Of a stretch of DNA of 64,000 nt, positions 1 through 64,000 are shown piece by piece (position 1 is the stretch's first letter; every line of letters starts with the position of its first letter). The stretch is from NCBI GenBank assembly GCA_963702095.1, contig OY969706.1, positions 2,496,001 through 2,560,000 of the forward strand, written 5' to 3'. Source of the DNA: Candidatus Bathyarchaeota archaeon. Lineage in GTDB: Archaea > Thermoproteota > Bathyarchaeia > Bathyarchaeales > Bathycorpusculaceae. The notes below the pieces were generated by a model. That model searched no databases, was not told the origin of the DNA, and worked only from the letters and a program-made list of their open reading frames with translations. Both the position numbers and the translations under genes were made by a program.

Positions 1-2274
1 AGACCAGGCGGCACCATAAGAGACATCATTCCTGAAGATTTCCCCAAAGTCTTCGGCACAAACATCCAAGATGCAGGGGCAAAAATCTGGGAATCCAAAA
101 TCAAGTATTACCAATCCTACATCTATGACCGCGGGCTTCTTCCAGGAATGATTTACGAGGTTAAAGACGGCAACCTGATGCCAGTTGTGGTGGATTCTGC
201 GGCTGAGAACCTCACAAAAATCCGTGGCCTATTCAAAGACTGCACCGAAGAGGAGCGGGAATACGCGGAGATGTGGGCTCAACTGCTCGAGTACCCTGCG
301 CCCCAGTTTCGCCGAGCAGCCATCGACATCGAAGTGTACTCGCCACTGGCTAACCGTGTGCCAGACGCACGCGAAGGCGCCTGCCCAGTCATCGCCTGCT
401 CAATCTATGGCAGCGACGGCGACAAAAAAGTCTTGGTCCTCAAACGCGAAGGCATGATAGACGGCGACTCCCAGTTAACTAAGGATATTGAAGTGGAATA
501 CTGCGACACAGAAGAGGAGTTGCTGCGCAAAATCTTCGACGTCCTAAACGATTACCCCTTCATCTTAACTTTTAACGGCGACGACTTTGACCTGCGCTAC
601 CTCGCCCACCGCGCCTACAACCTTGGCTTAACCAAAAAAGACGTGCCCATAGAAATCGGCAAACGCGTCTGCCTTCTGCGCTACGGAATACATATCGACC
701 TTTACAAGTTCTTTTTCAACCGCAGTGTGCAGATTTACGCTTACGGCGGAAAATACAAAGACGTTAGCCTTGACGACGTTGGCTGCGCGTTGATTGGCAC
801 TCCGAAAATCCATTTGGAGAAGGATTTTGGCGACCTTAACTACAGTGAACTCGCGGCTTACTGCCTCCGAGACAGCGAAATCACCTATAAACTCACCAGC
901 CACGACAACGACTCAGCGATGAAGTTGATTTTGGTGCTTGCCAGAATCGCCAGCATGCCCATGGAGGACGTGAGCCGACAGGGCGTAAGCCGATGGATAC
1001 GCAATTTCATGCACCGCGAACACCGCAAACGAGGCATGCTCATCCCAAACGCCGAGGACATCTTGACCAAGAAGGGCAAAACCAGCACAACCGCTGTCAT
1101 CAAGGGCAAAAAGTACAAGGGCGCCATAGTCGTCGAACCCATACCAGGCGTCCACTTCAACGTCGCCGTCATGGACTTTCCAAGCCTGTACCCAAGCATC
1201 ATCAAGGTCTGGAACCTCGGATACCAATCCATCTGCTGCAACCACCCGGGCTGCAAGAGCAAAAAACCCATCCCCGACACCCAGCACTGGGTTTGCACAG
1301 AGAAACGTGCGCTTGAAAGCCTCCTCATCGGTTCGCTACGGGATTTGCGTGTGCGGTGGTACAAGAGTCGAGCCAAAGACAAGACACTGCCTCCTGAGTT
1401 GCGCAGCTGGTACAGCATCACTCAGGGCGCACTCAAAGTTATCTTAAACGCCAGTTACGGCGTGTTTGGAGCCGACAGCTTTGACCTCTACTGCCCGCCC
1501 GTCGCCGAAGCCACAGCCGCCATACGCCGCTACAGCATCACCCAAATCCTCAAGCACGCCGAAGAAGTCGGCATCACAGTTCTCTACGGCGATACCGACA
1601 GCGTCTTCCTCAAAAACCCTACCAGAGAACAAATTGACGACGTTATCCACTACACCGAACACGAACTGGGCATGGGCATCGACATGGAGAAAACCTACCG
1701 CTATGCCGTTTTTAGCAGCCGAAAAAAGAACTACCTAGGCGTCCTCGAAGACGGCACCGTAGACGTTAAAGGGTTAACTGGAAAAAAGAAGCATATCCCA
1801 CTCTTCATCAAAGACGCTTTTAACCAGATGAAGGGGCGTCTCGCGCAGGTTAAGAACCCTGAGGACTTCCAGAAAGCCCGAAAAGACATCGCCAACATTG
1901 TCCGCGAACGCTACAACACGCTGAAGCGCCGGGAATGGACAGATAACAGCGCACTCGCCTTTCACATGGTATTGGGCGATGAGTTGGCAAGTTACACAAA
2001 GACTACTCCTCAACATGTAAAAGCAGCTAGAATCTTGCAGAGCAACGGAAAAGAAATCCGCGCGGGCGACCTTATCAGTTTCGTGAAAGTCATGAAGTCA
2101 GGGTCGTCACGGGGGGGTCCTGAAGATATTTCTGGCGTTAAACCTGTCGAGTTGGCTTCGCGCAACGAAATAGACGTTGAAAAATACGTTGCCTATCTGC
2201 AGGCAACCTTTGACCAAGTGCTGGACGCGTTAGGCTTGAGTTTCGAGGAAATCATCGGTTTAACCAGGCTCTGA
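1..2274 (+). CDS. polB: Family B DNA polymerase (PolB1-like), 5'-truncated by the window edge; true end probably 2293 after a 1-nt indel
   Basis: Frame is open from base 1. Exonuclease motifs DIEV and FNGDDFD; polymerase motifs DFPSLYPS, KVILNASYG, YGDTDS and KKNY. Removing one base at ~2271 gives the C-terminus TRLESFLGA*. Confidence 0.95.
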   Translation, partial: RPGGTIRDIIPEDFPKVFGTNIQDAGAKIWESKIKYYQSYIYDRGLLPGMIYEVKDGNLMPVVVDSAAENLTKIRGLFKDCTEEEREYAEMWAQLLEYPAPQFRRAAIDIEVYSPLANRVPDAREGACPVIACSIYGSDGDKKVLVLKREGMIDGDSQLTKDIEVEYCDTEEELLRKIFDVLNDYPFILTFNGDDFDLRYLAHRAYNLGLTKKDVPIEIGKRVCLLRYGIHIDLYKFFFNRSVQIYAYGGKYKDVSLDDVGCALIGTPKIHLEKDFGDLNYSELAAYCLRDSEITYKLTSHDNDSAMKLILVLARIASMPMEDVSRQGVSRWIRNFMHREHRKRGMLIPNAEDILTKKGKTSTTAVIKGKKYKGAIVVEPIPGVHFNVAVMDFPSLYPSIIKVWNLGYQSICCNHPGCKSKKPIPDTQHWVCTEKRALESLLIGSLRDLRVRWYKSRAKDKTLPPELRSWYSITQGALKVILNASYGVFGADSFDLYCPPVAEATAAIRRYSITQILKHAEEVGITVLYGDTDSVFLKNPTREQIDDVIHYTEHELGMGIDMEKTYRYAVFSSRKKNYLGVLEDGTVDVKGLTGKKKHIPLFIKDAFNQMKGRLAQVKNPEDFQKARKDIANIVRERYNTLKRREWTDNSALAFHMVLGDELASYTKTTPQHVKAARILQSNGKEIRAGDLISFVKVMKSGSSRGGPEDISGVKPVELASRNEIDVEKYVAYLQATFDQVLDALGLSFEEIIGLTRL

Positions 2275-2340
2275 AAGCTTCTTGGGTGCATAACGGCGCC
2301 AGTCTTACACGACATCAATCGCATGGAGACCAAATCGGCG

Positions 2341-2480
2341 TTTTGTTTTTTCTAGTTTAAGAAGAAGAGAAAGTCGCCCTTACTCATCATCTTCTTAGGG
2401 ACTTGGAAGGCGGTTGCTTTTTCGGTTTACGTGTTGGGGCATATTGCAAGCTGGTTGAGGCGTTTTCCACAAGCAGAACA
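2341..2480 (+). repeat. Dispersed intergenic repeat family 1, copy A
   Basis: T-tract, TAAGAAGA/TCTTCTTA stem, CGGTTGCTTTTTCGGTT, TTGCAAGCTGGTTG and CAAGCAGAA. Blocks recur at 37.5, 43.7 and 59.8 kb. Confidence 0.85.
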
Positions 2481-2627
2481 ATAAATTTAGGCTTTTTTGG
2501 AAAAGTTTTAGCAAGAAGAACGTAAAAACCCGACTGAAAGGTATGGTTGATTTAATGGTAGGAATTAAAGTTAAGGAAGAACTGAATCGACCATTCTGCT
2601 TATAGGTCAATCCAATCTTCAGCAGTT

Positions 2628-3413
2628 TTAGCCTTTTTTGATTATATTTTGGAATCGGGTGTTGCTTATTGGGTGGTGGCTGATGATTTTGCCGTCGTTG
2701 ATTATGCAGAAGGTTCCGAAAGCACATGGCGACTGCTGAGCCATCTGTGCGTCTTTCAAATCCACAAGGTTCACATCAAGCCCCATTTCTTTGGCTGTTT
2801 CGATGATTTCCTCAACGTTTTTGACTGAGTAGGGACATTGGGGAGAGCGAATAATGGTCAATCCTTCCCTGTAGCCATTGAGGGGTGGAATGGTGAATTT
2901 TGGGTTGGCGGCGTCTGGGTTGAATTTGAGGGCTAAAAGTTCAAAGTCCGGTTTAGCTGTGTCGACAACGGCAAAGCCTTTTTTGAGGAAAATCTCCTTT
3001 TTTGCCATGAAGGGGCCTTTTCGAGTGACTACGGCTACGCCCTGCATGCCTACGTCTTTAGCCTCTTTTATACATACATCAAGCATGGCTGAAGCGTAGC
3101 CTTTGCCTTTGAACTGGCTTTTGAAGCCTACGAATATGCAGTGAATGAACATGTAATCGTCCACTTGTACTGGGCGATGCGCGTACTTGCCGGGGATGTA
3201 TTCGAGCATGCCCTGGTAGCCGCCTGTTTTAGAAATAAGCGCCTTAATCCTAAGTCCCTTGGGATAATACTCTTTGAACCACTCTATTTTCCGCCTAAGC
3301 TCCAGATGCTTCTCTACATCCTTATACCCGCAGACGCCATAGTCAGCGATGTTTGCTGGAGTCAGGTCGATTATGGTTGTATCATTGTTCTCTGCCAAAA
3401 GCAACTTCCTCAC
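2628..3413 (-). CDS. GNAT acetyltransferase with YoaP domain
   Basis: FIHCIFV and KGKGYAS acetyl-CoA motif; C-terminal SPQCPY and PCAFGTF thioredoxin-like YoaP domain. Confidence 0.85.
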   Translation of the reverse strand: MRKLLLAENNDTTIIDLTPANIADYGVCGYKDVEKHLELRRKIEWFKEYYPKGLRIKALISKTGGYQGMLEYIPGKYAHRPVQVDDYMFIHCIFVGFKSQFKGKGYASAMLDVCIKEAKDVGMQGVAVVTRKGPFMAKKEIFLKKGFAVVDTAKPDFELLALKFNPDAANPKFTIPPLNGYREGLTIIRSPQCPYSVKNVEEIIETAKEMGLDVNLVDLKDAQMAQQSPCAFGTFCIINDGKIISHHPISNTRFQNIIKKG

Positions 3414-3465
3414 TGGAATTAGTGGGACTTGCGTGTTTAAGCCTTTAGAGTATTAGGCACCGCTT

Positions 3466-4329
3466 CTAGGAGAACAGCTGAATAAGTAAACCCAGCAAAG
3501 TGAATAATGCCACTATACAGGAGATGATGATTACGACTCGGCGTTCAGTTAAGGGTCGATGGTAAACAATTGTTGTTACGAGGCTCTTGCGGCTATCCGA
3601 GCACAGTTTCTTTCCGTCGAATGTGACGGCGGCTTTTTTGCGGACAAAAAACACTGATAGCAAGATGATTGAGGAGTTGAATATGAAGGGTAACATCGAA
3701 AACAGCAGGTTCACTTTCATATCGGAGATAACGGCAAAGGAGGCTATGGTCATGCCGATGGCAAACGACCCCGTGTTGCCCACAAAGATTTTGCCGGACA
3801 CGTTTAAGGCTGCGAGCACCAGCCAGAACAGTAGGGGTCCCAGCATCAGTAGCCAGTTGGGTGAGAACACCATTAAGCCAGCGATGACTATGGCGGGGCA
3901 AACTGTTTCAAGCCCGTTTAATCCGCCGAGTTGATTTACCGTGTTAGTTACAATCATGACAATGAGCGGGATTATGATGTAGAAGTAGGCTATGCCGAAG
4001 TCTATAGCTCCTACAAACGGGAGCGTTATGGAAGTTCTTGCACCCACAGTCTGCGCATAATAGATTAGGGGTAACGCAGCGATTAGGGGCATGAAGGCTT
4101 TGTAACGCCATTTCAAATCGATCCAGTCATCCATCATACCCATGAAGCCGCCGAAGAGGATACATGCGGCTAAGGTAAAAGCTGCAGATACTGGTTCAGG
4201 GTTAGAATTTTTTTGTAAGAAATAGACTAAAAAGAGGTAGACGGTGGTGAATAGGACGTAAAAAACGCCTAAACCGTTGGGGATTAAAGGTTTGCCGACT
4301 TTGTGTTGGTCGGGAACCCTCGGGAACAC
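3466..4329 (-). CDS. aglH: UDP-GlcNAc:dolichyl-phosphate GlcNAc-1-P transferase (MraY/GPT family); start uncertain
   Basis: Polytopic membrane protein with MMDDW, TNTVNQLGGLNGLE and KIFVGNTGS motifs; directly downstream of aglB. Confidence 0.8.
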   Translation of the reverse strand: MFPRVPDQHKVGKPLIPNGLGVFYVLFTTVYLFLVYFLQKNSNPEPVSAAFTLAACILFGGFMGMMDDWIDLKWRYKAFMPLIAALPLIYYAQTVGARTSITLPFVGAIDFGIAYFYIIIPLIVMIVTNTVNQLGGLNGLETVCPAIVIAGLMVFSPNWLLMLGPLLFWLVLAALNVSGKIFVGNTGSFAIGMTIASFAVISDMKVNLLFSMLPFIFNSSIILLSVFFVRKKAAVTFDGKKLCSDSRKSLVTTIVYHRPLTERRVVIIISCIVALFTLLGLLIQLFS

Positions 4330-4342
4330 TGTAGCCGCTTCC

Positions 4343-6635
4343 TTATGAGGGCGGGGTTATTCCGTTGTCTGCGTCGTATGCTGCCCAGTCGATGGAGTAG
4401 ATGGCGACAATCGGTACTAGTCCGCCGTACTGTGTTGGCGATATGTTGAGACCTGCGAAGTATGCCATGTGGAAGTATGTTGGCACAGTGGCTTGTTCTG
4501 AGGGCTGGACTGTGTATGAACCTTGTTGTGTGATAACTGTGCTGTACAATACCAATGCATAGTTCAGTAGTTCTTCTACAGTGCAGTTTAAGCCACGGTC
4601 GTTCCATTGCCACTGGTTAGTCGAGGTACTAGTGGAGCCAAAGGATGTTTCATTATACCACATGTCGTCTGCGCTGATGAAGCCTTGGTTGATGAATCTT
4701 TGCCGGTCTTCGCCTGAAATCCTTGCCATCCACATCCACTTGCCCTCGTCTCCGTATCCAACGGGATACGCGGTAAATGTGTTGCTGCTGGTACTCGACT
4801 GTGACATTCCAATGACTAGGAAGACAGCCATGTATTTAACGCGGTCCTGTCCGTAGGTGGAGAGCATAGCTAAGGTTTGATTCTCAGTACCCATGAATGC
4901 GAAACCCAAGTTTTCTATTTGCGTACCGTTGACGGTGGTGTTGTCTGCGATGCTTGTGACGTTTCCTATGTCACTTAACCAGTTGCCGTAGTCCCACCAC
5001 ATTGCCACTACATCTGTTGATTGAGCGTTATCTCTTAGCCAGCCTAGGGCATCGGTCCATGCGGTGACCGGCGCGGTTAGGCTACTTCCGCCTAGCGGGA
5101 GGCTTGAGGCGCTGATTGCTGTGGGAGTGTAGGCTTGCGAGATGGTTCTCGGCATGCCTGTGCCTGTTTGAGGCGAAAACGCCAGGTTTGAAACCAAGAG
5201 TATGAATATGACTAGGATTGCGATTCCACTGAATTCTTTGCTGACCCGTGGCAGTTTTCGTTTTGATTTCGCCAGCGTCTTTGAAGACTCTCTTAGCAGG
5301 TTAAAGAAGGGTTTTGTTGTTGTGATTATGCCTATGGCCGCGATGATTGCGAATGCCGGAGCAAAGATGACTAGGCAACCGAACCATTGAGGTGGCGAAG
5401 TACAGTGAAGTTGCCCCGAAGAGTAGCAGGAATATGTTTCGGTTAGTCGGTTTTTTAATGGTGAAGTAGAGACCGACGAGGAAGAACAGGACGCTAATGC
5501 CTAATTCGATGTAGATGTTGCCCCAAGCAGATATTCTCTGTTCAGCCACTGAGTCAATTAGAGGCGAAGACGCCCTGATGAAGGGGTCTAAGACAGTGAT
5601 GAATTTTCCTGTCAGGTTTTCTAGTCGACCAGTTAATGCTAAGACACCAAAGCCGCCTGCCGCTGCAGCTAAGGCAACTATGCCTATTGTGAGTTTGCTT
5701 TTTGCTGAGATATTGTTTCTGAGCAGCTCCGCCACTATCAACACCAGAAATATACCGGCGACTGGAAGAATTGCGCCCGACGTGATGTAGTTGAGGGATA
5801 TGTAGGGCACCTGCATACCTATGAAGAGGGCTAACCCGAAGGTTATGCTGTAGCTAATGAGCATTCTTGGGTTGTATCTTTTGAGGAGAACCAAGACAAA
5901 CACGAAGAGGGCCGCTAAATCGATTATGTAGTATGCTGCACCCCAACCCGCGATAAAGTATGCTAAGGATAAACCGGCGCCAACGGCATATAAAATAGAT
6001 GCTCTAAGTGATCGGTTGCCATCTAAAGTGCGCATGAATAGGAAAATGAACAAGACTAAGCCCAAGATACCGGGGATTTCTGTGTCATAAAAGCCCAGTG
6101 AGCTTCTCTGCACAAAAGAAGGTGCTAACGCAAGGAATAAGGCTGCGAATAAGCCGACTGCTTTTCCGCCCATGTCTTTACCTACAAAGTAAAGGATCAA
6201 GCATGATAGAGCTGCGATGGCTGCGGGAAGAATAGCGCAGAAAGTCATCAAATCTACATGACCGAAGACTGAGACGATTGCGTAGATTGCTGCTCCCGTC
6301 ATAGGCAGCGCTGGAAGTGAAGTGGACATGTCCAATCCGTTCGGGAACCACTTCATTGTGTTAATCCAGTGTGTTGGATAGTAGGGTGAAAGCAACCCGT
6401 TGTTTATCATGTGTTGGGTGATGCTGTACTGGTAGTAGGGGTCAAACTCGTTAAGGTAGGAGGTGCCGGATGCAAGGTTTTCCCAGCGTAGAGGTAGAAT
6501 GCGAACGGTGAAGGCTACAAAGAGTATTAAAACCAAAGCCGAAATGGCAAGGATGGTGCCGTGGCTTATATTTATGCCGAACCTGTCGAATCCTGAGAAG
6601 CTCTTGCCTAGTCTCTCCTTGATTGTTTCCCCCAA
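4343..6635 (-). CDS. aglB: Oligosaccharyltransferase AglB/STT3, split by a 1-nt frameshift at ~5374
   Basis: EFDPYY, GFYDTE and SVAEQ in ORF 5301-6635; WWDYG and DNTT in ORF 4343-5197. Removing one base restores SMVRLLVIFAPAFAIIAAIG. Confidence 0.93.
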
Positions 6636-7246
6636 CTTAAGCCATCTCTCTTTCCAATGTATATTCAGATTGTACTATTTTACACATTAGGGGTTTATTT
6701 ATGGCTTTCCAAAACTTATCGGCAGTATCTCTAATGATCACTATAGTTTAGATATGCATTTTTGCTTGACAATTATTGATTTCAGTATTCCTTACAAGAG
6801 GATTTTCTTATTTCCCCCCAACTTGCCCTTATACAGCCCCCAAATTATCGTGAAAAGAACAAAACCTGCCCCAATATGCATACGCAGTTTAACCCTGTTT
6901 TGGACAGACACTGCAATACCCAAAACCCACTTTTTAAATTCAACGTTTGTTTGCGGGTTTAACTTCTACCTCAAGGGGCAACAATGACAGTTTCCTGCCA
7001 CACTTTGGGCATTTTCCGCCATGCTGCTGGATAATTTCATCCGGCGGCGCTAAGCTCCAAACCTTCATATAAAACAAAACTACAACCGTGACAAATGACT
7101 CGTTGCGGCACCCACTTATCCCCCGATACTTACACGGATATGGGCTATTTATTGGTTGCTAAAAGACCATAGGTTAACGTTTACTGCAGAGCGTCTGTAA
7201 AGCTTTTAATGAACAAAGGCTTCAGGATGAATAGGTTTGGAACCGA

Positions 7247-9322
7247 TTGGAAAAGTACACGCTGATAATAACTGAAAAACCCGATGCAGCCAACCGTATA
7301 GCCACTGCTCTGGACCAAGACGGCAAACCTCAGAAGCTAAACCGAAGCGGCGTCCCCTACTATGTGGCGCATCGAAACGGCTGCATAACGGTTGTTCCCG
7401 CAATCGGACACCTCTACACAATCACCAGCAAACAGAGGGCTAATCGGGATTACCCTGTTTTCGAGTACAAGTGGGTGCCACGCTATGCTGCTGAACGGGG
7501 AGCCTCAAGGATTCGCAGTTGGCTAAAAGTTATCTCTGAATTGGCAAGTGACGCTGAAGCATTTGTTGATGGCTGCGACTACGATATTGAAGGCAGCATC
7601 ATAGGCTACACCATCCTCAAATACGCCTGTAGCGAAAAACAAACCGTTGCTAAACGGATGAAATACTCCACCCTCACCACTGAGGAAATCCAAGAATCCT
7701 ACTCTAACTTGCTGCCGAAACTGGATTTTGCACTTGTCGAAGCCGGGTTAACCCGCCATGAAGTCGACTGGCTCTACGGCATAAACCTCTCCAGAGCCCT
7801 CACCCAAGCAGCAAAAGAGTGCAGTGGACAATACGCCACGCTTAGCACGGGCAGAGTGCAGGGTCCAACCCTTAGATTCTTAGAGGAACGAGAAAAAGAA
7901 ATCCAGACCTTCGTGCCCACACCGTATTGGAGCTTAACCGCAAAAATAAGCATAGGCGACACCGACTTCGATGTGGGTTACGAGAAAACGCTTGACACTT
8001 CAGCGGAGGCAACGGCGTTGCGTGAAGCCTGCAAGACCAAAACAGGCAAAATCGAAACCGTGGAAACCAGCGAGTTCACTGTGGCGCCGCCGGTGCCTTT
8101 TGATTTGGGCGCCTTGCAGAGTGAAGCCTACAGGCTCTTCCACTACACACCCATGCGCACCTCCAACCTACTCCAACACCTCTACCTTGCCGCTTTGATT
8201 TCTTATCCGAGGACCAGCAGCCAAAAACTGCCGCCCTCAATCGGCTACAAAACAATACTAAAAAAACTGGGCAAAGCCTCCGCCTACGCTAAATCCACCT
8301 TTGAACTGCTCTCAAAATCAGATTTAAAGCCCAATGAAGGCAAAAAAATCGATCCAGCTCACCCCGCCATCTACCCCACGGGCAATCTGCCCCAGAAACC
8401 CCTAGACACGGCAGAAAAGAACCTCTTTGACTTGGTGGTTAAACGGTTTTTATCAGTTTTCGGCGAGCCTGCGATACGTCAAAGCGTCAACGTTGCGGTC
8501 AGCCTCAACGGTTACCCCTTTAGGTTTAGCTTGGCGCGGACGCTTATGGAGGGATGGTTTAGGTATTACCGCCCCTATGTACAGGTGAAAGACGATGTTT
8601 TGCCGCCCCTCACGGAAGGAGCCCCAGTCAAAGTTAAGCGTGTCACTGTAAAGGAGCATTTTACTCAGCCATCCCCCAGATACAACCCTCGAAGTCTGCT
8701 CCTGAAAATGGAGAAGGAAGAAATCGGAACCAAAGCCACCCGAGCCTCAACCATCCAAACCCTCCAAGAACGCAAATACATAATGGGAACCGACAAAATA
8801 GTGGTCAGCGACATAGGCTTCGAAGTCACAGAAGTGCTTGAAAGGTACTGTCCAACGGTGGTTTCTTCGGAGATGACGCGGGCGCTGGAGGAAAAAATGG
8901 AGGCTATTCAGCAGGGTAGAGAAACAAAACAGGGCACCCTCCAAAACGCGCTCGAAACCCTAAAACTGGTGACTCAAGAGCTCAAAGCTAACGAGGGGGC
9001 GATTGGAACTCAGCTAACTTCCGCTCTTAGGGAGGCACGGTTGAGGGAGCGTTCGGTTGGGGTTTGCCAAAAATGTGGCAGTGGACAACTGGTTATTCTG
9101 CGCTCAAAAAAATCCGGGAAACGTTTTGTGGGCTGCACAAACTACTTTGGCGGTAAATGCAATGCGGCTTATCCATTGCCTCAAACTGGCATGGTTAAAC
9201 CGTTGGGTTCCGTCTGCAAAACCTGCGGTGCACCGCTCATAGCGGTTTATTCCAAGGGTCGGATGCCTTGGCGGTTCTGTCTAAACCCTGCCTGCCCCTC
9301 GAAAGGAGAGAAGAAAATTTGA
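7247..9322 (+). CDS. topA: Type IA DNA topoisomerase (archaeal TopA)
   Basis: TOPRIM motifs ITEKP and CDYDIEG, STGRVQ, catalytic ISYPRT, C-terminal Zn ribbons. Confidence 0.95.
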   Translation: MEKYTLIITEKPDAANRIATALDQDGKPQKLNRSGVPYYVAHRNGCITVVPAIGHLYTITSKQRANRDYPVFEYKWVPRYAAERGASRIRSWLKVISELASDAEAFVDGCDYDIEGSIIGYTILKYACSEKQTVAKRMKYSTLTTEEIQESYSNLLPKLDFALVEAGLTRHEVDWLYGINLSRALTQAAKECSGQYATLSTGRVQGPTLRFLEEREKEIQTFVPTPYWSLTAKISIGDTDFDVGYEKTLDTSAEATALREACKTKTGKIETVETSEFTVAPPVPFDLGALQSEAYRLFHYTPMRTSNLLQHLYLAALISYPRTSSQKLPPSIGYKTILKKLGKASAYAKSTFELLSKSDLKPNEGKKIDPAHPAIYPTGNLPQKPLDTAEKNLFDLVVKRFLSVFGEPAIRQSVNVAVSLNGYPFRFSLARTLMEGWFRYYRPYVQVKDDVLPPLTEGAPVKVKRVTVKEHFTQPSPRYNPRSLLLKMEKEEIGTKATRASTIQTLQERKYIMGTDKIVVSDIGFEVTEVLERYCPTVVSSEMTRALEEKMEAIQQGRETKQGTLQNALETLKLVTQELKANEGAIGTQLTSALREARLRERSVGVCQKCGSGQLVILRSKKSGKRFVGCTNYFGGKCNAAYPLPQTGMVKPLGSVCKTCGAPLIAVYSKGRMPWRFCLNPACPSKGEKKI

Positions 9323-9549
9323 AATGCAAAATCTGTAGCCGTGAGGCACAACAAAACGGTTATTGTATACTTCACAATAGAGCTTACCAAAATATATTGG
9401 ATAAATATAAAACATGGCAGAAAGCATCTGGGGTTACGTGGAACCAGTATTTGGCTGCGGTTCAGAAAAATTCATTAACTGGAGAATGGGCTAAAGAAGT
9501 AGTAAATCAGGTAATTGAGGAAGAGAGCAAAAAATGTCAGGTAAAATAA
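9319..9549 (+). CDS. Small CxxC...CxxH zinc-finger hypothetical protein
   Basis: TTG start overlaps the topA stop; MKCKICSRE...YCILH. Confidence 0.7.
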   Translation: MKCKICSREAQQNGYCILHNRAYQNILDKYKTWQKASGVTWNQYLAAVQKNSLTGEWAKEVVNQVIEEESKKCQVK

Positions 9550-9956
9550 AGAAAAGCACAGAAGATATGTCCTTTTCGCTAAGCCGATGGTTCCGTAAAT
9601 TATCGACAAACGCACCCTCAACTTCCGTATTAACTGTGGTGCTAATTTCATATGCGATTTTCCTCTTCGGCGGAGGCTTATTCACCCTCATTAACCAGCC
9701 GCTTGCCTCAATCTACGTTAACAACAGATTCTACTTCCTCTACCCAGACATAAGCAACCAATTCGTAGCTGACACCATCATTTCAGCATTCCTTTATGCG
9801 TTGGGTTTTGTGGGTTTATTAGCTATCTATCAAAGCGCGAAGAGCGCCAATAAACCCCGACAGGCATATATGCTGCTAATAGTGGGCATAACTTTCCTGT
9901 TGCTCTCCTACATATTCCTCGAAGGCGCGATTCAGTTCAAAATTAACCCCAGTTAA
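9534..9956 (+). CDS. OST3/OST6/DC2(OSTC)-like membrane protein
   Basis: Three predicted TM segments with a GGG-x6-P...FL-x5-NQF-x2-D pattern resembling eukaryotic DC2. Confidence 0.65.
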   Translation: MSGKIKKSTEDMSFSLSRWFRKLSTNAPSTSVLTVVLISYAIFLFGGGLFTLINQPLASIYVNNRFYFLYPDISNQFVADTIISAFLYALGFVGLLAIYQSAKSANKPRQAYMLLIVGITFLLLSYIFLEGAIQFKINPS

Positions 9957-10016
9957 TCAAGCGGTTTTTTCTCCGCTAAAAAATCTTTTTGCTCTATTCT
10001 GTTGAAGATTTTTGTT

Positions 10017-10535
10017 TTACCAGGGATGTTTCTTCAATTTCAACTTGTACGCTAAGTAGTTAGTGAACAAGTGAATCGGCGGCGTAATCAACAGCGCAGT
10101 TAGAGCCACCGGCCAAGTTATACTCAGCAAACCCGTCACGGCTAGGGGAATTGAAAACACAACGGCGCCCACCACAAAGTCAATCTGGTCCACAACAGGC
10201 AGTAAACCGCCTGGGGCAATGTCGAGTCTACGTTTAATGAAGGCGCCTGTTAAGTCGCCGAGTAAGGCGCCCAGCGGAATCAACAAACTAAACAGCACAG
10301 GATAATTGTCGAAGCCGAAAACGAAGCCTTCCACAATGCCCACCAAGAAACCGACGCCCCAGCCGAAGAAGAAGCCGCGGAAAGTTTTGTTGTTGCCGAA
10401 GACACGTTTGCCGTCGATGAAGTTTCTGCCAAAATCCATTTTTGTGCCGCCTCCAGCCAAGACAGGGGTGCCGTTGGCGCAGTAGGCGGGAAAAATGAAT
10501 TTCAGGGCTTCAACTATTAGCAACGCGACATCCAT
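10017..10535 (-). CDS. carS: CDP-archaeol synthase
   Basis: PAYCANGTPV, DFGRNFIDGKRVFGNNKTFRG, GDLTGAFIKRR, DQIDF, KLKKHPW. Confidence 0.95.
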   Translation of the reverse strand: MDVALLIVEALKFIFPAYCANGTPVLAGGGTKMDFGRNFIDGKRVFGNNKTFRGFFFGWGVGFLVGIVEGFVFGFDNYPVLFSLLIPLGALLGDLTGAFIKRRLDIAPGGLLPVVDQIDFVVGAVVFSIPLAVTGLLSITWPVALTALLITPPIHLFTNYLAYKLKLKKHPW

Positions 10536-10548
10536 GGGGTTTCAACCG

Positions 10549-11253
10549 TTAGTTTGGGAATTGTGTATCTCTTATTCCAGTTTCCCCTATTTGTATGTAG
10601 CATACATTTTGCGTTGTTGGCGCGAGTGCTTTTTCGATTGTTGCCTTGATGGTTTGGGGTAACTCGGTGGGTTTGAGGGCGATGATGTTTTCAGCCCAGA
10701 ATTTAAGCACCCGTGTCGCGACCGGCCGTACGCCTGCGTTTTCTTCGCTTATTATGCTGCGGACTTGGCCGGTTAGAACCAGCGGGATCTTTTTGGTTTT
10801 GACTGTCTGCGCCAAAAGAGCTAATTGCCGGTTTAACTCTCGGTTTACGCTAAAAGCCTTGGAGGATTCAGCTGCTTTGGCACTGTAGAGAGAGGTAAAA
10901 GTGTCAATTACGATTAAGCCCACGTTTACAGTGTAATCTTGAATTTGATCGATAAGAGCGGTTTGCTCCCTGAAATCCTTCGGTTTCACCAACACTATTC
11001 GCTCTGCCACAAAATCGAAGCGGTTGCCACAGATTTGAGAGAGCCGTTTAGCAGAGAATGTGTTGTCGCAGTCAACGTAGAGGATTTTGCTGCCTTGAAG
11101 CGCACAGTTGGCGGCGCATTGCATAGCCAGTGTGGATTTACCCGTTTCGGGTTCACCATAGATTAAGGTAACAGTTTGCAGGTTGATGCCCCCACCTAAA
11201 GCTGCGTCGATACATTTGGAGCCCGTTGAGATTTCTGGCATGTTTTCACTCAA
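10549..11253 (-). CDS. radB: RadB-like RecA-family ATPase
   Basis: ISTGSKCIDAALGGG, Walker A GEPETGKST, Walker B LIVID. Confidence 0.8.
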   Translation of the reverse strand: MSENMPEISTGSKCIDAALGGGINLQTVTLIYGEPETGKSTLAMQCAANCALQGSKILYVDCDNTFSAKRLSQICGNRFDFVAERIVLVKPKDFREQTALIDQIQDYTVNVGLIVIDTFTSLYSAKAAESSKAFSVNRELNRQLALLAQTVKTKKIPLVLTGQVRSIISEENAGVRPVATRVLKFWAENIIALKPTELPQTIKATIEKALAPTTQNVCYIQIGETGIRDTQFPN

Positions 11254-11313
11254 GGATTATTAACTTGATGATAGATATTGTGTTTTGCACTTAAACGTTT
11301 AAGGATTGATTTA

Positions 11314-11973
11314 TTGAAAGAAAAAGTTGCAGTTGCAACAGTGCAGGGCAAAGCCTACTTTCTCATAGTCAATATGCTAAGAGAATGCGACATCCCCTTT
11401 GTCAGTGTGGTTCCAGGTGAACCCGTTTCATCCAAGGTTAAGCTTGCCATCACCACTCCAGAGGAACAGCCCAAAGTGGCGTTTGAGAGGGTTCTGGTGT
11501 TTAATGGACAGGAATCGGAGCTGGAGGGGTTAGCGGACGAAGTCAAAAAGCAACTGCTGGGCAAGGAAGCATATGAAAAAGTCGTCATCGGCGTCGACCC
11601 AGGCGCAGCCATAGGATTAGCAGTTATTGCCGACGGCAAAATCATCGAAGAAAACAACTGCTACAGCAGCCACGAATTAATCACCAGCATCCAAAAATGT
11701 CTAAAACTCATCAATTTCCAAATCACCTCGGTAACCGTGAAAATTGGCAACGGCACCCCAGTTTACCATGAATTGCTCGAAGATTTAGATTACGCGTTGC
11801 CGGCGGAAGTAGTTTTGGAGGTAGTTGGAGAAGCTGGAACCAACCGTCCCTTAAAAGAAAATCGACATAGCCGCAAAATTAGACATATTTCTTCAGCTAT
11901 ACATATAGCTGGGCGAGTGGGAAGTTGTGTGCATAGGAGAAAAGCGATTGCGGCAAACAGTCCAACCCAATAA
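11314..11973 (+). CDS. RNase H-fold (YqgF/RuvX-like) hypothetical protein
   Basis: VVIGVDPG-x3-GLAV, VKIGNG, VGEAGT and HISSAIHIA; TTG start assumed. Confidence 0.6.
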   Translation: MKEKVAVATVQGKAYFLIVNMLRECDIPFVSVVPGEPVSSKVKLAITTPEEQPKVAFERVLVFNGQESELEGLADEVKKQLLGKEAYEKVVIGVDPGAAIGLAVIADGKIIEENNCYSSHELITSIQKCLKLINFQITSVTVKIGNGTPVYHELLEDLDYALPAEVVLEVVGEAGTNRPLKENRHSRKIRHISSAIHIAGRVGSCVHRRKAIAANSPTQ

Positions 11974-13033
11974 GACCTTGCTAGTGGATGGCCCAGCTTC
12001 AGTTGAGTTGGTTTCTGGAAAGGTAGAAGTGTTCGCTAACCCCCTAAAAGAAAATCAGCGGATTTTAGTTCGAGAGGGCAAGCGGTTGCCGTTCTATGCC
12101 GTAGAGTCGTCGGTGCTTGAGGTTTTGTTGGGCGCCAATGCATCTGTTAAGGAGGTTGAGGGCAGCACGGTTCCTGAGTCTTGGATGAAACCCGTCCAGA
12201 CAGTGTTGGGATTGACTAAGCGCCCCGTGGTCATAATGGTTTTGGGTGCGGCTGATTCGGGTAAAAGCAGCTTCTGTACCTACATGGTTAACAAGTTGGT
12301 TGAAGCCAAAGGCAAGGTCGCCATTTTGGATGGGGACTTGGGGCAATCTGACATAGGACCCTCTGGAAGCGTGGGTTACGCAGTTGCCTCCAGGCCGATA
12401 ACTGAACTGTATAATATGAGGCTGCAGAACGGATACTTTGTCGGTGTGACTTCGCCGGTGAGAGCTATTGACCAATCTGTTAAAGGCTTGCATGATATGA
12501 TGAATGAAGCTCAGCAGCAGGTTGATTGTATCTTAGTTAACACAGATGGCTTTGTCAGCGGAGAATTAGCCATCAACTACAAGCTTACGATAATTAAAGA
12601 CCTTAAACCCGACGTGGTCGTGGGCGTGCAGGCAAAAGATGAGTTGGAGACTTTAATGTCCTATTTAGGCGGAGGCGGAGTAATGACCGTTGAACCCTCA
12701 ACCGCTTTGAGCCCCCGCAGCGAGGAAAAACGTCGAATCCTCCGAGAAATGACCTACAGCAAATACCTCAAAAAATCCAAACTCCAAAGCTACCCCCTAA
12801 GCCAAATCACCGTTGAACCCCGAAACGCAGTGCCCAAAAAACAGGAGCCTGACAAAGGAGTCCTCGTCGGCTTATACGGGCGCGGCACCAAGTTTTTAGG
12901 CATCGGCGTCCTTCGGGCAATAAACTCTGAAAGGAAAACCCTGAAGGTTGAGACTTCTGTTTCAGCAAAACCTCTGCGAGTGGTTATTGGCAAAGTGCTT
13001 TTGAACCGTAAGCTGCAGGAAGCTCAGGATTGA
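11948..13033 (+). CDS. Clp1/Grc3-family polynucleotide 5'-hydroxyl kinase
   Basis: LVDGPAS, P-loop GAADSGKSS, DGDLGQSDIGP, NTDG, lid RSEEKRRILRE. Confidence 0.9.
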   Translation: MRQTVQPNKTLLVDGPASVELVSGKVEVFANPLKENQRILVREGKRLPFYAVESSVLEVLLGANASVKEVEGSTVPESWMKPVQTVLGLTKRPVVIMVLGAADSGKSSFCTYMVNKLVEAKGKVAILDGDLGQSDIGPSGSVGYAVASRPITELYNMRLQNGYFVGVTSPVRAIDQSVKGLHDMMNEAQQQVDCILVNTDGFVSGELAINYKLTIIKDLKPDVVVGVQAKDELETLMSYLGGGGVMTVEPSTALSPRSEEKRRILREMTYSKYLKKSKLQSYPLSQITVEPRNAVPKKQEPDKGVLVGLYGRGTKFLGIGVLRAINSERKTLKVETSVSAKPLRVVIGKVLLNRKLQEAQD

Positions 13034-14988
13034 TTGGTAAAAAAATTGCGGACCGCCTGAGCTAAGACGCCTGGCTTGTTTTCTAGGGACTTCATTGCGC
13101 TTGTTATCCATGTTGGCAGGAAGCCTTTGCAGTAGGCGGTTCCAAAGCGGTAATCCAAGAATATTATGGCTCCTTTATCGTCGAGGGTACGTATGGGTCT
13201 GCCTGCTGCCTGCGACGCCTTCTTCATAGCCGGCAAAACATAGCCGTATTCGCGCCCGTGTCCCGGGAAGCAATGTTCGTAGTAGTCGATTTGCGCTTTA
13301 ACTCGGGGCGTGGGCTCAGCATAGGGGACACCGACCACGACAACCGAGTTCATTTGGTTGCCCGGGAAATCCACACCCTCGGAGGTCCGCCCGCCCTGCA
13401 CGCCCAAGAAAACTGCGCCGCCTCGCTCGCCGCATGCCTTGAAATCCTGCACTATCTTCTCGTTGACTTTGGAGGTCATGCCGCTTTTCTCGTGGTAAAG
13501 CGGTTTTAGCAGGTGCTGTTCAAGTCCCTCGGCGAGCAATGCGTTTAGGACTTGGAAGCTCGCAGCGAAGATGCCTGTGTTGGTTGGGGTGCTGTTGACG
13601 ACTTCGTTTATGCGGTCAATCATTATCTGGTACATTTGGGGGGTGCGCTTCTCCATCGACGTGGTGACGCCTAAGACGACGGCGGAGAAAACATGTTCTC
13701 TGGGAAACGGTGAAGGCGCGAGATAATGCACGGTGCTCTGGGGGAGCTTGGTGATGCGTGCGTAGGCTTCCAATGGCTGCAGAGTGCCAGACATGATTAC
13801 GTTGGCGTAGGTGGCTGAGAAGACTGGTTCAGTGATTTTAGCGGGATCCAAAGCGACGATTTCTAGTTTACCGGTTTTGCTGTTTTCTTTGTTGAAGTAT
13901 TTGCTTGCAACGTTAATGTAGGAGTCGTCTTCTACTGTGTCAATCCATTTCTGGAGGTACTCGCCCACGGCGTTGACGTAGCTGCGGGGGTTTTTGCCCT
14001 CAGAAAGCATTGCTTTTTTGATGGCAACGCCTGCCTCGTGGATGTGCGTGAAGAATTCTCGGGGTTTAGTGATGTTGCCTTGTTTCTCGATGATTTCGGT
14101 GATTCGGCTGGGGGAGATGACTTCTTCTTTGCGGATTTGGTCGGTTAACTTGTCGAGTTCTGTTCGGAAGAAGCGGGTGAAGCCTTCGATGTCTCGGTAC
14201 CCGTATCTGTCTGCTTCCATCTCCGCCTGTTTGAGCACAAAAAGCGTCAGTTGACTGCTTGAAATGTCTATGGCGGTTTCAGGCAGGTTGTGGGCTTCGT
14301 CAACCACTAAAATAATCTTTGACAGGTCAGTTTCGAGGTTCTTAAGAAACATAGTGCGGATAACAGGGTCAAAAACATAGAGGTAGCTCAGCGCTATGAC
14401 TCGTGCGTCTGAGATGGCGCCTTTGACCAGTTCGTAGGCACAGAGTTCTTTTTTCTTGCAGGCACGCAGAATTTCGGAGCCCATGTAGGGGCGCCTTGCG
14501 ACTTCCTGCTGCATCGACAGGTACTCATAGGTCCGATTTTCCACGTTGGCGTAGTAGGGGCAGCGGCTTTTGGCTTTTAGGAGTTCACAGACTTCCATGA
14601 GTGATTTGGAGTCAAACGCGCCTTTGGAGGCGGAGAGGTTGAGGCACATTTCGTTGCGTCCGCGGATGGAAACGCCAGTGACTGGGCGGCGCTTGTAGAC
14701 GGCGCGGAGTTCTTCTATGACACGGTCGTGTTGGCGGTGGGTTCGGGCAACGTAGAGGATTTTGAGGTTTTTCTTCATAGCCACCGGCAGGCATGCGGAG
14801 AGGGCCGAGATGGTTTTGCCTAAGCCGTTGGCGCCTTCTATGAGGACGCTTTTGCGGTCGTTGACGGCTTGGTTAACAGTGGTTATGAAACCGTCTTGGT
14901 GGGGACGGGGGCTACCATAGGGGAAGTATTCGAGGACTTCAGCAGGCAGCTTTAGCCCAGTAGAGTTCGCAGTCGCGTTGGTACTCAT
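13024..14988 (-). CDS. xpd: XPD/Rad3 Fe-S DNA helicase
   Basis: GANGLGKT, ARTHRQ, four Fe-S cysteines, DEAHN, SGTL, SEGVDF, QAAGRPIR. Confidence 0.93.
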   Translation of the reverse strand: MSTNATANSTGLKLPAEVLEYFPYGSPRPHQDGFITTVNQAVNDRKSVLIEGANGLGKTISALSACLPVAMKKNLKILYVARTHRQHDRVIEELRAVYKRRPVTGVSIRGRNEMCLNLSASKGAFDSKSLMEVCELLKAKSRCPYYANVENRTYEYLSMQQEVARRPYMGSEILRACKKKELCAYELVKGAISDARVIALSYLYVFDPVIRTMFLKNLETDLSKIILVVDEAHNLPETAIDISSSQLTLFVLKQAEMEADRYGYRDIEGFTRFFRTELDKLTDQIRKEEVISPSRITEIIEKQGNITKPREFFTHIHEAGVAIKKAMLSEGKNPRSYVNAVGEYLQKWIDTVEDDSYINVASKYFNKENSKTGKLEIVALDPAKITEPVFSATYANVIMSGTLQPLEAYARITKLPQSTVHYLAPSPFPREHVFSAVVLGVTTSMEKRTPQMYQIMIDRINEVVNSTPTNTGIFAASFQVLNALLAEGLEQHLLKPLYHEKSGMTSKVNEKIVQDFKACGERGGAVFLGVQGGRTSEGVDFPGNQMNSVVVVGVPYAEPTPRVKAQIDYYEHCFPGHGREYGYVLPAMKKASQAAGRPIRTLDDKGAIIFLDYRFGTAYCKGFLPTWITSAMKSLENKPGVLAQAVRNFFTNQS

Positions 14989-15710
14989 GCTGAAACCCCC
15001 TTAGATGGGCAGAGGCTGTTCACTGGGCAACTTTGGCAGAGGGTTTTTTGGGCTCTGCAGTACTTGCGTCCCAACGCAATCAACAACAAATGCACCGAAA
15101 GGTAATCCTTAGGGTCAAAAAACGATTGCAAACTAACCCGTACAGTCTCATAATCGCCCCTTGCAGGCGCCAGTCCAAGCCGCTTCGAAACCCGATTCAC
15201 ATGCGTATCCACCGGCACCGTGGGCTTGTTTGCACAGAAAAGCAGCACCACATCGGCGGTTTTAGGACCGACGCCCTGCATTGCCATAAGTGCCTTGCGA
15301 GCTTCCTCCACTGGCAGAGCTATTACTGTGTCGAGTGTTCCCCCGTAAGTTTCAAGGATGACTTTGGCGGCGTTCTGGATTGCCCTAGCCTTACTTTGCC
15401 ACAACCCGCCGATTCGGATGCACTCTTCAATCTGGCTTATCGGCGCAGACTCGAGGGCTTGGGGGGTTATCGGATACTTTTCTTGGAGTTTATGGAAGGC
15501 GCGTTCGGTGTTGGTGTCGGCAGTGTTCTGGGAAATAATTGTGACAACTAAGGTTTCAAACGGGTCCGCGCAGGCTTTGACGAGGCGGGGCAGCTTTAGC
15601 GTTTCTTTCAAGGTTGCCAGAATTGCCGCTGAGTTGAGTTGTGTTTCCGTTTCCCTTCGCCCCGACTTTGGAATACAGCCAATATTGCTTGTTCTGGCTA
15701 TAAATACCAT
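14985..15710 (-). CDS. nth: Endonuclease III (HhH-GPD, 4Fe-4S)
   Basis: IISQNT, GVGPKTA, VPVDTHV, C-x6-C-x2-C-x5-C. Confidence 0.93.
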   Translation of the reverse strand: MVFIARTSNIGCIPKSGRRETETQLNSAAILATLKETLKLPRLVKACADPFETLVVTIISQNTADTNTERAFHKLQEKYPITPQALESAPISQIEECIRIGGLWQSKARAIQNAAKVILETYGGTLDTVIALPVEEARKALMAMQGVGPKTADVVLLFCANKPTVPVDTHVNRVSKRLGLAPARGDYETVRVSLQSFFDPKDYLSVHLLLIALGRKYCRAQKTLCQSCPVNSLCPSKGVSA

Positions 15711-15759
15711 CTTAACAGGAAAAAGGAAAACTCGATTAGAATATTTAAGTAAAAGCCTG

Positions 15760-16170
15760 CTATGGAGCTTCCTTTCTGGCGTTGAAGTAGCTGAATAGGA
15801 ATAAAGCGGTTAGTACACATTGAATCACCAAGCTCGGCATGACGGATTGGAATGGAATCAACTCCGTTGCGGCTGCGTAAACGTTGTTTGCAGCCAAACC
15901 GAAAATCACAGGGAAGACGGTTAAGAGCAGTATGCCTTTGCGTTCGAGGGGTTTTCTGTCAGCCCAAACCAGCAGCCCAGTCCAAGCCCACATCAACGCG
16001 CTCGCTATTACGAGTGCAAAGTTGAGTGTGGCGTTGGGAATGTAGCCGGTTAAGCCGTTGAAGTATGCCCAGAAATCTGGCAGAAGAAGCTGAATAGCAA
16101 CCACTCCGTCTATGACAGCGCCAAGCCAGAAGCTAACCCGTAGAAGGAGGATGCGTTGCCGCCTGTTCAT
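15760..16170 (-). CDS. Hypothetical 4-TM membrane protein
   Basis: Hydrophobic ORF with WADRKPLERKG; overlaps the upstream stop (ATGA). Confidence 0.75.
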   Translation of the reverse strand: MNRRQRILLLRVSFWLGAVIDGVVAIQLLLPDFWAYFNGLTGYIPNATLNFALVIASALMWAWTGLLVWADRKPLERKGILLLTVFPVIFGLAANNVYAAATELIPFQSVMPSLVIQCVLTALFLFSYFNARKEAP

Positions 16171-16430
16171 GCTCTTGGCTCTGCTGCGAATCTGCTTGTG
16201 AAAGCGTCCTTAACCGTGTAGGTCAGGTTGTTTTTTAGGTCTTGGTAGCAGAAGCTTAAGCGTTTTGCGTCCTCTCTGGACATGCCTGCAGCCTGCATCT
16301 GCTTCTCAAACGCACGCCGTGTCTTGCGCACTCTGGTGCCCAACGTCAGGTATGCCCAGAGCAGGCTGAGCACCAGAAGCGAAATATGAGGAGTCGCCTT
16401 AACCAGCGACTTCACGAATGGGGCGCTCAT
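16167..16430 (-). CDS. Small hypothetical protein with one TM segment
   Basis: Operon position; GGTGA ribosome-binding site before the ATG. Confidence 0.7.
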   Translation of the reverse strand: MSAPFVKSLVKATPHISLLVLSLLWAYLTLGTRVRKTRRAFEKQMQAAGMSREDAKRLSFCYQDLKNNLTYTVKDAFTSRFAAEPRA

Positions 16431-16461
16431 TGCGGTTCACCCTAAGGATACAGGAGAAGGT

Positions 16462-16824
16462 TTACTCCTGTTCCTCTTCTTTTTCTTTGATTTTTTGGTG
16501 GATGCGTTCTTTTATGTGGTCGCTGAAGTCGTCGCCGTGTCCGAAGCCGCCTCTGCCCATGTTTCGCATCATGTCGCCTAAGCTAGTGAAGGTCCGCATG
16601 TACTCTTCAGTGAGTTTCACTGCTACCGCGTCTGGTAAGCCGCCGTTTTTGAGTTCAGTGTAGTAGGCTGCTGCTGCTTTGCCCATGTTGCGTCCTGCTT
16701 CCTCACTGAAAATCGAGGAGAGAATGCTTTTTATCATGGAGGGAATTTCGGTGGAGACTACTCCGAGGATTTCTTTGATGGTTTCTGCATCCATTTCTTT
16801 GTCCATTTTTCCGTTGTGTGCCAT
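16462..16824 (-). CDS. Conserved archaeal helical hypothetical protein
   Basis: GAGGTGA ribosome-binding site before ATG 16824; SEEAGRNMGKAAAAYYTELKNGGLP. Confidence 0.75.
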   Translation of the reverse strand: MAHNGKMDKEMDAETIKEILGVVSTEIPSMIKSILSSIFSEEAGRNMGKAAAAYYTELKNGGLPDAVAVKLTEEYMRTFTSLGDMMRNMGRGGFGHGDDFSDHIKERIHQKIKEKEEEQE

Positions 16825-16853
16825 TTTCAGTTCACCTCTAAATCCATTAGGGG

Positions 16854-16903
16854 TGGTCACTGTAGTTAGGGGTTCTGTGCAAAAGTGACCAGCCGACTGG
16901 TCA
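16854..16903 (-). promoter_or_regulatory. Putative operator: GGTCAC-N24-GTGACC plus TGACCAG-N4-CTGGTCA
   Basis: Two inverted repeats seen directly; 30/40 nt identical to 17474-17513. Confidence 0.6.
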
Positions 16904-16918
16904 GCGAAACACCAAAAA

Positions 16919-17437
16919 TCAACAGATGGCGAAGGTGTAGGTGTATTTTCCCTTCACCTTCAAGCAAAACAAGCCTGAGTCGGTCACTTTGGAGAGGATT
17001 TCGTCTTCTCCGAAATGGTGATCGCTAAAAGACAGCATGCCGGTAGGTTTGAGGACTCGGTGAATTTCCTTTAAAACACCGTTCTGATCTTTCAAGCCGT
17101 GGAAGACATCGTAGAGCAACACGGCGTCCAACTCTGCGTTGCCAAGGAGAATGCCGCCCCCGCTTGAGAGGATTGTTTCGACGTTTTTGAGGTTGTGTTT
17201 AGCGATGATTTTGTTGACCATTTCGATGGCGGCGGGGTTGATGTCTAATGCATAGAGTTTGCCCGTGACACCTATAGCCTCTGAAGTGACAAACACATAG
17301 CCGCCGGGTCCGCACCCGAAATCCAGCACATGAAAGCCGCTTTTCAGCCCTACTTCGTCGATTATTTCTTTTCTAGGCTTTAAAGCGTCTCGAACTTTAA
17401 AACCCAAAGCCATCGTTTTAAACCCAATGCTTGACAT
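16919..17437 (-). CDS. Class I SAM-dependent methyltransferase (UbiE-like)
   Basis: VLDFGCGPG, YALDIN, LYDVFH, RVLKPTG. Confidence 0.9.
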   Translation of the reverse strand: MSSIGFKTMALGFKVRDALKPRKEIIDEVGLKSGFHVLDFGCGPGGYVFVTSEAIGVTGKLYALDINPAAIEMVNKIIAKHNLKNVETILSSGGGILLGNAELDAVLLYDVFHGLKDQNGVLKEIHRVLKPTGMLSFSDHHFGEDEILSKVTDSGLFCLKVKGKYTYTFAIC

Positions 17438-17473
17438 AACTCACACATCACATTGCTCTACAGTATTATAGGC

Positions 17474-17513
17474 TGGTCACTGCTTTTGGGTTTTTTGAGC
17501 AAAAGTGGTCAGC
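17474..17513 (-). promoter_or_regulatory. Second copy of the putative operator
   Basis: TGGTCACTG-N16-GCAAAAGTGGTCAGC with the same spacing as the 16854 copy. Confidence 0.6.
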
Positions 17514-17519
17514 GGCGGG

Positions 17520-17978
17520 TCAGGTCTTCTTGTATAAACCCGTCAGTTCCGCTTCAGCCAACAGATGACCCGCCAATGCTTTCTCGAGATCTTTTCTGCC
17601 CTTATTAGCATCAAGCGTTAACATGGCGTCAAGCGCGTATATTTTGAAGCGGTACTTGTGGGTGCCAAACGGCGGTTTAGGTCCCAAGTAAACGTGTTTA
17701 CCAAACCCGTTCTTGCCCAAGACGCCGACGTGGGTGTCTTCATCGATGTGGTCTGTGGGCGGTATGTTCCAAACCACCCAATGCGTACCCAGCCCCATAG
17801 GAATGCTTAAGTCGACAAGGGTTAACGCTAAACTTCGAGCGTTGGATGGCAAACCTTCAATGTGCAGTGGCGGGTTAACTTCGTCGCCGTCTCCGCTGTA
17901 CTTTTTAGGTATGAGGCCGCCGTTTTCGAAGGCGGGACTGCTAAGAGTTAGGGGTTTACTCATTTTTGGGCACTTCAC
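17520..17978 (-). CDS. YbhB/YbcL (PEBP) family protein
   Basis: LSSPAFENG, NPPL, THWVVWNIP, GPKPPFGTHKYRFKIYALD. Confidence 0.9.
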   Translation of the reverse strand: MKCPKMSKPLTLSSPAFENGGLIPKKYSGDGDEVNPPLHIEGLPSNARSLALTLVDLSIPMGLGTHWVVWNIPPTDHIDEDTHVGVLGKNGFGKHVYLGPKPPFGTHKYRFKIYALDAMLTLDANKGRKDLEKALAGHLLAEAELTGLYKKT

Positions 17979-18436
17979 TTTTTGTCGGTTGATTCGCCGG
18001 ACGTTTTCTGTGCTAAATCGTAAGTAGACGGGTTGGTCTCTGTCTTTTGCAGGACGCCTTGGTCGTGGAGTTTGACGATTCTTTCGCGGATGATGCGTCG
18101 GCTGGCTTTGCCCCTCATCGCGATGACTTGGCGGGTTATGGCGGAGATGTTTAGGGGTCCTTTGACGGCTAAGGCTTGGATTATGCAGCGGATGATTTCG
18201 TCTTGGGAGAGCTGTTTTTGTTCGAGGAAGGTTTGGGCTTTTTTGAGACGGCTGGCGACTTTGAGGGGTTCGCCGTACATGCCTATGCCTGCTCGGGTGA
18301 GTTTGAGAGCGGCGGTGAAGCCTTCGTATTCGGGTTTTTCCACGATAAGGTTTTCAAGCAGGTCTAGGCGTCGCAGGATTTGGTCTAGTTTTTTGCTAAG
18401 TTGCTCATAGGCTATCGCCTGAATCAGATGTCGCAC
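17975..18436 (-). CDS. Winged-helix transcriptional regulator with N-terminal coiled coil; start uncertain
   Basis: IIQALAVKGPLNISAITRQV...ASRRIIRERIVKLHDQGVL. Confidence 0.7.
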   Translation of the reverse strand: MRHLIQAIAYEQLSKKLDQILRRLDLLENLIVEKPEYEGFTAALKLTRAGIGMYGEPLKVASRLKKAQTFLEQKQLSQDEIIRCIIQALAVKGPLNISAITRQVIAMRGKASRRIIRERIVKLHDQGVLQKTETNPSTYDLAQKTSGESTDKK

Positions 18437-18542
18437 TCAAGGGGTTCCCTGCTTGGACAGTGTGGATTTGTCGTTGTTCATTATTAAGCTTAAACACTAT
18501 AGAAAGAGCACTCTAAATAGTTAGGCACAGATTAGACTACAT

Positions 18543-20438
18543 TTAGGTCTTCTGTTTGTTCCTACGGCTAAACGAAAGCACCATTACCGCGAGGACGAAG
18601 CCCAACACCGCCACAATAGCGACCAGTATCAGTTCGTTGCCCAACGGCTGTGTTTGGGAGTCAGAGGTTAAATGCATGCTTATCTGGTGGGTGCTGTGGG
18701 AATAGCTGAAGTAGTACACCCACGAGTCATCTGTAGCGGTTAAGGTGTATTCGAGTTGTTTTCCGTCGAGGAAGGTTTGGAGTTTTTCGCCGTCTGCCAG
18801 TAGGCTCTTGGCGATTGTTGCCCTAACAAACCCCGTTGTGCCCGATGGTCCCGTGACGTTGAAGGTTAGGGTGGAGGTTTCGTTGTTGAAGGCTAATGCG
18901 GTGATAGTGCTGTTGGATTCAAAGACAAAAGCCTGCTGGTTCTCTGCGGTCAGAAAGCTCAGGGTGGTGGTGTTACTGGCTCCTGTGCATGTGGAGTCTC
19001 CACTCCACTGTGTTTTTAGAGTGAAGGTTCCCGAGGCACTGTTAATCCATTGGAAACTGTATTTTCCCTGAGTGTCGGTTTGGCAGGAGCTGATGGGAAC
19101 CCACGAGTTTAACCCGGGAAAAGTGTATGATAGGATGATTGTTCGGTTTTGCAGAGGCACCCCCGCTGAGTCGGTTAAGGCGCCTGTTATGTCTACTGTT
19201 GAACCGATTTTTGGCGTGCATTGAGCGAAAATCGAGATGCTTGAGGTTTTGTGGTTATCAGTTGAAACCAAGACGTTTCTAAATGAGCAGCTACAGGGTT
19301 GGTATCCCCATATGCCGAATGCTAAGTATTCGATGTCTTCGAACTTGAAGTCTAAATCCGACGTGGAGTAGGAGCCGAGGCAGACATTGTTTTCGTCATA
19401 CACCGACTCCGTAATCAGGCAGGGGGCTTGAGAAACACTCATCACCATAGTATACCAAACATGTTCTTGACCTTTAGCGATTTCATTGGTTTGCCAACCG
19501 CTAAAGTTTCTAGACATCAAAAAAACCTCAGAAGTATGTTGACCAAATTCAAAGATTACACCATCGTTAACACCTATTATTGGCAAATTTCGTCTCAAGG
19601 CCAAACAGCAGCTTTCCAAGCTGTCTGCGTTGACTTGTAGAGAGAACGTAAAGTTTCCAGTGGGCTTATAGTGGCGGTAGAAAAAAAGTGAGGGATAATC
19701 AATTAGAGGGTAGCTGCCGCCGCCTGGGCTTGAAAAATTCAATACATCGCTTGATTGGGTGAAGGTGGAGTTTATGTTTTCCACTTGCCAATCGTCAAAC
19801 GCTGATGGCTGTGGCTGGCAGACTGTTGGGTCATGAATGTTGCGGAAGGTGTAGTCTGCTGACCTGCCCCAGACGCTTATGCCTATGTATTTTATGTCTT
19901 CGAAATTGAAGTCGTAGATGTCTGGTGTTGAGATGGCGCCTATTTGGGTTCCGTTTTCATCAAGGATTGCTGCGTCAATAAGGAATGGGGAGCGGTGAAC
20001 AGTTAACTTCATCGTGTACCAAACGTTTGGTTCTCCGTATCCAAGTAGGATTGATGTCCAATCGGTAAAGTTTCTAGATAAGTGGAAATTGCCCATTCCG
20101 TAGTAGCCGAATTCGAGGTTAAAGCCGTCAAAGCTGCCTGCTGCAGGCAAACTGCCCCTAACACATAACCCGCATGCTTGAAGCTGAGCGGCGTTTACTT
20201 CTGCAGAAAACGTGAAATCATCAGTGGGCGGGTATTCTTTGAAGATTGTGACTGCTAAGTCATTGCCGGTGTCGTCGGTCCATAGCCTCAAAGCATCGCC
20301 CAACCGTGAAACGTATCCGTGGTCGCTTTCAAGCTGCCAATCCTCAAAGGTTGAATACTCAAAACTGCATAGACTCAACGGAATCAGCGATAGAAACAGT
20401 ACCACAATAATGGTGGCTCCGAAGATTTTCTTTAACAT
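18543..20438 (-). CDS. Surface protein: signal peptide, two tandem beta-sandwich domains, Ig-like domain, C-terminal TM anchor
   Basis: MLKKIFG signal; duplicated ~180-aa unit (FxDWQ...SRNFxxW...VWYTM...DFxFEDIxY...FRN); hydrophobic plus basic tail. Confidence 0.8.
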   Translation of the reverse strand: MLKKIFGATIIVVLFLSLIPLSLCSFEYSTFEDWQLESDHGYVSRLGDALRLWTDDTGNDLAVTIFKEYPPTDDFTFSAEVNAAQLQACGLCVRGSLPAAGSFDGFNLEFGYYGMGNFHLSRNFTDWTSILLGYGEPNVWYTMKLTVHRSPFLIDAAILDENGTQIGAISTPDIYDFNFEDIKYIGISVWGRSADYTFRNIHDPTVCQPQPSAFDDWQVENINSTFTQSSDVLNFSSPGGGSYPLIDYPSLFFYRHYKPTGNFTFSLQVNADSLESCCLALRRNLPIIGVNDGVIFEFGQHTSEVFLMSRNFSGWQTNEIAKGQEHVWYTMVMSVSQAPCLITESVYDENNVCLGSYSTSDLDFKFEDIEYLAFGIWGYQPCSCSFRNVLVSTDNHKTSSISIFAQCTPKIGSTVDITGALTDSAGVPLQNRTIILSYTFPGLNSWVPISSCQTDTQGKYSFQWINSASGTFTLKTQWSGDSTCTGASNTTTLSFLTAENQQAFVFESNSTITALAFNNETSTLTFNVTGPSGTTGFVRATIAKSLLADGEKLQTFLDGKQLEYTLTATDDSWVYYFSYSHSTHQISMHLTSDSQTQPLGNELILVAIVAVLGFVLAVMVLSFSRRNKQKT

Positions 20439-20619
20439 ACATACCCTTCCAGCGTAGCTTGGGCAGCATTGCCAGGGTTCATTCGAGTAATAGGTGCATA
20501 TGAGCTTTTTCGTCAAGGTCCCTTGACTAACTACTGGAAGCCACACAAAAGTGCTTAAAAGCCAAACCCACTAAACTTATTAATTATACCCTTACAGCAT
20601 AGAGTAAAGGCGAAAACCA

Positions 20620-20967
20620 GTGTCCCTTTCCGCTAAACTCAAAAACACCAGCCGCCCCAGACGGGCAACCATAGCATTCTACGGGGTTTCAGGCATACTG
20701 CTGCTGGCGTTTTTGCCGCTGAGTGGGTTTCCGCCCCACCTTGGGTTTCTGGGTATACTGGGCCTCATAACCGCCTACTGCCTGTTCACCAGAAGAGATT
20801 GGACGCCATGGCTTGTTTTTATTTTGTTGGTTGCAAACTCAGCGTTTGCCCTCTACACATTGTCTTCGATAGGCTTTAGCAACGTGCTGGTTGCGTTGAG
20901 CATGGTTGTGTTTGCCGTGCTCACTTGGGCGGCTACGGTGCTGGTGCTGTTTAAGAAGAAACTCTAA
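20620..20967 (+). CDS. Hypothetical 4-TM membrane protein
   Basis: Hydrophobic ORF filling the gap between flanking genes. Confidence 0.7.
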   Translation: MSLSAKLKNTSRPRRATIAFYGVSGILLLAFLPLSGFPPHLGFLGILGLITAYCLFTRRDWTPWLVFILLVANSAFALYTLSSIGFSNVLVALSMVVFAVLTWAATVLVLFKKKL

Positions 20968-22154
20968 GCTCTGCCAGCGGACCCGCGGAGAAGCTGAACC
21001 GTAACCTCTTGGTCCACATCGACGAACTGCTCGTTTTGGGCTATCTCCACAAACCCATCCGCCTCCGCCAAAGCAGAAACAGCCCCCGTGGATTCGACGG
21101 GTTCAGCGATTAAGCGGCAGTTTTCGTCAAGCATCAGCTTTACCAAAGCAAAGGTTCGGCTGCCCTTTGCGCCAAACATTTTAGAACCAGCATACGCCGA
21201 CACCGCCCTCAAAGCAGAGACTGGTCGCCCACCCAACCGCTGCACCAGTGACCGCGCCAACACCTGATACATCAGCAGTGCCGCAGAGGGATTGTTAGGC
21301 AGTATGAAGAGGGGTTTTTGGTCGATGAAGGCTATGGCGGTTTGTTTGCCAGGTTTCGCCGCAATGCCGTTAACCACAACGCCAGGTTTACCTAAAGAAT
21401 CGGCAGTCTCCACTGCGTCGCCTCCACATGCAACCACCAGGTCGGTGGAAGCCACCGCAACCCTCAAAAGCCGGGCAATCTGAGCTTTGTCGTCTGGGAC
21501 GACACCGAAGTAAACGGGTTTGGCACCGCACTCCATGATGGCTGTGCAGAGGCTATAGGCGTTTCCGAGTTCGGCGACGTTGCCGCCGATTGAAAGCACC
21601 GCAACCATGGGGATTTTTTGGACCTTTGCCTGCGCGAATCCTAAAGCGGCTAAGACACCGATTTCTGAGGGTCCCAGCACCTGTCCCTTCTTGAGTGCAA
21701 CCGCGCCTTTTCGGATGTCAGAGCCCTGCCTGTTGAGGTTTTCGCATTCGACAGCGGAACTGTAAACCAAAAGCAAGTCATCCTCGCGGGCGGCATCTTC
21801 AGAAGCAATCACTGCGTCTGCGCCTTCGGGGAGAACGGAGCCAGCGGCGACTTCAACTGCTTCGCCCTTTGCCAACGCCGCCTTAGCTTGCTCGCCTACG
21901 CCCACTATACCCACGACTTTGAGTTGGGCGGGTTCGTCTTCGCTTGCAACCACCGTATCCTCAGCATGTACAGCGTAACCGTTGACCCTCGAAGTGTCAA
22001 AGCAGGGAATGTCGATGGGCGATTCTACGTCGGCGCTTAATACGCGGTTGTAGGCTTCCAGCAAAACCGCTTCCTCCTCACCGAGGAATTGGGGCTTGAA
22101 GCTGGCTTCGACTACGCGTTTGGCTTCTTCAAAGGTTAAGAGTTTACTTGACAC
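20964..22154 (-). CDS. moeA: MoeA-family protein with degenerate catalytic motifs
   Basis: RVLSADVESPIDIPCFD, LPEGADAV, KPGKQT, LAEADGF. Confidence 0.85.
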   Translation of the reverse strand: MSSKLLTFEEAKRVVEASFKPQFLGEEEAVLLEAYNRVLSADVESPIDIPCFDTSRVNGYAVHAEDTVVASEDEPAQLKVVGIVGVGEQAKAALAKGEAVEVAAGSVLPEGADAVIASEDAAREDDLLLVYSSAVECENLNRQGSDIRKGAVALKKGQVLGPSEIGVLAALGFAQAKVQKIPMVAVLSIGGNVAELGNAYSLCTAIMECGAKPVYFGVVPDDKAQIARLLRVAVASTDLVVACGGDAVETADSLGKPGVVVNGIAAKPGKQTAIAFIDQKPLFILPNNPSAALLMYQVLARSLVQRLGGRPVSALRAVSAYAGSKMFGAKGSRTFALVKLMLDENCRLIAEPVESTGAVSALAEADGFVEIAQNEQFVDVDQEVTVQLLRGSAGRA

Positions 22155-22237
22155 CTAAGACTCACACAGAAGCAGACACTGACTGAACGTAAAAATGTAT
22201 CGAAGTTGCAGTAGGAGGTGAGGTAAGAAGAGAAAGC

Positions 22238-22753
22238 TTATTGTTTGGTTTTTTGAGCAGCCATCTTTTTGACGAATGCTTTAAGGTCTTCTGGTTGTCC
22301 ATAAACCACCAGTTTGCCATCATCTTGCGATTTAACTTGAAGGCTATGTTCCTGCGCAAACTGGAGGATTTTTTCTTTGGTCCATTCGCCTATGGGTTCG
22401 ACTCGGACCCATTTTTGGTCACGGGGCACACCCGTCACGAACTTGTCTTCCGCCCGGCGGGGTTCAGCGCAGACTTCAACGTTAGCTTCCTCAATTTGCC
22501 TGAGCCACCCATCCACTTTTTCTTCGCCAAACACGCTCTGTCCTTCGGTCATGATGTAGGCTTCGACGTTGGCGAGATATTCTTCGGCTTTCTGGATGGC
22601 GTCTCCGTGGCTGCCCTCTGTACAGGACAACTCAAGCAGGGATTTTGTGGTTCGCAGGTCCTCAACAACTTTTGGGGGGATAGCGGTGCCTGCTTTTTTG
22701 AGTTCAAGCATCATGTCTTCGAGGAGTTTCCAACTTGCCATATTACGAGCCAT
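22238..22753 (-). CDS. DUF2096-like archaeal protein
   Basis: WKLLEDMMLEL and FVTGVPRDQKWVRV. Confidence 0.7.
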   Translation of the reverse strand: MARNMASWKLLEDMMLELKKAGTAIPPKVVEDLRTTKSLLELSCTEGSHGDAIQKAEEYLANVEAYIMTEGQSVFGEEKVDGWLRQIEEANVEVCAEPRRAEDKFVTGVPRDQKWVRVEPIGEWTKEKILQFAQEHSLQVKSQDDGKLVVYGQPEDLKAFVKKMAAQKTKQ

Positions 22754-22845
22754 AACGTGTGCCTCTTACTAATTGTAGGTGACCAGCCATATTAAGGGTT
22801 AACTTTTTGTTCCCTTTCAACATGCAGTTTTTAACGATTGTCCAA

Positions 22846-23023
22846 CATGCACCCACACCCACACGGCGGCGACTTCAACATGGAGCCATGCAGGGCATGT
22901 GGAGAAAAACCCATATCCCACACCATAACAGTCGCTGAAAAACGTTACAAAAACAAAAAGCATTTGCCCTCCAACACCTTCTTCTTATGGAACCCCACAA
23001 ACCGCCACACCCACACAAAGAGA
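22846..23023 (+). repeat. Dispersed intergenic repeat family 2, copy 1
   Basis: CTTCAACATGRAGCCATG, TGTGGAGAAAAAC, ACCATAACAG and CGCCACACCCACAYAAAGAGA shared with 54686-54860. Confidence 0.85.
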
Positions 23024-23100
23024 CCGCTTGACTTTCGGAAAGAAATAAATCCGTATCCAACCTGTAGTTTACTGAGGAATATTTTTTGTCCCAGTCAAGT

Positions 23101-23514
23101 ATGCAATTCGACTTCGGCAACTTAACCCAATCAATCCTAAACCCCCTCCTAAACACAGTGCCCATAGAAATCACCTTCATCGACCACACCGACACCGTCC
23201 GCTACTTCAACAACCCACCCAAAATGATTTTCCTCCGCACCAAAGGCGTCATAGGTATGAAAGTGCAGAATTGCCACCCAGCCAAAAGCCTAGACACAGT
23301 AAACAGGATAACTGAGTCGTTTAGGTCAGGCAACAAAGACGTCGCTGAATTCTGGATAAACTTGCACGGGCGCATGATTTACATTCGCTTTTTCGCAGTG
23401 CGGGATGCTGAGGGCAAGTATTTGGGTACGGTAGAAGTTGTGCAAGACGTTACTGAAATTCAGGGGTTGAAGGGTGAGAGGCGGCTTCTGGATTGGAAAG
23501 GTTTAGGCGTTTAG
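23101..23514 (+). CDS. Stand-alone PAS domain protein (PAS_10/DUF438 C-terminal type)
   Basis: PIEITFID, VQNCHP, AEFWI, YLGTVEVVQDVT. Confidence 0.85.
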   Translation: MQFDFGNLTQSILNPLLNTVPIEITFIDHTDTVRYFNNPPKMIFLRTKGVIGMKVQNCHPAKSLDTVNRITESFRSGNKDVAEFWINLHGRMIYIRFFAVRDAEGKYLGTVEVVQDVTEIQGLKGERRLLDWKGLGV

Positions 23515-24927
23515 ATGAAGATTGAAACTGTCAAGTCTGAGGGGTTAGCCCACAACAGCTACTACCTCCAAAGCAAAGGCGAAGCCGCCGTAGTTGACCC
23601 ACGCCGCGACTGCAAAGTCTACACGGAACTCGCCGCAAGGGGCTGCTCAGAAATCAAGTACATCCTTGAAACCCACAGAAACGAAGACTACGTCATAGGC
23701 TCGCTGGAACTGCAGAATATGACTGAAGCCGAGATTGGGCACAGCAAAGAATTACCCTTCAAGTATGGCGAACATAACTTAACAGACGAAGACACCTTAA
23801 ACGTGGGCAACGCAAGAATCAAGGCACTCTACACCCCTGGGCACACAAACGAGTCACTCTGCTACATCCTATTCGAGCGAGAAGAAGCGCAGGCGGTGTT
23901 TACAGGCGACACCTTGTTTGCGGGATCAGTTGGACGCACCGACCTCTACGGAAGAGAAGCGCAGCCAACTCAAGCCAGAAAACTCTACAACAGCCTACAC
24001 GATAAGCTGCTGCAGTTAGGTGATGGCGTAATGGTTTATCCTGCTCATGGCGCAGGCAGCGTCTGCGGCAGCCAAATCAGCGGCCAAACACCCACCACCA
24101 TCGGCTACGAAAAACACGTCAACCCCTACCTAAAACTGGCAATGGAAGCTTTCGTCTCAAAAACGAGTAATGAAGGCTTGGTTGTGCCCCGCTACTTCAA
24201 GCGGATGGAAGATTACAACCTCAACGGGCCGCCGCTACTCAAGGACCTTGCTGACCCAAAACCATTGTTGCTTAAGACATTTGAAGAGGAAATGCAACAG
24301 CAAAACATTGTCGTCATCGACACCCGAAAACCCCATGCCTTTGCAGGGTCACATATCCCCAACGCACTTAGCCTCTGGCTGGAAGGAGCCAGCGTTTACC
24401 CAGGCTGGATCCTAGACACCAAACAATACATCGTCTTCGTACTTGAACGCCCAGATGACGTCGGCACCGTCACAGCTGTTTTCCGCAGATTGGGCTTTGA
24501 TAACATGTGCGGTTATCTCTGTGGCGGCATGGGCACTTGGCAGGAAGCAGGCAAACCCATCCGCAGCTTCGGCACCATAGGCGCTACCGAGCTTAGGGAT
24601 AAGCTGGGCAAGGACGAAGTTTTCCTGTTGGATGTGCGGGAACCCCATGAGTGGAGTGAAGACGGCTGCATCGAAGCGGCAACACGGATACCCTTCATGG
24701 ACCTTCCCGAGCAAACCGCTTCGTTGCCCAAAGATAAGCATGTTGCAGTCACCTGTTCAGTGGGTAACAGAAGCAGCATCGCACTGAGCATCCTTGAAAG
24801 AGCAGGCTTCAAAGACATATCCAACGTGCTGGGCGGCGTGACCGCTTGGAAAGCCCTCGGCTACCCCACAAAAAAAGAAACTAACTCCGAGCCCCAGTTT
24901 CCCTCATCGTTTTTGCCAAACGTGTAG
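23515..24927 (+). CDS. MBL-fold hydrolase fused to two rhodanese domains
   Basis: ETHRNED, TPGHT, FTGDTLF, PAHGAGSVCG; C-terminal rhodanese CSVGNRS. Confidence 0.9.
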   Translation: MKIETVKSEGLAHNSYYLQSKGEAAVVDPRRDCKVYTELAARGCSEIKYILETHRNEDYVIGSLELQNMTEAEIGHSKELPFKYGEHNLTDEDTLNVGNARIKALYTPGHTNESLCYILFEREEAQAVFTGDTLFAGSVGRTDLYGREAQPTQARKLYNSLHDKLLQLGDGVMVYPAHGAGSVCGSQISGQTPTTIGYEKHVNPYLKLAMEAFVSKTSNEGLVVPRYFKRMEDYNLNGPPLLKDLADPKPLLLKTFEEEMQQQNIVVIDTRKPHAFAGSHIPNALSLWLEGASVYPGWILDTKQYIVFVLERPDDVGTVTAVFRRLGFDNMCGYLCGGMGTWQEAGKPIRSFGTIGATELRDKLGKDEVFLLDVREPHEWSEDGCIEAATRIPFMDLPEQTASLPKDKHVAVTCSVGNRSSIALSILERAGFKDISNVLGGVTAWKALGYPTKKETNSEPQFPSSFLPNV

Positions 24928-25608
24928 CCTTGCCATCCTTGGGCTCCAACAGTTCCTTGACAAGGGGATATTGGCGCTGGTAGATGTGGCAGTTTTTGCT
25001 GTGGAAAACCAGTTTACCAGTTTTAAGCGAGAGGTTACCGCGTTCGTTGATTTCTGAAACGAAAGCTTCGTTGAAAAGCTGCAGCCCGCGATGTTGGCGG
25101 GTAAGCCTCCGTAGGCGTCCCAGCTGCGGAAGTAGCAGGTTAGGTGCATTTGGCCGTCGAGGATTTCGGTGTCGATTAAGCTGAGGCAGGGCGGCTCGCT
25201 TTTGTTGCCTTTAGAATCAAACTTTGCTATGTCATCTGGGCGACGGATAACCATGGTGACTTGACGGTCCCGTTGCTCCTCCACATACCGTTTGACAGCT
25301 TCCTCCACCTGATTTATTGGGTCGTTTAGGCGGCTGCCGTAAGTGTAGGTTTCATCCTCTTTTTTTTCGCCACACCACAGGTACTCCAAAGCGTAGCCCT
25401 GCACGTACTTGAAGTCGCAGGGGGCTTTGTCGCTGACAAGCGGCCTGTTCTCGGGATGCGCAATCTCAATTGTCAAGTTAAGCTTTTTTGTTTCAGTCTC
25501 CTCAGAACCAAACCCAACTTTGTAGACGTCGCCTTCACGCCAAATCGCATTTAAGGCTTTGAACCATGCGTCAGGGCAGTCGAACGATGAGATTTTCACG
25601 TGCTTCAT
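24881..25608 (-). CDS. thyA: Archaeal thymidylate synthase (ThyA fold), 1-nt frameshift at ~25086
   Basis: YTYGSRL, PPCL, FRSWD. Adding one base restores ANIAGLQ...HSKNCHIY with a stop at 24881. Confidence 0.8.
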
Positions 25609-25757
25609 ACTGTTCTCCCAATCATTGTCTACTCTATCCCTTAAAGCTTAATTATTTTTGGGCTTGGAAGGGTTTGGGCTAACTATTGTGGATACATAGT
25701 TTACAGTCATAAGTCATATCAGACAACGACCCCATAGAAAGGGCAGGTAGTGACAAC

Positions 25758-25985
25758 TTGGCGAAAACCGTAGAAGCCTCAGGCATCATAATTACTACAC
25801 GGATTAAAATAGAGAGTGAACTCAAAAAGAATAAGGCGTTCAATGAAGAATCCGCCTCCACATTCGAAGAATTCGGCACGGTCCTAGACATCATGCAGAG
25901 AAGCGGCTTAATCGCCAAAACAGCCGACGGCAAATATTTCATGACTGAGAAGGGTCAAGACCAGCAGATACGCGGCTTCTCATAA
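25758..25985 (+). CDS. Small hypothetical protein, winged-helix-like C-terminus
   Basis: LDIMQRSGLI...YFMTEKG. Confidence 0.55.
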   Translation: MAKTVEASGIIITTRIKIESELKKNKAFNEESASTFEEFGTVLDIMQRSGLIAKTADGKYFMTEKGQDQQIRGFS

Positions 25986-26065
25986 AGACTTCGCCGTATA
26001 GAATCAAGAGATTTCAAGAAACAAATAATCTGTTTAAGAACATAAAGAGAAAAGAAAGGGTTTGG

Positions 26066-27740
26066 TTAGTAGGGCATTCCGCCCATACCGCCCATGCCAC
26101 CCATACCTCCCATTCCACCCATTCCTCCTGGGGGCATCGGAGGCATCTTTCCGCCGCCTTTGACGCTGATTAAATCGTCGATTTTCAGTATCATGTTGGT
26201 GGCTTCGGTGGCTGATTTGATGGCTTGCTGCTTCACGCGCAGAGGCTCCACAATCATTTTGGGGCACATGTCAACGATTTTGCCTGTGGTAACGTCGATG
26301 CCGAAGGTTTTGCTATTTGGTTTCTCGTGTTGTGCGCGGAGTGCAACCATGATGTCTATGGGGTCTAAGCCTGCGTTCTCAGCGAGTGTCAATGGGATTT
26401 CTTCGACTGCTTCTGCGAAGGCTTCCACTGCGAGTTGTTCCCGTCCGCCCACTTGGACTGCGAAGGCTTTCAGGCCTTTTGCAAGTTCAGCTTCGGGTGC
26501 GCCGCCGCCTGCAACGATTTTGCCGTCTTCGATGACGTTACGGACAACGCATAAGCCGTCGTGTAAGCTGCGTTCTGCTTCATCGATAACATGGTTGGAT
26601 GCGCCTCGGATGACGATGGTTACGGCTTTGGGGTTCTTGCAATCGCGTATGTAGAGGAGTTTGTCGTCGCCGATTTTGACTTCTTCAACACGTTTCGCTT
26701 TACCCAACACTTCTGGAGCTAATTCTTTGACTGATGCAACAATCATGGCGCCTGTGGCTTTGCTGAGTTTCTCCATGTCGCTGCTGCTCACGCTTTTAAC
26801 TGCGATGACCCCGGCTTTTCCTAAGAAGTGAAGTGCCATGTCGTCGATGCCTTTCTCGCAGAACACAACGTTTGCACCTGACTTCGTGATTGAAGTAACC
26901 ATGTCTTTTATCATGCGTTCTTCTTCGTCTAGGAACAACTTCATCTGGTCAGGGCTTTCAATGTTGATTTTTGCGTCAAACTCGGTTTTCTCGATTTCGA
27001 GTTTTGCATTGAGAAGAGCAATTTTTGCGCCGTCAACCAGTTTGGGCATGCCGCTGCTGGCGATTTCTTTGTCAAGAACCATGCCTTTGACGAGTTCGGT
27101 TTCGTCGAGGCTTTTACCGTGTTTCTTCACAATTTTCACCAAGTCGATATCGGCGACGTATTTGTCGTCAACTTTCTCAGAGACTTGCCGGACTGATTCG
27201 ACGATGATTTTTGCGAAGTGGTCTTCTGCGACGTTGATGCTTTTGCTGGAAATCGAGGTTATAGCGACTTCTTTTAGGGTTTTATCATCGTTGAAAGCAA
27301 CTGGCAAAGCGATAGCCTGCAGGATTTTCTGTGCCTCTTCGCTTGCTTTCTTGTAGCCTTCAATGATAACGGTTGGATGAATGTTTTTGTCGAGTAATCC
27401 TTCGGCTTTTGCGAGTAGTTCGCCTGCTAGGATAACGGCGGTTGTAGTTCCGTCGCCGACTTCGTTGTCCTGTGCTTTGGCGACTTCAACAAGCATCTTT
27501 GCCGCTGGATGTTGAACGTCGAGTTCTTTCATGATGGTTGCGCCGTCGTTGGTTATGGCAACGTCGCCCATGCCGCTGACCAGCATCTTATCCATGCCGC
27601 AGGGACCGAGCGTGCTTTTTACGGCTTCAGCAACGATTTTAGCAGCCATAATGTTGTTTCGTTGTGCTTCGCGGCCAGTACTTCTACCTGTGCCTTCCTT
27701 TAATACTATGAACGGGGATGTTTCCTCCACCTTGAGACAT
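26066..27740 (-). CDS. ths: Thermosome (group II chaperonin) subunit; 1-nt frameshift near the 5' end (~27712)
   Basis: [22 protein letters not shown] and a GGM-repeat tail. ATG 27740 follows GGTGA and gives [16 protein letters not shown] once one base is removed. Confidence 0.95.
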
Positions 27741-27864
27741 AATTTCACCAGATTCTGTAGATTTTAATTTTAATTATAAACTGGAATTCAACAATAAAAA
27801 ATTGAAATATAAGTTTTTCCTAAGGTTAACGCTGATAATCAACCAAAACAAGTGACTTCAACCC

Positions 27865-28023
27865 TTAGGTTTCAGTTTCACCCTTCTCACTTCGAGTCTT
27901 ATTTACCGTTGCTGCCGCGATACGTTCAGCATCCTCTTCGGATGCACCGCGTTTGAGCTCAGATTCTTTTATGTGCTCGTATTGCCGTTTACGCTTTGGA
28001 TTTTCAACGCCTCTTGGAGGCAA
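27865..28023 (-). CDS. 52-aa protein absent from the ORF track (RQYEHIKES family, often labelled plasmid stabilization protein)
   Basis: GGTGA ribosome-binding site plus TTG; MPPRGVENPKRKRQYEHIKESELKRGASEEDAERIAAATVNKTRSEKGETET*. Confidence 0.8.
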   Translation of the reverse strand: MPPRGVENPKRKRQYEHIKESELKRGASEEDAERIAAATVNKTRSEKGETET

Positions 28024-28095
28024 ACAATCACCGTCCCAAAAATGGAGTTACTAAAAAACGAGTAATGTACAAAAAGTGTAGAGAGGAAACAGCGG

Positions 28096-28572
28096 TTACA
28101 TCTTTGGCATATTTGCCATCTTTTCATTCATGAACTGCTTGGCTATTTCCCGTTCGTCATCATCTGAGAGGACATGTCTAGCTTTCTTGAAGAGGTCGTC
28201 TTCTTCCTCTTTAATGTGCATATCAACGGTTTCGCTTAGGACTTTGATTTTAGCGTATTTTACATCATCATCGCTTGAGTTATCGACATCATTGATTACC
28301 TTTTTAGCAACATCATGCTCCTCATAAGCTTCAAGTGTCAGCGTCCTTGTTTCAGGGTTGTTTTCAAGCCGCGGATAGAAAAGCTTCTCTTCACCCGCCA
28401 TGTGTAACTGCAATGCCATCTTAATCTGAGAGAAAACATCGTCCTGATAGCGTTCTCCATCGACAATTTGTTTGAAAAGTCTCTTAACATCCTTATGTTC
28501 TATCTTCAAAATATCATAGATCGGGGCGTCATCTTGAATTTTCTCCTGTTCTTTCCTAACTTCTTCTTGCAT
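28096..28572 (-). CDS. Hemerythrin (HHE) domain protein
   Basis: EHKDV, HMAGEEKLFYP, EEHD, HIKEEE; GGAGGTGA ribosome-binding site. Confidence 0.9.
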   Translation of the reverse strand: MQEEVRKEQEKIQDDAPIYDILKIEHKDVKRLFKQIVDGERYQDDVFSQIKMALQLHMAGEEKLFYPRLENNPETRTLTLEAYEEHDVAKKVINDVDNSSDDDVKYAKIKVLSETVDMHIKEEEDDLFKKARHVLSDDDEREIAKQFMNEKMANMPKM

Positions 28573-28625
28573 ATATTCACCTCCCAATTACTTGGAGGAA
28601 AAATTGTTAGCACCCACCAATCTTG

Positions 28626-29180
28626 TTACCTCGCCATTTCACGGCATGACTCCGCACAGCGTCTACAAACGCTTGCACATTCCTTCATGAAGTCCTCGTC
28701 AAAGCGGTCAAAGTTGTCGGCGCATTCATCGCATATGTCAGCACATATGCCGCAGGTCTGGGGGTAATAGGTAGAGTTTCTCAGCATGAAATCAGCGTTG
28801 GTATTGCAGATTTTTGCGCAGTCCATAATGAGGTTGATGTGCTCGGCTTCTGCATGTTTGCCGCCTATGCTGAGGCAACGCAGAATGGTTTCGCTGCAGG
28901 TTTGATAACATTCCATGGAATCTTTGAGGCATTCGCGGACTTCTTCACTAGTCATGTTTTCAGAGTTTTGAATGCGTTCAAGTTCGTCCATGGTTCCAGA
29001 CATTCTGCCCGTCAATGGCAATTGATTTTTTTCTGCCCAACCTTCAGCGATGTCTTCTTGGGTTTGGGCGCCGTCAGAGTTTTCCTCGGAATAGCGGTTA
29101 ATGTCCCGTGAAGTGAATTCCTGTATAAAATCAGGTTTTTCCTTATTGGTAGTTAAGTCACGTTCAAGGGGTTTTGACAT
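28626..29180 (-). CDS. Four-helix-bundle Cys-rich copper storage protein (Csp3/DUF326-like) with an acidic N-terminal extension
   Basis: 14 Cys in CxxC/CxxxC spacing within the C-terminal ~105 aa; GGAGGTGA ribosome-binding site. Confidence 0.85.
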   Translation of the reverse strand: MSKPLERDLTTNKEKPDFIQEFTSRDINRYSEENSDGAQTQEDIAEGWAEKNQLPLTGRMSGTMDELERIQNSENMTSEEVRECLKDSMECYQTCSETILRCLSIGGKHAEAEHINLIMDCAKICNTNADFMLRNSTYYPQTCGICADICDECADNFDRFDEDFMKECASVCRRCAESCREMAR

Positions 29181-29396
29181 GTCTTCACCTCCCCTATCAA
29201 CAGCCATTGATTGGCAAAAATTAGCAAGCGTTTTTTTGAAGCCCTAAGCTATGACTTTCGATAGGTTTTCATGATTAATTTCATGTAGGCGACCATTTAA
29301 GATTATGTGACTACAATTCCAAGCCAACATCAAACTACTTGGAATCCGAAGCAAAAAAGGGGGTGCTTAAGAGAAATCTTGAGCGTCATATTTACC

Positions 29397-30290
29397 CTAT
29401 TTTCTGGGAAGCAACTCGTTTAACTCAAAGCTCGCACCGCACAGCACCGTGTCTGCTCCGCCATAGTAAACGATGACTTGATCATCGATCTGCACGTTGC
29501 CACAGCTGAAAACCACGTTTGGTACGTCGCCGATGCATTCATAGCCTTCACAAGGTGTAAGGATGGGTTTGTCTGAGCGATAGAGCACTTTCTCAGGGTT
29601 AGCCTTATCCAGCAATGCCACGCCAAGAGAATAGTTTTTCTTTTCATCAACGCCGTGGTAAATGAATAGGTAGCCTTCGTTGAGTTCGATGGGTGTTCCG
29701 GCTGCACCGATTTTGACGCTGTCCCACATTTTGTCTCGGGGTTCCATGACGGATTTGAAGCCATGCCATTTCTTGAGATCCGCAGAGTAGGAAACGCAGA
29801 TGCTGGGTTCGATTCGGTGAAACATCATGTATTGGTCGTCAACTTTGCCGGGCAGGATAAAGGCGTCCTTGTTACGTACGTTGGGAAATGGCAGGATGCG
29901 TTCTTTCCAGTTCCAATTGCGATTTACAAAGTCTTGGAGGTTTATGGAGGTTAACGATATTTGGTAGATTACGGGGAAATCGTGGTTTCGATAAGCCGTG
30001 TACGCCATGATGAGTTGGTCGCCTATTTGGGTTAAGCGTGGGTCTTCACAGCCACTGTGTTCTGCATGTTGAACTGGGGTAAAAATTGGGGTGTCGAAAC
30101 GTTCTTTAATAGTGTAGCCGTCGCTTGAAGTTGCCAAGCCAAGCCGGGAAACGTTGTCGTCTCCCATGGCTCGGTATACAATGTGGACTAAGCCGCCGCT
30201 GTACACCGCCGCCGCGTTGAAAACAGACCTTGACTCCCAGTAATTCCTCTTTATTGGTTCTAATATGGGGTTATGTGCAAAGCGTTTCAT
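29397..30290 (-). CDS. GH130 beta-mannoside phosphorylase-like protein
   Basis: FNAAA, YRA, CEDPR, NKD, FHR, YHGV, VPNVVFSCG, YYGGAD. Confidence 0.9.
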   Translation of the reverse strand: MKRFAHNPILEPIKRNYWESRSVFNAAAVYSGGLVHIVYRAMGDDNVSRLGLATSSDGYTIKERFDTPIFTPVQHAEHSGCEDPRLTQIGDQLIMAYTAYRNHDFPVIYQISLTSINLQDFVNRNWNWKERILPFPNVRNKDAFILPGKVDDQYMMFHRIEPSICVSYSADLKKWHGFKSVMEPRDKMWDSVKIGAAGTPIELNEGYLFIYHGVDEKKNYSLGVALLDKANPEKVLYRSDKPILTPCEGYECIGDVPNVVFSCGNVQIDDQVIVYYGGADTVLCGASFELNELLPRK

Positions 30291-30438
30291 ATGCCCCTCT
30301 CCCTTCCACTAAAGGTTCTACACAGGCAAAATATAAACCTGCATGGAACTTTATGTCGAAATCGCCCTTTGTGACTGTTCTTATACAATCACATGTGCTT
30401 AAACACGGCTCTACCTTCCTATATGGCGTGAGTTGTAG

Positions 30439-31647
30439 TTGGCAAACTTTGTTCTAGGCACCCCTACCCAAACGAGGGTTAAAGAGGTTGCTTATGTTAG
30501 TACTTTTCCACCCAGAAAATGCGGTATAGCCACCTTCACAGCTGATTTAGTTAACTCTATTAGCCTGTATAATCGGCTAAAAGAGCAAAAAGTCATCTCC
30601 ATAGACGGCCGCCGACTCTTTAAGCCTTCATATGAGGGTATAGAACATAAAATCGGCCGCGACTTCCTTGAAGATTACCTGTTAATGGCGGATTTTCTTA
30701 ACCAATCCACCGTTAACGTCGTTAATATCCAGCATGAATTCGGAATTTTCGGCGGAGAATCTGGAGAATATATAGGTTCTTTCCTTGAAAAACTCAAGGT
30801 ACCCGTCGCCACAACTTTGCACACGGTTTTACCAAACTTTGAAGGAAAACAAAAAGAAGTATTCGACACAATTGTCGACAAAAGCGCAGCAATAGTAGTT
30901 TTGAATAAAATAACCCAATCATTAGTAGAGCAATATGGGGTGCCAATGCGAAAAGTCAGGTTAATTCCCCATGGCTGCCCAGACTTGCCTCTACTGTCTA
31001 CCTCGAAAGTCAAGCCGAAACTGGGCTTAAAAGACAGGGTTGTGCTCTCTACGTTTGGGCTGCTGAGCCGCGGCAAGGGTATTGAACATGTCATCGAGGC
31101 TTTGCCTGAAATCATCAAACATGAGCCCAGAATAGTCTACTACGTACTGGGTGTAACGCATCCTGAGGTGAAGAAGGTCGAGGGAGAATCCTACCGCAAC
31201 ACACTTCATCGCATGGCTAAAGACCTTGGGTTACGGGGGCACGTACGGTTCTTAAACCGGTTCCTGTCTAAACCCGAACTGTACAGGTATTTGTTGGCAA
31301 CCGACGTTTACATTACGCCTTACCATTCCCCGAATCAAGTGAGCAGCGGCACCCTATCCTACGCCCTAGCTGCGGGCAAAGCAGTGGTTTCCACACCGTA
31401 CCTGCATGCAAAAGAGGCGCTCGGTGAGGGCCGCGGCGTATTCTGTGAATTCAACGATTCCCAATCTATCGCACAGCGTGTAACGGAAGTCATAGAGAAC
31501 CCGGAGCTGAGGGCTTCGCTTGGAGAGAAAGCTTACCGCTATAGTCGACACTTCACTTGGCCTTTGGTTGCAAAGAAATACCTTAGCCTCTTCGACGAGT
31601 TAGCGGGGCAACGCGTGGAGGAATTGCCATCAAGCTGCCTCCACTAA
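30439..31647 (+). CDS. GT4 glycosyltransferase
   Basis: PPRKCGIATFT, QHEFGIFGG, FGLLSRGKG, VLGVTHP, SSGTLSYA, STPY. Confidence 0.9.
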   Translation: MANFVLGTPTQTRVKEVAYVSTFPPRKCGIATFTADLVNSISLYNRLKEQKVISIDGRRLFKPSYEGIEHKIGRDFLEDYLLMADFLNQSTVNVVNIQHEFGIFGGESGEYIGSFLEKLKVPVATTLHTVLPNFEGKQKEVFDTIVDKSAAIVVLNKITQSLVEQYGVPMRKVRLIPHGCPDLPLLSTSKVKPKLGLKDRVVLSTFGLLSRGKGIEHVIEALPEIIKHEPRIVYYVLGVTHPEVKKVEGESYRNTLHRMAKDLGLRGHVRFLNRFLSKPELYRYLLATDVYITPYHSPNQVSSGTLSYALAAGKAVVSTPYLHAKEALGEGRGVFCEFNDSQSIAQRVTEVIENPELRASLGEKAYRYSRHFTWPLVAKKYLSLFDELAGQRVEELPSSCLH

Positions 31648-31649
31648 AA

Positions 31650-32678
31650 ATGGATCACCTTGAAGCCCTAACGGATGACACAGGCGTTTTTCAACACGCA
31701 AAATTCTGTATTCCAAGGCGCAGCGAGGGCTACACAACCGACGACAACGCCCGCGCCTTAGTCGTCGCCGCCAAATACCACCGCCTAAAAAAAGACCCCA
31801 AAATGAAGCATCTCGCACAGGTTTACTTGGCGTTTCTAAATCACATGCAGAAGCCCGACGGCAACTTCCATAACTACCTAAGCTATGAACGCACCTTCCT
31901 CGACGTCGACGGTTCAGAAGACAGTGCAGGACGCACCATGTGGGGTTGCGGCACCGCCATAAACTCTGCTCTCCCAGAGGATATGCGTTTTGTCGCCAAA
32001 GAAATCTTTGACCGGGGGCTACCTTGGGTTTGGAAATCCATTTCACTTCGGTTTTACTCATCTACCCTCATCGGTTTACATGAGTACTACCGAGCTATTC
32101 CAGACGAAAACCTCAAAAAAACCGCTGAAAAACTCGGCAGCCACCTCGTCCACTGCTTCCATGACCAAGCAAAGGATGATTGGCGGTGGTTTGAACCCCA
32201 CTTAACCTACGACAACGCCCGCTTAACAGAGGCGCTGTTTGTGGCGTATTTGATGGTTAAAGAAAAAGAGTTTTTGGATGTGGCGGTGGAGTCGATGGGG
32301 TTTCTGTTAAAGACGCAGATGATAAACGGCGTGTATGTGCCCATAGGCAACGACGGCTGGTACAAGCGGGGCGGCAACAGACCCGTCTATGACCAGCAAC
32401 CCTTGGAAGCCACTGCTATGGTAGCCGCAGCCGTAGACGGCTACTTCGCCACTAAAAACCGGCGTTACCTCAACGTGGCTAACTTGGCGTTTGGGTGGTT
32501 TTTGGGTAGAAACAGCCTCAAAGCCATGGTGTACAGCCCCCGAACATACGGGTGCTGTGACGGCATATGTGCAGACCGTGTAAACCGCAATCAAGGCGCC
32601 GAATCCTCCATTTCCTATTTGCTGGCGCGGCTAAAACTTGAAGAGGTCAGGCGGGGGTTGTGGCAGAAGAGAATTTAA
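31650..32678 (+). CDS. GT4-associated alpha/alpha-barrel domain; possibly the C-terminal half of a frameshifted fusion
   Basis: TDDTGVFQHA, GYTTDDNARAL, LTYDNARL, DQQPLE, NQGAESS. Confidence 0.8.
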   Translation: MDHLEALTDDTGVFQHAKFCIPRRSEGYTTDDNARALVVAAKYHRLKKDPKMKHLAQVYLAFLNHMQKPDGNFHNYLSYERTFLDVDGSEDSAGRTMWGCGTAINSALPEDMRFVAKEIFDRGLPWVWKSISLRFYSSTLIGLHEYYRAIPDENLKKTAEKLGSHLVHCFHDQAKDDWRWFEPHLTYDNARLTEALFVAYLMVKEKEFLDVAVESMGFLLKTQMINGVYVPIGNDGWYKRGGNRPVYDQQPLEATAMVAAAVDGYFATKNRRYLNVANLAFGWFLGRNSLKAMVYSPRTYGCCDGICADRVNRNQGAESSISYLLARLKLEEVRRGLWQKRI

Positions 32679-32732
32679 GGGCCAGCCAACTGCTTGATTA
32701 CATAGAACAACTGGTTTTTTGGGGTGATTTGA

Positions 32733-33146
32733 TTGTGTGAACCCATGCTTAAAGTAAAAGACATCATGTGCAAAACCGTTATCACAGCAAAAGAAGACAC
32801 GAGCATAGAAAAAGCAGTTCAGTTGCTCAACGATAGGCATGTGGGGTCAGTTGTTATAGTGGATGACGAACAGAAGGTAGCGGGGATTTTTACTGAACGC
32901 GACGCCATCCGCATCGTAGCAAACAAGTACTCCACAGAGGAGCCGCTGGGCAAAGTTATGAGCCGCAACGTTGTCACGGTTTCGCTTGAAGCCTCCTTTG
33001 ACCAAGCCAAACAGCTAATGATGTCCCATAACATCAGGCATTTACCGGTCACAGACCAAACAGGGAAACTCATTGGAATGTTCTCTTTGCGTGCCTTCTT
33101 CGACGAGGTTTTAGGAATCAAAACGCCGATTTCAGAGGCAGAATAG
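32733..33146 (+). CDS. CBS-pair protein
   Basis: VKDIM, GIFTERD, IRHLPV. Confidence 0.9.
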   Translation: MCEPMLKVKDIMCKTVITAKEDTSIEKAVQLLNDRHVGSVVIVDDEQKVAGIFTERDAIRIVANKYSTEEPLGKVMSRNVVTVSLEASFDQAKQLMMSHNIRHLPVTDQTGKLIGMFSLRAFFDEVLGIKTPISEAE

Positions 33147-33155
33147 GAATGGGTA

Positions 33156-34058
33156 ATGGAACGGTATCTGGGTAACCCGATTTTAAAACCCATTGAGGTG
33201 CATGCTTGGGAGTCAAGAGAAGTCTTCAACCCAGCCGCCGTCTACCTCAACGGCAAAGTTCATCTGCTCTACCGGGCAATGGGAAATGACAATGTTTCTA
33301 GAATCGGCTACGCCGCCACAACCGACGGCTTCCACATCGATGAACGCCTGTCCACCCCGGTTTATGTGCCTAAATCCAACTGCGAAAAAGACGGTTGCGA
33401 AGACCCGCGGATAACCCAACTCGACGACCAACTCATCATGGCGTACACGGCACTACGAGAGTACAGCCACCTCCAAGTTTACCAAGTCGCCTTAACCACT
33501 ATTAGAAAAGACGATTTTCTGGGGCGCAGATGGAACTGGACTGCTAGAAGACTGCCTTTTCCGGGCATACGCAACAAAGACGCAGTCGTGTTCCCCGAGA
33601 AAATCAACGGCAGATACGTGATGCTGCACCGCATCGACCCTGACCTCTGTATAGGCTTCTCTGACGATTTGGAGCATTGGTGTGATATCCGATCAGTTAT
33701 GAAGCCGCGTGCTAAGGGCTGGGATAACTGGAAAATCGGCGTCGGCGGCACACCGATAAAGATGGATGATTACTGGCTTGTGGTTTACCATGGTGTCAGC
33801 GTTGAACGCCTCTACTCGCTGGGCGTTGTGTTGCTGGATAAAAACAACCCTGAACGTGTGCTCTACCGCTCCAGAAGACCGATTTTGTCACCTAAAATGG
33901 ATTATGAGCGCTTCGGCAAAGTGCCCAATGTCGTGTTCAGCTGTGGAAACGTGGTTATCGGCAATGAACTCTTCGTGTATTATGGCGCCGCTGACAACGT
34001 AATCTGTGTTGCCCAGGTGAAACTGGAGAGTCTTCTTGCCTCACTGCGCACAAACTAG
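33156..34058 (+). CDS. GH130 beta-mannoside phosphorylase-like protein (paralog of 29397-30290)
   Basis: FNPAA, CEDPR, NKD, LHR, YHGV, VPNVVFSCG. Confidence 0.9.
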   Translation: MERYLGNPILKPIEVHAWESREVFNPAAVYLNGKVHLLYRAMGNDNVSRIGYAATTDGFHIDERLSTPVYVPKSNCEKDGCEDPRITQLDDQLIMAYTALREYSHLQVYQVALTTIRKDDFLGRRWNWTARRLPFPGIRNKDAVVFPEKINGRYVMLHRIDPDLCIGFSDDLEHWCDIRSVMKPRAKGWDNWKIGVGGTPIKMDDYWLVVYHGVSVERLYSLGVVLLDKNNPERVLYRSRRPILSPKMDYERFGKVPNVVFSCGNVVIGNELFVYYGAADNVICVAQVKLESLLASLRTN

Positions 34059-35113
34059 GCGGCTTTTATTATGTGGTAGCCTGAAGCTTTACGCAGTCGA
34101 TTCATCACAGCTAACCCAAGCCCCTCAGAGGGCACACATTCGGCGACAATAACATCCACGCCTTCGGCGTCCACTTCACGGAGCAGGCGGAAGAGACTCT
34201 GCGCGACTGTGGAGAGGTTAACACGGCTGCCCATGGATTTAACCACGTCGGCTTTGTAGGCGGATTGGGTTTGGTCGGTAGCTAAAATACCCACTTTTGA
34301 GCCTCCAGCCCGGTAAGATTCAGCCAACTCCCCAACCTTCCTTACAACCGCGTCTAGGTTACCCTCAACAAGGATGACTACTGCTTTGGGTGCATAATGC
34401 TTATGTTTCATGCCGGGTGAACGGGCTTTTTCTTGTTCCAATTCATGCTCCGCCAAAACAAACGGGTGAAGCTGCAGGCTGGGCAACACTTTTTTTAGTA
34501 TCTCAAACGGGGTTCCGCCGGGCCTCAGAAGCATCGGGGGGTCACTGCTTAAGTCGACGACAGTGGATTCTACCCCTATGTTGGCGGCTCCTCCATCGAT
34601 GATGGCATCGATGCGTCCGTTGAGGTCTTCGTAGACATGCAGTGCAGTGGTTGGGCTGGGTTTGCCTGAGAGGTTGGCGCTTGGAGCCGCGATGGGACAA
34701 CGGCTCTGTCGGATTAATGCGAGGGCAACCTTGTGCTGGGGCATACGGATGGCTACTGTGTCGAGCCCCGCCACGGATTCATTGGGCACTTTGCTTGAAT
34801 GCCTAAAAACTAGGGTCAAGGGTCCGGGCCAAAACTGCTTCATAAGCAACTCCGCCTGCTCTGTCACCTCAACCACTAAAGGGTAAACCTCAGAGAAATC
34901 AGCTACATGCACAATCGGCGGGTTATCCAATGGGCGATTTTTAGCGGCAAACAACCTCAAAACCGCTTCCGCATTGAGCGCGTCTGCGCCAAGCCCATAA
35001 ACGGTTTCAGTGGGAAACGCAACCAAGCCGCCCCTTCGGATGATTTGGGCTGCCTGCTCAATCTTTGCTAGGTCAGGGTTGTCTGGGTCAACTTTTAGCA
35101 GTAGCGTCTTCAT
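34055..35113 (-). CDS. sua5: L-threonylcarbamoyladenylate synthase Sua5
   Basis: FPTETVYGLG, KNRP, APSANLSG, PGMKHKHYAP, NRLRKA. Confidence 0.95.
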   Translation of the reverse strand: MKTLLLKVDPDNPDLAKIEQAAQIIRRGGLVAFPTETVYGLGADALNAEAVLRLFAAKNRPLDNPPIVHVADFSEVYPLVVEVTEQAELLMKQFWPGPLTLVFRHSSKVPNESVAGLDTVAIRMPQHKVALALIRQSRCPIAAPSANLSGKPSPTTALHVYEDLNGRIDAIIDGGAANIGVESTVVDLSSDPPMLLRPGGTPFEILKKVLPSLQLHPFVLAEHELEQEKARSPGMKHKHYAPKAVVILVEGNLDAVVRKVGELAESYRAGGSKVGILATDQTQSAYKADVVKSMGSRVNLSTVAQSLFRLLREVDAEGVDVIVAECVPSEGLGLAVMNRLRKASGYHIIKAA

Positions 35114-35604
35114 TTCAGTTGCCTTTTCTTTTGGAGCACCACTGAGGTTTCAATTTGGCGCTCTGGGATATTCCAGTAAGTCTTGAGTTGCTTATTTGTT
35201 TCTTCCCTAGAAAGTAATTTGAACCCGTTTTTCTGGTAGAAACCAATAGCCCATGACGCTGCTATCCATGTGCCCACCAGAATCAGGTCTGTTTCTGCTA
35301 AGTCCATGAGATGTTTGAGGAGTTTCTCGCCGAGTCCCTGCCGCTGGCAACCTGTAAGCGTGTAGGCATGGCGGATCAATGTGACCCTGCCAACGGGTTG
35401 GATTCCCATGACCGCCACTACTTTGCCGTTTTGGATGTAACCGTAGAATTGGACGCCAGAGCTGATTTCTTCTCGGAGCTCTTCTTTGGGCATGTAGGGT
35501 TCTTTCCACCGGTCCGCTGGGATTTTGTCCTTGTAGGCGACTGCGGCGTCGTTTACTATGGCGTAGATGGCTTGGAAGTCGTTCTCTCCGAGTTTGCGGA
35601 TCAT
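35110..35604 (-). CDS. GNAT acetyltransferase
   Basis: QRQGLG motif A, AIGFYQKNGF. Confidence 0.85.
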   Translation of the reverse strand: MIRKLGENDFQAIYAIVNDAAVAYKDKIPADRWKEPYMPKEELREEISSGVQFYGYIQNGKVVAVMGIQPVGRVTLIRHAYTLTGCQRQGLGEKLLKHLMDLAETDLILVGTWIAASWAIGFYQKNGFKLLSREETNKQLKTYWNIPERQIETSVVLQKKRQLK

Positions 35605-35609
35605 GCCGG

Positions 35610-35996
35610 TCAGATGGCTTCGGGTTCTTTTTTGCTGTCTTTTTTTAGCACTTTGTCGATTAGGTGCATGAAGAATTCTTGCGCTTGGACCTCGTTAACT
35701 TGGTCAAGGTAGACCGATACGATGGCGATTTTGCCTTTCTTGGCAGCCACGTACTCTGCGAACATGCGGGCAGAGATAACGTGTTTATCGCCCAGCAATA
35801 CAGATGAGGTGATTGAACCAAGCATGTCGTGGGGTTTAGGAACAGCAATCGCCATAGTGCCCAGTTTGTCGTCTTTTTCGCTAAGCATTACCATGATACT
35901 GTTTTTAGCTTCCACGTAAACGACTAAGAAGCGGTGTTCCTGCTGCTGGATTTCCTCTTTTATGACGTTGGCACGGTCGAAATCCTTACGTTCCAA
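35610..35996 (-). CDS. PAC4/PAC3-like proteasome assembly chaperone fold protein
   Basis: LGTMAIAVP...SSVLLGD...AEYVAAKKGKIAIVSVYL resembles eukaryotic PAC4. Confidence 0.6.
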   Translation of the reverse strand: MERKDFDRANVIKEEIQQQEHRFLVVYVEAKNSIMVMLSEKDDKLGTMAIAVPKPHDMLGSITSSVLLGDKHVISARMFAEYVAAKKGKIAIVSVYLDQVNEVQAQEFFMHLIDKVLKKDSKKEPEAI

Positions 35997-36189
35997 ATGT
36001 CTCTCCCTCTGCGCTCTGGTATTGCTTTAATGGCTTAAAAAGACTTCACACAAAAACAACGCAGTTTTTGCCCATGACCCAGCCAAAATAGAATATACTG
36101 CTCTATAGGGGAAACTATCAATTTGGGGTTGTTTATGGCAAAACCTTAAGGGGCATCGCCTACAAACCAGTCTACTGCGGGCTTTAACC

Positions 36190-37482
36190 ATGAGCAGCAA
36201 CAGGCGCATGAAGAAGTTTTTGGTTCCCACCATCCTCATCGCCATCATCGTTGTCTCAGCGTTCGCCACTCAGCAGGTCTACTTTAACGGCAGCCAAGAA
36301 AGCCTACCCATACCATACGTAGGCGTTGCCTTCGCTGGAAACACAACCACACAAGCCATCGAACAAATTGACCGAGTAAAAACTTACACTAACCTTTTCA
36401 TTTTGGATTCAGGCAGAAACCCCATCAGTCGCAACGAGTCAGCGGTCTATCAAATCTGCGATTATGCCGTCGCCAATGGATTGAACGTAATACTCAATTT
36501 AGGCATCAACGACATCATCCAAACCAACGAATCCACATGGTTTTGGCAGGAATCCATGACCGACATAAAACAGAACTTCACCCAACGCTGGGGAGCCAAA
36601 TTCATAGGCGTATACTATAACGATGAACCCGGCGGCATCCAGTTGGACGGCGACTGGACAGCATGGTACAAAACGTTCGGGTCGCATCTCAGCCAACTCA
36701 GCCAAACCCAGAATCCCGCATTCCAAGACCTCTACCAGATGTACCTCAAAATGCTCGCTTATGCAGAAAACGGCACCAAACCCGCCGACTACGATTTAGA
36801 AACAAGCTTTTTCGTAAACCATGTAGTGGCTGAAGACCCCGGATTAGTGGCGCTCAACAAAGCTCAAATCAGCACCTTCACCTCCGATTATGCGCTTTAC
36901 TGGTTTGACTACTTAGGCACTTACGATGTCATGTTTACAGAGTTAGGTTGGAATGAAAGCATTGCCCAGCAGATAGACCTCGTCAAAGGCGCGGCCAGGC
37001 TTATGGATAAAGACTGGGGCGCCATGGTCACCTGGAAATATATGGATGTACCATTTCTGGATACCGGAGGCCAGATTTACGATCAAATGCTAATGGCTTA
37101 CCAAGCTGGCGCCAAATACATCGCAATTTTCAATTACGCCAAAGACGACAAAGGCAACACCGCCGCCGCCATGACTGACGAACACTACCTTGCGCTGGAG
37201 CGGTTCTGGAACGACATGCACACCGAAAAATTCGCGGACTTAAGTAAGCCTGAGGCTGTGCTGGTTTTGCCGCATAACTACGGGTGGGGCATGCGTAACC
37301 CCACCGACACGATCTGGGGTTTTTGGCCTCCGGATGACAGGTCCGTGCAAGTGGGAACCGTCATGAGTCATTTGCTCGCCAAATACGGTGCCAGCCTCGA
37401 CATAGTCTACGAGGACTCCATGTACCCAATATCGAAGGTAGACTACCAGCATGTGTACTATTGGAACACAACAAATGTCTAG
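36190..37482 (+). CDS. Membrane-anchored or secreted hypothetical protein, possible glycoside-hydrolase TIM barrel
   Basis: N-terminal TM segment; GVYYNDEPGG, FTELGWN, AGAKYIAIFNY. Confidence 0.7.
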   Translation: MSSNRRMKKFLVPTILIAIIVVSAFATQQVYFNGSQESLPIPYVGVAFAGNTTTQAIEQIDRVKTYTNLFILDSGRNPISRNESAVYQICDYAVANGLNVILNLGINDIIQTNESTWFWQESMTDIKQNFTQRWGAKFIGVYYNDEPGGIQLDGDWTAWYKTFGSHLSQLSQTQNPAFQDLYQMYLKMLAYAENGTKPADYDLETSFFVNHVVAEDPGLVALNKAQISTFTSDYALYWFDYLGTYDVMFTELGWNESIAQQIDLVKGAARLMDKDWGAMVTWKYMDVPFLDTGGQIYDQMLMAYQAGAKYIAIFNYAKDDKGNTAAAMTDEHYLALERFWNDMHTEKFADLSKPEAVLVLPHNYGWGMRNPTDTIWGFWPPDDRSVQVGTVMSHLLAKYGASLDIVYEDSMYPISKVDYQHVYYWNTTNV

Positions 37483-37505
37483 TATATCGAAATATTGGGG
37501 GAACG

Positions 37506-37644
37506 TTTTCTTTTTTTAGTGTTAGAAGAATAGGATGCCGCCCTTACTCATCATCTTCTCAGGGACATGGCAAGCAACTGTGTTTTGCGTTCGGCAATAG
37601 AGATGCGATGCTGGCTGGTTGAGGGCAAATCCTCAAGCAGAACC
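37506..37644 (+). repeat. Dispersed intergenic repeat family 1, copy B
   Basis: CGCCCTTACTCATCATCTTCT identical to copy A; GCTGGTTGAGG and CAAGCAGAAC. Confidence 0.85.
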
Positions 37645-37663
37645 AAAAAAACCCTTTGACTCT

Positions 37664-38386
37664 CTAGAAGGGCTCGTAGTATCTGGGGTCCGAGTATCTG
37701 CTTTGCTTGAAAATCGTATAGCCTGCTGCGCCCCCGATTACTGCGCCAAGGGTGAAGCTGATAATGATCCATGAGTTGAAGGTTGGAAACGGGTTATGAA
37801 ACCCCAACTGAACCAGCCCCGCCAACAATAAGCCACCTCCAAAAAACAGACCCACCGCACCCGCGAATGCTCCAGCAGCGATTATCGAGAGTTGAGCACC
37901 CAGCATTTGACGGTTCGGCTGCATCATTGACCTCTTAACCCTTGCCTTCTCGGCGGCGATTAGGAAAACAAAGGCTAAAACCGCCGTCAACAGGTACTCG
38001 GCAAACGGCTCCAGCAAAATCACTCCTGAAAGGAACAGCCCAAAATCCAAAGCAACCATCGCGACGGAGAAGAGGCTTACCACGATCATGTAGCCCCTTG
38101 GAAAAGGCGCTTCAATCTGTGACTGGCTCTTCCTCGCTGCTAAATCTTGTACGAGGTTGGCGGCAAGTTTTCCCTTATCAGTCAAGACATAGAGTCCCCC
38201 GCTGTCTTTCGTAACTAACTCGCTTAGGACTTTTAGGTGGTAGTTGAGTTTGCCCGTGTTGCTTATTCCAAGTGCCGTCATTAAGTCGGTGTAGCTTTGG
38301 CTGCCTTTCTCGTTTAGTAACGCAACGATTTTTCTTCTTTTTTCGTCCTTGAGTACTTTGTGCAGGGATTCAAGTCCAGAGGGCAT
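37664..38386 (-). CDS. ArsR-like winged-helix regulator fused to a 4-TM domain
   Basis: LKDEKRRKI...NTGKLNYHLKVL...YVLTDKG followed by hydrophobic helices. Confidence 0.85.
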   Translation of the reverse strand: MPSGLESLHKVLKDEKRRKIVALLNEKGSQSYTDLMTALGISNTGKLNYHLKVLSELVTKDSGGLYVLTDKGKLAANLVQDLAARKSQSQIEAPFPRGYMIVVSLFSVAMVALDFGLFLSGVILLEPFAEYLLTAVLAFVFLIAAEKARVKRSMMQPNRQMLGAQLSIIAAGAFAGAVGLFFGGGLLLAGLVQLGFHNPFPTFNSWIIISFTLGAVIGGAAGYTIFKQSRYSDPRYYEPF

Positions 38387-38459
38387 ACGGGTAATGGGGC
38401 TATGATGGGATTTTAGGGTTTTTGATAAAAAAAGTTATCAACGGCGTCAGAGGGGCAAC

Positions 38460-39329
38460 CTAACTTTTTTGCTTCTCGGCTGCAACCTGTTGAAGCGTCG
38501 CCTTCATTTTCCGTGCATCCACATCCAGAATTGGCGATTCACAGATCATCGTGGGGTGCAGCCCAAACTCCACAATCACCTCGGCAAGCCAGCGGAAATC
38601 GGGTCCGTAGCCTTCGTCGAGGGTGTGGTGTTTTCTTTCTCCTTGGGCATTGAATTCGATGGCGCTGAAGTGGCAGTGCATGCTCCGCAGTGTTTCAGTG
38701 CCCAGTTCCTCCTCCACTTTCAAGGCGACGGCTCGCATGTCCTCCATTTTTTTGAAGGTTCCCTGATGCAACGCATGGAGGTGCCCCCAGTCGATGACCA
38801 ACTGCGTACCCTCGACTTCGCGGTTTATGGCGATGATTTCGTCGATGGTGCCCACTTGGAACTTGCGCCCCATCGTTTCAGGACCCAACTTGACTTTGAT
38901 GCCCAAAGATTTCATTTCGGCGCTGACTTCTTTGAGGCCTTGGATGCAGGTTTTAAGTGCATAGTCTTTTTCGAATTTGCCGTAGAAGCCCGTGTGGAAA
39001 ACCATGACGTAGGCATCCATCCAATCCGCCGCGGTTGCGCAGGCGATCATGCGGCGTTTGCTGGCTTCGACGACTTCGCGTTTGCCTGAGAGGTTTATGA
39101 AGTAGCTGCCATGCATGCTGAGGCGCACATCGTTTTTTTGGGCTTCTTCGCCGAGTTTGCGGGCTTCAACCTCTTTCATCTGCGGCTTAGGACCCCAGCG
39201 GACGGCTTGGTACTCAAACGCATCCAGTCCCTCCTCGTGTAGCAGCCTTGGCGTGTCGTTTGTTGCGGCGCCTAAGACGCGGAACATTGGCGGTACGCCT
39301 GCGGGTCCAAAACGGGTATGCTCAGACAT
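38460..39329 (-). CDS. nfo: Endonuclease IV (AP endonuclease 2 family)
   Basis: RFGPAG, HGSYFINL, FHTG, PETMG, IDWGHLHA, HCHFS, ICESP. Confidence 0.9.
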   Translation of the reverse strand: MSEHTRFGPAGVPPMFRVLGAATNDTPRLLHEEGLDAFEYQAVRWGPKPQMKEVEARKLGEEAQKNDVRLSMHGSYFINLSGKREVVEASKRRMIACATAADWMDAYVMVFHTGFYGKFEKDYALKTCIQGLKEVSAEMKSLGIKVKLGPETMGRKFQVGTIDEIIAINREVEGTQLVIDWGHLHALHQGTFKKMEDMRAVALKVEEELGTETLRSMHCHFSAIEFNAQGERKHHTLDEGYGPDFRWLAEVIVEFGLHPTMICESPILDVDARKMKATLQQVAAEKQKS

Positions 39330-39376
39330 GAAATCCTCTGTATTTTAGGTTGTTCAATGCATCATTAAGGCTTTCT

Positions 39377-40159
39377 CTACAGCAGGCTCGTGATAGTTGG
39401 AATCGCCACGTAGAGTCGCGCGTAAACCGCTACAATTATGATTATTATGGTGATTGCCAAAAGCACGTAGTCGCCAGCACGTAGTTTTAGGGCGTAGAGG
39501 TTGGTGCGTTTTTTGCTTGCGCCCCATGCGCGGGACTCCATGGCTTCGGCGAGTTCGAGGCTGCGGCGGATGGCGCTCACGATTAAGGGGATAAGCACGG
39601 GTATGTAGTTGCGGATGCGCTTCATCAGATTGCCCTTCTCTAACTCTAAGCCGCGAGCTTTCTGGGCGTCCATAATGGTTTGGGCTTCCTCAGCCAAAAC
39701 TGGCACAAAGCGGACGGCTGTGGTGAATGCAAACGCGAATTCATAGGGAACCCGCGACGTCTCCAGTGCCAAGCCCAAATGATCCGGTGAAGTAGTTAAG
39801 AAGAACACCGAAAAAGACTCAACCAGCACAACAAAACGCAGGGTCATGGCTAATGCGCCTTCGATGATTGCTGCCGTTAAAGTGTAGCCATTTGTGAAGT
39901 AGGTGGTTCCAACGTTTAAAATAAAGATGAATGCTGCCAAGAAGGCTGCTCCACGCAACGAACGCAGCCACTGCTTCTGTACCCGCGCCAAAAACACAAA
40001 CGGCAACTGCATCAAGAAAAGGACAAGCAAGGGGATGATTTGGATGAAGAGAATGGCGGCGACGAATATGGCGATGACATAGATGAATTTGATGCGTGGG
40101 TCAAGGTTGTGGATGGGGCTTTTGACCTTGCGGAATTTTAAGCCGTCAAAAACACTCAC
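39377..40159 (-). CDS. ecfT: ECF transporter T component
   Basis: LDPRIK, RFVP, AQKARG, AMESRAW. Confidence 0.93.
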   Translation of the reverse strand: MSVFDGLKFRKVKSPIHNLDPRIKFIYVIAIFVAAILFIQIIPLLVLFLMQLPFVFLARVQKQWLRSLRGAAFLAAFIFILNVGTTYFTNGYTLTAAIIEGALAMTLRFVVLVESFSVFFLTTSPDHLGLALETSRVPYEFAFAFTTAVRFVPVLAEEAQTIMDAQKARGLELEKGNLMKRIRNYIPVLIPLIVSAIRRSLELAEAMESRAWGASKKRTNLYALKLRAGDYVLLAITIIIIIVAVYARLYVAIPTITSLL

Positions 40160-40980
40160 TTGCCCCGCTCCTCCCTAAGTTTTAGCAGTAACTTCTTTGC
40201 TTCATAGAGGTCAATGACGTCTTTGGGCAAGCCCAAACCGGATAGTTTAGTGAAGACCTGTGCCACCTGCGGCAGCACAATCGAGGACAACTCCAACATC
40301 GCGGGGTCGGTTAGGATTTCGCTGCCCACTCCGTCAGCGACGATTTTCCCCTCTTTCATCAATATGACGCGGGGGTTGCATTCTGCCACAAACTCCACGT
40401 CATGGGTCACTGTGACGACGGTTTTGCCCTGTGTCTGCATCTGCATGATGAATTGGCGCAGCTTCTCTTTCTGCTCATGGTCCTGCCCGATGGTGGGTTC
40501 GTCAAGAATCAAGGTTTTAGGGTTCCAAGCCAACACAGACGCCAACGCCACCCGTTTACGTTCGCCGCCGCTGAGTAGAAACGGCGAGGTTTTGCGGTAC
40601 TGAGTCAGCGAAAGAAGGTTAAGCGCCCACGTGACGCGTTCTTCGATGACGTTTGGTTCGAAGCCGAAGTTTTTGAGTGCAAAACTGATTTCTTCTTCGA
40701 CGGTTTCGCTGAAAAGTTGGTGGTCGGGGTTTTGGAATACGAAACCGACGTTTCGGGCTAGGGCGGCGACGCTGGATTTGGTGGTTGGGACGCCGTCGAT
40801 TTTGACTGTGCCAGAGGAGGGTTTGAGTAGTCCGTTGAAGTGTTTGACAAAGGTGGATTTGCCTGCGCCGTTTTGCCCCATGATGGCGACGAATTCGCCG
40901 TCTTTAACTGTGAGTGAAACGCCTTTTAGGGCTTCGACTTTGCTGGGGTAGCTGAAATGCACGTTTTCGGCTTCAATCAT
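40156..40980 (-). CDS. ecfA2: ECF transporter ATPase
   Basis: GQNGAGKST, FQNPDHQ, LSGGE, LDEPT. Confidence 0.92.
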   Translation of the reverse strand: MIEAENVHFSYPSKVEALKGVSLTVKDGEFVAIMGQNGAGKSTFVKHFNGLLKPSSGTVKIDGVPTTKSSVAALARNVGFVFQNPDHQLFSETVEEEISFALKNFGFEPNVIEERVTWALNLLSLTQYRKTSPFLLSGGERKRVALASVLAWNPKTLILDEPTIGQDHEQKEKLRQFIMQMQTQGKTVVTVTHDVEFVAECNPRVILMKEGKIVADGVGSEILTDPAMLELSSIVLPQVAQVFTKLSGLGLPKDVIDLYEAKKLLLKLREERGK

Positions 40981-41826
40981 TTAGCCGAGTGCCTCCAACA
41001 GTTGCTCCGCCAACTCCTCCGATGACAGCGGTGTTTTGTCGCCGAGGTTGAAGCCTTCTTTCTTTAGCATCTGATAGAGCAAGGTGGCTTTGGGAATGCC
41101 GACGCCGATTAAACGGGTTTCCTCGTTGCTTAGGATAACTCGGGGGTCGCCTTCCAATCGTACTGAGCCCTGATCCATGATGATGAGGTGGTTGGCATAT
41201 TTGGCGGTTAAATCCAGCCGGTGCTCAACTAGGACAACGGTAATGCCGTTTTCCTTGTTCAACTTGTAAATAACATCAAAAATCCTCTCAGCACTCAACG
41301 GATCCAAAAAAGAGGTTGGCTCATCAAGTACGATGATCTCTGGTTCCATTGCGAGAACCGACGCAATAGCCACCCGCTGCTGCTGTCCACCGCTAATCTC
41401 ATGCGGTGAGCGCTCGCGGATGCCGTAGATGTCGGTTTGGTTGAGTGCCCAATCGACTTTTTTACGCATCTCTTCGCGGTTGACTGCGACGTTTTCTAAG
41501 CCAAACGCCACGTCTTTTTCGACGGAGAGTGCGAAAAGCTGGTTTTCAGGGTTCTGAAACACTAAGCCAACGTGCTTAGCCATTTCGTAAGTGTGGTGGT
41601 CAAGGGTGTTTATGCCGGCGACGGCTATTTCGCCTTTTATTTCGCCTTGATAGAAATGGGGCACTAACCCGTTGAAGCATCGGCACAGAGTGGTTTTGCC
41701 GCAGCCGCTGGGCCCCGTAATCAAAACAAATTCGCCCCGCTCCACCTTTATAGACACGTCGCATATCGATGGTTTAGCGGCGCCGGGGTAGGTGTATGTG
41801 AGGTTCTTTGTTTCGATTATAGCCAT
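40981..41826 (-). CDS. ecfA1: ECF transporter ATPase
   Basis: GPSGCGKTT, FQNPENQ, ISGGQ, LDEPT. Confidence 0.92.
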   Translation of the reverse strand: MAIIETKNLTYTYPGAAKPSICDVSIKVERGEFVLITGPSGCGKTTLCRCFNGLVPHFYQGEIKGEIAVAGINTLDHHTYEMAKHVGLVFQNPENQLFALSVEKDVAFGLENVAVNREEMRKKVDWALNQTDIYGIRERSPHEISGGQQQRVAIASVLAMEPEIIVLDEPTSFLDPLSAERIFDVIYKLNKENGITVVLVEHRLDLTAKYANHLIIMDQGSVRLEGDPRVILSNEETRLIGVGIPKATLLYQMLKKEGFNLGDKTPLSSEELAEQLLEALG

Positions 41827-41986
41827 TGTTTTAGTTTGCCCACCTTAAGCGTTACTGTTTGCTCATTTAAGCGTAGCTACACAGTTTTGTTTTTCATCTA
41901 AAAGTTTTGGCTGTAATTAAGAATTTCCGTTAAACCATCTAAACAAAACTAAAACTTCTAAACACCCGGCGTTTAGTAGTGACAAA

Positions 41987-42991
41987 CTAGTCAGAGCTTT
42001 GGGATTTAGCGATTTTCTGCTTCAAAAGAGACTCGCATTTTTTGAGGGCATCCTTGATTTCGCCTTTGCCGCTGACACCAGATGCCATCGCATGGCCGCC
42101 ACCCACACCACCCAAAAACTCGCCAAGAGGCGCCGCAATATCGGTTCCCAGATGCACAGCAGCTTTCTCGTTGAACTGGCGGGTGCTGCGGAGGCTGATT
42201 TCGACTTTACCGTTTTTTTTGCCTGCCACCGCCGCCACATGCGCCCCCAAATCCACAAGCGCCTTAGCTGCAGAAGCTTGGTAGGCACTTACATGTGAAA
42301 GCGCCACAATCCACCCTTCGATTCTGATTATTCTTGCACGTTTACATGCTTTGAGCTTCGCGACCCGCTCGGAATCCTCAATGGGCAGGGCAAACTGGGC
42401 AAGCGTCTCCTGTGCGTCTATGCCTGCCTTCACCAGTTCTGCGATGACGCCGAAAGTGGGTGAATTAGCCAGTGCAAAATGGCGGGTGTCAAACGCTATG
42501 CCGACAAAAAGCGCTTTTGCCTCGTTGAGGGCGGGTTTGACGTCTGCTTCGACGTAGAGGCGGTAGACGAGTTCGCAGTTGGCAGCGGCGGTTTGGTCGA
42601 GGATGCAGAGTTTGCAGATTGCGGTGGTTTCGGGGCTGGGGGCGTGGTGGTCGATGATGATTTTTGGGGCAGGCGACTTTTTGATGGCTCCAGCAACTTC
42701 GTCTAGCTGCTCCACGGTGTTCATGTCTAAGAGCACGATGACTTCGGCGGAGTCAATGTTGGGTTTTAGGTTAACTGTGATGGGCAAGTACTCAAGCAAT
42801 GTCTTGGCGGGTTTGTTGATGCCCTGCGGACACCCAATCTCCACTACAACGTTGGGTAAAAACCGCTTCAAAAGCATCTGCAACCCATAGGCGCTGCAAA
42901 TTGCGTCGGCGTCGGCGCTGCGGTGACAAAGCAAAAGAACAAAGCCTGCTTGCTGCTGCTCTAAAATTGTGATTAATTCTTTGAAGGACAT
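41987..42991 (-). CDS. DHH/DHHA1 phosphoesterase
   Basis: HRSADAD, LLD, IDHH, DTRHF, GGGH. Confidence 0.92.
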   Translation of the reverse strand: MSFKELITILEQQQAGFVLLLCHRSADADAICSAYGLQMLLKRFLPNVVVEIGCPQGINKPAKTLLEYLPITVNLKPNIDSAEVIVLLDMNTVEQLDEVAGAIKKSPAPKIIIDHHAPSPETTAICKLCILDQTAAANCELVYRLYVEADVKPALNEAKALFVGIAFDTRHFALANSPTFGVIAELVKAGIDAQETLAQFALPIEDSERVAKLKACKRARIIRIEGWIVALSHVSAYQASAAKALVDLGAHVAAVAGKKNGKVEISLRSTRQFNEKAAVHLGTDIAAPLGEFLGGVGGGHAMASGVSGKGEIKDALKKCESLLKQKIAKSQSSD

Positions 42992-43278
42992 CGTAGTTTT
43001 CTCAGGTAGTTTTCTGTAGCTTCATGCGCCTTAGCCGTAGCAGCCTTAACCAATGCTTCCACGTCAACAGTTTGGGTTTGCTTGGTTAGGAGCAGGTTGA
43101 TTTCCACGGTGACGCTGACCGGTTTTGTGCCTTCCACTTCGACGCTGATGTCGAGGCGTTCCACGTCTTTGCTTGGAACTTGTTTTAGGATGTATCGGCG
43201 GGCTGCGTCTTCGGTGATTTGGCATAAAAGTTCGATTTGCTCGGTGGATAGCTCTGGAAAACCGAGCTCACCCATCAA
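42973..43278 (-). CDS. DUF3194-like protein
   Basis: Position between pfdB and the DHH gene; ELSTEQIE...DLDI-like pattern. Confidence 0.7.
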   Translation of the reverse strand: MMGELGFPELSTEQIELLCQITEDAARRYILKQVPSKDVERLDISVEVEGTKPVSVTVEINLLLTKQTQTVDVEALVKAATAKAHEATENYLRKLRCPSKN

Positions 43279-43293
43279 GCATCAAATCTCCAT

Positions 43294-43674
43294 TTAAGAG
43301 AGGGGTTGACCTTGACCTGAAACTGGGCTTAGGTCTTCTTGCAGTTTAGTCTGTGACTCTTTAACTTGGCTGCGGACGCGTTCTTCCTGTCGGTTGATGA
43401 CGGTGCTGCGGGTTTCGAGCAGGGACTTGCGTTCGTTGAGGTCTTCGCTTACTTTGGCTTTTTCTGCTTTGACAAGCAGTGATCCAATGGCTTTGTAGAT
43501 GACTGCGTCGTCTGTGGTTTTGGCGAGTTCTGCGAGGGTTTGTTCTACCTCAACTTTTTCCATGTCAACCTGCTGTTTTTGAGCCATAATCGACTGCAGC
43601 GTCTGCTGTAACTGTTGGAGTCTGAGAAGCCTTTCTTGCACGTTAGGCGGTAATCTGGATAGTTCATCACTCAA
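43294..43674 (-). CDS. pfdB: Prefoldin beta subunit
   Basis: LPPNVQ...LQQLQQ, IYKAIGSLLVK, coiled coil. Confidence 0.95.
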   Translation of the reverse strand: MSDELSRLPPNVQERLLRLQQLQQTLQSIMAQKQQVDMEKVEVEQTLAELAKTTDDAVIYKAIGSLLVKAEKAKVSEDLNERKSLLETRSTVINRQEERVRSQVKESQTKLQEDLSPVSGQGQPLS

Positions 43675-43707
43675 AGTTTATTCCTTCCGTACCCCAAAAA
43701 GAGAGAA

Positions 43708-43727
43708 GCTATTAATTAAGGGTTTCC
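43708..43727 (-). promoter_or_regulatory. BRE/TATA promoter of pfdB
   Basis: GGAAACCCTTAATTAA on the minus strand, ~35-50 nt upstream of the start. Confidence 0.55.
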
Positions 43728-43732
43728 AACAC

Positions 43733-43868
43733 TTTTTTTCTATAGTAGTTGTTGGCGAAAACCCGCTATACACAACAACAACCAGCAGAGTTTGTGAACG
43801 GTTGCTTTTTCGGTTCAGAACCTATTTCGTGTTGCAGGCTGGTTGTGGAGCAAACCTCAAGCAGAATC
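43733..43868 (+). repeat. Dispersed intergenic repeat family 1, copy C
   Basis: GTAGTTGTTG/CAACAACAAC stem; CGGTTGCTTTTTCGGTT identical to copy A; TTGCAGGCTGGTTG and CAAGCAGAA. Confidence 0.85.
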
Positions 43869-43924
43869 AAATAACCTTTTAATCCACTGTATAAGGGGAA
43901 GGGGAGAGGCGGCAGAGCAACAGA

Positions 43925-44545
43925 TTAGCCCTTGCATCTTTGTCCCAATAATTTCTCTGCCAACTGCAACTCCTGCACGGTGTTGATGTTTACGGCGAGT
44001 TCCTCGTAGTTGAGGACGTAGATGTCTTGGTCGAGCCATTCGTCACCATAACGTTTGCTGCCATCAATGACGTTTATGCCCACTGGAACCAGTTCCTGCC
44101 CGCATTCGCTAAAAGAGTAGTCAACGCACATTCCAAGCTGGGTTTTAGCATTGATTGGAACCGCAACCGTCAACGCGGGCTTACCGCAACGCTCATACCG
44201 CTCCACAATCGCATCGATCATCTCGGACTTGACCAGTGGCAAGTCGGCGGCAATCGCCAAAAACACGCCCAACTTAAGCACCTGCACAGTGTAACCCATG
44301 TCGCTGACATAGTCGTTGCCGGGGGTTTCGATGACCTGCACGCTTTGCTGCTTCATCAACGCCGCAGTTTTTGGAGTAACAACGGTTGTGGCGACAATTA
44401 TCCTATCGATTTTCTTCGCGCCTCTCAGCGCTTCTATAACGTATTCGATGACGGGTTTACCGCAGACATAAATCAGCGGTTTCTCTTCGGCGAGTTTCAT
44501 GCGGGTGCCTTTGCCGCCTGCCATAACCAGTGCCGTTACACCCAT
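43925..44545 (-). CDS. cobY: Adenosylcobinamide-phosphate guanylyltransferase, paralog 1
   Basis: MAGGKGTRM, EKPL, ADLP, GINVI, NINT; overlaps cobS. Confidence 0.88.
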   Translation of the reverse strand: MGVTALVMAGGKGTRMKLAEEKPLIYVCGKPVIEYVIEALRGAKKIDRIIVATTVVTPKTAALMKQQSVQVIETPGNDYVSDMGYTVQVLKLGVFLAIAADLPLVKSEMIDAIVERYERCGKPALTVAVPINAKTQLGMCVDYSFSECGQELVPVGINVIDGSKRYGDEWLDQDIYVLNYEELAVNINTVQELQLAEKLLGQRCKG

Positions 44546-45330
44546 GCAACCACCGCCAACAAAACAACCACGCAGATCATCCGTGTCAATTCGTTTGTTG
44601 CGCCGAACACGTCGCCTGTGACTCCGTTAAAGTTTTTGTGCGCCACCGCCACCATAACCAAGCCTGCTGTGACAGCGGCTAAAACGACAAAGACGCCTGC
44701 AACCCAGAGCAGTGGCACCGCAACTGCCAAAGAGATTGCCAAAGCAGCGGTTAAACGCCAATTTCCTGCTTTGCCATGCATGGCTTCAAGGAACGCTGAG
44801 TTCATGCCTTGATGGACGGATTTTCCAGCCCAAGCCGCCACAGTCATCGCCAATTTAGCGCAAAGCTCAACCACAATTACGCCTGGAACCACCAGTGGAA
44901 CCGCGAAACCGCCGATGGCTACGGTTCTGCCGAGTCCAACAAACGCAAAAGCAGTAATCACATAAGTCATCAAAGCTAAGCCGATGGCACCTGCACCGGT
45001 AAGTTGGTCATGCATAACCTCGATTCTGCGCTCGGGGGTACCGTGCACCATGACGGCGTCGCCGAAATCCAGCAGCCCATCGGTATGGTGGAGTCCAGTC
45101 ATCCAAAGCAGCAGCGCCAAAACCAAAGCGCCCACTGCTATGCCGACTGCGGGAAAGAATTGGTACATGACCCAACCGAATAAGCCTGCAAGCAAACCCA
45201 GAAATGCGCCGATGAGAGGAAAAGCCCACATGTTGCGTGCGCAGTCGTTGAACAGGTCCTTGTCCATGGTGACTGGGAAAACGGTTAAGAAAGATAGGAG
45301 GTTCTTGAGCTGCTTAACTACCACTTGCAC
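44536..45330 (-). CDS. cobS: Cobalamin synthase, paralog 1
   Basis: FLT, TGLHHTDGLLDFGD, VMHD, GVTGDVFGATNE. Confidence 0.92.
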   Translation of the reverse strand: MQVVVKQLKNLLSFLTVFPVTMDKDLFNDCARNMWAFPLIGAFLGLLAGLFGWVMYQFFPAVGIAVGALVLALLLWMTGLHHTDGLLDFGDAVMVHGTPERRIEVMHDQLTGAGAIGLALMTYVITAFAFVGLGRTVAIGGFAVPLVVPGVIVVELCAKLAMTVAAWAGKSVHQGMNSAFLEAMHGKAGNWRLTAALAISLAVAVPLLWVAGVFVVLAAVTAGLVMVAVAHKNFNGVTGDVFGATNELTRMICVVVLLAVVAWV

Positions 45331-45331
45331 T

Positions 45332-46420
45332 TCACTTTGCTTGCATCAGTGAGGCATAATTACGCTCTATCTCCTTAAGAAGAATTTGCTTGGTAACTGC
45401 TCCGCCGGTCTTTGCCATGGCTGCGATGGATGCTCCGCCTGCACCGACGCCTTCTTTGACCAAGCCGGTTTCGTAGATTTGCAAACCAGGATATTTGGAT
45501 GAGCCAAAATCTAAGTCAGCGGCTAACACCGGGACTTTGCAGAACTGTTCGGTGATTCCACAGATGTCGCTGGATTTATCTTGGGTGACCCAGCGTGTGG
45601 TGCCTACAGCGACGTTGCAAAGGGATTCTGGGTGCAATGCGTTGATTACCGCCAATACCGCGGTCATCTGTGTGCCGCCCGCCATCAACACAGGCGCCTG
45701 ACGTGCCCCGCCGATGACTAAACCGGCAACCGCTGCCATCATCGGGTCGCCAACAGCAGAAACCGCCTTAATCGGGTCACCTCTGAAGCTACCGAATTTT
45801 TGCTCAGCGGCTTTCAAACCGGCAGAGACGACGTCCGCCTTGAGGTCATGCGGGTTATTCGGCAGTGTGCTGCTGACTTTGCCGTGAGCGTTGATGCCCA
45901 GAGCTGTCAGTACACCCAGTGCTGTCGTGGTTCCGCCGGGGATGCTCTCGCCAATAACAAGATAATCAGCCACTTTCGCCAACTGTTCACCAACAACTTT
46001 CGCCCGCTCTATAACTTCCTCCACGTTGTCGACGCTGTCACCTGTTCGGATGTCGCGTCCGGGGCTTCCGTTGACATCGATGTAGGGGATTTGCGGTTTA
46101 ACTTTGACGCCGCCGTTGACAACCAGCACGGGGATGTCGGCTAAATGCAGCGCCGAGGTGGTAATCAACGCGGGTGTGGGGATACCGTCGGGGGTGATGG
46201 GGACACCTTGGATGCTTCTGCATTTGCCCAGCAACAAGAGTTCGGCGTCTGCTGGAGGTGTGAAGTCGGTGAAATCGGGGTTTGCGCCTGCCGCCGACAA
46301 CCCGGGGATTTTGCCGGTTTCAGTGGTGGCGATTGTGGCGATGAACAGTGGGTTTTTAGCCTCGATTTCATCGAGGAAGGCTTTTGCCTTCAACTCATTA
46401 TTCGCAACTAAGACATCCAT
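45332..46420 (-). CDS. cobT: Archaeal nicotinate-nucleotide base phosphoribosyltransferase
   Basis: IPGLSAAG, PTPALIT, ESIPGGTTTA, GDP, AGGTQM, VKEGVGAGG. Confidence 0.9.
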   Translation of the reverse strand: MDVLVANNELKAKAFLDEIEAKNPLFIATIATTETGKIPGLSAAGANPDFTDFTPPADAELLLLGKCRSIQGVPITPDGIPTPALITTSALHLADIPVLVVNGGVKVKPQIPYIDVNGSPGRDIRTGDSVDNVEEVIERAKVVGEQLAKVADYLVIGESIPGGTTTALGVLTALGINAHGKVSSTLPNNPHDLKADVVSAGLKAAEQKFGSFRGDPIKAVSAVGDPMMAAVAGLVIGGARQAPVLMAGGTQMTAVLAVINALHPESLCNVAVGTTRWVTQDKSSDICGITEQFCKVPVLAADLDFGSSKYPGLQIYETGLVKEGVGAGGASIAAMAKTGGAVTKQILLKEIERNYASLMQAK

Positions 46421-46429
46421 TTTGGTGGC

Positions 46430-47098
46430 CTACTTTTGGGTTACAGTGTACTTCTTGATTTCTAAGTACCCAAAGCCATTATCTAAGCGTTTCTTCTCAG
46501 TCTCAACCAACTCGATTTTCAGTTTGAAGTCGGGTCCATCAGTGATGACGGTATGGTATTCGCCGCCTTCACCACAGGCATCCACGCCGGGAAGCTTGAG
46601 GATATCATCGTAGAATTGGCGGTCTAACACGCGTCCAAGCCAATCCAAGCTCAGTTCGCGGTTGGTGCGCACCACCGTTGCCTTTAAGCCTGTGGCGATG
46701 TAGTCGAGGTAAATCTGTTTGGTGTCCCCCATCCACAGCGGCTTAACAGGTTGCAAGCCGACTTCTTTTAGGATGCGAGCCAGCCAGCCTTCTTCGTGAC
46801 CAGCGACTTCGTAGATGTCGCCTGTGACTAAGCCTTCTGCGCCTCTGTTTTTGCATTCGGTGAGTACTGCTTTGAAGTCGGCTTCGTAGGTTTCGGCGGA
46901 AGTCGTTTTTTTGATGAGTTGCACCCCTGTGGCTTTGGCTTGGGCGTCGAGGATGCCTGCGGGGATCATGTGGAAGTTGGATTTTTCCTCGTTCATCATC
47001 ATGGTTAATAGGGATAGGACTTGGTGTCCTTGCTGTTTTGCAAGGAGGTATGCGTAGGCGCTGTCTTTGCCGCCGCTCCATGAAGCAACAACTTTCAT
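46430..47098 (-). CDS. PP-loop ATPase, DUF71/diphthine-ammonia ligase family
   Basis: SWSGGKDS, TGDI, PLW, CGEGGEYHT. Confidence 0.9.
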   Translation of the reverse strand: MKVVASWSGGKDSAYAYLLAKQQGHQVLSLLTMMMNEEKSNFHMIPAGILDAQAKATGVQLIKKTTSAETYEADFKAVLTECKNRGAEGLVTGDIYEVAGHEEGWLARILKEVGLQPVKPLWMGDTKQIYLDYIATGLKATVVRTNRELSLDWLGRVLDRQFYDDILKLPGVDACGEGGEYHTVITDGPDFKLKIELVETEKKRLDNGFGYLEIKKYTVTQK

Positions 47099-47429
47099 CT
47101 AATTTTTCCTCCAGTTTGGTATGAAACAGTTAAACAGGAAAATAAGGTTTTACTTGCCAAACATTTAGAAGGCTTGGTTTCTGCTGACTTTTTGGGCAGT
47201 GCAAGCATGTTTTGTTTGATGTTTAGCAATTTTTCCTGCAACCCTTTTGGTTGGTTTATCCAACCTTTTCATATTAAGTTTACGGTGCCACCAACATTTT
47301 ATCGTAAGCAGACCCATCGCGCACTAAGAACTCATAGAATGGAAAGATTCGCAAAATATCCGTTAATACCTTGTTTATCAAAAGATTCAAATGGCAACTC
47401 AACGAAAAGGATGTTCGAGGGCATTACGC

Positions 47430-47639
47430 TTGGATAAACCAACAGTGGTAATTACTGTGAATCGAAGAGGCAAAAGTGTCGATTACAAAATTGAATGTTC
47501 CAACAAAGTATCTACCGAAGAGTTGACGCATTATCTTGATGAAATAATTGAAGGCATATGCACTTGGAAACCTGGCGTCTGCGAAGAAACCGTACAAACC
47601 ATTGTCGGCTCCATAAAAGAAAAAACGGATAGGTTCTAA
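47430..47639 (+). CDS. Small orphan protein
   Basis: TTG start after GAGG; protein-like composition; no recognised motif. Confidence 0.5.
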   Translation: MDKPTVVITVNRRGKSVDYKIECSNKVSTEELTHYLDEIIEGICTWKPGVCEETVQTIVGSIKEKTDRF

Positions 47640-47969
47640 AGAGATAGTCGCTAAGTCGACGATTTAGAATACTCTTGCGTTTTTTCGGCTACTTTGCCGT
47701 CCGCTTTTTTTGAGTTCAAATTAATGTTGACAACGATATTGTTGTAAATCACAAGGTTTGCAGAGGCAGAAGCCTTTGGACTAAGCAGATTCGCCTCTTT
47801 TGAGTTACCCTTATCTTTTGTTTCAGAAGAATTGGAGGTTATTGCAAGCGCACCCAACAGTTCTACGGTTTGTGGGGATAAAATGGTTTGTTGGCTACCT
47901 AATGAAACAATAGAATGGCTTTCAGAAGACTTAAAACAATCCTTGCCCATAAAAAAAGCGGTCTAACAC

Positions 47970-48452
47970 ATGAACCAACAAACCCCGCCCCTACTAACCT
48001 ACCTCGAAAGCAAAGGCATCACTCTCCAAAGCCTCATTGACTGTGCCTTGGAAATGTATGTTCCCCACCCAGGAATAGAAACCGTCGAAAAAGCCACCGA
48101 AATGCTCAAAGAAGAATTCCTCGACGCCCTAAACGACGTAAACGTATCCATTTTGGAGTGGGCAGCATTCCATGCACAGGAAGACGCAGAAAACGGCTTA
48201 ATCCCCGGCTTAACCCAGGAACGCTTCAAGGGCAGACCAGGCCCAATTTCAGACGAGATCTTGGGGATAGCCATCGCCACCTACATCGGCGGAACCCGAG
48301 GCGTCTTCGAATACGTCCGTTTCGACCAAGCCAAACCAGGCATCCTCAAAAGCTTAGGCTCCATCACCAACGATGCCATAGGCGCTTTAGTCGCTGGTGT
48401 ATCCTCCAACGTCTACACACGTGCAATAAAGAGCGCTGGCACAACCTGCTAA
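47970..48452 (+). CDS. cobZ: Alpha-ribazole phosphatase CobZ (PgpA-like)
   Basis: DVNV, DEILG, YIGGTRGVFEYVRFDQAKPGIL, DAIGAL; near the cob operon. Confidence 0.8.
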   Translation: MNQQTPPLLTYLESKGITLQSLIDCALEMYVPHPGIETVEKATEMLKEEFLDALNDVNVSILEWAAFHAQEDAENGLIPGLTQERFKGRPGPISDEILGIAIATYIGGTRGVFEYVRFDQAKPGILKSLGSITNDAIGALVAGVSSNVYTRAIKSAGTTC

Positions 48453-48508
48453 GGGTTTTTCCGTAAATTATAATACCTCCGCGGTTGAGGGTTAATCGTT
48501 GGCTTCCC

Positions 48509-49666
48509 ATGGCTAAAACTCGGCTCTGCATCGTCACCCACACGTTTCTGCCCCATGTCGGCGGCATAGAAATAGTGACCAACGAACAGAGCAAACGGCT
48601 GCTACACAAAAACTATGCGCCCATGGTGGTTACTAACAGGATTGGGACGCCGCGGAGTTATGTGGTTGATGGGGTGCCTGTAGAATGTTATGAATCCCTA
48701 AACACCGGCTTTCGCTTAGGCATCCCCTACTCTATCCCAACAGTGCCCAGTTTCCCAACTTTTGCTAAAGCGGTGAAATCCGCCAAAATCGTTCATGCCC
48801 ACGGCCACCCCTACCTGACCTCGCTAGTCGCGGGCAAACTCGCCAAGTTCTACGGCAAACCCTTCGTCTTAACCCAACACAACACCTACATCGAATACAA
48901 CAACATCTTCAACCAAGTAGAACTCTTAAACGACCTATCCGTGGGCAAACAGAACCTAGCAGCCGCAGACAAAATCATAACAATCAGCAACGCCACCAGA
49001 GACTACGTGTTGAGGTTGGGGGCAGACCCAAACAAAATCAAAGTCATCTACAACGGCGTCGACCTCGCCAGATTCCGAGTCATCGCAGGGAGGAAACAGG
49101 AGATGCGAAAGAAACTGGGCATACCCCAAGAGGCTGTGGTGGTTTTGACTGTGCGTAGACTTGTTTACAAGAATGGCATCGACAACCTCCTTGAATGCGC
49201 CAACATCGCCATCGAAAAGAACCCCAAAATCGTGTTTGTGGCAGTGGGTAAGGGCCCCGACTTGGAAGGTGTCCGGGCGCAGGTTGCCCAGTTGGGGTTG
49301 ACAGGCAATTTCAGGTTAGCGGGTTTTGTCAGCGACGAGGATTTGCCTTCGTACTATAATTTGGCGGATTTGTTTGTGTTGCCTTCCAAGTCCGGTGAGG
49401 GTTTGCCGCTTGTGGCGTTGGAGGCGATGGCATGCGGGTTGCCAGTGGTAGCTACTAACGTGGGCGGCATCGGCGAGATTCCCGTTAGAGAGTTCGGCAA
49501 GTTGGTTCCGCCTAACCAGCCCCAACAGCTTGCGGGAGCGGTCTTGGAATTCGCAGCAGGTGACTTTTCGCCCCGTAAAGCAGAGCTAAGAGCTAGGGTG
49601 GAGGAGCGTTTTAGTTGGGATGCTAACGTTGAGCGACTTGTCGAAATATACGAAGAGCTTATTTAG
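48509..49666 (+). CDS. GT4 glycosyltransferase
   Basis: PHVGG, HAH, NGVD, EGLPLVALEAMACG. Confidence 0.92.
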   Translation: MAKTRLCIVTHTFLPHVGGIEIVTNEQSKRLLHKNYAPMVVTNRIGTPRSYVVDGVPVECYESLNTGFRLGIPYSIPTVPSFPTFAKAVKSAKIVHAHGHPYLTSLVAGKLAKFYGKPFVLTQHNTYIEYNNIFNQVELLNDLSVGKQNLAAADKIITISNATRDYVLRLGADPNKIKVIYNGVDLARFRVIAGRKQEMRKKLGIPQEAVVVLTVRRLVYKNGIDNLLECANIAIEKNPKIVFVAVGKGPDLEGVRAQVAQLGLTGNFRLAGFVSDEDLPSYYNLADLFVLPSKSGEGLPLVALEAMACGLPVVATNVGGIGEIPVREFGKLVPPNQPQQLAGAVLEFAAGDFSPRKAELRARVEERFSWDANVERLVEIYEELI

Positions 49667-49713
49667 CCATGTAACGGAAACAATATAGCTCTCTATACGG
49701 AATGTAGCAACTG

Positions 49714-50454
49714 ATGACGTCAAAAGTTGAGATGGTTTCGGTCGTCATTCCGACACTCAACGAAGCCGGAACCATAATGGAAGCCATAGATACAATCGAG
49801 AAGTACGTTAGTTACCCAAAGGAAATTATTATTGTCGACGGGAACTCAACGGATGGCACACTGGAGAAAGTAAAAGACTGTGAGCGTTGCCGACTCATCG
49901 TTGAACCCAGACGCGGCTACGGCGTCGCGTTGAGAACCGGCATGAAAGCCGCCAAAGGCAACATCCTAATTATGGTTGATGCCGACGGCACCTACGAGTT
50001 CAAACACATCGACCGCCTAGTCAGCCGCTTGATAGAAAAAGACGCGGACATGGTTTTAGCCACCCGAATGTATGACCCCAACAAAGCCATGGGGTTCCTC
50101 AACTTCTTAGGCAACAAAGTCATCACCTTTACCTACGACTTCTTCTACAGCCAATTCTTAAGCGACACTCAATCCGGTTTTCGGGCAATCGACCGCACAA
50201 AATATGACAGTGTACGGTTCAAGGAAACCGACATGCCCTTTGCCACGGAGATGCTTATCCAATTTGCCAGAGAGGGCTACAACATGGTAGAGATTCCCTC
50301 AACGTATAAACCTCGAATGTACGGTGAAACTAAGCTTAGACCGTTACAGTCGGGAATCAGAATTTTTACCACTATATTTAAGGGGTTCTTGGATGCTAAG
50401 ACGTTTAGAGTCTGCTATGCACATTGGAAGAAGAATCGGTATAAGCGACGATAA
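49714..50454 (+). CDS. GT2 glycosyltransferase (dolichol-P-sugar synthase-like)
   Basis: VIPTLNE, VDGNSTDGT, DADGTY, DTQSGFRA. Confidence 0.92.
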   Translation: MTSKVEMVSVVIPTLNEAGTIMEAIDTIEKYVSYPKEIIIVDGNSTDGTLEKVKDCERCRLIVEPRRGYGVALRTGMKAAKGNILIMVDADGTYEFKHIDRLVSRLIEKDADMVLATRMYDPNKAMGFLNFLGNKVITFTYDFFYSQFLSDTQSGFRAIDRTKYDSVRFKETDMPFATEMLIQFAREGYNMVEIPSTYKPRMYGETKLRPLQSGIRIFTTIFKGFLDAKTFRVCYAHWKKNRYKRR

Positions 50455-50929
50455 AGGCTACTTTGTTCCAGTTCTTATCGCTTTGATAGTTGTTGCCTCC
50501 ACAGTCGCAGGCTTCTACATCTACTACAACGTGGTTTCTGCTAAGCCTTCGCCTTACAACACGATTTTTCTCCTCGACGCCCAAGAACAAGCCACAGATT
50601 ACCCCCAAACCCTCGTTGCAAACCACAACAGCACCTTCAGCCTAAACGTTGGAGTAACCTGCCATGAAGGCAAAGCCGAAAAACAAAGCTACCAAGTACA
50701 GATAAAAGTAACCCAGAACCTGCCAGCCACTTTCCCAATGCAGACGCCACCCACCCAAACCTTTAACCTGAGCCTAAAAGACGGCGACACACAGGTGACC
50801 AAAGTCACCCTCACAGAGAACACTGTAGGAAACTATGCGGTGATCTTTGAACTCTACAAGTTGGACGATTCGGGGAATTTTGTTTTTACTCAGGATTACT
50901 GTGTGCTGCCCATACAAGTCGTCAGTTAA
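50417..50929 (+). CDS. DUF1616-like membrane-anchored protein; start uncertain
   Basis: N-terminal TM segment; FLLD...ATDYP...GVTCHEG...FELY. Confidence 0.65.
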   Translation: MHIGRRIGISDDKGYFVPVLIALIVVASTVAGFYIYYNVVSAKPSPYNTIFLLDAQEQATDYPQTLVANHNSTFSLNVGVTCHEGKAEKQSYQVQIKVTQNLPATFPMQTPPTQTFNLSLKDGDTQVTKVTLTENTVGNYAVIFELYKLDDSGNFVFTQDYCVLPIQVVS

Positions 50930-52298
50930 TTCGATTTTGTTTGCCTTTGCGCTTGATAGCATAGAGGAATAGAACAGCAAATACCCCAACAACAGCCACT
51001 ATAAGAAAGGGCAAAATCCATTCCGACAAGTTTGACGGATTATTCGGTGGCTGCGTCGGCGCTTGAGTGGGCTCTACGAAGGCGGGGATTTCAACCGGTG
51101 CCGCAAGTGGATAGTGGTCTATGTTGAGGCGTACTTGACTGATAAGGTATGCTTTGCCAGCTATGCCGTCGTGGTTGTTGTCAACTGTGGCGGAATCGCT
51201 CCAGTAGTTGCCTTCTCCATCGCTGTCCCAGACGTGTATACCGTTGGGGAGGGGTTTATAGTTGTATTCATGCCAATCCGTAGAATGCACTTGCTGGATG
51301 TTGTTGATGAGGTTGTTGCGGTAGATGACCTGCGCTGACCCAAGCAAGGATATGCCGACTTCGTTGTTTTCTATGGTGTTATTGGTTATAGTGTTGGCTT
51401 GTTCTGCGGTTATGACGATGCCGTGTGTGCCGTTTGCGAGGTAATTGTCGACGACTAGGTTGCCGTAGGAGTTGTAGAGGTAGATGCCTGCCCAAAGATG
51501 GGTGAAGTGGTTGTGGGTGATTGTGGAGTTTGTGGTGTTTTTTAGGATAATCCCGCTTGAGGGCCCGCTTATGGGGGCGGGGGCATCGTCTATCCAGAGG
51601 TCTTTTACGGTGACGTTGATGCAGCCTTGGAGTGCTAAGTAACCGATTTCAGGGTGGCTTTTACGGTCGATAACTAGGTCCTTCTGGTTGATTATGTAGT
51701 AGATGGGTTTACCGTCAATGGTGTTTGAGGTGTCAACATCGTTAGAGAAATCGTCCCCCTCGAGACTTATAATAAATGTACTGTTGACAAACCTGTTATC
51801 CCTAAATACGTTACCTGAGGAAACGTGAAAGCCCACGCCAGGTTTAGCGTCAACAAAAACGTTATCAGTTATAGAATTACCCATTGCACCTCTGAGCCAA
51901 ATTCCCGCCTGACAATTCAGGGTGCAGCCAGTGATAGTGTTGCCTGAGCTCTCAAGCGAGATAACGCTGCCAAACCCTTTGACATTGAGGTTTTTGATTG
52001 TAACTCCACCTACCCCGTTAAGCAGAATTATTGCCTGCGGTGGGTCTTCAGATAGACTGCCTCTGAGAGTGTAACCGGCACCATCAATGACTATGTTGCC
52101 TTTCTCAACCCTTATTGTGTGACTAATGTCGCCGGTAAAAGTGTACGTGTTGCCGTTGCGGTGCAGCTTATCGGTGCCTGTGATTGAGCCGTCGGCATTT
52201 ATAGTTAAAACTTCGGGAGGTTGAGCACTGACATAAAATGGGAGAAGAAAACACAAAAGCGCTAAAGCCAACGTTAACACTAAAACTGTTTTCTTCAT
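50922..52298 (-). CDS. NosD-like right-handed beta-helix surface protein
   Basis: Signal peptide, INADGSI, DGAGYTL, SNTIDGKPIYY, GNYWSD, DHYPL, C-terminal TM anchor. Confidence 0.88.
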   Translation of the reverse strand: MKKTVLVLTLALALLCFLLPFYVSAQPPEVLTINADGSITGTDKLHRNGNTYTFTGDISHTIRVEKGNIVIDGAGYTLRGSLSEDPPQAIILLNGVGGVTIKNLNVKGFGSVISLESSGNTITGCTLNCQAGIWLRGAMGNSITDNVFVDAKPGVGFHVSSGNVFRDNRFVNSTFIISLEGDDFSNDVDTSNTIDGKPIYYIINQKDLVIDRKSHPEIGYLALQGCINVTVKDLWIDDAPAPISGPSSGIILKNTTNSTITHNHFTHLWAGIYLYNSYGNLVVDNYLANGTHGIVITAEQANTITNNTIENNEVGISLLGSAQVIYRNNLINNIQQVHSTDWHEYNYKPLPNGIHVWDSDGEGNYWSDSATVDNNHDGIAGKAYLISQVRLNIDHYPLAAPVEIPAFVEPTQAPTQPPNNPSNLSEWILPFLIVAVVGVFAVLFLYAIKRKGKQNRIN

Positions 52299-53683
52299 TA
52301 CGCCAACCCTCCAGCGGCACTGTGGCTTTTGGGTTTACGTTTTGCTCTGTAAACCACAAATGCACCAATGGCTATGGCAACGGCACCTGCAATTGCAATC
52401 AAGATGGTCGTTGTCGGATAGGGCTGAGGTGACTCTGTGGCTGGCACCGGTGTTTGAATGAATTCCAGAGTTACGACTGGCTTTGCAAGAGGATAATTGT
52501 CTACATTGAGGCGACGTCCTGTATTGAGCACATAAGCTTCATCGCATATTCCGTCGCCGTCAGCATCGGTTGCATTGATTCCGCTCCAATAGTTGCCGCC
52601 GGAGGGGTAGCCGTTATCCCAGACGTGAACGGCGTAAGAAGGAGGGAGGCGGTTAAGGGGGCTCCAGTCGGCTGAATCTACCTGCTTGGTGTTGTTGAGG
52701 AAATTGTTGTGGTAGATGATCTGGTTTGACCCCGAAATGTATAGGCCGACTTTGTTGTCTTCGAAGGTGTTGTTGGTGATTGTGTTAGCGGTGGTCCCGC
52801 TGATGGCTATGCCGAATTCTTGGTTGTCCTTGAGATAGTTTTCTGTGATGATGTTACCGTATGAATCGGTGCTGCTGATGCCTTGCCAGAAGTTTGTGAG
52901 TTGATTGTGGATAATCGTTGAGTTGGATGTGCCCTTCAAAATTAATCCTATACTTGCTGCTGAACCGGAAAGTTGAAGGTCCCTAACAGTCATGTCGACG
53001 CAGTTTACTAAGGCAAGGTATCCGATTTCTGGGTAATCTTTGGGGCTGATGACTAAGCCGCTTTGGTTAACTATGTAGTAGATGGGTTTGCCATCAATCG
53101 TGTTGGAGGGGTCGATGTCGTTGGGGTTTGTGTCGAGTCCTGTGGAGATTGAGCTGTTGATGAATTGGTTGTTTCGAAGTTGATTGCCCGAGGAGTCGCT
53201 AAAGCGGACGCCTGAATTGAGATTTATGAAAACATTACCTTTGATGATGCTGTCTGTGGCTTCGTTTAGCCATATGCCCGAGGAGCAATCTTTTATGGTG
53301 CAGCCGAGGACAGAGTTGTCTTTGCCTTTTAGCGTCATGCCGCCCACAAAATCTTTTATGTTGAGGTTTTTTATGGTGACTCCGTGGATTTCTCCTGAAA
53401 GGAGCAGAAGCCCTGTGCCTTTAGCTTCCACCGTATTATCGGGTTTTACAGTGTAGCCTGCGCCGTCGAGTACGATGTTGCTTCTTCCAATCCTAATTGT
53501 GTAGAGAACATCGCCGGTAAGGCTGTAAACGTTGCCGTCGCATTTGATGTTGGATGTGCCCGATATGGAGCCGTCGCTGTTGATGTTGACAGCCTCCACC
53601 GAGGGCACGTAAAACACAAAGGAAGTGAAAGCCAACAAGCCAGCCAGCATCACAGCCAAACATCTGCTACGCACCGCTGCCAC
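52298..53683 (-). CDS. NosD-like right-handed beta-helix surface protein
   Basis: INSDGSI, DGAGYTV, SNTIDGKPIYY, GGNYWS, DNYPL, TM anchor. Confidence 0.88.
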   Translation of the reverse strand: MAAVRSRCLAVMLAGLLAFTSFVFYVPSVEAVNINSDGSISGTSNIKCDGNVYSLTGDVLYTIRIGRSNIVLDGAGYTVKPDNTVEAKGTGLLLLSGEIHGVTIKNLNIKDFVGGMTLKGKDNSVLGCTIKDCSSGIWLNEATDSIIKGNVFINLNSGVRFSDSSGNQLRNNQFINSSISTGLDTNPNDIDPSNTIDGKPIYYIVNQSGLVISPKDYPEIGYLALVNCVDMTVRDLQLSGSAASIGLILKGTSNSTIIHNQLTNFWQGISSTDSYGNIITENYLKDNQEFGIAISGTTANTITNNTFEDNKVGLYISGSNQIIYHNNFLNNTKQVDSADWSPLNRLPPSYAVHVWDNGYPSGGNYWSGINATDADGDGICDEAYVLNTGRRLNVDNYPLAKPVVTLEFIQTPVPATESPQPYPTTTILIAIAGAVAIAIGAFVVYRAKRKPKSHSAAGGLA

Positions 53684-54539
53684 CTCGCCGTGTCTTCTTA
53701 ACTATCAAAAGGACAGCCGCAACCAATGCCACGGCAACGACAGGCAGCACAACATAGTAGGGATTGATTGGCGGTTGATTCTGTGGTGTACCTGTTGGGA
53801 AAGGGTCTGGTGAGTATGCGCGGGTGAGGAGTTTTGTTCGGGGGTGGTTATCTTGGCAGTTCTCGTTAATGACGTATGGGGTGTCCCATATGGCTGAATC
53901 GCCGAGTTGTTTGGCTTGCGGATACCTTGTGGTGTAGTCGCTCCAGTAATTCATATCCAGTACGGGTGGAGCTGATAGCCAACCCTGTATTGAGCAGTTT
54001 ACGAAGTCGTTGTTTGTGATTTCACTTGTGCCTGCATAGTTAATTGCTATGCCAGCTTTTTCCAAGCTGTTAGAGGATATTGTGTTGTTGAAGCTGCCGA
54101 TAATCCATATGCCGTCAATACAGTTTTTAATGGTGTTACTGCGGAAGGTGTTACTGTTGGTGTTGGCGATGTTTATGCCATAGTAAAAGTTGCTGATTGT
54201 TAGGTTAGCAACTGTTATGTTGTCTATTTCTGTTCGGGTTGGGTCCTGTCCTCTGCCGTTTGAAAGGTCCACTCCGAAGCCTTCACCGTTTCCCTCTATA
54301 CCAAACCCAGCGCCGTCCAAGACAATGTTACTTCTCTGGATGGATATGCCGCCTGAAATGTTGGCGGTTAAGGTGTAGATGTCTCCTTCGCGTTGGATGC
54401 TGCTGGTTCCTGTGACTGAGCCGTCAGGATTAATGATTATGCCTGTGTTGGATTGGGCGGTTGCGGGCTCAAAAAGGGCGACACATAGGGCAAGGGCAGA
54501 CAGCAGTATGAGCGTTAACGTTAGGGCGGGTTTTGGCAT
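53667..54539 (-). CDS. Short NosD-like beta-helix surface protein
   Basis: INPDGSV, DGAGF, NYWSDY, DNHP, TM anchor. Confidence 0.85.
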   Translation of the reverse strand: MPKPALTLTLILLSALALCVALFEPATAQSNTGIIINPDGSVTGTSSIQREGDIYTLTANISGGISIQRSNIVLDGAGFGIEGNGEGFGVDLSNGRGQDPTRTEIDNITVANLTISNFYYGINIANTNSNTFRSNTIKNCIDGIWIIGSFNNTISSNSLEKAGIAINYAGTSEITNNDFVNCSIQGWLSAPPVLDMNYWSDYTTRYPQAKQLGDSAIWDTPYVINENCQDNHPRTKLLTRAYSPDPFPTGTPQNQPPINPYYVVLPVVAVALVAAVLLIVKKTRRGGSGA

Positions 54540-54685
54540 GGAACTTCAGAGTATCGCTGACGTTGGCGGTTATAATGGGTTTTCGTCAAGAAACCTTGAC
54601 TAACAATGCGGCAGCAACGAGCAGTTTTGGCGAAGTTGGCTAAACAAAACGCTGTGGGGGTTTGTGAAAAAAAAACCAGATGGTG

Positions 54686-54860
54686 CATGCTTTCACACAC
54701 ACATCCTGACCCCTTCAACATGAAGCCATGTACCGCGTGTGGAGAAAAACACCGCTCCCAAACCATAACAGCCGCGTAAAATAAGTTGCAGACCCAAAAA
54801 GCAAACGTCTTCTCAAACAGTCTTGTGGCCCCCGTAAAACGCCACACCCACATAAAGAGA
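54686..54860 (+). repeat. Dispersed intergenic repeat family 2, copy 2
   Basis: Collinear similarity to 22846-23023. Confidence 0.85.
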
Positions 54861-54920
54861 AGAAAACAATCTTTCTATAAACAGGGGAGTGGGAGAGGTT
54901 GGCAAAGCGACAGTTGCCGC

Positions 54921-56480
54921 TTATTTTTTGCGTCTGAGCTTCTGTGGCACCGTTATGGTTAATTCCCGTTTGACTGGTGTCTCCTTAATTGGTTGCTCCA
55001 TCTGAGGCACCACCTTCTTTTGCCGCTCAGCATAGTCTTTTTCGATGGCGACGCGGTGGACGTTGTTGTATGCGCAGAAGGGAATGATTTTCTTGTCAGG
55101 GGTAATGTAGTGGACTACACATCGGCGCACTCGGTTAACGTCAAAGTTGTAGCTGTCCATAAACGCCATGCAGCCTAAGAGGAAGATGCGGCGGCGGATT
55201 TTGCCCAAGGACTTGTATGTGGGGTCCATGTGCATTTGCAGGATGCTCTTCATCAATGTGAAGGTGCCGACTTCTTTGGTGACCAGCAGCATGTTCATCG
55301 AGATCATGGCGCCCATAAACAGCGGCGCAAGCAGTTGAAGTTTATTTTTAGACTCGGCATTTTCAGCTGTTTTGCGGATTGTGTTGAAGAATCGCTCAAA
55401 GTTCACGAAGCGGTTAATCGGATACATTTTACCCGTACGGGGGGAAACGTAAATCCAGTTTACGATGCCGCATTGTGGGCTGCAACTAAACAGCGGCCAA
55501 GGCTTCTGCATGAACTGCCGCATAATCTTAATCGGCGAAGTCATCACTGACATTGGGTAGAGGTCTGTGCTTTTGACTTCTCCGTTGGTCTGGTTCTCAA
55601 CGTCTTCAGCGAAGCTCCATTCGCGGAAGTTCTCGCGGAAAGGATTCTCCGTTGCCCTGCCAGTGAAGGCGATAGGCTGGAAAATTAAGCCTCGCACGAT
55701 GTCAGTGTTTTTGGCGGCGAAGCGGATCATGTCGCCGACTTCTTTGTCGTTGAGACTTTTCATCAAGGTATTAACTAGGATGACTTCCATGTCGTATTTG
55801 CGGCAAACATCAAGGGCTTTAAGCTTCATTTCCACAAGTGGTCGCCCACGGATTTTCTTGTTAAATTCCTCGTGGAAACTGTCAAATGATAAATAAACAA
55901 TGTTTAAGCCACTCTCCTTAAGCCGTTTAGCTAATCCTTCATCAGTAACCAAGTGGGTGCCGTTGGTCGCCAAAATCGTCATGAATTTTAGACGGTGTGC
56001 AGCCGCGACGATTTCAGGCATGTCTTCGCGTTCAAGCGGTTCGCCTCCACTGAACAGTATCGCAGGCGGTTTAGGGTTGGCTTTAGCAGCGAACTCTAAC
56101 ATGTCGATGAGGGCTTCTTTGGTGGGCTCGTAATCGGTGGTTTCCTGATTTGGAAAAGTGGAGAAGCACACTGCACATCGGAAGTTACAGCGCTTGGTTA
56201 CGTCGATTACGCCGATGACTGTGCCTGATGCGTGGTTGTGGCATGTTTCGCAGACGTATGGGCAGCCCGGGGGGTTTTTGGGTGCGTTGAGGTCGCCAAG
56301 GTACTGGAACTGGTCGTATTTGCGCATGTGGTCAAAGATGGGTGGGCTCTGCCAGTGAGTGGCTTTGAATTCGCCGTGTTCGGGGCATTGTTTGGTGATT
56401 TGGATTTTGCCGTTTACGTTTCTGAGTTGGGCGTCTATTTTCTTTTGGCATTCGGGACAGATGCTTTTGGTTTCACTCAA
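54921..56480 (-). CDS. tes: Tetraether lipid synthase (Tes/GDGT-MAS family radical SAM)
   Basis: N-terminal SICPEC...CPEHG, CPYVCETCHNH, CNFRCAVC, FSGGEP, C-terminal CMAFMD...RCVVHY...IIPFCAYN. Confidence 0.85.
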   Translation of the reverse strand: MSETKSICPECQKKIDAQLRNVNGKIQITKQCPEHGEFKATHWQSPPIFDHMRKYDQFQYLGDLNAPKNPPGCPYVCETCHNHASGTVIGVIDVTKRCNFRCAVCFSTFPNQETTDYEPTKEALIDMLEFAAKANPKPPAILFSGGEPLEREDMPEIVAAAHRLKFMTILATNGTHLVTDEGLAKRLKESGLNIVYLSFDSFHEEFNKKIRGRPLVEMKLKALDVCRKYDMEVILVNTLMKSLNDKEVGDMIRFAAKNTDIVRGLIFQPIAFTGRATENPFRENFREWSFAEDVENQTNGEVKSTDLYPMSVMTSPIKIMRQFMQKPWPLFSCSPQCGIVNWIYVSPRTGKMYPINRFVNFERFFNTIRKTAENAESKNKLQLLAPLFMGAMISMNMLLVTKEVGTFTLMKSILQMHMDPTYKSLGKIRRRIFLLGCMAFMDSYNFDVNRVRRCVVHYITPDKKIIPFCAYNNVHRVAIEKDYAERQKKVVPQMEQPIKETPVKRELTITVPQKLRRKK

Positions 56481-57382
56481 CTTAGTAGCACTCCAGCGAG
56501 TCCTTCAACTATTAACGCTAAGGGCAGCAGCATCATTGACATGGTTACGATGCGCTCATATTTACGTATATTCTGCACCGTTGACCCAGAAGTGAACAAA
56601 CGTATGGCTGAATAAATCAACAGTACACTCCACATTAAGATGAAAGGTAAATAGAAAACCATGAATTCCCCGATGAAATAGGGCAGCGGCGCAAACAATC
56701 CAGTTAAAAGGAAGAAAACCGCGCCAACTTTAGCGGCGTTGTAGCTGCCGATTTTCTGCGGCAAGGTGGGATAACCGACTTTGGCGTCGCCTTCTGCACT
56801 AAAGACGTCACGTAGCACGTTACCGCCTATTGTGCCCAAAGCGATGGGGTAGAGGCTTATCGACGCGAAGTTAACTGTTCCAGTTACCGTTGCCTGTCCA
56901 TAGATGAATGCGGTGCCTGTTAGAATACCCATCAACAGGTTCGCAGCGAAACCTGATTTGCGTTTAATCAAGAAAGAGTACACCACAAGCAACAATGAGT
57001 CAGCGGCGATTATTGCAAAGGCAAGCCAGTTAATAAAAAACGACAAAACCAACCCCAAAGCAAAAAACGTGCCTGAGATGGCAACAGCCTGTTTGTATGA
57101 GAGTGCACCTGAGGGAATGGGGCGTTTGGGTTTGATGACTGCGTCGCTTTCGCGGTCGAAGTAATCGTTTATGGCAAAACCGCCTGAGGCAATGAATGCC
57201 ATAGATAAGAAAGTCAATAGTGCCACCGCCCCAACGTTCATGGGACCCAGAAGTGTTTGGATATCTGCAAAGTTGCCTTTTAGAATGGCGAACGCTGTTA
57301 GAACCGCTAAGCCACCAGTCATGAGCCAATAGGGCAAGCGGAGGAGCGCGATTAATCCTCGTGTGGGCGAGGACTGGTTCAT
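56477..57382 (-). CDS. DGGGP synthase (UbiA prenyltransferase)
   Basis: NDYFDRESDAVIKPKRPIPSG, YS..IKR, RDVFSAEGD...TLP; ATGA overlap with the epimerase. Confidence 0.85.
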   Translation of the reverse strand: MNQSSPTRGLIALLRLPYWLMTGGLAVLTAFAILKGNFADIQTLLGPMNVGAVALLTFLSMAFIASGGFAINDYFDRESDAVIKPKRPIPSGALSYKQAVAISGTFFALGLVLSFFINWLAFAIIAADSLLLVVYSFLIKRKSGFAANLLMGILTGTAFIYGQATVTGTVNFASISLYPIALGTIGGNVLRDVFSAEGDAKVGYPTLPQKIGSYNAAKVGAVFFLLTGLFAPLPYFIGEFMVFYLPFILMWSVLLIYSAIRLFTSGSTVQNIRKYERIVTMSMMLLPLALIVEGLAGVLLS

Positions 57383-58305
57383 ACCTTGATTTTCCTGTCG
57401 GCTATGACTTCTTTTATGCTCTCTTCCAAGGTGACTTTGGGTGTCCAGCCGAGTTCTTTTTTGGCTTTGGTGATGTCGAACCAGATTTTGGTAACATCCC
57501 CTTGCCATGATACACCTGTGGTTGAAACAGCCGTTCGGTTCTGGAGGTTGAGGATTTCAAGGATCATGTTTGCAAGTTCAAGTATGGAAACTGTTTTTCC
57601 TAATCCTAAGTTGTAGACTTCGCCGTTGACATCTACTTTTTTGCCCAGAAGAACAAGGGCTTCCACAACGTCAGAGACATGTACAAAGTCTCGGCATTGC
57701 TTCCCTGTACCTATAATTTCTAGTTTGTCGGGGTTTTTCGCCAGTTTCTCAAGAAAATCATGGATGACTCCGTGGCAACGTAAGCCGTAGACGTTGGCGA
57801 ACCTTGTGATTACGATGTCTAAGCCGTATTGTTCACGGTACATTTGGCAGTATTCTTCGCCTACGACTTTGCTTAAGCCATAGCAGGAGAAAGGGTGGAA
57901 ACCGTATGATTCAGGTGTTGGAAAAACGGTTGGGTTACCGTAGACAGCCGCGGATGAGGCGAACACGAGTTTTGCGTCGTCTTTGCGTGCTTTCTCGAGC
58001 ACGTTGAGGGTTCCTTTGGCGTTTGTTTCGAAGTCTACCAGCGGGTTCTCCATGGAGTAGCCCACGACGACTTGCGCTGCTAAATGGTAGATTAAATCCT
58101 GTTTGGGCTGGCTGCAGAGGGTTTTTAGGTCTAAGATGTCGCCTTGGACGAACTTTGCGTCTGGTACATCTTTAACATTCTGCAGTGTGCCGCTTGAGAG
58201 GTTATCGTAAATAGTCAAGTTGCTGGTTAAGCCAGATAGTTTCTTGCAGAGGTGATAGCCTATGAAGCCTGCTCCGCCAGTAACCAGTGTTTTTTTCCCT
58301 TCCAC
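57379..58305 (-). CDS. NAD-dependent nucleotide-sugar epimerase/dehydratase
   Basis: TGGAGFIG, HLAA, SSAAVYG, YGLSK, RDFVHVSD. Confidence 0.92.
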   Translation of the reverse strand: MEGKKTLVTGGAGFIGYHLCKKLSGLTSNLTIYDNLSSGTLQNVKDVPDAKFVQGDILDLKTLCSQPKQDLIYHLAAQVVVGYSMENPLVDFETNAKGTLNVLEKARKDDAKLVFASSAAVYGNPTVFPTPESYGFHPFSCYGLSKVVGEEYCQMYREQYGLDIVITRFANVYGLRCHGVIHDFLEKLAKNPDKLEIIGTGKQCRDFVHVSDVVEALVLLGKKVDVNGEVYNLGLGKTVSILELANMILEILNLQNRTAVSTTGVSWQGDVTKIWFDITKAKKELGWTPKVTLEESIKEVIADRKIKV

Positions 58306-58362
58306 ATTGTTTCCCCCAATCAACGATAAGCCTATATTTTATACAGGCGAGTTGGTAGGTAT

Positions 58363-59211
58363 ATGTCGGCGATGAAAGCTATAAAAGTTTTCAGGGATTT
58401 ACTGTCCTTCTTAACCATCATCCCAGTGGGTGGAAAAGAAGACTTCATTTTCACCACAGCAAAGAACATGTGGCTTTTTCCCCTCATCGGCGGCTTCATG
58501 GGGCTACTCGGCGGCGCATACTTCATAGCTTCCAGCTGGGTGGTGAATTTTCTGCTCGGCTTAGCCAGCGCCTACGTGGCTTTGCCCACCTCATTGTTGG
58601 GAACAGCTATTCCGGCGGCGATGACCATTGCCTTTCTGCTGGTGTTGACTGGGCTGCAGCATTTTGACGGCTTAATCGATTTAGGCAACGCAGTCGGCAT
58701 CCGCAGTGAGCATGACCGCAACATGAAAGCACACGCGTGGACGGTGACCTATGCAGGTGCGGTATTGGCGATTGCCGTTGAATTGTTGGCGTTTATCGGG
58801 TTGTTTTTGGTTAATCCCTCAAACCTCTGGTTTGGGTTCTCAGCCATCGTTTTAGCAGAGGTCGCAGCGAAACTGTCCATGGTAACCATTGTGTGGGCTG
58901 GGAAGCCTTCGCACAAGGGGTTAGGCTCGATTTTCCTTGCTAAAGCCAAAAAGAACCTCAACGTAGTCGCCTACGTGTTCTCAGCACTAATCGCCCTATC
59001 AATCGTCTTTGTCACTGGGAGCATCATTTTGGGTTTAGCCTCAGTTGCTTTGGTGTTCGTTAGTGTTCCAGTTGCGTTTGTCATGAGAAAAGTGTCCAAC
59101 AGTGTCTTTGGCGGAGTCAGCGGCGACATGATTGGGGCAACCAACGAAACCGCAAGGGCGGTGACACTGGTGCTGTTTGCAGTGGTGCTTTGGGTGGTGG
59201 CTGCTGCATGA
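58363..59211 (+). CDS. cobS: Cobalamin synthase, paralog 2
   Basis: FLT, TGLQHFDGLIDLGN, GVSGDMIGATNE. Confidence 0.85.
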   Translation: MSAMKAIKVFRDLLSFLTIIPVGGKEDFIFTTAKNMWLFPLIGGFMGLLGGAYFIASSWVVNFLLGLASAYVALPTSLLGTAIPAAMTIAFLLVLTGLQHFDGLIDLGNAVGIRSEHDRNMKAHAWTVTYAGAVLAIAVELLAFIGLFLVNPSNLWFGFSAIVLAEVAAKLSMVTIVWAGKPSHKGLGSIFLAKAKKNLNVVAYVFSALIALSIVFVTGSIILGLASVALVFVSVPVAFVMRKVSNSVFGGVSGDMIGATNETARAVTLVLFAVVLWVVAAA

Positions 59212-59822
59212 AGATTCCCGCTTTGATTATGGCTGGCGGCAGAGGCAGCCGCATGGGGTTGCCCACTGAGAAGCCGATGCTGCCTTTTTTGGGTAAGCCG
59301 CTGCTGGATTGGGTAACCTCGGCAGTTTTGAGTGCAACCAAAATCTCAGAGTTCTACATAGTCACAAGCGCCAATACGCCGAAAACTGAGGCGCACTGTA
59401 AAGAGATGGGCTGGAAAACCGTACACACTGAAGCAAAAGGCTACCACGATGACCAAAAGCAGGCTATTCGCCAGTTGGGTTGGATGGGACCAGTGTTGAC
59501 CATGCCTTCGGATGTGCCTGCGATTACTGGACCAGTTTTGGACCGGGTGGTCGATGAGTTTGAGGCAAGTGGCAAAGACTTCCTTGCCGTGTTTGTCCCT
59601 ATCGAGAAGCGGCAGGAGTTGGGTCTGTCGATTTCCTCCACTGACGAGTACAAAGGCGTGTGGTATGCTGTGTCAGGCGTAAACGTGATAAACGGCGCAA
59701 AAACGTTGGGGGAAGGTAAAATTGAAACGGCAGCCATAATTACAGAGGACCCCCAGGTTATCTTAAACGTTAATACGACGAAGGATTTTGAGGTTGCTGA
59801 GCGTCTGATGGCGAAAAGTTGA
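59208..59822 (+). CDS. cobY: Adenosylcobinamide-phosphate guanylyltransferase, paralog 2
   Basis: MAGGRGSRM, EKPM, SDVP, GVNVI, NVNT; ATGA overlap with cobS. Confidence 0.82.
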   Translation: MKIPALIMAGGRGSRMGLPTEKPMLPFLGKPLLDWVTSAVLSATKISEFYIVTSANTPKTEAHCKEMGWKTVHTEAKGYHDDQKQAIRQLGWMGPVLTMPSDVPAITGPVLDRVVDEFEASGKDFLAVFVPIEKRQELGLSISSTDEYKGVWYAVSGVNVINGAKTLGEGKIETAAIITEDPQVILNVNTTKDFEVAERLMAKS

Positions 59823-59840
59823 GTTGTACTTAACCGCTGG

Positions 59841-59980
59841 TTTGTTTTTTTCTATAGTTGTTGTTGCCATGACCCCCTCTTTTTTCAACAACAACCAGCA
59901 GATTGTGGGAATGGTTGTGTTTTGGCTTTGGGCTTAGCTGATAGTTGCAGGTTGGTTGTGGAGCATTCTACAAGCAGTTC
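59841..59980 (+). repeat. Dispersed intergenic repeat family 1, copy D
   Basis: Perfect GTTGTTGTTG/CAACAACAAC stem, CAGCAGA, TTGCAGGTTGGTTGTGGAGCA and CAAGCAG. Confidence 0.85.
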
Positions 59981-60062
59981 TATTGCCATGTTGGGTGGTC
60001 ACCGCGACCTACCTCAAAGGTACCTCCTCTTACTAGAGGCAGAATTGTCAAAGAAAAGAAAG

Positions 60063-61462
60063 TTAAATGTACGCGGTCAGCCAGAGGTCTGCAGCTACAA
60101 ACACAGTGTCGCCCGCTTTGACTGGCGGCAGTACATAGTGGTCATAGTTTGTGCAGTCTATCAGGTTGCCCGCTTGCGCATTGAACTTCCAAAGCGACGT
60201 GTTCTCCGTCAAGAAAACAGTACCTCTGTTAACAACCAATCCCACGGGTGGATCGTAGAAAACGCCGCTGGCCTCCATCGGTGTAGACCAGAGCAAATTG
60301 CCGTTTGCCAAATCTAGGCTGCAGACGGTACCCGTGTAGGTATCATGCTTGTCACCGCTGTTGGTGCCAAGTTGGTGGGTGACGCCAAAGCTCCAGTACA
60401 AGCTGCCGTTATCAACCTGTATAGGATAAGTTGTGAGGGTTATGTTGCCGCCGTTGACTGTGGGTATGAGGTTTTGGCTGTCCACATTGGTTTTCCAGAG
60501 TTGAGTGCCATCTTGGAGGTTTAGGGCATAGAGGTTGCCATCAGAAGCCCCGAAATAAAGCACGTTGCCGCTGATTTTTGGCTGGTAGATGGATGCGTCC
60601 ACATCTTTGCTCCAAAGTTGGTTGCCTGAAGCTGTATCTAAGCTTAGGATTTGGTTGATGTTCTCTATAACTACTTGCCCGTTGTAGGTGCCTATTACGC
60701 TTACTTTGTTGGCGCTATTGCCGGGCCGGTTTCAGGGTAAACTATAGGAAAATCTGTTAGGGTGATGCTGCTGTTCCAGAGGAAGGTCTGGGTTTGGAAG
60801 TTGAATTTGCTGATATAGGGTTGCGAGAAGTTGCCTGATAAAACATAAACGTAGTTGCCTTCGAAGGGGTTTCCGCCAATGGGGTAAGCGCCAACCCACC
60901 ATGTGCTGAGGTCGGTGAGGTTTCCGAAGTTTGGAGGTTCCGGGTAGCCATATGGGCGTGAAGCCTGCCACAGAAAAGCTCCTGTCGTTATATCGTGAAC
61001 ACTGACGCCGCCATCAACCGAAGCAGCAACCTTATCACTAACAATGATTTCGTCGGGTGCATGTTTTACCCAGAGGTCAGTGTTTATGTCGCCCTCGAAG
61101 CTCCATTTAAACCGACCCGTAGCTTTATCTAAGCAGCCCACAGAAGCCATCGCGGTACCCCCGTACACTCTATTGTCAGTTACTATTAGCCCAGAGGAGA
61201 AGTACCATGCTTGTGCGCTTGAGTTCCAAGTTGAAGCACCTGTACCAGCGGAAAAAGCACTTACATAGCCAGAACTGTCGTCGGTGTATACCCCGTTTTG
61301 GTCTGCAGCTAAGCCAGTGGCGAAGTTTTCGAGGGGGCGCTGCCAACCCGTCTTTGAGCCGATGGGATTGAGAGAGATGTTTGCATAGATGACCAAAGAA
61401 GAAACCACAAGGACACCGATTGCTGCTATGATGAGGACCAGTTTGACTCGCCCATTCATCAA
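60063..61462 (-). CDS. PQQ-like beta-propeller protein with N-terminal anchor; 1-nt frameshift at ~60724
   Basis: Repeated (A/L)D-x2-TG-x3-W motifs in both ORFs; adding one base joins them without stops. Confidence 0.85.
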
Positions 61463-61661
61463 CGTTCACCTGTCGCCCCCCATTGTTGGCGTCGCTTAAA
61501 TGGTTTTGCCGATTAGCACAAGTAAGCATAGCAGTGGACTTTAGCGAAGTTGGATGCATGGGACAAGCTGAATGGGTTGAAAATATCAAGCCAGCACTGG
61601 TTAATAGACAGTTTAGAGAAATCTTTACATCCCTCACATCATCATTTAGGTATCAGACCGC

Positions 61662-63147
61662 TTGGAGGACACATCCGCAGTGAGCATCCTATCCCACGAC
61701 ACGTTTTGGAACGCAATCGTCACCATGCCGATGACCAAGCGGATGCTTCAACTCTCACTCAAAAAGTGTCCAGCTTGCGGCAGAACCGTTTTGGAAGCGG
61801 CGCTGGATGATTACGGCGGCAAAACAGACCATAAATGCGACAAATGCAGAGGATTGTACTCGCAAATCATCGCTTTTTGGATAGAGTTCCTGCGCCGGGC
61901 GCTTGGGTTTAAGCGGGCTAAAGTCGAGAAGCTCCTATCTGACCGCTATGCTCGCAACGCCGTCCTTAACCTCGTCGAGTCGTTCGAATACTTTGGCATC
62001 AAGAAGCCTATGTCACTGGTTGCCCCGTTTCTTGTAGTTTGGGATTTCACCCACAAATGCAACCTCCGCTGTAAGCACTGCTACAGCAACAGCGGCGAAC
62101 CCGACGAAGGCGAATTAACCACCGAGCAGGCGCTAAACGTCGTTGACCAGTTGGCGGATGCGCATGTGACGGCGTTGGCGTTTAGTGGCGGTGAACCCTT
62201 AACCCGCAAAGATTTCTTCGCCGTTGCCAAGCATGCTTCTGACCGAGGACTGTATGTGTCGCTTGCCTCAAACGGCACCCTGCTCAACAGCGAAAACGTG
62301 CAGAAACTCAAAGAAGCTCACGTCAACTACATCGACATATCAATCGACGGCGCAACCGCCAAAACCCACGACGAATTCCGAGGAGTCCCAGGCGCCTACG
62401 ACCGCGCCGTTGCGGGGCTTAAGAAATGCATTGAAGCCGACATCTGCGCCTGCATCGCCACCACCGTGGGCAAAAATAACAGGGCAGAGCTCCCCGGCAT
62501 CATCGACTTAGCCGAGGAGTTGCGGGTGGAGCGGTTTACTTACTTCAATTTCATCCCTGCTGGACGCGGCAAAGACTACGTTGACCAAGACCTCTCCGCT
62601 CAAGAACGCGAAGACGTCATGCACTACCTTCTCAATCGCATGTCGGCTGGCTGCAAAACCACAATCTTAGCCACGGCGCCCCAACTGGCACGCGTAGCCG
62701 CACAATGCCAAGGCGACATGGGCACAGGCGAAGTCACAATGGCACTGGCGCACATGCAAACCGTCAAAGTCACCAAAAAAGCCGTGCCACTGGGAGAATT
62801 CATCGGCGGTTGCGGAGCGGGCAGGCTCTACTGCGCCATCTGCCCACAAGGCGACGTGCGCCCCTGTGTATTCCTCCCCGTCAACGTGGGCAACCTCAAA
62901 AAGCGAACATTCGAAGACATCTGGCTTAACCGCCCCACTGTTTAACGCTTTCCGAAACCGAGCCAACCTCAAAGGCAGCTGCAGCAAATGCCAATACAAG
63001 TATATCTGCGGCGGTTGCCGAGCACGTTCAGCGGCTTACCACAACGGCGACACCTTAAACGGCGATCCAGGCTGCCTTAAACGGAGTGAAAATAGCAAAT
63101 GGCAGCTAATCCCACCGTTAAGATTAGCCGTGCAGGCGAAGACGTAA
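61662..63147 (+). CDS. Radical SAM/SPASM protein with N-terminal 2xCxxC extension; 1-nt frameshift at ~62930
   Basis: CNLRCKHC, FSGGEP, GCGAG...PC; SPASM CSKC...ICGGCRAR...DPGC lies in the shifted frame. Confidence 0.88.
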
Positions 63148-64000
63148 GCGACATCATAAAAGAAGCCGTCGCAAAGGCTAATCTCGCGTGGCAAAAAACG
63201 CATCTTCATAAAACCCAACCTCAGCCACCCTGAATACCTCCCAGGCGTAGTCACCAGCCCCGAAGTCATGCAACAAGTCGTGGAGCTACTGCGGGACTGC
63301 AACAGCGAAGTGGTTGTGGGCGAATCTAACGGTTTCAACTATCCCTGCTGGACCGCGTTTGATAAAACGGGCGTGCAGAAAGCCGTTGAAGCCGCAGGTG
63401 GAGTCGCAGTCAACCTCTCTGAGGACAAGGTGGTTGAAGTCAAGTTCCCAGACGGCTGCCCACTCAAAAGGCTCTACCTCCCCAAAACCGTGCTGGACGC
63501 CGACGCCGTCGTCGATTTACCCCTGATGAAAACCCATGAGTTTATGGCTTACAGCGGCGCCATCAAAAACCTCTTCGGCTGCGTTCCCAGCAACAAACGC
63601 ATCTACTTGCATCCGTATTTGCCAGAGGTGTTCTACCGTCTCTACACACTGTTTAAGCCTGCCCTGACGATCATGGATGCACGCATAGGCATTGAGGGCA
63701 ACGGACCCACCAAAGGCAAACCAGTCAAAATGGACCTATTCCTCACAGGCAACGACGCCTTAGCAGTCGACATAGTCGCCGCAGAAGCTATGATGCTTGA
63801 TTGGCAGAAAACCTACCTCAAATACATCGCCGACAAAACAGGCTTCGATGGCGACAACATCGCAGTGGAGGGCTTGCAGGTGGCTGAAGTTGCACACCGC
63901 TTTGAACCTCCCCGCATCGACCTGCCCGTTAAAGCGCAGATGATGATTTACCAGCATGAATTCCTAACAAAATTCTTCTTCTGCTCCCTCGACATCGTGC
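63099..64000 (+). CDS. DUF362 domain protein, 3'-truncated by the window; 1-nt frameshift at ~63188
   Basis: Not in the ORF track. Manual translation gives IFIKPNL, VVTSP, VGES, LPLMKTH, GAIKNLFGC and GNGP. Confidence 0.85.

Follow-up and report, generated by a model that had tools for sequence, protein, structure and literature searches.

A 64,000-nt stretch of a Candidatus Bathyarchaeota archaeon genome (hereafter the window) carries four copies of an intergenic element of ~140 nt, in which hairpins and conserved blocks surround a 16-nt segment that differs from copy to copy. This arrangement raises the question of whether the element is a guide-like non-coding RNA, a REP- or MITE-like repeat or a protein-binding site with strict spacing, the three possibilities considered in a first-pass annotation of this DNA.

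The four copies and their genome-wide family

A covariance model trained on other family copies finds exactly four matches in the window (71-140 bits), all on the plus strand at the places previously annotated, and the order of parts that had been described is borne out: a T tract, a hairpin, a conserved block, the 16-nt segment and TGC-N2-GYTGGTTGWGG-N9-CAAGCAG. The stem reads AGAAGA/TCTTCT in copies A and B and GTTGTTG/CAACAAC in copies C and D, and the copies are indeed mosaic, CGGTTGCTTTTTCGGTT being identical in copies A and C. The individual features are as follows.

2342-2481, plus strand: copy A, type 1, from oligo-T and CTAG to CAAGCAG plus 5 nt (covariance model match, 137.2 bits)
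2361-2394, plus strand: hairpin H1 of copy A, arms GAAGAAGA (2361-2368) and TCATCTTC (2387-2394), 18-nt loop with CCCTTACTCA (read from the sequence and family pair counts)
2428-2443, plus strand: 16-nt segment of copy A, TACGTGTTGGGGCATA, alignment columns 87-102 (sequence and family alignment)
2451-2476, plus strand: hairpin H3 of copy A, arms CTGGTTGAGG and CCACAAGCAG, G.G mismatch, 6-nt loop (sequence, pair counts and RNAalifold)
37506-37645, plus strand: copy B, type 1 (covariance model match, 140.3 bits)
37525-37532 and 37551-37558, plus strand: H1 arms of copy B; its 16-nt segment at 37592-37607 and H3 at 37615-37640
43730-43869, plus strand: copy C, type 2 (covariance model match 43732-43869, 80.5 bits)
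43745-43754 and 43773-43782, plus strand: H1 arms of copy C, GTAGTTGTTG and CAACAACAAC; its 16-nt segment at 43816-43831 and H3 at 43839-43864
59842-59982, plus strand: copy D, type 2 with a variant loop (covariance model match, 71.3 bits)
59857-59866 and 59886-59895, plus strand: H1 arms of copy D; its 16-nt segment at 59929-59944 and H3 at 59952-59977

As had been noted, a minus-strand ORF ends 20-150 nt to the right of every copy (at 2628, 37664, 43925 and 60063). Three copies lie between convergent ORFs: copy A between a family B DNA polymerase (148-2274, plus) and a YoaP-like ORF (2628-3413, minus), copy B between 36190-37482 (plus) and 37664-38386 (minus), and copy D between 59190-59822 (plus) and 60063-60602 (minus). 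Copy C is located upstream of a prefoldin ORF (43294-43674, minus) and downstream of a MobA-like ORF (43925-44545, minus); a type 2 copy also occupies its matching site in a relative (G005), and the similarity of metagenome contigs to copy C ends at 43733-43748, 43831 and 43865-43866. A copy with 97% identity to copy B is present at genome position 2345617-2345773.

The description of a four-copy element is correct for the window but not for the genome: with a core model we found 181 family copies at E<1e-5 in the 2.94-Mb source genome, 161 of them near full length and together covering 25,223 bp (earlier models gave 176 and 182 genome-wide matches at the same threshold). Both strands are occupied, with 81 plus-strand and 95 minus-strand copies among the 176 matches and no overall strand bias. 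Each unit is ~140 nt long: it opens with an oligo-T run and CTAG, followed by a 5' hairpin and a middle under loose constraint, and closes with a well conserved 3' hairpin that ends in CAAGCAG. Its conserved blocks, among them GCTGGTTG and CAAGCAG, stand at constant distances and are retained by 85-98% of copies. Among 142 aligned copies, 93 belong to type 1 and 45 to type 2; the stem swap of the first-pass annotation is therefore real, and it marks two subfamilies. In eight pairs of copies that are at least 90% identical and have unrelated flanks, the common unit begins 4-16 nt before CTAG, and its right border falls between 18 nt before and 2 nt after CAAGCAG in five pairs and 11-22 nt after it in the other three. 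The similarity of metagenome contigs also stops at these unit borders. Gene conversion starting from the conserved end blocks, instead of transposition, could alternatively explain why such near-identical pairs end so sharply. A second repeat family (114 copies, 18.6 kb) has its central module in common with the ~140-nt family.

Hairpins, unit ends and the search for a mobiliser

Across 100 distinct sequences from several genomes, pairing is found in 85.7% of cells, compared with 78.9 +/- 0.6 in shuffles, none of 500 of which reached the observed value; when the partner is slid, pairing in the same sequences falls to 37-61%. The 5' hairpin retains its pairing despite a wholly different stem in the two subfamilies, AU-to-UA flips occur at five H1 pairs (in 5-30 sequences), and a third H1 stem, GTAGA/TCTAC, was seen by eye in the alignment of a weak relative from another genus. 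The 3' hairpin, with its conserved G.G mismatch, was recovered independently by RNAalifold. Compensatory changes are thus present between subfamilies, but type 1 shows nearly no covariation (RNAalifold covariation term -0.13; shuffles equal the observed value), and the compensatory signal accordingly represents a few subfamily-level events. In the type 1 H3 stem, C>T substitutions outnumber G>A substitutions by 43 to 14, versus 140 to 234 in the rest of the element, and family-wide the H3 stem holds 101 G.T and about 22 A.C pairs (summed from pair counts). We conclude that, on the plus strand, the H3 stem favours substitutions preserving a G.U/G.T wobble. The element as a whole is not unusually stable, with MFE z-scores of +0.82, +0.09, -0.30 and +1.02 for the plus strand against shuffles; since these scores are unremarkable, the lower plus-strand energy is a composition effect.

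Neither end of the unit, TTTTTCTAG... or ...CAAGCAG, is an inverted copy of the other, and a search for clean terminal inverted repeats found none: 11 of 123 copies lie above the 95th percentile of the null distribution, with ~6 expected. The flank motif TAGATCAAAATTTGG on the left and its inverted partner on the right occur together in only three of 123 copies. By eye, a palindromic TTAA adjoins the outer flank motif where the motif is present; it could be a target-site duplication.

The single-contig source genome (G000) has no matches for PF01797, PF07282, PF01609, PF13358, PF13359 or PF02371, and no IS200/605, IS110, IS4/5, IS630 or PIF transposase was found in it; the PF01797 search gave control matches in six genomes, and a search with PF04986 gave no signal in its controls. 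Two sub-threshold rve-like ORFs are present, and this ORF type does not follow the element across the genus. Among 15 element-rich genomes, DDE_3 is found in none and DDE_Tnp_4 in only one. Self-comparison of the source genome yielded no multi-copy IS-like repeat of at least 500 bp. Seven matches are tyrosine-recombinase-like.

Distribution among relatives and alternative readings

The 61 congeneric genomes differ in copy number, from 0 to more than 50 copies: a covariance model search matched 28 genomes, 15 of them with at least nine matches, and left 33 without any. In a class-wide sample of 121, a single genome outside the genus, from the same taxonomic family, has multiple matches, and these 11 are weak. 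At 18 of 30 sampled loci of a sister species (G007), a source-genome copy shares at least 300 nt of flank, with an identity of ~0.82 in the flanks, ~0.63 in the element middle and ~0.75 at its ends (sums that omit two cross-pairings of a tandem pair). Many copies are therefore old, with conserved blocks still kept at the matching sites, which fits host function as well as a selfish element. Comparison of filled and empty sites provided no clean empty site; the two loci filled in the sister species and lacking the element in the source genome are replacements or longer indels and do not represent precise insertions. The two flanks of one sister-species copy correspond to different source-genome copies, the left to one and the right to another, and copies coincide with synteny breaks between the species.

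The 16-nt segments bear on the proposal that the copies form a large family of putative plus-strand small RNAs with their own transcription, the variable segments acting as guide or antisense sequences for a partner molecule. A conserved scaffold around less conserved internal segments and a stem constraint confined to the plus strand are consistent with such RNAs, as is the position of TAGATCAAAATTTGG 27-31 nt before CTAG in 19 of the 23 copies with the left motif, a distance that would fit a putative archaeal TATA-like element directing transcription from near CTAG. The motif is, however, present in just 23 of 123 copies on the left and 13 of 123 (inverted) on the right, most congeners lack the family, no Rfam relation was found and the overall fold is no stabler than shuffles. 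The segments of the four window copies are mutually unrelated, as had been claimed, but family-wide they follow a subfamily consensus, CTGCAACGGAKWTGGG or CTGCGTCTGNTTTGGG. With a length of 16 nt in 137 of 142 aligned copies, a majority fraction of 0.58 and a mean pairwise identity of 0.45 (comparable to 0.44 for the 3' hairpin loop), the segment is the least constrained internal segment and not a hypervariable cassette. The 16-mers of this segment have 22 matches in the rest of the genome, none exact, versus 11-23 for shuffled segments, which speaks against the guide-like reading of the first-pass annotation. We therefore regard the small-RNA proposal as improbable; the family consists of interspersed repeats rather than a guide RNA set, and a new guide-RNA system is not supported. 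The copies might alternatively be double-stranded sites for a putative architectural or regulatory protein, the symmetry of the repeats reflecting dimer binding and not folding. The highly retained blocks at fixed spacing and the absence of any thermodynamic excess over the whole element agree with this idea, but a sequence-specific duplex site would not tolerate the complete replacement of the H1 stem with pairing kept, and duplex recognition does not predict the strand-specific wobble asymmetry of H3, so that we consider duplex binding very improbable.

A further alternative is that the host has exapted the copies as cis elements, kept as putative transcription stops or insulators between adjacent, often convergent, genes or as 3'-end RNA structures that determine mRNA stability. 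Most copies are intergenic, and 37 of 97 intergenic copies lie between convergent genes, against a background of 19%; a 5' T-run of at least five is found in 110 of 123 copies irrespective of the neighbour, and when the gene upstream is co-oriented with the copy, the median distance from its stop to CTAG is 60 nt (in many cases 11-40 nt). These observations favour a role in cis, as do the retention of conserved blocks at matching sites of two species with ~82% identity in the flanks and the wobble-preserving bias of the H3 stem. Yet 33 of the 61 congeners have no match, and an essential role is therefore impossible; copies between co-directional genes occur in both orientations (18 sense, 28 antisense), and runs of at least five are rare in the 3' flank (A-run in 21 of 123 copies, T-run in 23 of 123). 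Moreover, because the T-run lies 5' of the structured part, a transcript ending there would lack the hairpins. We judge this explanation possible but unlikely.

Class assignment and meaning

Of the classes proposed at the outset, a REP- or MITE-like repeat fits best: the copies are dispersed in their hundreds, their number is patchy among congeners, unrelated loci can hold nearly identical copies, intervals between convergent genes are over-represented and the 5' oligo-T run is intrinsic. Like MITEs, the family is small, non-coding, multi-copy, intergenic and taxon-specific, but MITEs have terminal inverted repeats, flanking target-site duplications and a cognate autonomous transposase with the same ends; as neither clean terminal inverted repeats nor such a transposase was found here, the family is not a classical MITE. 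A census of archaeal MITEs used tools based on terminal inverted repeats (PMC11602168), and its main text does not contain the string 'Bathyarchae'; a census of this type would miss the present family.

Enterobacterial REP/BIME sequences share with the family imperfect palindromes, compensatory stem changes, a location at gene 3' ends or between convergent genes, hundreds of copies, the lack of terminal inverted repeats and, as proposed for the present element, action as single strands. REPs, however, are imperfect palindromes of ~20-40 nt (typically ~35 nt) associated, as are BIMEs, with RAYT (Y1 HUH) transposases, whereas the present unit of ~140 nt has two different hairpins and a non-palindromic middle, and its genome has no Y1/RAYT-like gene; REP/BIME proper was rejected. 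IS200/IS605-derived palindrome-associated elements and TnpB omega-RNA scaffolds resemble the family in that same-strand hairpins lie close to each end, clean terminal inverted repeats are lacking and a variable stretch of ~16 nt adjoins a structured scaffold. An IS200/IS605 palindrome-associated element or TnpB omega-RNA was rejected, as TnpA(Y1) and TnpB gave no matches and the variable stretch is internal and has no match excess, whereas an omega-RNA guide sits directly outside the right end; the genome-wide copies (81 plus, 95 minus) also differ from this class in showing no overall strand bias. Integron attC sites form cassette arrays in which every ORF is followed by a site, with an integron integrase alongside; they were dismissed, as the window copies lie 6-35 kb apart with many genes between and the family occurs in both orientations genome-wide. 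Archaeal C/D box sRNAs have terminal C (RUGAUGA) and D (CUGA) boxes and guides of 10-12 nt; among the four copies, only a minus-strand GAUGAUGA in some type 1 copies and no placed D box was found, and this class was set aside. The first-pass annotation recognised no known family, which holds for Rfam: the whole window has no match at gathering thresholds (Rfam 15), the best sub-threshold matches having E-values of 3.4 and 2.4 and sR35 reaching 10.5 bits, where the gathering score is 60.

BOX, like RUP and SPRITE, is described by Croucher et al. (2011, PMC3049150) as a short, strongly structured, modular intergenic repeat of pneumococci with hundreds of copies, found in one species group and near-absent from the rest of the genus, with rare new insertions and expected effects on transcripts running into it. 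The likeness to BOX as described there extends to patchy distribution, old resident copies and modules common to two families; the present family differs in its archaeal host, its initial oligo-T run and a two-hairpin layout that presumably bears no resemblance to BOX in sequence. Being multi-copy, intergenic and modular, with predicted hairpins and restriction to close relatives, it is a BOX-like modular interspersed repeat, a descriptive class and not a homology family.

Taken together, the data favour, with a probability of about 0.55, an old family of modular repeats with hairpin ends, restricted to one lineage and most similar in type to bacterial REP/BIME and pneumococcal BOX, that multiplied within part of one Bathyarchaeia genus. 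The element would have spread as a non-autonomous unit by means of a putative trans-acting enzyme that recognised both terminal hairpins of the single-stranded plus strand, as RNA or ssDNA; spread may now be slow or stopped, and resident copies may be held near the consensus by selection or gene conversion between copies. Archaeal RNA polymerase terminates at oligo-T, and the 5' oligo-T run could serve as a putative intrinsic terminator for a co-oriented upstream gene. A more radical version, in which the repeats are substrates of a mobilisation or RNA-guided system new to Archaea, would involve an enzyme outside the known transposase families, the two terminal hairpins and a single-stranded plus-strand intermediate, maybe with ~140-nt RNAs from the putative TATA-like motif whose variable middle helps to choose the target. 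It has some room because element-rich genomes lack a known transposase, the 3' stem constraint is strand-specific and modules are shared, but we give it little chance.

The family of modular hairpin-ended repeats adds a new archaeal case to the interspersed repeats described as 'selfish or half-domesticated' in bacteria, a counterpart of REP/BOX-type repeats without a recognisable mobiliser and with conserved blocks kept at old sites. Together the two repeat families make up ~1.5% of the genome (25.2 kb and 18.6 kb of 2.94 Mb). Copies are also found at contig ends in a relative's draft assemblies and, as they lie at synteny breaks as well, the repeats affect assembly, binning and comparison of Bathyarchaeia genomes; the covariance model annotates the family in the 28 matching genomes of the genus. 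The family thereby offers a tractable case for distinguishing persistence as a parasite from persistence as a regulatory part, and for the search for the copying enzyme.

A two-subfamily repeat and its companion

The four-copy observation of the first-pass annotation was borne out in the window: aligned with one another, copies A to D show a mean column identity of 68%, the right half aligns without gaps, and TGC, GGTTG, GG and CAAGCAG are among the blocks that do not vary. A covariance model of the ~140-nt element (R1), built from 26 copies of which 24 come from other genomes, matched the 64-kb window four times and no more, each time on the plus strand, and a search with elements against the masked genome placed two copies of a second repeat there.

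2342-2481, plus strand, copy A (type 1)
37506-37645, plus strand, copy B (type 1)
43732-43869, plus strand, copy C (type 2)
59842-59982, plus strand, copy D (type 2)
22854-23024, minus strand, second-family copy
54694-54874, minus strand, second-family copy

ORF calls confirmed that a minus-strand ORF terminates close to the right of every copy A to D; three of the four are flanked by convergent ORFs, and copy C has a minus-strand ORF on either side. The proteins encoded beside them, a family B DNA polymerase, a prefoldin and a DUF7347 HTH protein, identify the source as archaeal. Minus-strand ORFs also cross copy A (2395-2727, 110 aa) and copy B (37551-37772, 73 aa), in differing frames; in all likelihood these ORFs are spurious products of the A/C-rich, stop-poor composition, which leaves every frame of this strand open. 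A coding element was rejected, as variability shows no periodicity of three bases (means by phase 0.197, 0.233 and 0.250).

The description of a four-copy element holds within the window, but not for the source genome (G000, one contig, C1, of 2,937,366 bp with 46.8% G+C), where a profile of copies A to D found 176 matches at E<1e-5 (81 plus, 95 minus; 163 near full length) and a core model found 181 (161 near full length), totaling 25,223 bp. Likewise, the stem swap between copies A/B and C/D is real, but family-wide it is the split between type 1, with the 5' hairpin (H1) stem GAAGAAG/CTTCTTC, and type 2, with GTTGTTGTTG/CAACAACAAC; the 142 aligned copies include 93 of type 1 and 45 of type 2. 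Seven loci in relatives (L151, L135, L035, L142, L045, L152 and L064) carry a chimeric H1, in which the type-1 GAAGAAG arm is joined to a type-2-like CACAACAAC replacing CTCATCATC; the loop region of such a variant reads CAACAAC with the GAAGAAG arm kept. Judging from these chimeras, the subfamilies appear to swap modules with each other; in the type count for relatives, a simple classifier put the chimeric variants under type 2. An alignment read by eye revealed a third H1 stem, GTAGA/TCTAC, in a weak relative from another genus.

The second repeat is ~175 nt long, has 114 copies and occupies 18.6 kb of G000. Like the ~140-nt element it begins with a T run; it also contains CTCTTTATG and two hairpins of its own, GTGGCG/TGCCAC before and GTGTGG/CCACAC after a central module, GGCGGYTGYTTTTTGG...GCAAC, that is common to both families. 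A coding role for this second family was discarded on an in-frame stop in one window copy.

Terminal hairpins and the variable segment

The 3' hairpin (H3) pairs in 83-98% of 142 copies at each position, except for a W-W pair (62%), and a G.G mismatch inside it is conserved in 117 of the 142. In an R1-based alignment of 109 matches (100 distinct), which is structure-fitted and hence leans towards structure, 85.7% of cells pair, compared to 78.9 +/- 0.6 in shuffles (0 of 500 as high), and sliding the partner reduced pairing to 37-61%. The same alignment revealed AU to UA flips at five H1 pairs; within type 1 alone, covariation is next to nil. RNAalifold independently returned H3 and a 4-bp H1, whose register can shift by 3 nt, since each arm is a trinucleotide repeat.

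Helix tests on the family alignment gave no convincing conserved helix in the middle of the element: a candidate at columns 65-69/86-90 pairs in only 54-77% of copies, and another at columns 72-76/89-93 is 73.1% paired versus 70.5% in shuffles, 55 of 500 of which were as high. Column-wise helix scanning and RNAalifold on sets of 93, 45 and 142 copies found almost nothing. Averaged pair probabilities rise to no more than 0.2-0.4, at the two end hairpins alone, and whole elements showed no thermodynamic excess over dinucleotide shuffles on either strand (z from -0.30 to +1.02). The plus strand has the lower energy in 131 of 142 copies, a gap that is compositional and stems from its G+T richness (59%). 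The strand-specific signal that survives the composition control is a substitution bias in the H3 stem, where C>T (which leaves G.T) outnumbers G>A (which gives A.C) by 43:14 in type 1, versus 140:234 in the rest of the same elements; type 2 shows a weak bias in the same direction (17:14 in the stem versus 54:97 elsewhere). This bias points to pairing of the plus strand, either as RNA or as single-stranded DNA.

Majority fraction of each block in the family alignment
T tract: 0.80
H1 loop, 3' half (TTACTCAT): 0.81
Post-H1 segment: 0.64
16-nt window: 0.58
TTGCWGG: 0.85
H3 5' arm: 0.91
H3 loop: 0.56
H3 3' arm: 0.86

From these fractions, the 16-nt window, a variable segment within the element, shows the weakest constraint inside the element: 131 different versions occur in 142 copies, at a pairwise identity of 0.45. 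It nonetheless has subfamily consensus sequences; that copies A to D diverge in this segment is by chance. The proposal that the segment serves as a guide did not survive, since its matches in the genome are no commoner than those of shuffled windows: 137 16-mers searched outside the copies with at most one mismatch yielded 22 matches, none exact, compared to 15, 23, 12, 11 and 11 for shuffled sets. Guide targets for whole elements were also rejected, as the excess in the masked genome (270 matches versus 80 for reversed controls) is the second repeat family.

Gene context, ends and mobility

By crude ORF calls, 97 of 123 copies are intergenic, and convergent gene pairs flank 37 of these 97 (background 19%); the others lie between co-directional neighbours (28 antisense, 18 sense) or divergent ones (14). 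A 5' T run of at least five is present in 110 of the 123 copies, independent of neighbour type; in the 3' flanks of the 123, neither A runs nor T runs recur consistently.

Eight pairs of copies at least 90% identical reside at unrelated loci, with flanks that bear no relation to each other. The shared stretch begins inside the T run, 4-16 nt before CTAG, and its other end falls, for five pairs, between 18 nt before and 2 nt after CAAGCAG and, for the other three, 11-22 nt beyond it. In small shares of four DNA metagenome runs, the similarity of contigs to copy C stops at 43733-43748, 43831 and 43865-43866, and per-copy flank comparison found no clean terminal inverted repeats. A flank motif, TAGATCAAAATTTGG, is real (the wrong-orientation control scored only 1 of 246) and keeps a fixed spacing to the element; of 123 copies, 23 have it on the left, 13 on the right (inverted) and 3 on both sides; it was rejected as an outer terminal inverted repeat because it is on both sides in only those 3 and varies between copies 99% identical inside. 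Since it differs between near-identical copies, it must belong to the target or context, or else be what is left of an older, longer form; in the latter case, the sharp pair ends would result from gene conversion with its anchors in the conserved end blocks. The look-alike of this motif at copy C belongs to the prefoldin gene, as its conserved upstream region, and is present also in a relative without the element there.

The flank motif of this minority of copies, in the form (TTAA)CAGTAGATCAAAATTTGGG, precedes CTAG by 27-31 nt (as near C1 2676415 and 2776977) and, inverted, lies 17-25 nt after CAAGCAG; it may serve as a target site or TATA-like promoter element, or represent an old terminal repeat. 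Two 'lone' motif copies, at C1:2128439 and C1:2631770, share a G/T-rich tract (GTTGTTTGTTTGGGGTTGGTGG...) that follows them, and similar tracts adjoin element copies in the relative G014 and at C1:1918537; this tract may be a third repeat.

No clean pair of filled and empty sites was found at the copy C site, L135, L143 or the locus after PolB in relatives. The copy C site is filled in G005; in G014 a type-1 copy lies ~55 nt further along, and the element is missing from G012, where the synteny differs; L135 and L143 are not clean empty sites, and the gene after PolB differs in element-free relatives.

Searches of the single-contig G000 for a mobiliser gave no matches to Y1 (PF01797), the TnpB zinc ribbon (PF07282), DDE_Tnp_1, DDE_3, DDE_Tnp_4 or IS110 (PF02371), for all of which positive controls matched; in the Y2 search the positive controls were silent. 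Self-comparison of G000 found no multi-copy IS, and its tyrosine-recombinase-like matches number seven. Two sub-threshold rve-like ORFs of ~380 aa (C1:1162128-1162340 and C1:1963138-1963353) may represent an unclassified transposase, and such ORFs, weak matches to the integrase core, are multi-copy in several congeners (up to 7 in G049). The occurrence of this ORF type does not follow that of the element: it is present in element-free genomes and absent from several element-rich ones; 17 congeners are DDE_3-positive, none among the 15 element-rich.

Affiliation, distribution and rearrangement

The first-pass annotation did not recognise the element as a known family, and no Rfam family matches it. 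It fails the defining tests of MITEs, REP/RAYT and IS200/605 derivatives, and therefore can be assigned only to a descriptive class, the interspersed repeats. The closest known kind is the REP/BIME and BOX/RUP/SPRITE type of repeat: Croucher et al. (2011; PMC3049150) describe BOX, RUP and SPRITE as confined to close relatives, with slow turnover and extensive secondary structure, and the family studied here shows the same pattern. We found no published account of repeats in Bathyarchaeia; the supplements of the published MITE census may list archaeal elements.

Among the 61 congeneric genomes, R1 matched 28 and left 33 without a match, and 15 had at least nine; no more than 53 matches were scored per genome, and copy numbers range from 0 to more than 50. 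Sampling across the class gave matches in 6 of 121 genomes: besides G000, only one genome, of another genus in the same family, had multiple matches (11, all weak), and the remaining four had single, marginal ones. The 3' hairpin pattern occurs many times per record in Candidatus Bathyarchaeia/Bathyarchaeota MAGs, with single matches in bacterial records; six viral contigs match this pattern exactly, none of them with a full element.

Among 30 sampled loci of the sister species G007, the nearest relative, 18 have a G000 copy with at least 300 nt of common flank. For 20 true pairs, identity is ~0.82 in the flanks, ~0.63 in the middle, ~0.78 in H1 and ~0.73-0.76 at the ends (summed from pair rows, with two cross-pairings within a tandem pair excluded); the middle of matching pairs is barely more alike than that of random family members (~0.45-0.65), with the conserved blocks retained. 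Old resident copies would thus be either under constraint or correcting one another.

A 2.9-kb two-gene segment is duplicated in G000 at 87% identity (C1:197822-200718 and C1:988056-990947), both duplicates having a right-half element at one end and a further element, full length at the C1:988056-990947 locus, at the other. Draft contigs of G007 terminate inside element copies. The flanks of L155 in G007 map to C1:2820956-2821095 (plus) and C1:2879088-2879227 (minus), and L002 and L139 are further split-flank cases, versus C1:979188-979327; inversion or recombination between repeats would be expected to leave flanks of the L155 type. Several G007 copies thus have their two flanks at separate places in G000, with an element at each, the pattern expected of recombination between copies.
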